Notes: generated by a model not told the origin, from the sequence alone. A DNA stretch of 32,000 nt from Puniceicoccales bacterium (GCA_031288595.1 JAITRB010000006.1:13842-45841), one strand, 5' to 3'. Numbered from the stretch's first letter, positions 1 to 32,000 are shown. Program-made: numbers and translations.

Positions 1-1
1 C

Positions 2-409
2 CCCCGCTTCCAGATCACAGGCGCTACGGCGCGGCGGGGAGAGATCGTCCAGGACTTCCAGAGCCTCTCCGGACCGGCCGCCTTCCTGATCAGCCTGCGG
101 GCTGGTGGGGTCGGCATCACCCTGACGGCGGCAGACTATGTCTTTCTGATGGATCCCTGGTGGAATCCATCCGTGGAACGGCAGGCCATCGACCGCGTCC
201 ACCGCTGGGGGCAAAAGCACTCCATCATCGCCTACCGCTTCATCAGCAGCGGCACGCTGGAGGAGCAGATCCAGCAGCTAAAGGCGAAGAAGGAGCAGCT
301 CTTTCGCCACGTTCTGGATCCCCTCCTGGGCCCTGGGGGCGCCACCGATTTCTTCCTCAAGCATCTGCAGGAACTCCTGCGGGAGCCAAAGGAAGGAAAC
401 GAGCATTAG
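2..409 (+). CDS. SNF2/RapA-family helicase, C-terminal fragment (5' end lies outside window)
   Basis: Frame is open from the window edge. Translation ...AAFLISLRAGGVGITLTAADYVFLMDPWWNPSVERQAIDRVHRWGQK... matches the helicase-C motifs typical of SNF2 ATPases. Stop at 407-409. Confidence 0.85.
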   Translation, partial: PRFQITGATARRGEIVQDFQSLSGPAAFLISLRAGGVGITLTAADYVFLMDPWWNPSVERQAIDRVHRWGQKHSIIAYRFISSGTLEEQIQQLKAKKEQLFRHVLDPLLGPGGATDFFLKHLQELLREPKEGNEH

Positions 410-428
410 AGCGATCGCTGAGCCTGGA

Positions 429-527
429 GCCGCCTTGGGGCCCTGTGGGCCCCGGCGCCCGCGGATGCGGGCGCTGGGCGTGAGAGGAAGGGAAAGGGAG
501 TTTCCCTTCCTCTCACGCCAAGGCGGC
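429..527 (+). repeat. Cloverleaf-like nested-palindrome intergenic repeat, copy A
   Basis: Closing stem GCCGCCTTGG (429-438)/CCAAGGCGGC (518-527). Hairpins: GGCCC-tgt-GGGCC (439-451), GCGCCCGC-ggat-GCGGGCGC (455-474), GTGAGAGGAAGGGAAA-gggag-TTTCCCTTCCTCTCAC (480-516). Lies between the convergent stops of the SNF2 gene (409) and nrdR (591). Confidence 0.8.
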
Positions 528-590
528 CCCCACTACTTCTCCAGCCCCTCCAAGAATTCCTGCCAAGTTCTTCCGAAGCGAAGCAGCGCT

Positions 591-1046
591 TCAGGATTCC
601 TCCGAAATGGCCTGGACCGCCGAGGCGAAGTCATTGGGGGTCTGGAAATTCTTATAAACACTCGCGAAGCGGATGTAGGCCATGGGATCGATCTGCCGGA
701 GCTGTTCCAGCACGATATCCCCGATCATCCGGGACGTGAGAGAGCGCTTCTCCTGTCCCTGAATGATTTGGACAATCTGCTGGTGCAACTGCCGGATGCC
801 CTCATCACTGCGAGCGTCCTTTTTAAAGGTTTTTTTCAATGCCGAGAGAATTTTCTGGGGCTCGAAGGTCTCCCGTGAACCGTCGCGCTTGAGGACGACG
901 AGATCGGCGATGCAGCAGTTCTCCAAAGTGGAGAAGCGGTAGCCGCAGCGGGAACAGCGCCGCCGGCGCCGCACCACCCTATCCTCATCCTGTACCCGGG
1001 TAGCGGTGACTTTGGTATCCGGATTCTGGCATTCGGGACAGCGCAT
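591..1046 (-). CDS. nrdR: Transcriptional repressor NrdR
   Basis: 151 aa. N-terminal zinc ribbon MRCPECQ...CSRCGYRFSTLE followed by an ATP-cone-like region (LKRDGSRETFEPQKI...). Length and layout are typical of NrdR. Confidence 0.95.
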   Translation of the reverse strand: MRCPECQNPDTKVTATRVQDEDRVVRRRRRCSRCGYRFSTLENCCIADLVVLKRDGSRETFEPQKILSALKKTFKKDARSDEGIRQLHQQIVQIIQGQEKRSLTSRMIGDIVLEQLRQIDPMAYIRFASVYKNFQTPNDFASAVQAISEES

Positions 1047-1064
1047 GGGAAAAATTAGCCGAGC

Positions 1065-1997
1065 TCAGGTCTCCTCATCGGAGGGTTCCTCCAGAAGCGC
1101 CCGGATATAGTCCTCGCGAGAGAAGGGTTGCAGGTCGTCCGCTTTTTCGCCGAGGCCGATGAAGTAGATGGGGATGTGGAGCTGGTGATAGATGCCGACC
1201 AAGGCACCCCCACGGCTCGTGCCATCCAGTTTTGTCATGATCAGACCACTGAGACCGAGGGTTTGGTGAAATTGTCGGGCCGAGCTGATGGAGTTGATCC
1301 CCAGACTGCCGTCCAGGACGAGCCAGACATGCTCGGCGGCCGGCTCGCCATGCTTCTGCAAAACTCGCCGGATCTTCAGCAGTTCCTGCATCAATCCCTC
1401 CTTGGTGTGCAGGCGTCCGGCGGTATCCAGAAGGAGGAGGTCTTTTCGGCGGTGGCAGGCCGCCCGGTAGCTGTCATAGGCCACCGCGGCCGCATCGGCC
1501 CCCTGCCGGCTGGCGACCAGCTCGAAGCCCAGGCGCCGCGACCAGATGGCGAGCTGCTCATTAGCCGCGACCCGAAAGGTATCGCAGGCTCCCACGAGCA
1601 CCTTCCTCCCCTGCGCCTGGAAAAAATGGGCGCACTTGGCTGCGCTGGTGGTCTTTCCGGAACCGTTCGTCCCAACCAGGTAGATCACTTCCGGTGGCTG
1701 ACCCTCTACGGGTGGGGCTAGGCACCCTTCCGAACCCTCCAGCAGCTGTCGGAGTACCTGGATGGTGACGGCCACAATGTCCTGCACCTGAGGATTTTCT
1801 CCAAAGGCCTGCCGAATCCGGCTGAGGATTTCCCCCGTCGTCTCGACGCCGAAGTCGGCGGCATAGAGGGCCTCCTCAAGCGATTCCAGGCTTTCCGGTC
1901 GCAGCCGGCCGGAGCGGAAAATCCCCCCCAGCTTTTGCGCCAGGTGCCGCTTCGTCTTGCTGAGCCCCTGGCAGAATTTTTTAAACAGGCCGAACAC
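1065..1997 (-). CDS. ftsY: Signal recognition particle receptor FtsY
   Basis: SRP-GTPase motifs GTNGSGKTT, DTAGRLH and TKLDGTSRGG. GTG at 1997 gives an N-terminus (M)FGLFKKFCQGLSKTK typical of short FtsY and has GGAGA about 11 nt upstream. The longest ORF extends to ATG 2096, so the start is uncertain. Confidence 0.9.
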   Translation of the reverse strand: MFGLFKKFCQGLSKTKRHLAQKLGGIFRSGRLRPESLESLEEALYAADFGVETTGEILSRIRQAFGENPQVQDIVAVTIQVLRQLLEGSEGCLAPPVEGQPPEVIYLVGTNGSGKTTSAAKCAHFFQAQGRKVLVGACDTFRVAANEQLAIWSRRLGFELVASRQGADAAAVAYDSYRAACHRRKDLLLLDTAGRLHTKEGLMQELLKIRRVLQKHGEPAAEHVWLVLDGSLGINSISSARQFHQTLGLSGLIMTKLDGTSRGGALVGIYHQLHIPIYFIGLGEKADDLQPFSREDYIRALLEEPSDEET

Positions 1998-2158
1998 CGC
2001 TTCGCTTTCTCCGCTGGAGAAATTTCTTTCCAGGGAAAATCCAAAGGGCCTCCGTCCTGAAGTCCATGCCAAAAGCGATCCTGCTACCGCCCGCATTGGC
2101 CGAATGGCAGGATAAGTAGGCTGTCTGGGTTAAATCAGCTCTGGACCAATATGGCTCG

Positions 2159-2247
2159 GCGCTGTCTTCGCAAGAGGACAACCCCAAAGGGGTTGTCCTC
2201 TTGATGCCCGCTCCGCGGGCGATTCCTCTGGAATCCGAAGACAGCGC
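2159..2247 (-). repeat. Cloverleaf-like nested-palindrome intergenic repeat, copy B (inverted hairpin order)
   Basis: Closing stem GCGCTGTCTTCG (2159-2170)/CGAAGACAGCGC (2236-2247). Hairpins: CAAGAGGACAACCCC-aaa-GGGGTTGTCCTCTTG (2171-2203), GCCCGC-tcc-GCGGGC (2206-2220), GATTCC-tct-GGAATC (2221-2235). Only 2 unpaired nt lie between helices. Confidence 0.8.
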
Positions 2248-3231
2248 TAGGCCTAACGCCCACGGACATCCCCCCATCGGCCCGGAGGCAATGGGGCTTC
2301 TTCAGCGGCTGAAAAAGAGCGAATCACCAGAGCGCTAGACCGACATCTCCCTAGACCAACCCATTTCTTGCGGGCCACCCTATTTCCCCTGCTGAGCCAT
2401 CCCCTTCCCTTCCGCCGATGAAATTTTGTAAAACCGAGATCCGCTTCCGCATCTCTAGGGCTTTCTTTCCCCCCTTTCCAGAACAGGAAAGAGGGATATC
2501 ATGATCATCAGGCATTACCCAACGGGATGCGGATGAAGCTCTCTGGACTCCTGCGCTTGAGAGCGCCTACAATTCTGCCATCGACACCACCGGCAAGAAA
2601 AAAAACAGATCTTCTTTTTTTTACGAGGAGATCCTCTTCCACCATACGGATTCTTTCCCAGGAGGCTACGCCCCTGCGACCTGCTCTCCCGCTTCGGCGG
2701 TCTCCATCCGGTCCATTTTGCCCGGGACTACGACTGGGATTCCCGGGACGTGAAAATTTTGTCCAATGGCTTCATCCTCAAACCGCTTTCCAATCATCGT
2801 CGCAAGAGGAAGCCCGCCGCGCGACCGCCATACCTCATCAACATCTTCCCTCTTGTGCCTACCAGCAAACCTCCAGAGCTTTCTCCTACTAGCCATCATC
2901 CATCATTTACTAGAATACGGCGCTCTCCTGAAAGTTCCCTATCGTGAATTCCAATTCAAGGAGGAGATGAGCAAAGAGAGATGGGCCTTTCTCCCTTCAC
3001 TGAAATCGCGCCCGCGGCGGAAGAAGTGCTGTTGAAAAAAATACTAGGACGCAGGGAAGCGCTGGGCCGTTGCTGGCGAGAGTGAAGGAGCTTTCTCCAC
3101 GCAGGATTCGCCGGGCGCTTCTCCTCACCGAAAAGGGCCCTGGGAGCGACTGCTGCCCAGCGATGACCCTTCCATCTTCTTCCGCCAAATGATCTCCAAA
3201 CAGCCGGATAAGCAGGCTGAATCTGCTCACC

Positions 3232-5592
3232 ATGTCGCTTTTTCCTTGTGCTTTTTGTTCAAACTGCCCTCATGGAGAAGCAGGGGGTTTTTCAATGGAA
3301 GATGGAGGAAGGCATGAGGAGAATTCAGGGGAGCCTGAAGAGGATTTTTCCCCATCGTCCGCAGCACTCGCTGGGCAAGCGGGCCCAGAGGATGGGGGAA
3401 AGGCCAGCGATATCCCTCTACGTGAAATCGGCGAAATCCAGGGGAATGGACATCTTTCCAGTTCTTCGTCGCCAAGATCCTCCAGTCCTTCATTGCCAAC
3501 GGAGGAGTACCCAAGACGCCTTCAGCAAGCGGAAGATCCGTGTGGGCGCAGCGAGAACGGCCGCAGACAGCACTGTGCCGAGCTGCGCGAATCCGATGCG
3601 GGGAAGCGGGTACGCCTGGCCGGCTGGGTTCAGACGATCCGCGACCACGGCGGATTGCTCTTCCTCGACCTTCGCGACCGAGAGGGGATTACCCAAATCG
3701 TCTGCGAACCGGAACGGGAGAATTTGGCGAAAAAGTGCTCGCTTCCCGGCTTCGCTCGAAGCTCCGTCGAGGCTGTCCGCACCGATGGCCAGGAACCCGA
3801 GAAATTTTCCAAAATCCTTCCTCGATTGAAGGAGGAATCCGTCCTTTCGGTCTTCGGTACGGTGCGCCTAAGGCCACCGGAAGCCCGCAACGGGAAGATG
3901 GCCACCGGTGGCATCGAGGTGCTTGCTGAAGGGATCTTCGTTCACAACCTCGCAGCAACGCTGCCCTTTCCCATCGATGACGCTGCCGATAAGGTCAACG
4001 ATGAGCTGCGGTTGAGTTACCGCTATCTCGACCTGCGCCGCCGTAAGAATTTGTGGCGCCTGCGCCTGCGCCACCGGGTCACCCAAGTCGTGCGGCACTA
4101 CCTCGATGGGCAGGGTTTTATCGAAATCGAAACGCCGTTGCTCTTCAAGAACACACCGGAAGGCGCGCGGGAATTTCTGGTGCCGAGCCGCCTTAACCCC
4201 GGGAGCTTCTACGCGCTGAACCAATCGCCGCAGCAGTACAAGCAGATGCTGATGGTGGCTGGGGTAGAGCGCTACTACTCGCTGGCCCGCTGCTTTCGGG
4301 ACGAGGATTTGCGGGCCGACCGCCAACCGGAATTCACTCAGATCGACCTGGAGATGTCCTTCATCCAACGCGAAGATATTTACGAACTCATCGAAGGCCT
4401 CCTGGCGGCGCTGTGGCGGGACGAACAGCTTCAGGAGATACGGGAAAAGCTGGGAAGAGCGGAGTTCCTCCCAGAATGGTCTTCCCCCAGCCAGAACGAG
4501 CTGAAAACGCCCTTTCGTCGGATGGATTTCGGCCTAAGATCCCAGCTCTCCGCCTCCGATGCACCTCTTCCGTTCGCCACCCCGGAAAGGGCCACGGCGA
4601 TGGACAACTACGGCTCCGACAAGCCGGATATCCGCTGGGAATTCCTCATCCAGGATGTGGGAGAGATCTTCCGGAATTCGGAATGTAAAGTTTTTCGCGA
4701 CTGCCTGGCCAAGGGCGGGGTCATCAAAGCCCTCAATCTGAAGGGTCTGGCCGACCTCACGTCGGGCGAGCATCAGCGCTGTGAGGAACTGGCACGATCG
4801 CTGGGCGCCGGCGGTTTGGCCTACATCAAGTGCACCGGCGGTGCTTGGAAATCCCCTATTGTGAAATTTTTTTCCGAAGAAGAGAAGCAGCAGCTCGGCG
4901 AGTTTTTGGGCATCGAAGAGGGCGACCTCATCCTCTTCGCGGCGGATTTTTGGGAGCGAGCCTGTGCGATTTTGGGCCGCCTTCGGCTGGAGGGCATCGG
5001 GCTCCTCCTCAAGCGAGGGAAAGATCAAAGCGCTTCGTCGCGATTTGAATTTCTCTGGGTGGAAAATTTTCCCCTGGTGACCTACCAAGAAGAGGAGAAG
5101 CGCTATGAGGCGACGCACCATCCCTTCACAGCTCCGCTACCGGAGGATGAGTGCGGTCTGATGGACGCGCTGGAAAACGTTCGCAGCCAGCACTACGACC
5201 TCGTGCTGAACGGCGTCGAGCTGGGCGGCGGGAGCATCCGGATTCACGAGGAAGAGCTCCAGCGACGCATTTTTGAAGAAGTGCTCCGAATTCCTCCGGA
5301 AGTGGTCGAAGACCGTTTTGGCTACATGCTAAAGGCATTTCGCTACGGTACACCGCCGCACGGAGGTATCGCCCTCGGTCTCGACCGGCTGGTGGCGATG
5401 CTGGCCGGCACCGACAGCATTCGGGATGTGATGGCTTTTCCCAAGACTCAGAGCGGACAGGAGTTGATGACTGGTTCTCCGACACCGGTTCCCGAACAGC
5501 TGCTGCGCGACCTGCGGATTCGGTCGACGGCCGGCGAGGGATTGAAGGGGAAAACCCGAAAAAATTCAGAAGCGGATGGGGCGGAAGGCTAG
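3232..5592 (+). CDS. aspS: Aspartate--tRNA ligase (possibly non-discriminating), unusually long ORF
   Basis: Class II aaRS motifs FRDEDLRADRQPEFTQIDLEMSF, GGGSIRIH and GTPPHGGIALGLDRLVAML. OB-fold start is HCAELRESDAGKRVRLAGWVQTIRDHGGLLFLDLRDREGI. Conserved core begins near nt 3555. The first ~100 codons are low-complexity with low third-position G+C, so the true start may be downstream (for example TTG 3493). Confidence 0.9.
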   Translation: MSLFPCAFCSNCPHGEAGGFSMEDGGRHEENSGEPEEDFSPSSAALAGQAGPEDGGKASDIPLREIGEIQGNGHLSSSSSPRSSSPSLPTEEYPRRLQQAEDPCGRSENGRRQHCAELRESDAGKRVRLAGWVQTIRDHGGLLFLDLRDREGITQIVCEPERENLAKKCSLPGFARSSVEAVRTDGQEPEKFSKILPRLKEESVLSVFGTVRLRPPEARNGKMATGGIEVLAEGIFVHNLAATLPFPIDDAADKVNDELRLSYRYLDLRRRKNLWRLRLRHRVTQVVRHYLDGQGFIEIETPLLFKNTPEGAREFLVPSRLNPGSFYALNQSPQQYKQMLMVAGVERYYSLARCFRDEDLRADRQPEFTQIDLEMSFIQREDIYELIEGLLAALWRDEQLQEIREKLGRAEFLPEWSSPSQNELKTPFRRMDFGLRSQLSASDAPLPFATPERATAMDNYGSDKPDIRWEFLIQDVGEIFRNSECKVFRDCLAKGGVIKALNLKGLADLTSGEHQRCEELARSLGAGGLAYIKCTGGAWKSPIVKFFSEEEKQQLGEFLGIEEGDLILFAADFWERACAILGRLRLEGIGLLLKRGKDQSASSRFEFLWVENFPLVTYQEEEKRYEATHHPFTAPLPEDECGLMDALENVRSQHYDLVLNGVELGGGSIRIHEEELQRRIFEEVLRIPPEVVEDRFGYMLKAFRYGTPPHGGIALGLDRLVAMLAGTDSIRDVMAFPKTQSGQELMTGSPTPVPEQLLRDLRIRSTAGEGLKGKTRKNSEADGAEG

Positions 5593-5646
5593 AATTTCGG
5601 AGTGGACATTCGGATCGATAGGAATAAAAATGGTGGGCGGATTTTT

Positions 5647-6270
5647 ATGAAAAATATCAGAAATTTTTCGAGGATTGGTCTTCTGAGCACAGCGATCTTG
5701 CTAGCCAGAGGAAGCCTGGCTGCAGTGGCCGAACCGGATCCAGCGGCCTGTCCCCTCTTATCCTTCGACGCCAGTCGGGTGATGGGAAGCTATGCCACGG
5801 TCCAAAGTCGCAACGCGGAGCTGGAAGCGATGGCCAAAAGCCTGCGGCAGGATGCGCAGAAGAAGATGGAGGAATTGGCGGCTTCCCGAAAGGAGATCCA
5901 GGAAGCGGTGGAGAAAATTGACAATCCGGCCCTGACGGACGAGGCACGCGAGAAGATGCGAGCGGAGGTGGACAAGAAGATGGAGGCGCTTCGTGAGAAG
6001 GAGATGAACTTTCAGCGTTGGCAGGAAGATTCGGAGAGCCGTTTGGAGGATGCGCGTTCGGAACTATTGTCCAAGACCATCGGTGAGCTGCGGATGATTT
6101 CCACCGAAATCGCTCAGGAGAAAAGGGCCATCCTCGTCGTCAACCGGGCGAATCCGGACATTCTCTATGCCGCTCCTTTCACCGATATTTCTGACGAAAT
6201 GACTTCTCGTCTCAACCGGCGTTATCCGGTAACGGCGCCGGCTGTAGCCGCAACATCAGCATCCAAGTAA
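5647..6270 (+). CDS. Skp/OmpH-family periplasmic chaperone-like protein
   Basis: ATG 5647 gives the signal-peptide-like MKNIRNFSRIGLLSTAILLARGSLAA. This is followed by a long charged coiled-coil region (AELEAMAKSLRQDAQKKMEELAASRKEIQE...) and a ...AILVVNR... tail, the typical OmpH layout. The longest ORF starts at GTG 5602. Confidence 0.7.
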   Translation: MKNIRNFSRIGLLSTAILLARGSLAAVAEPDPAACPLLSFDASRVMGSYATVQSRNAELEAMAKSLRQDAQKKMEELAASRKEIQEAVEKIDNPALTDEAREKMRAEVDKKMEALREKEMNFQRWQEDSESRLEDARSELLSKTIGELRMISTEIAQEKRAILVVNRANPDILYAAPFTDISDEMTSRLNRRYPVTAPAVAATSASK

Positions 6271-6315
6271 TGGGCGAAAGGAAATGGGCACTGAGGCATT
6301 GAGGACGAAAAGGCC

Positions 6316-6930
6316 GTGAATATCGCCAACTGGGTGACCCTATCGAGAATTCCTTTCCTCTTCCTCATCGTTTTTTTTCTCTATTTGCCTCTGCGCTTTT
6401 CGGCGACACTGGGCTTCGTCCTGTTCGTCCTGGCGGCCTTGACAGATTGGTACGACGGCTACCTGGCTCGTCGCTATGGCCTGATTTCCATCTTCGGAAA
6501 ACTGATGGATGCGTTGAGCGACAAGATACTGATGATCGGGCTGTGGATCACGATTCTTGCCCTACCAAATCCCCGGAATGTCGGCTTTGAAGGAGGGATA
6601 GTACCGCGCTGGACGCTTTTCCTGGTGCTTCTGATCCTGGCGAGGGAATTCCTCATCACCGGTCTGAGGCTGATCGCCTCGGTCAAATCGGTCGTATTGG
6701 CCGCGGAAAATTTGGGGAAGATCAAGACCATCGCTCAAATTTTCAGCACCGGATTTTTCATCCTCTGGTACGCGCTGGTGCGCGATGGCCAAGCTCTCAT
6801 TCCGGAATGCGTCAACACCTTTGTCTATGACCTAGCCATGGGGCTCTTCGCCCTCTCAACCTATTTGACGATCGACTCAGGGATTCGTTATCTCGTCAAG
6901 TACCGCCAATTGCTCCTGCAGGCCGATTGA
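6316..6930 (+). CDS. pgsA: CDP-diacylglycerol--glycerol-3-phosphate 3-phosphatidyltransferase
   Basis: CDP-alcohol phosphatidyltransferase motif DWYDGYLARRYGLISIFGKLMDALSDK. Polytopic membrane protein of ~200 aa. GTG start. Confidence 0.85.
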   Translation: MNIANWVTLSRIPFLFLIVFFLYLPLRFSATLGFVLFVLAALTDWYDGYLARRYGLISIFGKLMDALSDKILMIGLWITILALPNPRNVGFEGGIVPRWTLFLVLLILAREFLITGLRLIASVKSVVLAAENLGKIKTIAQIFSTGFFILWYALVRDGQALIPECVNTFVYDLAMGLFALSTYLTIDSGIRYLVKYRQLLLQAD

Positions 6931-7136
6931 GAACTCCATCCATTGGCTGCGCCCATGGGCCTCAGGCAAGCATTAAAAAGAATCCAAGAGACACTGAAGC
7001 TGGAAAAGCATGTCGAGAAGATCGTCCTGTTTTTTCTCATCTACAGGGAAAGCTGAAGAAGGAGCTGAAGATAAAGAGAAGGATCAAGAAACTACGGCCC
7101 AGCCTCTGGGTCCAGTGCCTCCCTAAACCCTGGCTC

Positions 7137-7610
7137 ATGGGAATAGCGACACTGGGGCCAGTGGGGAATAAACTCTTCGCGCCCGGGAGCTGGGCATCTC
7201 TGGCCGGTCTGGGCTTCTACTCCTTCTGCTACCGCGAGCTGCCGGCTTGGGGATTTCTTTGTCTCGCTGCGTTCAGTATTTTCTGCATCGCCATTCCCAT
7301 CTGCGATGCTGCTGAGCGGGAAGTGGGGGTGAAAGACCCGTACTGCATCGTTCTGGACGAGTTCGTCGCGATGCCGCTCTGCTTCTTCGGCTTTTACGTG
7401 AGTCCGGAGAGTCATCTGCTCTGGTTCCTGCTCGGCGTGGGCTTCGTGCTCTTCCGCTACTTCGACATCTGGAAGCCGCTGGGGATTTACAAGTTGCAGG
7501 ACTGGCGCGGAGGAAAGGGGATCGTCATCGACGATCTCGCCGCGGCCCTGGCGACGAACCTCGTCCTCCACATCTTCTTCCGTACAGACGGTCTCTGCCG
7601 GTTCTTCTGA
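7137..7610 (+). CDS. pgpA: Phosphatidylglycerophosphatase A
   Basis: PgpA-like blocks IATLGPVGNKLFAPGSWASLAGL, IVLDEFVAM, FRYFDIWKP and GKGIVIDDLAAA. The longest ORF starts at TTG 6927, overlapping the pgsA stop, but codons 6927-7050 have low third-position G+C. The start is therefore uncertain (7137 or an upstream non-ATG codon). Confidence 0.8.
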   Translation: MGIATLGPVGNKLFAPGSWASLAGLGFYSFCYRELPAWGFLCLAAFSIFCIAIPICDAAEREVGVKDPYCIVLDEFVAMPLCFFGFYVSPESHLLWFLLGVGFVLFRYFDIWKPLGIYKLQDWRGGKGIVIDDLAAALATNLVLHIFFRTDGLCRFF

Positions 7611-7633
7611 GTGCTATCTTTCTATCGGCAGGA

Positions 7634-7748
7634 GTGGGGGCCGCCTTTGGAAGGCTCCTGCTTCTGGCTCGCGGCGCGAGCCGCGGGAAGGAGGGAATGA
7701 AAAGGCATGCCTTTTCACTCCCTCCTTCCCGCCAAAGGCGGCCCCTAC
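7634..7748 (+). repeat. Cloverleaf-like nested-palindrome intergenic repeat, copy C
   Basis: Closing stem GGGGCCGCCTTTGG (7637-7650)/CCAAAGGCGGCCCC (7732-7745), extendable to 7634/7748. Hairpin GGCTCGC-ggc-GCGAGCC (7666-7682). A 46-nt palindrome at 7685-7730 has one A.C mismatch (7697/7718). The first short hairpin is not evident. Lies between convergent stops 7610 and 7828. Confidence 0.75.
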
Positions 7749-7827
7749 CCAGAACAGCCAGAAGCCCTCGACGCCACGGTCCTCTCTCAGAACGGCCGAC
7801 AACGCCTCTCTTTTTACGTTTCTCTTT

Positions 7828-9570
7828 TCAGGAAGAGAGGATGTCCGGCTGGAAGGAAACTTTCAGGAGATAGGGCTTGCCCGGCTGGAGAAAGATGGGG
7901 CTTGGCCGCGAGAGGATCTGAAGGAAGTGGAGGGGGCCATAGGCCGTTCGGTACTGAGGATCGCCATGCACGGTGACGAGCTCCTGCCAACTCATGCCGA
8001 AGTCGTCCTTTTCAACCACTGCCCGCAGGCTCTCTGGCCCCAAGCGGAATCCGGATGAAGCGTGTAGCGAATGGGGCGCCGACAGCGCGATGACATAGCG
8101 CAGCTGCTCCAGCTTGAGCCGATTGGGAGCGGTATAGAGAAATTCCGACACGATGCGGTCCTCGAAAAATGTCCAGGTCACCCGGCAGCTGGCCAGGCCG
8201 GGGACGATGAGCTCCCGATTACTGATCAGCTCCGGCTGCTCGTAGCGGAAGAAAAATGAGCGTTTCAGGCCCATGCCGCTGCTGCAGTTCCTGCCGTAGA
8301 ACGAGGGGATAAAACTCTGTCCCTCTATCATCAGCTCCGGCTGGAGGATGGGCAGATAGGTTTCGGCCGGCGCGTCGAAAATCCCAGGGCAATGCGGAAA
8401 TGCCAGGCTTTCGCCCAGTCCCTTTCCCTGGCTCGAGAGGAGCGGCAGAGTATAGTGCGTCCTCTGTCCCGCGTTGCGGTAGATAAAGATCCCCTGTTCC
8501 TTCTTCGGCGTCTGGATGAACTGGATGAAACGCCCTCCACTCTTCTCTTCCGGATCGGTACAGGCCGACGGCCACTGGAGTTTCCTGGCCAGCTCCGCCC
8601 ATTGACAGAGGTAGCGTACCGCATCGAAATTAGCCTTGCGCGTCGAATAAGCCGGTGCCGCATTGCGCTCTCCATCGCGGATGAGCATCGTCCCATGCCC
8701 TTGGTCGATGTAGTGAGAGAACAGGCAGTGGAAGAGTCGGCGCAGCAGGCCGACATAGAGTCCCTGCTGCTCGGGGGCTATCCATCCTGCGGACAAGGCG
8801 GACAGGACAGCGTGGAGTACGAGGAGCTGGGAATAGAATCCCATCGTCGTCCCGTAGGCCCAGGCAAGCCCGTCCTGGCGGATGAGCTCAGGCAAGAGGC
8901 GAAGGTATCCGGCCATCTGCGTCCGAATGCCCGGGAGGAGATTCTGGCTGACCTCTCCGTTGATGTGTCTCTGCAGTACCTGCTGCAGGAAATTCAGTGT
9001 CCACAAGCCGATTAAGTCGTAGCTGCCACCGATGCCCGCCTCTGGAGCGTGGTCGAGAAAGCCACCGGACGTGTTTTCCCGCGCCCCTTCCAGAAAGGAC
9101 GTGAGGACGCGCGTCGTCTCATCCTTCTTCGTAAAGCCCATGCCGAAAGCTATAAGGACCCGTGCGAGGTTACAGGCTGCCTGTGGATTATGGTGCTGGA
9201 GCAAGCGCTTCTGAAAACGTTCCTGCGTTTCCGTATTGAGCTGCTGCCAGAGAGGATTTTGGGATGGCGTCGCCCCGAAGCAGAAGAGGGCCAGGGCTAG
9301 GTAATTCAACTCCATGTCCTGAAGGCTTTCATCGCGCAGCTGGGATTGAAAGCAGCGGGCCGCCAACGGGATCAGGACAAAGTCGCCGAGGTGGGAATCC
9401 CGCGTGATCCGACAATACTCTCCAAGGGCAAGGGCCGCATAGGCAGCATCCGTCTTGACCAGGGCCTCGCCTTCGACCGGCCGTATCTCCCCGTTATCGG
9501 TGATGGCCGGTAGGCTCTGCCCCAAGATTGCCCGAGCGAGATCTAGGCATTGCTGGGAGAAATTCTGCAT
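7828..9570 (-). CDS. Hypothetical protein (~580 aa), function unknown
   Basis: Long uninterrupted ORF with host-like codon bias and no signal peptide at MQNFSQQCLDLARAIL. ATG 9570 is preferred over TTG 9642. I recognise no motif. Confidence 0.7.
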   Translation of the reverse strand: MQNFSQQCLDLARAILGQSLPAITDNGEIRPVEGEALVKTDAAYAALALGEYCRITRDSHLGDFVLIPLAARCFQSQLRDESLQDMELNYLALALFCFGATPSQNPLWQQLNTETQERFQKRLLQHHNPQAACNLARVLIAFGMGFTKKDETTRVLTSFLEGARENTSGGFLDHAPEAGIGGSYDLIGLWTLNFLQQVLQRHINGEVSQNLLPGIRTQMAGYLRLLPELIRQDGLAWAYGTTMGFYSQLLVLHAVLSALSAGWIAPEQQGLYVGLLRRLFHCLFSHYIDQGHGTMLIRDGERNAAPAYSTRKANFDAVRYLCQWAELARKLQWPSACTDPEEKSGGRFIQFIQTPKKEQGIFIYRNAGQRTHYTLPLLSSQGKGLGESLAFPHCPGIFDAPAETYLPILQPELMIEGQSFIPSFYGRNCSSGMGLKRSFFFRYEQPELISNRELIVPGLASCRVTWTFFEDRIVSEFLYTAPNRLKLEQLRYVIALSAPHSLHASSGFRLGPESLRAVVEKDDFGMSWQELVTVHGDPQYRTAYGPLHFLQILSRPSPIFLQPGKPYLLKVSFQPDILSS

Positions 9571-9684
9571 ATATGACTTTCCCCGTCCGCCGACGGAGGT
9601 AAACTTTTCCCAGAAAAAAAAGGCCGTTCCGCGCGACGGCAAGCGTTCTTTGCAAATTTTCTCACGGAGAGGCTCATTTTGAGC

Positions 9685-11841
9685 CTAAAGGTTCCGCTTG
9701 CGACGTCTAGTTGTTCTGCCATTAGGCTTCTTCGGGGCCTTGAACAGGGATGAGTCCTCTGCTTTCCCCGCCGACAGCTCGGCCTTATCGCTCCACTTGG
9801 GAGGGAAGCAGGGAGCGAATCGCTCCGACGCCTCCGGAGGAAAGCCCGCATCGTCGGACTGCCTCAGGGGTAGGCCGTCTGCCGAAAGAATGTGCGCCGT
9901 GACAAAGATCAGGAGATTCTTCTTCTGGGTCGTCTCGCCGTGGGAGCGAAAGAGCTTCCCCAGCAGGGGCAGATCTCCCAGAATGGGAATTTTATCCCGC
10001 ACCTCCTTGGCCTCCTCGCGCATGAGCCCACCCATGACGACGGTGGAGGCATCCTGGATCGTGAGCTCCGTCTTGATCTGCCGCGTCGAGAATATGGGCT
10101 GATAAAATCCCGACGGCGTATAGACCGTCTGGTTGGAATTCATGGCTATGCTGGCGCCTCCATACTGAACGAATCCTTCAAATTCCGTGACGGTCGGGTT
10201 TATTTTTAGATTGATGCGTTCCGCTTCCTCCACGGTGGGGATGACGGACATCTCGACCCCCACATTGCGCGTCTGGAAATTCTCCGGTCGGCCGGCTGTG
10301 ATCGTGACTCCCGCTCCCGAGTTGTTGACGCTGGAGCTACCTACATCGGATTGCGTCTCGCTATAGCTGTTGGGGTAGCGCAGTTCCTGGGCGATGATGA
10401 TGGACGCCATCTTGCCGGATAGGACGGTGATTTTGGGAGCGCAGAGCATATTACTCCCCTTGCTCTGCTCGAGGGCCCTGATCATCAGGTTCAATTTCCC
10501 CCCGCTGATGACACCGACGAAATTACCGATGGGATTGGCCGCTGCCCCATAATCGACCGAGTTCGGGAAGGTGGGCGGGCTATTGTCGATGTTTGTAGTT
10601 TGGCCTCCTGCAGCAGGAACGATTTGCCCCTGCCCCATCTTACTCCCTTGACCTGTGAATGCCTCCGCCAGGCCGCGGACGCTTGCTCTGAGATCCTTTT
10701 CGCCGCCGGCCGGTTTGTTCCCCCAGCTCCAGGTGTTCCCCCGCGGAGTCGGGCCCTTTTGAAATCCCCACTGGAGGGCGAATTCATCGAGATCTCCCGC
10801 CTGGACTTCGACGAAACGGGCCTCGATTGCCACCTGTCGGGTCTCGCGGTAGCGCTCCAAAATGTTCTTCAGCCTGCGGAGGTGAAGCGGAGTATGCGTG
10901 ACGATCAATTGCGTCCCATCGAAGGCCATGTTGCTGCCGCTGACTCCGGAGAAGTCGACACCGGCCCGCTGGAAAAATTTCTTGAGATAGGCCTCTTCGG
11001 CTGCCGTGCCGGAAGCATCGGACGGATCAAAGGGCTTGGGCACATCGTCCAAAACCTTGCCCATGATGCAGCTGACCGTTCCCCGCGAAATCGGGAAAAA
11101 TCTCGTTTCGAGGTCACAATGTTTCTCCTCATCGAAAAACACGAGACTCCCATCAAGGATGTCGTATTGATAATGAGCCGATTTGGCGATGAAGCGCAAA
11201 ATGCGCGCGATCGACATATCATGGACTCGCAGCGTGATCTTCGCATCGGGATTCCCTCCGAGGATGACCATATTCAGGCCCTTTCCATCCGAAAGTGGCG
11301 AGAGAGGGTCATAGCGAATAGCCATTTCCTGGAGAACATCCAAGGCATGCGAGAAACTGGCTTCTTTGAATTCGATTTCCGGAATGATGATGGATCGCAT
11401 TTTCCTCAGGATGACGCCCTCTTCCTCCTCTTCCGAGAGCGGCTTCTGGGGGGCTATCGCCGGCTTCCCACCATGGGTTATTGAGCTCGCGTCGGACTCT
11501 GCGTCGAAGACCCCAGTCCACGTTGACCCCTTTATGTTTTTTCCCCCATCCTCTCCCTCACTGCTTCCTGTCGAAAATGCTGAAGCTGCTAAGCTGAGGT
11601 ATTTAGGAGGACCTGGACTCCCTTTTTGTCCTGCCGAATCTGCCGTAGGAGCCTGAATAAAAGGGGCTATGTCCGAATCCTCCTGATGGGTATTGGGAGC
11701 TTCAGATTCCCCATCGTCCCAGCTCTCATGGGCGGTGAATTCTTTTGGATCAGGCTCTCCTCTGTTGCCTCCATCGGTAAAAACCTGGAGTCCACAGGAG
11801 AATACAATACCCCAAGTTAAGCCCTTCCCTCTACCTACCAT
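9685..11841 (-). CDS. Secretin-family outer-membrane channel (type II/III secretion system protein, GspD/PilQ-like)
   Basis: C-terminal secretin domain: ...GVEMSVIPTV...INLKINPTVTEF...PIFSTRQIKTELTIQDASTVVMGGLM...IPILGDLPLLGKLFRSHGETTQKKNLLIFVTAHIL. An STN/N-domain-like repeat is present (IIIPEIEFKEASFSHALDVLQEM...KITLRVHDMSIARILRFIA). ATG 11841 gives MVGRGKGLTWGIVFSCG, a possible lipoprotein-type signal. The longer ORF to 12012 would overlap the upstream gene. Confidence 0.85.
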   Translation of the reverse strand: MVGRGKGLTWGIVFSCGLQVFTDGGNRGEPDPKEFTAHESWDDGESEAPNTHQEDSDIAPFIQAPTADSAGQKGSPGPPKYLSLAASAFSTGSSEGEDGGKNIKGSTWTGVFDAESDASSITHGGKPAIAPQKPLSEEEEEGVILRKMRSIIIPEIEFKEASFSHALDVLQEMAIRYDPLSPLSDGKGLNMVILGGNPDAKITLRVHDMSIARILRFIAKSAHYQYDILDGSLVFFDEEKHCDLETRFFPISRGTVSCIMGKVLDDVPKPFDPSDASGTAAEEAYLKKFFQRAGVDFSGVSGSNMAFDGTQLIVTHTPLHLRRLKNILERYRETRQVAIEARFVEVQAGDLDEFALQWGFQKGPTPRGNTWSWGNKPAGGEKDLRASVRGLAEAFTGQGSKMGQGQIVPAAGGQTTNIDNSPPTFPNSVDYGAAANPIGNFVGVISGGKLNLMIRALEQSKGSNMLCAPKITVLSGKMASIIIAQELRYPNSYSETQSDVGSSSVNNSGAGVTITAGRPENFQTRNVGVEMSVIPTVEEAERINLKINPTVTEFEGFVQYGGASIAMNSNQTVYTPSGFYQPIFSTRQIKTELTIQDASTVVMGGLMREEAKEVRDKIPILGDLPLLGKLFRSHGETTQKKNLLIFVTAHILSADGLPLRQSDDAGFPPEASERFAPCFPPKWSDKAELSAGKAEDSSLFKAPKKPNGRTTRRRKRNL

Positions 11842-11935
11842 ATCCTCATACTCTAGGAACACCGTTTTTTCTGGAAGGCGCAAGCAAATAAAAGCCCCCT
11901 CTCCCTTGAGCCTTATTAGGGCGGCACGGAGAATT

Positions 11936-12574
11936 TTAGCAATGAGCCAGATAGATCCGCAGGCCTTCGAGGACGATATCCAGTGCCAGGCAGGAGGTGA
12001 GCAGGCCAGCAAGCTTTTCTAGGGTCTGAAGGATACGCGGTGTCAGAAGCCCTGAAGCTCTGATGAGACAGGAAAAGCACAGGAAGACGGCGAACATGGT
12101 CATGGAGAGCGCGAGGAAGAAAAGCACTCCGTCCCGATACCCCTCAACTTGGGCTCGAAAACCCAGGATGGCGGTGATGACGCCCGGCCCGATGATGAGC
12201 GGCAGCGCGACTGGGGTGATGTAGGAGCTATCTTCCGAGGATCCGCCCTTCTTCGGCTGCACCTCGGTATTAGACGCTTCCGGTTTCCGCCACAGGCCCA
12301 GCATGTCGACGCCGAGGCTCAGGAGATAGAGGCCGCCACCGATTTGAAAGGCTTCAGGACTGATCCCCAGGAGGCTTTGGAGGAGAAAGTTGCCTGTCAG
12401 GGCGAAGAAGAGCATCATGCCGTAGGCGACCCAGCAGGCGCGGGTGATGATCTGGATGCGCTCATCGACGGATTTCTGCGGCATGAGGGCCACGATTATG
12501 GCGACGCCGCTGACCGGTCCTATGAGGAGGAAGAGGTAGAGTGGAACACCTGTGAGCAGATAGTGCGGAGCCAT
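11936..12574 (-). CDS. MarC-family (UPF0056) integral membrane protein
   Basis: ~210 aa, six hydrophobic segments. MarC-like blocks LGISPEAFQIGGGLYLLSLGVDML and ITPVALPLIIGPGVITAIL. ATG 12574 is preferred; the longest ORF reaches 12673. Confidence 0.7.
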   Translation of the reverse strand: MAPHYLLTGVPLYLFLLIGPVSGVAIIVALMPQKSVDERIQIITRACWVAYGMMLFFALTGNFLLQSLLGISPEAFQIGGGLYLLSLGVDMLGLWRKPEASNTEVQPKKGGSSEDSSYITPVALPLIIGPGVITAILGFRAQVEGYRDGVLFFLALSMTMFAVFLCFSCLIRASGLLTPRILQTLEKLAGLLTSCLALDIVLEGLRIYLAHC

Positions 12575-12721
12575 TGAGCCAAGAGATCGAAGATGGAAGT
12601 TAGGCTGAATACAATGGATCACAAAGTCAAGGCTGGATGGAAGATAGCTCTGAGCTTCGTCTTTTCTCAGCATCCCTCTTCATCTACGGATGCCTAAGGC
12701 GTGGGCCCACTGGGCCTAGGT

Positions 12722-13471
12722 TCAGGAAAGCCGCTGGGCAATGGAGAGCAATTCCCCAAAACTTTCCGCCTTGAGCGAAGCGCCACCGATGAGACCACCA
12801 TCGATGTTCTTTCCACGCAGGAGGGCCTCGGCATTGGATGGATTCATGGAACCGCCGTAAAGGATACGGACAGAGGCCCCCTGGGCCCCCAAGAGCTCCT
12901 GCAGGAGCGAGTGGATTTCCTCGTGCACCTCTTCCGCATCGCTCGGCGTCGCTGCCCTGCCGGTTCCAATAGCCCAGACGGGTTCGTAGGCGATGACGAA
13001 GGGCGAGGGGATATTCAGACCGTGTAGGACTGAGCGCATCTGTCCTTCTATGACGTCCTTGGTGGCCCCCTTCTCTCGCTCCGCCAGCGTCTCGCCGATA
13101 CAGAGGATGGGGATGAAGCGATATTCCAATGCCGAGAGAAATTTGGAACGCAGCGCCTCGTCCTTCTCGCCGAAAAGGGTCCGCCGCTCGCTGTGGCCGA
13201 GAAGGACATAGTTCACCTCCAGTTCCCGCAACATGAGAGGAGAAATTTCTCCCGTGAAGGCACCGGCAACATGGGCATTCATGTTCTGCGCCCCCAGTCG
13301 GATACCGGAATGGCGCAGTTGCTCTTGAGCCGTCCGGAGGGCCGTGAAGGGCGGGCAGATGACGGCTTCCACATCGGGAATCTCGAGCGGCAGCAGGGCC
13401 TGGCAAAAGGCCTCTGTCTCCCGCAGTGTCTGGTTCATCTTCCAATTGGCGACGATGAGTTTCTGCTTCAT
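12722..13471 (-). CDS. tpiA: Triosephosphate isomerase
   Basis: 249 aa with the hallmarks VANWKMN, LLGHSERR, AYEPVWAIGTG and YGGS. Confidence 0.96.
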   Translation of the reverse strand: MKQKLIVANWKMNQTLRETEAFCQALLPLEIPDVEAVICPPFTALRTAQEQLRHSGIRLGAQNMNAHVAGAFTGEISPLMLRELEVNYVLLGHSERRTLFGEKDEALRSKFLSALEYRFIPILCIGETLAEREKGATKDVIEGQMRSVLHGLNIPSPFVIAYEPVWAIGTGRAATPSDAEEVHEEIHSLLQELLGAQGASVRILYGGSMNPSNAEALLRGKNIDGGLIGGASLKAESFGELLSIAQRLS

Positions 13472-13566
13472 GCTGAGGTATTAGTTTCTTGCATCTCCGG
13501 TGCTTCTTCCGCATTCTAATCGGGGAATCTGGCTTTTCAAGGCCATAGATTTCAATCCGCCTTCTT

Positions 13567-14199
13567 ATGCCTCGGCATCCATACCTCCTGCTTTGCCCCC
13601 ATCGGCTAATGGGAGCCGGATTCCTCCTGGGCCTCCTGCTCCTGGGCCCTCTTCCCGAGAGCTGCGGTTTTCCCGGGCGAAGCATGGCCGGCAGGGCTCC
13701 GGCTCAGTATGCCCAGGGCTGCAGAACTATTTCCTTCGATGTCCTCCTTCTTCATAAATCGGAGAACGACTTCCGAAGCCTGACGGAATGGCTTACGGGA
13801 CGTCGGGTCCCGGAGGGACGCTGGGCGCTGCGGAGTGATGGGGCCCGCCGCGGGGGCTTCTACTGGGTACTGCGCTTTTCGCGACCTCTGTCCTCCCGGG
13901 AAGCCTGTTGCTGCGCTGTGCTAAAATACCTCCGCCGCGGAAGTCTCGAGGCCCAGGAACGGCGCTTTGAATTCGGCAAGTCGAGACCGCGACGGGCCGG
14001 CGAACTCTACCTCGGCATGACGGATGACGCCTCGCTCCGGAATCCCGATGACGTGGTGGCCTGGTGCGTGGAACTGCGGGATGCATCGGGAAAAGTGACG
14101 GCGGAGAAGCGGAGCTTCCTCTGGAGCACTGATGAGGCCGATGCGAGCCGGGAGGACGAAGGGCCGGAGAGGAACGAGGCTCGGCCAGCGGAGGATTGA
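13567..14199 (+). CDS. Hypothetical protein (weak call)
   Basis: 210-codon ORF with host-like codon pattern. It has a hydrophobic N-terminus (GAGFLLGLLLLGP) and an acidic C-terminal tail, with no recognisable motif. The overlapping minus-strand ORFs look like Pro/Arg-rich shadows. Confidence 0.4.
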   Translation: MPRHPYLLLCPHRLMGAGFLLGLLLLGPLPESCGFPGRSMAGRAPAQYAQGCRTISFDVLLLHKSENDFRSLTEWLTGRRVPEGRWALRSDGARRGGFYWVLRFSRPLSSREACCCAVLKYLRRGSLEAQERRFEFGKSRPRRAGELYLGMTDDASLRNPDDVVAWCVELRDASGKVTAEKRSFLWSTDEADASREDEGPERNEARPAED

Positions 14200-14233
14200 G
14201 CGGAGGTGGTCCGATCCGGATGGGTCGGTAGGA

Positions 14234-14327
14234 TGCCGTCTTTGGAGCCCCGCAGGGGCTCGCCCGCGGAGCGGGCATCCCGGAGGGAGGGAAGCAGAAG
14301 CTTCCCTCCCTCCGGGCAAAGACGGCA
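14234..14327 (+). repeat. Cloverleaf-like nested-palindrome intergenic repeat, copy D
   Basis: Closing stem TGCCGTCTTTG (14234-14244)/CAAAGACGGCA (14317-14327). Hairpins: AGCCCC-gca-GGGGCT (14246-14260), GCCCGC-gga-GCGGGC (14262-14276), CCGGAGGGAGGGAAGC-agaa-GCTTCCCTCCCTCCGG (14280-14315). Confidence 0.8.
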
Positions 14328-14376
14328 CCCACTGAGACAGGCCCAGCAGTCCTTCAAACCGACTTTCCCCAGAAGA

Positions 14377-15507
14377 TCAGAGATCCAGGAAGGAGAGAAT
14401 CACGGCGAAGAGCGCGTCGCTGGTGATGATCCAGGTGATGCTGGCCACCACCGCAGAAGTGCTGGCCAAGCCGACGGAAGAAGCATCCCTCTCGCTCCGG
14501 AGGCCGTAGTAGCAGCCCACGCTGGCGATGATCTTCCCAAAAAAGGCGCTTTTGAGGAGGCCTATGAGGATGTTGCTCAAAGTGAGCGCGCGCTTCGTCT
14601 GGGCGAGGTAGAGCAGTGGATGGATGTCGGCTACTCCCCAGGCGACGCAGAAACCGCTGAGAATTCCGATGAAGTCAGCGAAAAGGCAGAGGGCAGGCAT
14701 GGCCAGAACCGTGGCCAGGATCCGAGGGATGACCAGGAAGTCCACGGCCGGAATCTGAAAGGTCTCCAGCGCATCGATTTCCTCATGGACCCTCATGGTT
14801 CCCAGAGTGGCGGCGAAGGCAGCGGCACTCCGGCCGGACAGGATGACCCCAGTCATGAGACAGCCCATTTCTCGAGTCATGGCCAGGCTGACCAGGTCGG
14901 CGACGTAGATACCCGCCCCGAACTTGTCGAGCTGGATGAGGCTGACAAAGGTCAAAATGAGACCGACGAGGAAGCTGATCAGCGCGACGATGGGCAAGGC
15001 CTCGACGCTGACCTGCTGCAGATGACTGAAAAAATCGGGCCATTGGAAGACCCTCTGGCCGCGCAGGCATTTCCCAAAGCTGAGGTAGATGCGGCCGATG
15101 AAGTCCAGAACTTCGCAGAAAGGACGCCCGATCCGTCTCAAGGCCTTTTTTAGGGAGAAGGGAGCCGTTGCCGCCGCTGGTGCTCCGGAGTGGGAAGCCA
15201 CGATGCTGTCGAGGATCCTCCACACGTTATCCGGCAATTCCCTGGGACGCAGCTGCCACCGTTGCTCCTGGCAGAGCTGCCGCAGATGGCGGACGAAGCT
15301 GAGGAAGGCGGAATCCCAACAAGTGAGTGCCCGCGCCTCCAGCTCGACGATGCCTTGGGCCGGCAGCTCGGCCGCTTCCAGATAGGCATGTACTTCTTCC
15401 CAGGAGGGAAGAGAAGCCCGAAGGGTCCAGTCTCCGCTGACCGAAAGCGTCACGACGCTGCCTTCTCCGGTTCTCCTGTACTGCAGAAGTGGAGGATGGA
15501 TGGACAT
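14377..15507 (-). CDS. MlaE/YrbE-family ABC transporter permease with N-terminal STAS-like domain
   Basis: The C-terminal ~260 aa match the MlaE pattern (...REMGCLMTGVILSGRSAAAFAATLGTMRVHEEIDALETFQIPAVDFLVIPRILA...GCYYGL...). The N-terminal ~110 aa (VVTLSVSGDWTLRASLPSWEEV...LEARALTCWDSAFLSFV) resemble a STAS/anti-sigma-antagonist fold. Confidence 0.85.
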   Translation of the reverse strand: MSIHPPLLQYRRTGEGSVVTLSVSGDWTLRASLPSWEEVHAYLEAAELPAQGIVELEARALTCWDSAFLSFVRHLRQLCQEQRWQLRPRELPDNVWRILDSIVASHSGAPAAATAPFSLKKALRRIGRPFCEVLDFIGRIYLSFGKCLRGQRVFQWPDFFSHLQQVSVEALPIVALISFLVGLILTFVSLIQLDKFGAGIYVADLVSLAMTREMGCLMTGVILSGRSAAAFAATLGTMRVHEEIDALETFQIPAVDFLVIPRILATVLAMPALCLFADFIGILSGFCVAWGVADIHPLLYLAQTKRALTLSNILIGLLKSAFFGKIIASVGCYYGLRSERDASSVGLASTSAVVASITWIITSDALFAVILSFLDL

Positions 15508-15617
15508 GCGACGCGGAGTGGCTAGGATTCAGCGGCCCAAAGAGAGGGAGTCTGGAATTTTTGGAGAAAATAAAAGTCGAAAAGCGGGCCATCATCTCTT
15601 CTGATAGACGAAAGCTC

Positions 15618-16487
15618 ATGGATTTGTTTCACCTGAGAGGACTCATGCTATTCCTGATGATCCTGGGTTTTTCCCTGATGCTGTGCGATTGCTTTTGGAA
15701 CCTTTGGCTTCTTTGGGTCGGCCGCATGGCTCTGCGCCTCAGCGGAGTAGGGCTCTTGAGCGTCCTGCTCCACGCCTGCCTGGAGGGCCGCATGAGCTGG
15801 GCGGTACCCTCGGTCCTCATCCTCGCCACGATTTTTCTCCTCGAGAGTATCTATTTCTGGGGAATGACGGGGAGAATACAGGCCCAGCAGTGGCCCACAA
15901 TCCTGCAGTACGAAGCGCTGAATGAAAGGATTTCCTGGCCCATCCACTGGCGTTTTCGCGCCCTGAGGAACTACTTCCGCCGCGAGCGTTTCCAGAACGC
16001 GGGATGCTTTCGCCTGTCCTTCCTCGGCACTCCGCTGATGCTCAATGTGGTCATGCTGGATGCCAGTCGGCGGATCCGGCTGGAGTTTTTTTTCCACATG
16101 GGCCCCCGAGGGATTCGGCAGGTGCGGTGTGCATTGAGCTCGCAGGTAGAGGAGAAGGAATGGCTGGTGACAGACAACAGGCAGCTCCCCCCGGGCGGGT
16201 GGATGCCGGCGGCCTGGCGGCTCAAGCGCTACGGTTTCGCCTCTCCTCAGACCCTATTGCGGCGGCACCGGCGGCGACTGCAGCGGCTGGGAAGCATCTG
16301 TGGGGCATGGGAAGTCTCCCATCTCCCGGAAACGCTTAATCGGGAGCAGGAGTTTTGGGCAGAGGAGAATCTTCGGCACGGATTTTGGGAAAAATCCTCC
16401 GACGGGCGGCAGTACACTCTCTCGGAGGAGGGCCGCTACCGCCTCTGGAAGTCGATGCTGTTCCGGCATACGCTGGGCCTGGGCTGA
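15618..16487 (+). CDS. Hypothetical membrane protein
   Basis: ATG 15618 gives three hydrophobic helices (LMLFLMILGFSLML, GVGLLSVLLHA, VPSVLILATIFLL) followed by a Trp/Arg-rich soluble region. No recognisable motif. The longest ORF (15489) would overlap the divergent mlaE-like start. Confidence 0.55.
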   Translation: MDLFHLRGLMLFLMILGFSLMLCDCFWNLWLLWVGRMALRLSGVGLLSVLLHACLEGRMSWAVPSVLILATIFLLESIYFWGMTGRIQAQQWPTILQYEALNERISWPIHWRFRALRNYFRRERFQNAGCFRLSFLGTPLMLNVVMLDASRRIRLEFFFHMGPRGIRQVRCALSSQVEEKEWLVTDNRQLPPGGWMPAAWRLKRYGFASPQTLLRRHRRRLQRLGSICGAWEVSHLPETLNREQEFWAEENLRHGFWEKSSDGRQYTLSEEGRYRLWKSMLFRHTLGLG

Positions 16488-16491
16488 GAAG

Positions 16492-17115
16492 ATGAGCGAC
16501 GGACCCTATCTCTGCCTTGATGCCGCCACGATCTTTCCCCAGATGGGCATTCTCGAGGGGGGCCGATGGTCGTACTTCAGGCGCTTTCCCCATGCCCGGA
16601 TGGAAGTGCTATGGGAGCCGATTCGGGAGTATTTCCCCCGATTTCCCTGGGCCGGCTTTATCTACAATTCCGGCCCCAGCGGGACGCTGGGCCTGCACAG
16701 CGTTCTGATGATGATCCGCGTTTGGAAGAGCCTTCCGGCCTATCGCTCCGTGCCGGTGGGGCACTACAACGGTCTCCAAATCGCCTCGCGGCTCGAATCT
16801 AAATGCCCGCTGCTCGCCCAGCTGCGGCGGGGAGAGCTCTGGTGGGCAAGGAGAGGGGAAGTGCTCAGGCTCTCTCCGGAAGAGGGGGGAATTCTGGCCG
16901 AGGCACGGCGCTTTCCAACCCAAACCCTGGCTCCACCAGCCTTGATGACCTACAAAGCGCTGGATTACGACCTGCAGGCAGCGGCGGCGCTGATGCTCCC
17001 ATCTGTTCGCTGGGACGATGCCTGGCGGACGGAAACCGACTCCCCTATCCCCAGCTTTGTTCCCTGGGACGGAAAGCGCCACGGCAGCGCTTTTCCCCCG
17101 ATAGTTCTTGGGTGA
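16492..17115 (+). CDS. Divergent TsaB (YeaZ)-like protein, possible tRNA t6A biosynthesis partner
   Basis: ATG 16492 lies 4 nt after the upstream stop. The N-terminus YLCLDAATIFPQMGILEGG and the segment FIYNSGPSGTLGLHSVLMMIRVW resemble the TsaB pattern (ILAIDTAT..., GPGSFTGLRIG...) but are degenerate. ~208 aa. Confidence 0.45.
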   Translation: MSDGPYLCLDAATIFPQMGILEGGRWSYFRRFPHARMEVLWEPIREYFPRFPWAGFIYNSGPSGTLGLHSVLMMIRVWKSLPAYRSVPVGHYNGLQIASRLESKCPLLAQLRRGELWWARRGEVLRLSPEEGGILAEARRFPTQTLAPPALMTYKALDYDLQAAAALMLPSVRWDDAWRTETDSPIPSFVPWDGKRHGSAFPPIVLG

Positions 17116-17154
17116 GGATCCCCAGGCCCCTGCAGGACGGATGATCCGTCGATC

Positions 17155-17256
17155 GCTGCCGCCTTTGAGCCCCAAAGGGGCTTCGGCCCGCTGCGCGGGC
17201 CGCTTTCCCGGCGCGGAAAACTTCGTTTTCCGCACCGGGAAAGCAAAGGCGGCAGC
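17155..17256 (+). repeat. Cloverleaf-like nested-palindrome intergenic repeat, copy G
   Basis: Closing stem GCTGCCGCCTTTG (17155-17167)/CAAAGGCGGCAGC (17244-17256). Hairpins: AGCCCC-aaa-GGGGCT (17168-17182), GGCCCGC-tgc-GCGGGCC (17185-17201), TTTCCCGGCGCGGAAAAC-ttc-GTTTTCCGCACCGGGAAA (17204-17242, one C.A mismatch). Confidence 0.8.
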
Positions 17257-17342
17257 AGAGCGATCTTCCGAAACCTGGAAAAATTTTGGATTTACGACCG
17301 GCAGGCTTTGGCTTATAAGGGACAGGCAGTCAAGAAAGCTTT

Positions 17343-18332
17343 ATGAGTGACAATTTGAGCGCACTGGGACAGGAAATCCGCGAGTCTTCTGCCTGGGTGA
17401 CACTGCTGCGGGATGAGATGAGCCGTGTGATCGTAGGACAGCGCTACATGATCGACCGATTGATCGTCGGGCTGCTGAGCAATGGGCATGTGCTCCTGGA
17501 GGGCGTCCCTGGCCTGGCCAAGACCCTGTCGGTGCGAACGCTGGCGGCGGCGATCCAGGCGAGTTTCAAGCGCATCCAGTTCACCCCAGACCTCTTGCCA
17601 GCCGACATCGTCGGCACCCTGATCTACAACCCGCGCGAGGCGAGTTTCGAGACAAAGAAGGGCCCGATTTTCGCCAACGTCGTTCTGGCGGACGAGATCA
17701 ACCGTGCGCCGGCCAAGGTGCAGAGCGCGCTGCTGGAGGCGATGCAGGAGCAACAGGTGACCATCGGCGACAAGACATTCCGCCTACCGGAGCCCTTTCT
17801 AGTCCTAGCGACCGAGAACCCTGTCGACCAGGAAGGGACCTATCCCCTGCCGGAGGCACAGGTCGACCGCTTCATGATGAAGTTGAGGATAGAATATCCG
17901 GACATCCACGAGGAGAAGCGGATTCTGCAGTTGATGTCGAGGACCGAGCCGCTGCCGGAGATCCATCCGGTGGTATCGCCGGAAAGCATCCTGGAATCCC
18001 GCAAGGTTCTGGACCGCATCTACATCGACGAGAAGGTGGTGGATTACATCGTGAACATCGTCTTTGCCACCCGCAAACCCTCGGATTACAAGATCAACAT
18101 CAACCACCTCATCCAGTTCGGGGCCTCTCCGCGGGCCACCATCGCCCTGACCCTGGCGGCCAAGGCCTGGGCCTTTCTTCAGGGTCGGGCTTATGTCATT
18201 CCCCAGGATGTCAAGACCATCGGCATCGACGTGCTGCGCCACCGGATCCTCCTGAGCTACGAGGCGGAAGCGGAGTCCATCACGGCAGAAACCATCATCT
18301 CCCGCATCCTGAACACGGTGCCGGTGCCGTGA
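17343..18332 (+). CDS. moxR: MoxR-family AAA+ ATPase
   Basis: Walker A LLEGVPGLAKT and Walker B VVLADEINRAPAKVQSALLEAMQE. Typical MoxR length of 329 aa and C-terminal GASPRA motif. Confidence 0.95.
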   Translation: MSDNLSALGQEIRESSAWVTLLRDEMSRVIVGQRYMIDRLIVGLLSNGHVLLEGVPGLAKTLSVRTLAAAIQASFKRIQFTPDLLPADIVGTLIYNPREASFETKKGPIFANVVLADEINRAPAKVQSALLEAMQEQQVTIGDKTFRLPEPFLVLATENPVDQEGTYPLPEAQVDRFMMKLRIEYPDIHEEKRILQLMSRTEPLPEIHPVVSPESILESRKVLDRIYIDEKVVDYIVNIVFATRKPSDYKININHLIQFGASPRATIALTLAAKAWAFLQGRAYVIPQDVKTIGIDVLRHRILLSYEAEAESITAETIISRILNTVPVP

Positions 18333-18360
18333 GCCTTCCTCGCGTCATCTATTGCCCCCC

Positions 18361-19296
18361 ATGGGAAAAGCTGCCGAGCAGGAACAGCGACAGGAGCGGA
18401 TCCAGCAGATTCTGCAAAAAGTCCGCCGCCTGGAGATCAAGACGCGCCGGCTGTTGAGCGATCCCCTCGTGGGAGCCTACCGCAGCGTTTTCAAGGGGCA
18501 GGGTATGGATTTCGAGGAAGTCCGCGAATACTCTCCCGGTGACGATGTCCGGACGATCGATTGGAATGTCTCGGCCAAGATGAACCGGCCTTACATCAAG
18601 AAATTCCGGGAGGAGCGGGAACTGACGATGCTGATCGCGGTCGACCTGAGCGCGTCGCTGGATTTCGGCAGTGGGGAGCAGACGAAGCGGGACGTGGCCG
18701 GAGAGCTGGCCAGTATTCTCGCATTTTCGGCTACCAAGAACAGCGACAAGGTCGGCCTGCTGCTCTTCAGCGACTGCGTCGAGGCCTACATTCCGCCCCA
18801 TAAGGGGAAGAATCACATCCTGCGTGTCATCCGCGAGGTGTTGTTCTTCGAGGCGAAGGGACAGCGGACAGACCTCGCCCAGGCCCTCCATTTTCTGAGA
18901 CAAATCCTAAAGCGGCGGACCATCATCTTCCTCCTCAGCGACTTTCTTCCCTGTGGGAACACTTCTGCTACCCTCTCCGAGGACGAGTTGCGTTCCCTGC
19001 AGTGGATGCGGCGCTATCACGACATCGTCTGTGTGCGAGTAGGTGACCCGCGCGAGCAGCTCCTGCCTCCCGTCGGTTGGGTGCGCTGGGAGGACAGCGA
19101 GACCGGAGAGTTGCTGGAGATCAACACCGCTTCGCGGGACTTTCAAAAGAATTACGAGGCCCTTCTGCGCACGAGAAACCGGCAGTTGGAAGAACGCTTT
19201 CGGCACAGCGGCATTGATTCCTTCACCATTTCGACCGACGTCCCCTTTCTCCACACCTTCGACTCTTTTTTGAAAACGCGCCATGCGCGCCGCTGA
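18361..19296 (+). CDS. DUF58-domain protein (vWA-like MoxR partner)
   Basis: Signature GQGMDFEEVREYSPGDDVRTIDWNVSAK followed by the vWA-like LIAVDLSASLDFGS. Lies immediately downstream of moxR. ATG 18361 (TTG 18352 also possible). Confidence 0.9.
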   Translation: MGKAAEQEQRQERIQQILQKVRRLEIKTRRLLSDPLVGAYRSVFKGQGMDFEEVREYSPGDDVRTIDWNVSAKMNRPYIKKFREERELTMLIAVDLSASLDFGSGEQTKRDVAGELASILAFSATKNSDKVGLLLFSDCVEAYIPPHKGKNHILRVIREVLFFEAKGQRTDLAQALHFLRQILKRRTIIFLLSDFLPCGNTSATLSEDELRSLQWMRRYHDIVCVRVGDPREQLLPPVGWVRWEDSETGELLEINTASRDFQKNYEALLRTRNRQLEERFRHSGIDSFTISTDVPFLHTFDSFLKTRHARR

Positions 19297-19537
19297 GCGG
19301 CCGTTCCGTGTTTGGGAAAATCCATTTGGGGAATGCTCATGCCAGGAGCAGGTATCGCTCCTCGCGGAAGCGGCCGAGGACCTATATCGCCAGCAGAGGG
19401 CGGCTGGAACGCTGTCAGGCAGAAGGAGGGAAAAGCAGCGGCCGGTATAGCTATTGGGGTTCGCATTTGGGAAAACTCCTCTCAGTGGCAGGCGATACGG
19501 TGGAGGAAGCTCCGCTTCATCTCATCCATAAACGTCC

Positions 19538-20377
19538 ATGCTGAGTCTAAGTCAGACGCGGCAGTTCTTACGAGAGCTAAAACTCCAGCCGAAAAAGTCG
19601 CTGGGACAGAACTTTCTAGTCGACCAGAATATCGTTCAAAAATCTCTGGCCATGGCCGAGCTCATTTCGTCGGACACGGTTGTGGAAATCGGCCCGGGCC
19701 TGGGCACCCTGACGCAGGGAATTTTGGAAAGAGGAGCGGATCTTTACGCCGTAGAATGCGACGGGAGGCTCTGCGCGCATTTGAGAAAAAGCTTGGGTAA
19801 AGCTTATCGGGAGCGCTTTCACCTACTTCAGGGGGATGCCATGGCCTTCCCCGTGGCGGAGAAACCAGAAGAGAAGGACTATAAAGTAGTGGCGAATCTG
19901 CCCTATGCGATTTCCACCCCTTGGATGGATGCTCTGCTGGGCCAGGCAGTCCTGCCTTCGCGCCTTGTCGTCCTGCTCCAGCGGGAAGCTGTGGAGCGCT
20001 TCTTGGCCCCCGCCGGGACGAAGGTCATGGGCCCCATCGCTCTCTTCCTACAGTCGGCCTACGATAAAGTCGAGGCTCATCCGGTATCTTCTCACTGTTT
20101 CTTCCCCGCACCAGCGGTGGATTCCGTTTTGCTGAGTCTGTCCCTCAAGGCGGAACCCTTTCGCTTCTCCCATGGGACAAGGCGCCTCCTCCGCCAGCTC
20201 TTCACCCAGCGCCGCAAGCAGCTGGGACACCTGATGGCCGAGCACCTCCCGCCGATCCTGGCCAATGCCTGGTCGGAGCTTCTGCGCAGGAATGCTTATT
20301 CCGCTACGGTGAGACCGGAGGAAATCCCGATGAAAATGTGGCAGCAGCTGGAACTGGGCCGGCCATCCAGCTGCTGA
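19538..20377 (+). CDS. rsmA: 16S rRNA (adenine1518/1519-N6)-dimethyltransferase RsmA/KsgA
   Basis: Motifs KKSLGQNFLVD, VVEIGPGLGTLT (SAM site) and VVANLPYAISTP. Confidence 0.95.
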   Translation: MLSLSQTRQFLRELKLQPKKSLGQNFLVDQNIVQKSLAMAELISSDTVVEIGPGLGTLTQGILERGADLYAVECDGRLCAHLRKSLGKAYRERFHLLQGDAMAFPVAEKPEEKDYKVVANLPYAISTPWMDALLGQAVLPSRLVVLLQREAVERFLAPAGTKVMGPIALFLQSAYDKVEAHPVSSHCFFPAPAVDSVLLSLSLKAEPFRFSHGTRRLLRQLFTQRRKQLGHLMAEHLPPILANAWSELLRRNAYSATVRPEEIPMKMWQQLELGRPSSC

Positions 20378-20405
20378 AAAGAGGGGAAACGCCGTGGAAC
20401 GAAGC

Positions 20406-21233
20406 TCACTCCGGCAGCGGCCAGCGAAAGGCTTTGGCCGATTGTGCCTTTAGATTGATAGGATCAGCCTCGATAAGACAGCCGCGGAGCTGGACATCTT
20501 CGCTGGCGACCTCCGCCCGAGGAGGAAGGCTCTGCAAAAAGCTTGGCAGCCGGGCTTCGATCTTATGTCCGATGATGGAGCGATGGGGGCCGCACATCCC
20601 GAGGTCAGTCATGTAGGCGGTGCCGCCATCCAGCACTTGGGCATCGTTGCTCTGGACATGGGTATTGGTGCCCATCACGGCCAACACCCGACCATTGAGG
20701 TGCCAGCCCATGGCTATTTTCTCGGCCGTCGTCTCGGCGTGGAAATCGAATATCCAGGAATCGATTTCCGGATGCTGCTCCAGCAACTCACTTGCTGCTC
20801 GAAAGGGCGAGGAATCGGTGAGGATTCTCATGGACGCTTGGCCCAAGAAGCACGCGACGCCGAGGCGCTTTCCGCAGAAGGGCAACTCGACCCAGGAAGC
20901 CCCGGGCGCCGAGGCCGCAAAATTGGCCGGTCGGCAGACGAAGGGAACGGAATCGATTTCGTTGAGAAATTCCTTCTGTCCCCAGGTATGGTTCCCCAAT
21001 GTGATGGCCAGAATCCCGGCGGCGTGCAGCTCATGGGCGATGGCAGCGGTGATGCCGGAACCCTTATCTGAGGCAGCATTTTCCCCATTGGCCAGGATAA
21101 GGTCTAGGTGGAATCGTTCCCGGATCTCCGGCAGTTGGCTGAGGATCAAAGCTCGCCCAGGCTTGCCGACAATGTCACCGAGAAAAAGGATACGGACACT
21201 GGAGTTTTGGTTCATAGATGTGTTTTGATTCAT
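20406..21233 (-). CDS. YmdB-like metallophosphoesterase (TIGR00282 family)
   Basis: Motifs ILFLGDIVGKPGR, LILANGENAA and ITLGNHTW, with His-rich metal ligands downstream. Two in-frame ATGs (21233 and 21215) arise from an 18-bp N-terminal duplication. Confidence 0.9.
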   Translation of the reverse strand: MNQNTSMNQNSSVRILFLGDIVGKPGRALILSQLPEIRERFHLDLILANGENAASDKGSGITAAIAHELHAAGILAITLGNHTWGQKEFLNEIDSVPFVCRPANFAASAPGASWVELPFCGKRLGVACFLGQASMRILTDSSPFRAASELLEQHPEIDSWIFDFHAETTAEKIAMGWHLNGRVLAVMGTNTHVQSNDAQVLDGGTAYMTDLGMCGPHRSIIGHKIEARLPSFLQSLPPRAEVASEDVQLRGCLIEADPINLKAQSAKAFRWPLPE

Positions 21234-21246
21234 AGATGTTTAAAAT

Positions 21247-21417
21247 TCACGGATGTTCCTGCCGGTGCTCCCATCGCTGGAGTTGTTTCCAGAGCCAGAG
21301 ACTGACGAAAGTCAAAATCATGGGAATGAGGCGGCCGAGGAAAAAACGGACGAAGAGACGGTCGATCAGATCCAATCCCCTGAGGCAGTTTTCTCCAAAA
21401 AGACCGATGCGATTCAC
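21247..21417 (-). CDS. Candidate small membrane protein (56 codons), not in supplied ORF track
   Basis: A GTG start overlaps the ndk stop (GTGA). Translation: (M)NRIGLFGENCLRGLDLIDRLFVRFFLGRLIPMILTFVSLWLWKQLQRWEHRQEHP, with one hydrophobic helix. By my count, about 36 of 56 third positions are G/C, which is host-like. The stop lies 13 nt before the ymdB-like ATG. Confidence 0.35.
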   Translation of the reverse strand: MNRIGLFGENCLRGLDLIDRLFVRFFLGRLIPMILTFVSLWLWKQLQRWEHRQEHP

Positions 21418-21887
21418 CTCTCAATCTCACTCTCAAGCACACAGATATCGGAGTGAGCTCCTCTGGGTTGGAGAGCAAAAATCTCATCCGGTTTGAAGAA
21501 GCGCCTGATCTCGGCAGCCGCCGTCTGGAGGCTATCAGAAGCATGGGCGATGTTGCGCATCTTATCCGTTCCCCAAGTACGGCGAATCGTGCCAGGTGCC
21601 GCTATGCGGGAATCGGTATCCCCCAAAAGCGTGCGGACGCAGGCGATAGCATCGGGACCCTCGAGAATCAGGATGATGACTGGCCCCGCGCTCATGAACT
21701 CCACGATTTCCTGGAAAAAGGGCAGGTGGGCGAGATGGGCGTAATGCTCGAGCCAAACGGCATCCGGGACCTCCTTCATCTTGCAGGCGATGAGGCATAA
21801 TCCGGCCTCCTCGAAGCGAGCGATGACCTCCCCGACATGTCGGTTCTCCAAACAGTCAGGTTTCAAAATGATGAGCGTGCGTTCCAT
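21414..21887 (-). CDS. ndk: Nucleoside diphosphate kinase
   Basis: MERTLIILKPD..., active-site NIAHASDS, and GTIRRTWG. ATG 21887 matches the usual Ndk N-terminus. The longest ORF (GTG 22160) adds 91 Pro/Ser-rich residues that look non-coding. Confidence 0.9.
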   Translation of the reverse strand: MERTLIILKPDCLENRHVGEVIARFEEAGLCLIACKMKEVPDAVWLEHYAHLAHLPFFQEIVEFMSAGPVIILILEGPDAIACVRTLLGDTDSRIAAPGTIRRTWGTDKMRNIAHASDSLQTAAAEIRRFFKPDEIFALQPRGAHSDICVLESEIER

Positions 21888-22156
21888 AGGCTGTGTTGTT
21901 TTGGGCTGTTCTAAAGGACTGGACGGCGGCGCTTCCCTCGCCGGGGAAACGACCGCAATGGGAGGATTCCCCTCTTTCCCCATCAGGACCGATGCGCTGA
22001 TCGGAGCTGCCTGCACGGAAGGGAGACTCGGCAGCGTCGTGACTTGGGAATTCCCCTCTAGCCAGGAACCAGCACTCAGGGTGATACCGGCAAAGCCGTA
22101 GCTCCAAACCTTGCTGAGGGCGCGGGAGAAATAATTCTTCCTATGTGGAGATGGAA

Positions 22157-22594
22157 TCACGAGACCTTCCCTGCCGACACCCTTGCGTCCGTTTTCAGAA
22201 ACGACTTCGGAGCCGATGGGACGCCACGGGTCTTATTCTCCCAGCTCTTCTTCTCCTTCACCTTGACGGCCTCCTTACCGATGCGCTGGCGCAGGTAGTA
22301 GAGCTTGGCCCGACGCATGGGAACGCTCTCCCGTTCCACCTCGATTTTCTCGATCCTCGGCGAGTGCAGCGCAAATACCCGTTCGATTCCCTCACCGAAG
22401 GATACCCGTCGCACCGTGAATGAGGCATGAATGCCGGAGCCGCGGCGCGCGATGACGATGCCCGCAAATACCTGGATGCGCTCCTTCTCTCCCTCACGGA
22501 CTTTCACGTGGACCCGTACCCCGTCGCCAATTTTGAACACATCGCGATTGGGTTTCAGCTGCTCCTGCGTGATCTTCTGAATAAGGACATTCAT
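22157..22594 (-). CDS. rplS: 50S ribosomal protein L19
   Basis: [57 protein letters not shown] lies upstream of tandem ATGs at 22597 and 22594. Basic C-terminal extension. Confidence 0.95.
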
Positions 22595-22644
22595 CATACA
22601 CCTCCTGGACTCGACGCGCAAACTAGTGAGAGACCGGAGGGAAA

Positions 22645-23355
22645 TCAATCCTTTTCGCCGCGTTTTTGCCAGATCTCCCAGAGCTCGGGCCGCCGTGCCC
22701 GGGTACGGGCAAGGCGCTGCTCTTGGCGCCAATCCCGAATGGCCCGGTGATGACCGGAGAGGAGAATTGGCGGTACTGCCCAGCTGCGAAAGATCTCCGG
22801 GCGGGTGTACTGGGGGAAGGACAGGAGGCCCTCGGCAAAACTGTCCTGCTCCAGGGATTCCTCGTCGCCCAGAACCTCGGGGATGTGGCGCACGAGCGCG
22901 TCGATGATGACCGCTGCCGCCAGTGTTCCGTTGCTGAGAACATAGTCACCGATGGAAATTTCCTCATCTACCAGATGCTCCCGCACGCGTTCATCGATGC
23001 CCTCGTAATGGCCTGAGAGGAAGATGAGCCGTTCCATTCGGGCCAGTTCTCGAGCCCTGGAGGTGGAGAATGGCCTTCCTTCCGGAGAGGGATAGATTAC
23101 CCAGGCAGAAGGGGCATCCTTTCTCAGTTCCTCCACCGCTTCGAAGAGCGGCTCCGGCTTTAGGAGCATACCTGCTCCGCCCCCGAAGGGACGCTCGTCG
23201 GTGACGGCGTGCTTCCCGCGGGCCCAGCGGCGGAGAGAGTGGACGGAGATGTGGACGAGGCCTTTTTTTTGGGCTCGGGCTAGGATGCTGGTCGCCAGAA
23301 AGCCCGTGAGCATTTCGGGAAAGAGGGAAACGACATCGATGGAAGCTGCTCCCAT
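22645..23355 (-). CDS. trmD: tRNA (guanine37-N1)-methyltransferase TrmD
   Basis: [37 protein letters not shown] and [17 protein letters not shown] 23355 is preferred over GTG 23409. Confidence 0.95.
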
Positions 23356-23409
23356 TTCCCAGAGAGAAATCAAATGCGGGCGCTGGCGGCCGGCGTGTGC
23401 CGGACGCAC

Positions 23410-23664
23410 TCAGGAGGCCTCGCGGCGCTTCTGGACGAGCAGGGTGCGGACGGTATCCGTCGGCTTTGCCCCCACGCCCATCCAGTAGGTGGCCCGTTCC
23501 AAACTGAGGGTACAGAAGGGCGTCTGGCCCCGGGCCTGTGGGTTATAGTTGCCGATCTTTTCGACAAAACGCCCATCTCGCCGGGCCTTCGATTCCGCCA
23601 CCACAATCCGATAGGCCGGATGATGGATAGAACCGTGACGCTGCAATCTGATCTTCAGGGCCAT
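23410..23664 (-). CDS. rpsP: 30S ribosomal protein S16
   Basis: MALKIRLQRHGSIHHPAYRIVVAESKARRDGRFVEKIGNYNP, 84 aa. Confidence 0.96.
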   Translation of the reverse strand: MALKIRLQRHGSIHHPAYRIVVAESKARRDGRFVEKIGNYNPQARGQTPFCTLSLERATYWMGVGAKPTDTVRTLLVQKRREAS

Positions 23665-23818
23665 AGTTTATCTGAGATTCCAGGTGGAAAGAACAGAAAT
23701 CTCTTCCACTGTCAAGACCCTTCTGCAGGAACTTGAGGTTTCTCCTTTCTTCCCACCGCAAAGGGATCCTTTCCACAGCACGAGAGGGAAGAGTCGTCCC
23801 TCGGCAAAATCTCCTCTT

Positions 23819-23894
23819 TGGTGCGAGCGAAGAGGTTCGAACTCTCAACATCCACCTTGGCAAGGTGGCACTCTGCCAATTGAGTTACGCTCGC
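23819..23894 (-). tRNA. tRNA-Gly (anticodon GCC), CCA encoded
   Basis: Reverse complement GCGAGCGTAACTCAATTGGCAGAGTGCCACCTTGCCAAGGTGGATGTTGAGAGTTCGAACCTCTTCGCTCGCACCA folds as a cloverleaf. Acceptor GCGAGCG/CGCTCGC, D stem ACTC/GAGT, anticodon stem CCACC/GGTGG with loop TTGCCAA, T loop TTCGAAC. Confidence 0.95.
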
Positions 23895-24012
23895 GGTTTA
23901 CGAGCGCTAGAAGTGGCCATCGGTCCTGTTCCGTCAAGGCAAAATGGTCCAGACGATACACAAAGGCCTCCCAGCTCGTCGAAGGACGCCCTAGGCTCGG
24001 GAGCTGCTGTGC

Positions 24013-24106
24013 GCCGCCTTGGCGAGAGGGAAAGGAAAAATTCTTTTCCTTTCCCTCTCGCAGGGCCCGCGCAGCGGGCCAGAGCCCTTCGGGCTCCCAA
24101 GGCGGC
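24013..24106 (-). repeat. Cloverleaf-like nested-palindrome intergenic repeat, copy E (inverted hairpin order)
   Basis: Closing stem GCCGCCTTGG (24013-24022)/CCAAGGCGGC (24097-24106), identical to copy A. Hairpins: CGAGAGGGAAAGGAAAA-attc-TTTTCCTTTCCCTCTCG (24023-24060), GGCCCGC-gca-GCGGGCC (24064-24080), GAGCCC-ttc-GGGCTC (24082-24096). Confidence 0.8.
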
Positions 24107-24251
24107 CCACTGTTCCCATCGGCACCGGAGAGGGCTTAAATTCCACATCTTCTAGCCGTTCCCCCAGGCTCTAATTCCCTGCTTTGTTCCCTGAGAAGCT
24201 AATAGCATTGACAAGGCAGGATGAGGGAATTCCCTTCTGCACTTTTCTGAA

Positions 24252-24336
24252 GCTCAGGTGGTGGAATCGGCAGACACGCCAGACTTAGGATCTGGTGCCG
24301 CAAGGCGTGAGGGTTCAAATCCCTCCCCGAGCACCA
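24252..24336 (+). tRNA. tRNA-Leu (anticodon TAG), long variable arm, CCA encoded
   Basis: GCTCAGGTGGTGGAATCGGCAGACACGCCAGACTTAGGATCTGGTGCCGCAAGGCGTGAGGGTTCAAATCCCTCCCCGAGCACCA. Anticodon stem CCAGA/TCTGG with loop CTTAGGA, variable arm GCC-gcaa-GGC, T arm GAGGG-TTCAAAT-CCCTC. The acceptor stem has one A5.C68 mismatch. Confidence 0.9.
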
Positions 24337-24376
24337 GTGATATTTCCCTCTTTTCTCCCGAAAATTGGAAAATCTA

Positions 24377-24423
24377 TTGAAGAGCCCATTCCTCTCATCG
24401 TGAAGAGAGGCTGAGCTCTTCGA
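24377..24423. terminator. Possible bidirectional stem-loop between tRNA-Leu (+) and DoxX-like gene (-)
   Basis: Outer stem TTGAAGAGC (24377-24385)/GCTCTTCGA (24415-24423, one G.U). Inner stem CCTCTC (24391-24396)/GAGAGG (24405-24410). T-containing tracts follow on both strands, but there is no clean U-run. Confidence 0.3.
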
Positions 24424-24476
24424 GGAAAATCTTCTTTTCCAAAGCTGGGCTATCCCCTTGAAAGGAACCCGATTCC

Positions 24477-24926
24477 CTAGGGTTTGGACCTACTGACTGG
24501 ATTCCCTTCACCGTCGGCGCTCCAGCGACCTGGGGATGTGAAGAGAGAGGACAGGGCAACACCTGAAAGGACGATATGGTAGAGCACATTCGGATCGGTG
24601 TAGGGCAGGCCGCTGCTGTTCCGGAGGAAGAGAACTTGCGAAAGGGCGATGAAAAAGAGCACCGCGCAGGCGCTGCGGAAGTAGAAACCTACCAGGACAC
24701 AGAAGCCGCCCAGAGTCGTCAGGGCTGCGACGCTGCCACCCAATAGTCCGATACAGGACTGACCCTCGCAGCCAAAGAGAAAGCTCGCTGCGCTCGCCAG
24801 CTGCTGCAGCGACTCCGGATGGACAAAGGCCAGAATACCTTGGGTCGTCAGCAGCGTCCCTACCGTGGCGCGCAGGATGAATTTCGAGAGCTGATCCCGA
24901 AAGAAGAATTGCGAGAGCGAGTACAT
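24477..24926 (-). CDS. DoxX-family-like small membrane protein
   Basis: 149 aa with four hydrophobic segments. The C-terminal SPGRWSADG resembles the DoxX G.G..S.D ending. Family assignment is tentative. Confidence 0.6.
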   Translation of the reverse strand: MYSLSQFFFRDQLSKFILRATVGTLLTTQGILAFVHPESLQQLASAASFLFGCEGQSCIGLLGGSVAALTTLGGFCVLVGFYFRSACAVLFFIALSQVLFLRNSSGLPYTDPNVLYHIVLSGVALSSLFTSPGRWSADGEGNPVSRSKP

Positions 24927-24969
24927 ATTGACGTTGGAAGGAAATTTTTATTTTTTGTAAGTCAAGCCG

Positions 24970-25230
24970 ATGGGTGATTTTTTCCTCCAGGTAATCCCGA
25001 ATGCGTCCCGTAATCAGGTAGTGAGCTGTGCGGACGGTATGCTGAAGCTCAAGGTCCAGGCCCCACCGGAGAATGGACGGGCGAACCGGGCTGTCATCGA
25101 ACTCTTGACTCAATACTTCGGCATTTCCAAGCATGCCATCCGCCTGATCTCCGGCGAGAAATCCCGGGAGAAAAGGGTGCGCATCGAAGGCATAGAAGCG
25201 GAATCAGGCATTGGGAAACGGCCGTTCTGA
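24970..25230 (+). CDS. DUF167 (YggU/UPF0235) family protein
   Basis: 86 aa. VIPNASRNQV...LKLKVQAPPENGRANRAVIELLTQYFGISKHAIRLISGEKSREKRVRI matches the YggU signature (ApP.dGkAN ... G..sr.K). Confidence 0.8.
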   Translation: MGDFFLQVIPNASRNQVVSCADGMLKLKVQAPPENGRANRAVIELLTQYFGISKHAIRLISGEKSREKRVRIEGIEAESGIGKRPF

Positions 25231-25255
25231 TTTTTTCTGGTCCAGATTTCATTCG

Positions 25256-25996
25256 ATGGAAAGGGAGCCGGAACGCCTGCAGAAATTTCTCGCTCGAGCC
25301 GGTGTCGCTGCGCGGAGGAAGGGAGAGGCCCTGATTCGGGAAGGGAGGGTCAAGGTCAATGGGAGCATGGCCGTGTTGGGCCAATCCGTCTTGGCCGGTC
25401 GAGACCACGTTTCGGTTGATGGGAAGCCGATTTCATCCCACCTTCGACAGCGGCAGCGATGGGTCTTCCTCTTCCATAAGCCGCGCGGCGTGGTCTGTAC
25501 CCATGGGGATCCCCGCTTTCCCCAGAGAACGGTTTTCGATTTTCTCCCACCGAAGTACCGGCAGGAGCGTTTTTTCTTCTGTGGACGTCTGGATAAGGAG
25601 AGCCAGGGCATGCTGCTGTTGACGAATGACGGGGCTTTCGTCCAGCAGGTGAGCCACCCAAGTGCCCGTATTCCCAAGATCTACCACGTTACTCTGCAGC
25701 GGGCCATGGAGCCCGGGGATCTGAAGCGCCTGTCGATAGGCATTGAGGATGACGGCGAGCAACTGTTGGCCGAGCGGGTCCGCTTCCTTCCCTCGGCAAG
25801 TCTTGGGCCACAGCGCCACCTGGAAATCCAGCTGAGACAGGGGAAGAAGCGCGAGATCCGGCGCATGCTGGAAGCGCTGGGCCATCGGGTCCATCGCCTG
25901 AAACGCATCCGCATCGGCAGGCTCGAGATGCGAGGCTTAGCCCCGGGCCAACTCCGCCTCCTGGATGAGAGGGAAATCGCCCTCCTCTTCACCTGA
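25256..25996 (+). CDS. rluB: RsuA/RluB-family rRNA pseudouridine synthase with S4 domain
   Basis: S4-like ERLQKFLARAGVAARRKGEALIREGRVKVNG. Catalytic GRLDKESQGMLLLTNDG. KIYHVTL and LRQGKKREIRRMLEALG. ATG 25256 is preferred over TTG 25211. Confidence 0.9.
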   Translation: MEREPERLQKFLARAGVAARRKGEALIREGRVKVNGSMAVLGQSVLAGRDHVSVDGKPISSHLRQRQRWVFLFHKPRGVVCTHGDPRFPQRTVFDFLPPKYRQERFFFCGRLDKESQGMLLLTNDGAFVQQVSHPSARIPKIYHVTLQRAMEPGDLKRLSIGIEDDGEQLLAERVRFLPSASLGPQRHLEIQLRQGKKREIRRMLEALGHRVHRLKRIRIGRLEMRGLAPGQLRLLDEREIALLFT

Positions 25997-26034
25997 GGCG
26001 TGCATCAGGGAGCCTGAGACCCAGGGCCACGCGC

Positions 26035-26129
26035 GATGGCCCTTTGCAAAGCAAAGCCGGCGCCGGCGCTCCGCGCCGGTGCCTAGGTCCCATCCCCCTT
26101 CTGGGAGAAGGGGGATGGGACCGGCCATC
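26035..26129 (+). repeat. Nested-palindrome element with the same architecture but divergent sequence, copy F
   Basis: Closing stem GATGGCC (26035-26041)/GGCCATC (26123-26129), partly extendable. Hairpins: CTTTGC-aaa-GCAAAG (26042-26056), CCGGCGC-N9-GCGCCGG (26057-26079), GGTCCCATCCCCCTTC-tggga-GAAGGGGGATGGGACC (26086-26122). Confidence 0.6.
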
Positions 26130-26392
26130 ACGCGGGCAGGATAATCCAGCGCAGAAAGGGAAGACCCATTTCAGAATCAAGCCATCAATACCCACCATAG
26201 AATCGGGAATGCTTCCAGATTAGGGTCGAGATGGCCATCGGTTGAGGGGAAGGTCCCTCTTCACGCGAAGGAACAATCCCTTCGCCTCCAACTGGGCTGG
26301 ATGAGGACTAGCAACTGGAGCTGCTCCCGCAGTGGCAGGACACGGCCCTATCCATACGAGGTCTTTTGGCAGCTCTCCTAGCTCTGGGCCCT

Positions 26393-27742
26393 TCAGGCGA
26401 TGGATGTACGGGCCTCCAGCTCTTCCTCGACAGTGGCTCGGGTGATGCTGACGCGGTCCGCGATTTCTCCGGCCTTCTTCTTTGCCGGCAGGCGATACAT
26501 GATCTCGAACATCACGCTTTCCAGGATGGAGCGCAGCGCCCGGGCACCGGTTTTTGAACGCAGCGCCTGTTCGACGATGGCCTGAATCGCCTCCGCCTCG
26601 AAATGAAGGGCCGTTCCCTCCAGCGCCAATAATTTGGTATACTGCCGGATCAGCGCGTTCTTCGGCTCGGAAAGAATGTGCTTGAAATCCTCTTCCCCCA
26701 GCTCGGCCAAAACGGTGATCACGGGCAGGCGCCCGACGAATTCCGGAATCAGGCCGAAGCGGATGAGGTCGGCGGGCTGGGTTCTGGCCAGGGGATTTTT
26801 CTCCCGAATCCCATCGTTCGCGCCCCGCTTTCGGGCACCGAAACCCATCGCCTTGCGGCCGATGCGCTCAGAGACGATTTTATCCAGGCCGATGAAGGCC
26901 CCACCGCAGATGAAGAGGATGTGGTCGGTCCGAATGCGCACATACTCCTGTTCCGGATGCTTTCGGCCGCCCTTAGGTGGCACATGGCAATCCGTCCCCT
27001 CGAGAATTTTCAGCAGTGCCTGCTGCACGCCCTCGCCGGAAACATCTCGGGAAATCGACACATTGTCCGTCTTGCGACCGATTTTGTCGATCTCGTCGAT
27101 GTAGACGATACCGCACTCCGCCCGCTTCACGTCGTAGTCCGCCGCCTGCAGCAGGCGCAGGATGATGCTCTCTACATCCTCTCCTACGTAGCCGGCCTCC
27201 GTCAGCGTTGTGGCATCGGCAATCGCAAAGGGCACCTCCAGTATTCGGGCCAACGTTCGGGCCAAGAGGGTTTTGCCACTGCCGGTCGGGCCGACGAGCA
27301 GGATATTGCTCTTCTCGATTTCGACCTCTTTCAGCGCCTCATCCTCGAGGCTCGCCAATGGGCATTCCGAGAGGCAGATGCCTTGGGCCACGAGGCGCTT
27401 GTAGTGGTTGTATACCGCAACGGCGAGGGTTTTCTTGGTCATCTCCTGTCCGATGACGTACTCGTCCAACCGTGCCTTGAGCTCGGTGGGCGAGAGGGCC
27501 TTCAGGACCAAGGGCTCCGACGCGGCGGAATGGGAAATCCCATTCCCTTCCTCCCCTTCCGGCAGGTCCTCCAGAACCGTCGGGGCGTGGCGGCGGAACT
27601 CCGGAAACTCCTGGCTCAGAGCCTCCGCGCAGAGGCTGACGCAGGCATCGCAGATATGGGCCTGGCCCGGGCCGGCGATGAGCTTGCGCACCGAAAACTC
27701 ATCCTTGCCGCAGAAGGAACAGCTGCGCAGTGATTTTCCCAT
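26393..27742 (-). CDS. clpX: ATP-dependent Clp protease ATP-binding subunit ClpX
   Basis: N-terminal zinc ribbon CSFCGK...HICDACV, Walker [19 protein letters not shown], Walker [11 protein letters not shown], and [10 protein letters not shown]. Confidence 0.97.
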
Positions 27743-27800
27743 GAGAATTCCTTATAGGCCCGACGAGGGGCCATGGCAAGGAACGAAGCTGAGAAAAGTC

Positions 27801-30797
27801 CTATCCATGGCGCCCGCAGCACTTCTTATACTTCTTCCCGCTGCCACAGGGACAGACCTCATTGCGCCTGACACTTCTGTCGTGCAGCGAGCGCACCTGG
27901 GCGACCGACTCCAGGGCCCTCTGGACGACTATTCCCTCCTGAGGAAGGCGGGCCAGGCCCTTCTCCTCCCGAGTTTCGATCCCATTCCCATGAGCCCTTT
28001 CCTCTGGAAAGGCAAGCCTTCTAGCGTCGGATACCGAGGCGAGCGGGCGACGGGCGAGACGGTCCAGCATGCCCTGCAAATAGTCCACACGTGTGGCGGT
28101 GCGAAAAATACGCTTGCAGACCTCTTGACGGATTTGGCCCAGCAGGTTTTCGAAGAAATGATAGGCCTCATTCTTGTACTCGTTCAACGGATCCTTCTGG
28201 CCATAGCCGCGCAGCATGACGCTCCGGCGCAATTCCTCCATCTCCGTTAAATGGTTCTGCCAGTGGTGGTCGATGGATTGCAGGAGCACGTGCTGCTCCA
28301 GGAGAGGCAGGGCCTCGGGCGAAAGCTCCATCTCCGCCTTGATCCGGTAGGCCTCGCGGATGGCTTCCAGAATGTGGTGCTCGATGGCCCTGTTATCCGG
28401 CAAAGTCTCGAGGGTTTCCCGCTTCAGGCCGATGGGGAAATGAACATTGACCCAGTAGAGGAAATTTTCCAACGCCTGCTCTTCCCGTTCTTCCCCGATG
28501 CCCTCCAGCTGTCGCCGGAGCTCTTCCTCGATGAACTCGAAGACCAATTCGCGGCTCGACGTCTCTCGCAGGACGCGGTTCCGCAGCTCGTAGATAATGC
28601 TGCGCTGCCGGTTGAGCACATCGTCGTACTGCAGCAGACGGCGGCGCTGGGAGTAGTTGAAGGCCTCGATTTTCTTCTGGGCCGATTCAATGGAGCGGTT
28701 TAGAAGTGGATGTTCCAACACCTCTCCCTCTTTGAAACTGCGGTCGAGAATATTGGCGATGGGGCCATTGCCGGCGAAGAGCCGCATCAGGTCATCCTCC
28801 AACGAGACGAAGAACTTGGAAACCCCCGGGTCACCCTGGCGCGCGCAGCGACCGCGCAGCTGCCGGTCGACGCGGCGTGACTCGTGGCGCTCCGAACCGA
28901 TGACCATGAGCCCGCCGCAGGCAGCCACTCCTTCTCCCAAGCGGATGTCGGTGCCGCGGCCGGCCATGTTGGTGGCGATGGTGACCGCCCCCTTCTGTCC
29001 TGCAGCGGCGACGATATTGGCCTCCTGTTCGTGGAACTTCGCGTTCAGCACGGTATGCGGGATGCGCTCGTGCTTGAGCATGCGGCTGAGCAGTTCCGAG
29101 GTCTCGACGGAGGCCGTGCCTAGCAGAATCGGCTGGCCGCGTCCGTGGGCTTCTTTGACCTCCTCGATGATGGCGTGGTACTTCCCTCGCCGTGTCTTGT
29201 AAATCGTATCGTTGCGGTCTTCCCGTATGCACGGCCGGTGGGTCGGGATGGCCATGACCGAGAGCTTGTAGATGTCGAAAAATTCCTGCGCCTCGGTTTC
29301 TGCCGTACCGGTCATGCCGGCGAGCTTTTCGTACATCCGAAAATAGTTCTGAATCGTGATGGTGGCGTAGGTCTTCGATTCGCCCTCGATTGTCAGGTTT
29401 TCCTTCGCCTCGACCGCCTGGTGCAAGCCTTCATTCCAGCGCCGGCCCGGCAACGCCCGACCGGTATTCTCATCGACGATGACCACTTTCCCATCCTGGA
29501 CGACATAATTCTCGTCGCGATTGAAAAGGCTGTAGGCCCGAAGCAGTTGCTGCAGGCAGTGGATGCGCTCGCTCTTGACGACGAATTCCCTCTCAGCCAC
29601 CTGTTTCTGCTCCTGGCGGCTCTCCCTATCCAATGAAGAATTCCCTTCGATGTCGGAAAAAATGGCCGGCAGATCGGGGATGACAAAGGCATTGGGGTCC
29701 TGCGGGTAGAGCGTCTGGCGCCCCTTTTCGGAGAGGTCTGACTGGTTGTTGTGCTCGTCGATGGAGAAGAAGAGTGTCTCCTTCATCTCGAAGCGCTTCT
29801 CGCGGTTGACCTCGCTGCCCAATTCCAGGTCGAATTTATCGAACTGCTTCCGGTAAGCGCCATTTTCCAGGAGACGTAGGAATTGGCGGTTCTTGGGCAT
29901 GCCGTGCTTGACCTTCCAGAGCAGCGCATAGGCCTCTTCATCCTGGGCATTGGCTTCCAGGCGATTCTTAGCCTCTTCGACAAGCTGGTTGCAGAGTCGG
30001 GTCTGCTGGGCGACGAGATGTTCCACCATCGGCTTCAGCTCCCGAAAGGGCGCCTCCTTCTGCTCCTCAGCTAGACCGGAGATGATCAGCGGCGTGCGGG
30101 CCTCGTCGATCAGGATGGAGTCGATTTCGTCGACGATGCAGAAGTAGTGGTCGCGCTGCACCTGGTCTTCGGCCCGATGGGTCATGCCATTGTCCCGCAG
30201 GTAATCGAAGCCGAACTCGGAGGAGGTTCCGTAGGTGATGGAGCAGGCGTAGGCCTGCTGCCGCTCCAGAGAATTCATTCCGTTCTGGATGCAGCCCACC
30301 GTCAGGCCGAGGCTTTTGAAGAGGTAGCCCATCCACTCGGAGTCACGCCTGGCCAGGTAATCGTTTACGGTGGCGAGCTGGCAGTTCTTCCCCGTCAAAC
30401 TGTTCAGGTAGAGGGGCAGGGTGGCCACTAGAGTTTTCCCTTCACCGGTCGCCATTTCAGCGATCTTGCTCTCGTGTAGCGCGATGCCTCCCAGCAGCTG
30501 TACGTCGTAGTGAATCATATCCCAGTTGCTCTCATGCTCGCAGACGACGATGGGCTTACCGTAGAGCCGTCGGGCCGCATTTTTTACGGCGGCAAAGGCC
30601 TCAGGTAAAAGCCGATCGAGCGACTCTCCCTTCCGGTGGCGCTCCATGAATTCCTGGGTCTTGGCCGCAAGCTCCTCGTCCGTGAGGGACTGGTACTGCT
30701 CCTCGAAGCGCTGGATTGCCTGGATTCTCGGTTGGCACTGCTTGCAAAACTTGCGGTAATGCCGACCGGCAAAAAGGCGAAAGAGTTGGCTGAACAT
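27801..30797 (-). CDS. secA: Preprotein translocase ATPase SecA
   Basis: [46 protein letters not shown], and C-terminal zinc motif [17 protein letters not shown] 30797 ([11 protein letters not shown]...) is preferred over TTG 30809. Confidence 0.97.
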
Positions 30798-31266
30798 GGT
30801 AACGCGCAAAAACTAAAAGCTGAGCGGCAAGGAATCTTTAGAACTGGACACAGCTGGCAATCTTTTTCCCAAAAAAGAGCTGGATTCATCCCGAGATTTT
30901 ATCTAGAATACCCCCCGCTGGGGTGTGCGTAGGAAGGGCTAACATGTTTCATTCCTAAAATACTCTCGGGGACCAGGACTCGTCTCTGACTGCCAAGCCG
31001 GCATTGCGTCCGGAAGGCAAAAGGTTGCGATTCGGTACCCACCTGTGAAGGATAGAGGTAAGGAACCGGCTCTGACTACGGCATCCTGGCCTGTTTTTAT
31101 CTCCCATCTAGGGAGGAGGCCTTCTCTCAATTGAGGATAGCGGGGAATTAATGGGATCAATTCACTTCCCGATAAGGTTCGACAGGATTTGCCTCGCATC
31201 TGCGATGCGGCAGCGAATCTTCGGCATCTGCTAGACTTATTTCTGCCTCAAGACGCTTGCTGTCTC

Positions 31267-32000
31267 ATGAAAAAACAGTACAATAGCACCGTGGATTGGT
31301 TAAGAAATCTGTTTTGTTGTGGAAGAGGGAGTTATCGGGAGGAAGAAAGGCGGCTTCTAGCTCAGGATGCATTGGTTCCTGAGGTAAATATTCCCCTCAT
31401 CGCTATCACAGCAGATAGCATTCAGGAAATCATCGATAATATCATTGGCCAGGCAAGAGAAGCACCAGGCGGAATATATGAAGCTATGGCTCAGTCATGC
31501 TTCCCTAGCGCTCGGATCAACCTTGATAATGTGCGAATTCTACGGTCGCTGCTTGCGCAAATGGCGACGGAGAATCCTGGAGTAGCTGTATTTTGGGATT
31601 CTTCAATTATGCGGGGAGCGCTCGAAATTGCACAGAGAACGCTTAATCCCTCTGCAATACCGCAATGGAGTGATTTTTGTGCCCTAATGGCCTCTCTGCC
31701 AAGCATCGAAATCTTCACCCTCCAAGCATTGAAGGTTTTGGAAGCGCTGAGTGAGAGACCTCAAGGAGGCGAGGAACCGAGACCTGGACAGCAGTGCGAG
31801 GTAAATCTTCCCAAGCTGCTGGAGATACTTCAGGAAAGTGGCCTAGGTGGAGAAGGCACACAGATTCTCACGGGACTCTTTACACCGCATTTTCAGAGCA
31901 ATGCCATAGGCGTCGTGGATCTCATGTGCACCTGCCACGCTCTTGTCAATTACGAGCTCATGACCAATCCCACTCGTCTGGCCTGTGCTTTGGTCAATAC
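31267..32000 (+). CDS. Hypothetical protein, N-terminal part (ORF runs off right edge; absent from supplied track because no stop is reached)
   Basis: My own translation from ATG 31267: MKKQYNSTVDWLRNLFCCGRGSYREEERRLLAQDALVPEVNIPLIAITADSIQEIIDNIIGQAREAPGG...HALVNYELMTNPTRLACALVN. This gives 244 codons without a stop. In-frame stops lie at 31132 and 31138. Codon third positions are A/T-rich, unlike the neighbouring genes. Confidence 0.55.
   Translation, partial: MKKQYNSTVDWLRNLFCCGRGSYREEERRLLAQDALVPEVNIPLIAITADSIQEIIDNIIGQAREAPGGIYEAMAQSCFPSARINLDNVRILRSLLAQMATENPGVAVFWDSSIMRGALEIAQRTLNPSAIPQWSDFCALMASLPSIEIFTLQALKVLEALSERPQGGEEPRPGQQCEVNLPKLLEILQESGLGGEGTQILTGLFTPHFQSNAIGVVDLMCTCHALVNYELMTNPTRLACALVN

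Follow-up and report, generated by a model that had tools for sequence, protein, structure and literature searches.

The 32-kb stretch of DNA from an uncultured Puniceicoccales bacterium analyzed here (32,000 nt, hereafter the window) carries seven intergenic copies of a small element, 90-115 nt long with no ORF inside. It is related to the REP/MITE-type palindromic repeats of other bacteria, but is unusually elaborate and had not been catalogued before. The MFE fold at 7/7 sites was a closing stem around three consecutive hairpins, whether DNA or RNA parameters were used, and computed folding thus reproduced the repeated nested palindrome with a four-helix junction that an earlier note on this sequence had described. 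The z-scores of the seven copies ranged from -9.1 to -12.9, 0/200 shuffles folded equally well, and in a 110-nt sliding fold over the whole window the seven copies were the only clusters exceeding 3 SD. One site of weaker structure, 23371-23480, had a z-score of -1.9 when refolded and was unrelated to the element.

The covariance model R1, with a cut-off of E<=1, was used to score the copies and to call their strands (Table 1). Six of the seven copies form one sequence family with R1 scores of 74 to 96 bits, 4 on the + strand and 2 on the - strand, and loop sequences are reverse-complementary between the two orientations, in agreement with the earlier claims that six copies share recognizable sequence and that the element occurs in both orientations. 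The seventh copy (26035) has the architecture only, with no sequence in common with the main family and no R1 match at E<=1. The window copies are 56% to 73% identical to one another; they are old and diverged, and give no hint that the element was recently active in this genome.

Table 1. The seven copies of the element in the window, with folding results, R1 scores, helices and genomic context
Copy	Position	Strand	Folding	R1 score	Helices	Genomic context
A	429..527	+	z -12.0 and -9.6	74.1 bits at 422-534	Closing stem, H1 (GGGGCCC), H2 (GGCGCCCGC), H3 (19 bp)	20 nt past stop of helicase-C-terminus ORF (149-409, +), 64 nt from nrdR stop (591, -); convergent
B	2158..2248	-	z -11.6 and -11.1	80.1 bits at 2154-2252	Reversed order on + strand: H3, H2, H1' (GATTCC); closing stem GCGCTGTCTTCG	62 nt upstream of ftsY start, inside ~1.1-kb stretch without coding signal
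C	7634..7748	+	Folds (DNA and RNA)	80.4 bits	H1 degenerate; H2 is variant GGCTCGC	24 nt past pgpA stop, 80 nt from stop of convergent gene 7828-9642 (-)
D	14234..14327	+	z -12.9 and -12.3	89.7 bits		35 nt past ORF 13567-14199 (+; coding phase checked), 50 nt from mlaE stop (-); convergent
E	17155..17256	+	Folds (DNA and RNA)	96.0 bits		40 nt past ORF 16300-17115 (+), 87 nt upstream of moxR (+); co-directional flanks
F	24013..24106	-	Folds (DNA and RNA)	93.7 bits	Reversed order on + strand	Between divergent tRNA-Gly(GCC) (23819-23894, -) and tRNA-Leu(TAG) (24252-24336, +)
G	26035..26129	+	z -11.2 and -11.0		7-bp closing stem GATGGCC, then hairpins of 6, 11 and 17 bp	39 nt past rluB-like stop, 264 nt from clpX stop; convergent

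The terminal inverted repeat of the main family, (T)GGG-GCCGYCTTKG ... CMAAGRCGGC-CCC(A), forms a closing stem of 10-16 bp, and across all seven copies the closing stems measure 7-16 bp, a wider range than the 7-14 bp first reported. The closing stem encloses two short hairpins rich in G+C, H1 (GAGCCC-like) and H2 (GCCCGC), and the long, fast-evolving H3, a perfect palindrome of 15-22 bp with a loop of 3-5 nt and mostly with one purine and one pyrimidine arm. Unpaired linker is nearly absent, so that a single strand of either polarity forms a near-perfect four-helix junction, and no unpaired nucleotides are conserved in the loops or the junction. The inner hairpins, given before as "two or three", are always three, the first one in copy C being degenerate. 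The individual hairpins named in the earlier note do exist, but the copy letters attached to them were shifted: the AGCCCC-N3-GGGGCT form is found in the copies at 14234 and 17155 and the GAGCCC form in that at 24013, the GCCCGC hairpin occurs in the five copies at 429, 2159, 14234, 17155 and 24013, and the two copies with the opposite hairpin order are those at 2159 and 24013. In the window, the pattern GCCGYCTTKG-N65-95-CMAAGRCGGC occurred 5 times in comparison to 0.00 expected, and the hairpin GCCCGC-N3-5-GCGGGC occurred 5 times in comparison to 0.06 expected, each time within an element; zero occurrences of H2 were found outside an element, which indicates that the element is one unit and not several nested independent repeats. 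Outside the closing stem, GTGGG or GTAGG abuts at least one side in about 8/20 copies, all of them in GC-rich genomes, while the low-GC genomes have GGGTTT at this place.

The same four-helix junction was returned by RNAalifold on 16 copies. The percentage of paired cells was 92.2% in the copies in comparison to 74.6% in shuffles and 43% to 55% when the partners were slid, compensatory double changes were observed in 27/39 pairs, covariation was present in all four helices, and none of these measures was reached by the shuffles (0/500). G-U pairs accounted for only about 1% of pairs (9/778 on one strand and 11/783 on the other), and folding energies were nearly equal for both strands. The single-stranded fold is best read as the conserved feature of the element.

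The element is restricted to one lineage, a clade of Puniceicoccales (Verrucomicrobiota). The covariance-model search of related sequence that the earlier note had proposed yielded 14 further R1-matching copies, and an ortholog of copy G was found as well, all on Puniceicoccales contigs. R1 copies are present in loci L018, L105, L240, L244, L253 and L255, genuine genome matches were limited to two Puniceicoccales MAGs, and the ClpX and PgpA relatives carry a Puniceicoccales annotation. The R1 search found no copy in L242, where ClpX is 60% identical, in 1.37 Mb of unrelated bacterial loci, or in viral contigs.

Two pairs of copies in the relatives, L018_1221 with L018_2527 and L244_1808 with L253_341, are 94% and 96% identical, respectively, in different genomic flanks, and the low-GC lineage contains a cluster of copies which are 68% to 92% identical, mostly about 80% to 90%. 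That the relatives have nearly identical copies at unrelated loci points to copying. In L253, an insertion with a copy directly follows the aspS stop and is absent at window positions 5590-5600 and in L255; this insertion also carries about 75 nt of other sequence, which confounds the filled-versus-empty comparison with the window, the single one of its kind, and no consistent direct repeat of the target-site duplication type was found in the flanks of copies.

Copies C and G have counterparts at orthologous sites. The ortholog of copy C (L255, 10548-10658, with a truncated one in L253 from about 2826) has the rare GCTCGC variant of H2 as well, lies in the same aspS-ompH-pgsA-pgpA gene order, and was kept despite PgpA being only 64% identical and GC content 10 points lower; where one arm changed GGG>AAA, the opposite arm changed CCC>TTT. 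For copy G, the ortholog (L244, 1628-1733) has unalignable flanks, and about 9% of stem positions differ in comparison to 53% of loop or linker positions, with two pairs fully compensated. Sequence comparison thus indicates that the element persists at orthologous sites with stems far better conserved than loops or flanks. Stems conserved over so long a retention are at least as compatible with a host function as with a selfish element. Vertical persistence over very long times is reported for REPIN-RAYT systems (bioRxiv 10.1101/2021.07.10.451892).

As a kind, the element belongs to the known REP/REPIN/BIME/MITE class of structured intergenic repeats, and in this respect the earlier description of it as undescribed does not stand. 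In respect of the families searched it does: in the proposed cmscan against Rfam, only 2 tRNAs and 6S RNA were matched in the window at the gathering threshold, the copies gave only sub-threshold miRNA-hairpin noise and nothing relevant at the E-value threshold, and ARAGORN reported only the two real tRNAs. As with REPs and REPINs (PMC3733652; PMC3116915), the copies are dense, G+C-rich extragenic palindromes that occur in both orientations, mostly after gene ends and at convergent or co-directional junctions, with within-genome subfamilies, vertical persistence and single-strand folding; REPs mostly sit between convergent or unidirectional ORFs (PMC3733652). Opitutus terrae, which is in the same class as the host (Opitutae/Opitutia), is rich in GTAG/GTGG-tagged REPs (PMC3733652), and GTGGG/CCCAC often, though not consistently, lies just outside the closing stem here. 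However, a REP is one hairpin of 20-40 bp tagged at one end with GTAG (or GTRG/GTGG) or CGTC, and in a REPIN two inverted REPs make up one long hairpin (PMC3733652; PMC3116915), whereas the units here, of 90-115 nt with four helices, are not single stem-loops of about 20-40 bp, and their terminal repeats (GCCGCCTTTG and its complement) do not pair with themselves into hairpins and enclose three distinct hairpins in a four-helix junction. The tag is also inconsistent. REPs typically flank a cognate RAYT (TnpA_REP) gene; no RAYT was found in the sequence examined here.

The BIMEs and E. coli REP325/naRNA4 are likewise composite palindromic intergenic modules, for which roles in supercoiling, nucleoid organization, termination and mRNA stabilization have been proposed (PMC2817692, PMC4550694). 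BIMEs, however, are arrays of alternating REPs with typed linkers, while each unit here is single and nested, is closed by a stem, shares no sequence with BIMEs, and has inner hairpins unlike one another and unlike the terminal repeats. Small size, absence of coding sequence, terminal inverted repeats, intergenic position and both orientations are shared with MITEs (Correia/NEMIS, ERIC/IRU, RUP, BOX, Nezha, SMAG; PMC3184786), which are about 100-150 bp, often co-transcribed and in essence one long imperfect hairpin, usually with target-site duplications and a parent IS; in contrast, the interior here consists of three independent, perfectly paired, covarying hairpins, no target-site duplication was found, and about 110 kb of related sequence contained no parent autonomous IS with matching terminal repeats. 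The nested-palindrome look resembles T. roseum GTAG-23 within CCGSSCC...GGSSCGG and A. variabilis GTAG-15 dimers in long palindromes, but there the inner and outer palindromes belong to distinct families able to occur alone (PMC3733652), unlike H2, and the architecture here is fixed across genomes.

The element is probably a lineage-restricted, non-coding, non-autonomous palindromic repeat of the REP/REPIN/MITE kind. Copying would proceed through a single-stranded DNA intermediate, and a trans-encoded, structure-recognizing enzyme would mobilize the copies, with an HUH/Y1 RAYT-like transposase as the candidate; no Y1_Tnp domain was found among the window proteins, and neither the window nor the relatives' loci examined contained a transposase or RAYT gene. 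A requirement to fold would maintain Watson-Crick pairing in all helices on either strand, perhaps with the aid of template-switch repair inside the palindromes. Copies would survive mainly just downstream of genes, where they would do no harm or may even be of use as stable RNA structures at 3' ends.

The element is biased to gene 3' ends and convergent junctions. The gene map bore out the earlier statement that all copies are intergenic (7/7 outside Pfam- or codon-bias-supported genes: 4 convergent, 1 co-directional and 2 divergent); an ORF at 2527-2892, near copy B, was ruled out by codon-position GC. That 5/7 window copies begin 20-40 nt past a stop codon, and that 4/6 convergent junctions in the window bear a copy, would suit a primarily host-functional RNA element, predicted to be a bidirectional, U-tract-independent terminator or a 3'->5' exonuclease barrier common to convergent genes, whose repetitiveness would stem from duplication plus selection, or from ancient spread followed by domestication. 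The same reading, which we regard as possible but rather unlikely, is favored by the scans for terminator-like sites, in which hairpin-plus-T-run sites were not enriched (19 in comparison to 19.1 expected, and 4 in comparison to 11.4 expected), by strand-symmetric, G-U-free pairing, as a structure working in both transcription directions would need, and by the orthologous copies, which are conserved islands amid diverged intergenic DNA. However, the copies at 2158, 24013 and L255 15169 are upstream of divergent genes with no 3' end there, the junctions 20377/20406 and 24336/24477 are convergent yet have no copy, the U-tract and conserved unpaired nucleotides are absent, and near-identical copies at unrelated loci demand a copying process anyway. 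The element is not an intrinsic (Rho-independent) terminator, since a T run follows 0/7 copies and none of the copies appeared in the terminator-like scans.

It is unlikely that the functional unit is the four-helix junction itself, either as the substrate of a junction-specific ssDNA transposase or recombinase, or as a mobile, strand-symmetric, U-tract-independent bidirectional terminator module. The first option, if true, would mean an enzyme of a so-far-unknown type which recognizes a junction rather than a hairpin, and the second that this Puniceicoccales clade replaces canonical intrinsic terminators with terminators spreading as mobile DNA.

An architectural site at the DNA level, bound or extruded for gyrase, HU/IHF-like or junction-binding proteins and relieving or insulating supercoiling between transcription units, seems improbable. 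Precedents would be the REP/BIME sites, which are reported to bind gyrase, IHF and Pol I (PMC2817692), and the cruciform-forming naRNA4 from REP325, which acts with HU (PMC4550694). Watson-Crick-only pairing on both strands would suit such a site, as would H3, which could extrude as a cruciform, and the enrichment of copies between convergent genes, where positive supercoils accumulate. The closing-stem arms, however, with about 80 nt between them, need single-stranded nucleic acid in order to pair, yet they covary (6/12 pairs, 95% paired), and the copies have no known protein partner and no regular spacing.

Independently transcribed small structured RNA genes (tRNA-like, Y-RNA-like, retron-ncRNA-like or riboswitch-like) are highly improbable: the four-way junction with its closing stem bears a superficial likeness to a cloverleaf, or to a retron msr-msd, in which an a1/a2 stem closes off short hairpins and a long one, but Rfam and ARAGORN matches and conserved loop or junction nucleotides are absent, G-U pairs are near zero and the strands fold equally well, copies lie in both orientations relative to neighbor genes, promoter signal is not above chance, no reverse transcriptase gene is nearby, and copies occur at about 1 per 3-5 kb. 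This density, 7 per 32 kb in the window and 11 per about 33 kb of protein-anchored loci in the relatives, makes hundreds of copies genome-wide plausible by extrapolation. Three short assembly contigs terminate within a copy.

Folding with DNA and with RNA parameters gave the same architecture at all seven sites: in each minimum-free-energy fold a closing stem of 7-16 bp surrounds three hairpins in a row, and 0-4 linker bases stay unpaired. The nested palindromes which the earlier note had read directly from the sequence were thus reproduced. Folding z-scores of the seven copies were -9.1 to -12.9 in comparison to dinucleotide shuffles, and when the whole window was folded in sliding segments of 110 nt, no clusters other than these seven places fell below the mean by over 3 SD; a possible eighth structured site at 23371-23480 had a z-score of only -1.9 when folded alone, which is not significant. 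The closing-stem pattern occurred five times in the window in comparison to 0.00 expected, and the GCCCGC-N3-5-GCGGGC hairpin five times in comparison to 0.06 expected, inside the elements only. Since this hairpin, the second of the three inner ones (H2), was never found alone, the reading of the inner hairpins as independent small repeats nested in a carrier was rejected.

The order of the element was obtained by parsing the folds after all copies were set in one orientation, and runs outer bases, closing arm, H1, H2, H3, closing arm. The outermost bases are (T)GGG in GC-rich genomes and GTTT in low-GC genomes. The core closing arm is GCCGCCTTTG, with the variants GCTGGC, GCTGTC, GCCGTC and GCCGGC, and the opposite arm always carries the complement. 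H1 is 6-7 bp with a 3-nt loop (GAGCCC, GGGCCC, GATTCC, GATCCC, GATGCC or GAGCCT, each paired with its complement); H2 is (G)GCCCGC with a loop of 3-4 nt and is the most conserved portion; H3 is 15-22 bp with a loop of 3-5 nt and varies greatly, and purines usually predominate in its 5' arm and pyrimidines in its 3' arm. No conserved loop sequences were seen among the oriented copies. The loops of reversed copies are reverse complements of the others (e.g., TGC versus GCA), and the element is therefore present in both orientations, as had been proposed. The earlier description was accurate apart from copy letters that had shifted in places: the reversed hairpin order belongs to the copies at 2159 and 24013, and the AGCCCC hairpin to those at 14234 and 17155. 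Copy G (26035) has the architecture of the other copies and a different sequence in every helix.

Coordinates of element copies and associated features in the window and in contigs of relatives
Feature	Locus	Position	Strand	Remark
Copy A	window	429-527	+	convergent junction
Copy B	window	2158-2248	-	upstream of ftsY
Copy C	window	7634-7748	+	convergent junction
Copy D	window	14234-14327	+	convergent junction
Copy E	window	17155-17256	+	flanked by co-directional genes
Copy F	window	24013-24106	-	amid two divergent tRNA genes
Copy G	window	26035-26129	+	convergent junction
Non-coding stretch	window	2249-3231		length about 1 kb; precedes aspS
ORFs with non-coding GC1/2/3 patterns	window	2527-2892; 2766-3035
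aspS ORF	window	3232-5592		786 aa; first Pfam domain begins at residue 127
ndk ORF	window	21414-22160		248 aa; NDK domain at residues 93-227
6S (SsrS) RNA gene	window	30912-31096	+	divergent from secA
Tandem paralogous small proteins	L018	407-901; 1526-2032	-	interleaved with element copies
Large protein of unknown function	L018	3773-5545		rest of contig
TAGAGGGYGYCGTCAAAT inverted pair	L244	1758-1775; 2053-2076	+; -	about 320 nt apart
TAGAGGGYGYCGTCAAAT, single	L253	265-281	+	exactly at aspS stop codon
T6-7 run ahead of closing stem	L244	1800-1815
T6-7 run ahead of closing stem	L253	440-455; 2815-2826
Contig end inside a copy	L241	1432-1476		short Logan contig
Contig end inside a copy	L254	2410-2473		short Logan contig
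Contig end inside a copy	L256	1766-1847		short Logan contig

To measure the constraint on pairing, 16 oriented copies were aligned by MAFFT (alignment A3), and the RNAalifold consensus computed on this alignment was the same four-helix structure. Pair counting showed that 92.2% of cells were paired, in comparison to 74.6% for shuffled alignments and 43% to 55% with partners slid; the pairs changed on both sides were 27 of 39 in comparison to a shuffled mean of 18.3, and the covariation score was 0.508 in comparison to 0.177 for the control. None of 500 shuffles reached any of the pairing measures. The covariation was drawn from all four helices, with H2 almost invariant. The covariance model built from the 16 copies (R1) scored the six main window copies at 74 to 96 bits, matches which arise by construction as these copies sat in the training alignment; the R1 search of the window missed copy G and found no further copy beyond the six. 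In 1.37 Mb of unrelated loci pre-selected for similar patterns, R1 gave no match except one of 31 bits (E 6e-4) in a Frigoriglobus locus pre-selected for the closing-stem pattern, and none of eight pattern matches in viral contigs was accepted. No Rfam family matched the window copies at gathering or relaxed thresholds, in agreement with the earlier failure to place the element in a known family.

The pairing is strand-symmetric. Folding energies were almost equal for each copy and its reverse complement, and G-U pairing was confined to 9 of 778 pairs for one strand and 11 of 783 for its complement, which distinguishes the element from typical strand-specific structured RNAs and indicates that the constraint is Watson-Crick complementarity seen from both strands. 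The closing arms lie about 80 nt apart and yet covary, and since they can pair only when single-stranded, the relevant form is single-stranded DNA or RNA of either direction; cruciform extrusion of the duplex alone would not explain their covariation.

By the homologs of ClpX and PgpA the organism is a member of Puniceicoccales (Verrucomicrobiota), and a ClpX identical to that of the window was recorded only on a 4.7-kb Logan contig. A scan of the genome collection with the closing-stem pattern returned 118 stretches, of which two were genuine on refolding, both in Puniceicoccales MAG contigs (L018 and L105, with three and two copies, respectively), and the remaining ones were chance inverted repeats. 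Other carrier contigs were chosen by the close ClpX or PgpA relatives encoded on them, and held four copies in 7.2 kb (L240), two in 2.1 kb (L244), two in 3 kb (L253) and three in 20.5 kb (L255), while a more distant relative (L242, ClpX 60% identical) had no copy in 14 kb. The covariance search of related loci matched all six carriers. In a metagenome scan with the closing stem and H2, none of 120 stretches among the matches listed had a second closing arm or the fold, and these listed matches are due to chance in G+C-rich contigs.

Two pairs of orthologous copies demonstrate how the structure persists. The ortholog of copy G lies downstream of clpX in L244 (ClpX identity 90%) and differs at about 9% of stem positions in comparison to 53% of loop and linker positions. 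In two pairs of H3 both partners have changed (one from C-G to T-A, one from T-A to G-C), and the surrounding intergenic DNA is not alignable. The ortholog of copy C lies 32 nt after pgpA in L255, with a genome GC of 48% in comparison to 58% and PgpA 64% identical; both share the rare GCTCGC form of H2, and GGG to AAA in one H3 arm is mirrored by CCC to TTT in the other. A truncated ortholog of copy C lies at the end of L253. H1 of the window copy C is decayed, and maintenance is therefore not absolute.

There is also evidence of copying. Two pairs of copies are 94% (L018_1221 and L018_2527) and 96% (L244_1808 and L253_341) identical with unrelated outer flanks, one member of the latter pair being downstream of clpX and the other between aspS and ompH. 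The low-GC lineage has a cluster of seven copies with one common H3 and 68% to 92% identity (mostly about 80% to 90%), while the identity among the copies of the window is only 56% to 73%, and these, as judged by their sequences, are old. In L253 an insertion that includes a copy directly follows the aspS stop codon, and neither window 5590-5600 nor L255 has it; on comparison of these loci it is a lineage-specific gain which brought along about 75 nt of other sequence. The L018 pair does not flank a transposase, the ORF in between being a small secreted-protein paralog, and copies D and E did not arise with a duplicated gene, as the ORFs ahead of them show no paralogy (E = 1) and their flanks do not align.

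The gene map, which was based on Pfam scans, codon-position GC, Rfam and ARAGORN, showed the window as an ordinary chromosomal stretch with the gene order helicase C-terminus, nrdR, ftsY, aspS, ompH, pgsA, pgpA; a 604-aa gene, secretin, marC; mlaE, moxR, DUF58 gene, ksgA, ymdB, ndk, rplS, trmD; and tRNA-Gly, tRNA-Leu, rluB-like gene, clpX, secA, 6S RNA. All seven copies are outside genes on this map, as had been claimed, and A, C, D and G occupy four of the six convergent junctions. Five 3'-proximal copies start 20-40 nt past the stop codon, and a tally of orientation relative to the nearest upstream gene (about seven forward, about five reverse) gave no bias. The cyanobacterial HIP1 motif was dismissed as a lead, since GCGATCGC adjoins copies A and E, yet is found only once in the window.

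Taken as a whole, the repeat family is real, specific to its lineage and under structural constraint. It fits a non-autonomous element of the REP/REPIN/MITE-like kind, vertically inherited and occasionally copied, because it is lineage-restricted, forms subfamilies, has near-identical copies at unrelated loci, occurs in both orientations, and combines terminal inverted repeats with G+C-rich hairpins and a preference for gene 3' ends. By definition a REP consists of one hairpin of 20-40 bp carrying a consistent GTAG or CGTC tag and a REPIN of two inverted REP hairpins, and the element is neither of these, nor a BIME, nor an intrinsic terminator. It has the terminal inverted repeats, small size and non-coding nature by which a MITE is described; a search of the flanks for target-site duplications showed no consistent direct repeat, and about 110 kb of related sequence contained no parent IS. 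Matching features were described for REPIN-RAYT systems (bioRxiv 10.1101/2021.07.10.451892) and for Opitutus terrae, a relative rich in REPs (PMC3733652). No transposase was seen in the window or in the loci of relatives that were examined. HUH/Y1 enzymes act on folded single-stranded DNA, and by analogy a structure-recognising enzyme could act on the element in trans.

A serious rival, or an added function, is that the element serves as a bidirectional terminator or 3'-end stabiliser, for which its conserved, strand-symmetric structure at convergent junctions speaks. Hairpin-plus-T-run terminator-like sites in the window numbered 19 in comparison to 19.1 expected from shuffles, and 4 in comparison to 11.4 in a second count; with no excess of such sites, the window offers no obvious candidates for structures at transcript 3' ends other than the copies, none of which is followed by a T run, and this lineage possibly does not depend on canonical intrinsic terminators. 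The copies that sit upstream of divergent genes argue against this role being the only one. The element might have a DNA-architectural role (BIME/HU/gyrase type), though a distant closing stem that covaries fits this less well, and the retron-ncRNA, tRNA-like and riboswitch readings were rejected, there being no reverse transcriptase, no Rfam match and no conserved unpaired nucleotides.

For a REP/REPIN/MITE-like element, the class is well known in bacteria, and it is the four-helix architecture that is new, extending the repertoire to a compound form; the literature searched did not yield a repeat described as a four-helix junction like this one, which is absence of evidence within that literature only. 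What stands out is that the four-way junction is perfect, that the covariation is strand-symmetric and spans deep divergence, and that there may be a link to termination, with the architecture kept by compensatory change across a 10-point GC shift and among relatives with 64% to 90% protein identity. The strict Watson-Crick, strand-symmetric pairing provides a clean test case for separating selection for single-stranded DNA recognition, a bidirectional RNA function and self-correcting palindrome repair. If copies are as frequent throughout as in the sampled loci, at one per 3-5 kb, a few percent of these genomes would consist of the element; it would account for the fragmented assemblies of this clade, as contigs end inside copies, and would offer a ready marker, with a covariance model, for binning uncultured Puniceicoccales and typing their strains. 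Copies of the element apparently interrupt the assembly of genomes in this clade, and for the closest relatives only contigs of 2-7 kb are on record.

Several minor observations were made along the way. The second repeated motif TAGAGGGYGYCGTCAAAT, not found in the window, encloses a four-helix copy and an AT-rich stretch in L244 and adjoins the inserted copy in L253; another MITE or IS, one that shares the insertion sites of the element or carries it, might have this motif as its terminal repeat. The 3300042618 genome has a T6-7 run (TTTTTTTGGGGCCGGC) ahead of the closing stem, and the 96%-identical L244 and L253 copies also agree past that stem, over about 12 nt on one flank and about 20 nt on the opposite flank, so that the copied unit in this genome may be about 140 nt, exceeding the junction. 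The two small paralogs of L018 begin with a similar hydrophobic N-terminus, MKKLFKIPSIKALVLGQLLLGSL... The non-coding stretch upstream of aspS, with no codon-bias-supported ORF and no Rfam match, is unusually long for so compact a region. The aspS ORF exceeds the L255 ortholog as called (595 aa), and both it and the ndk ORF probably just run on upstream of the true start codon, in place of real N-terminal extensions. The 6S RNA gene of the window scored 56.1 bits in comparison to the Rfam gathering score of 46.4.
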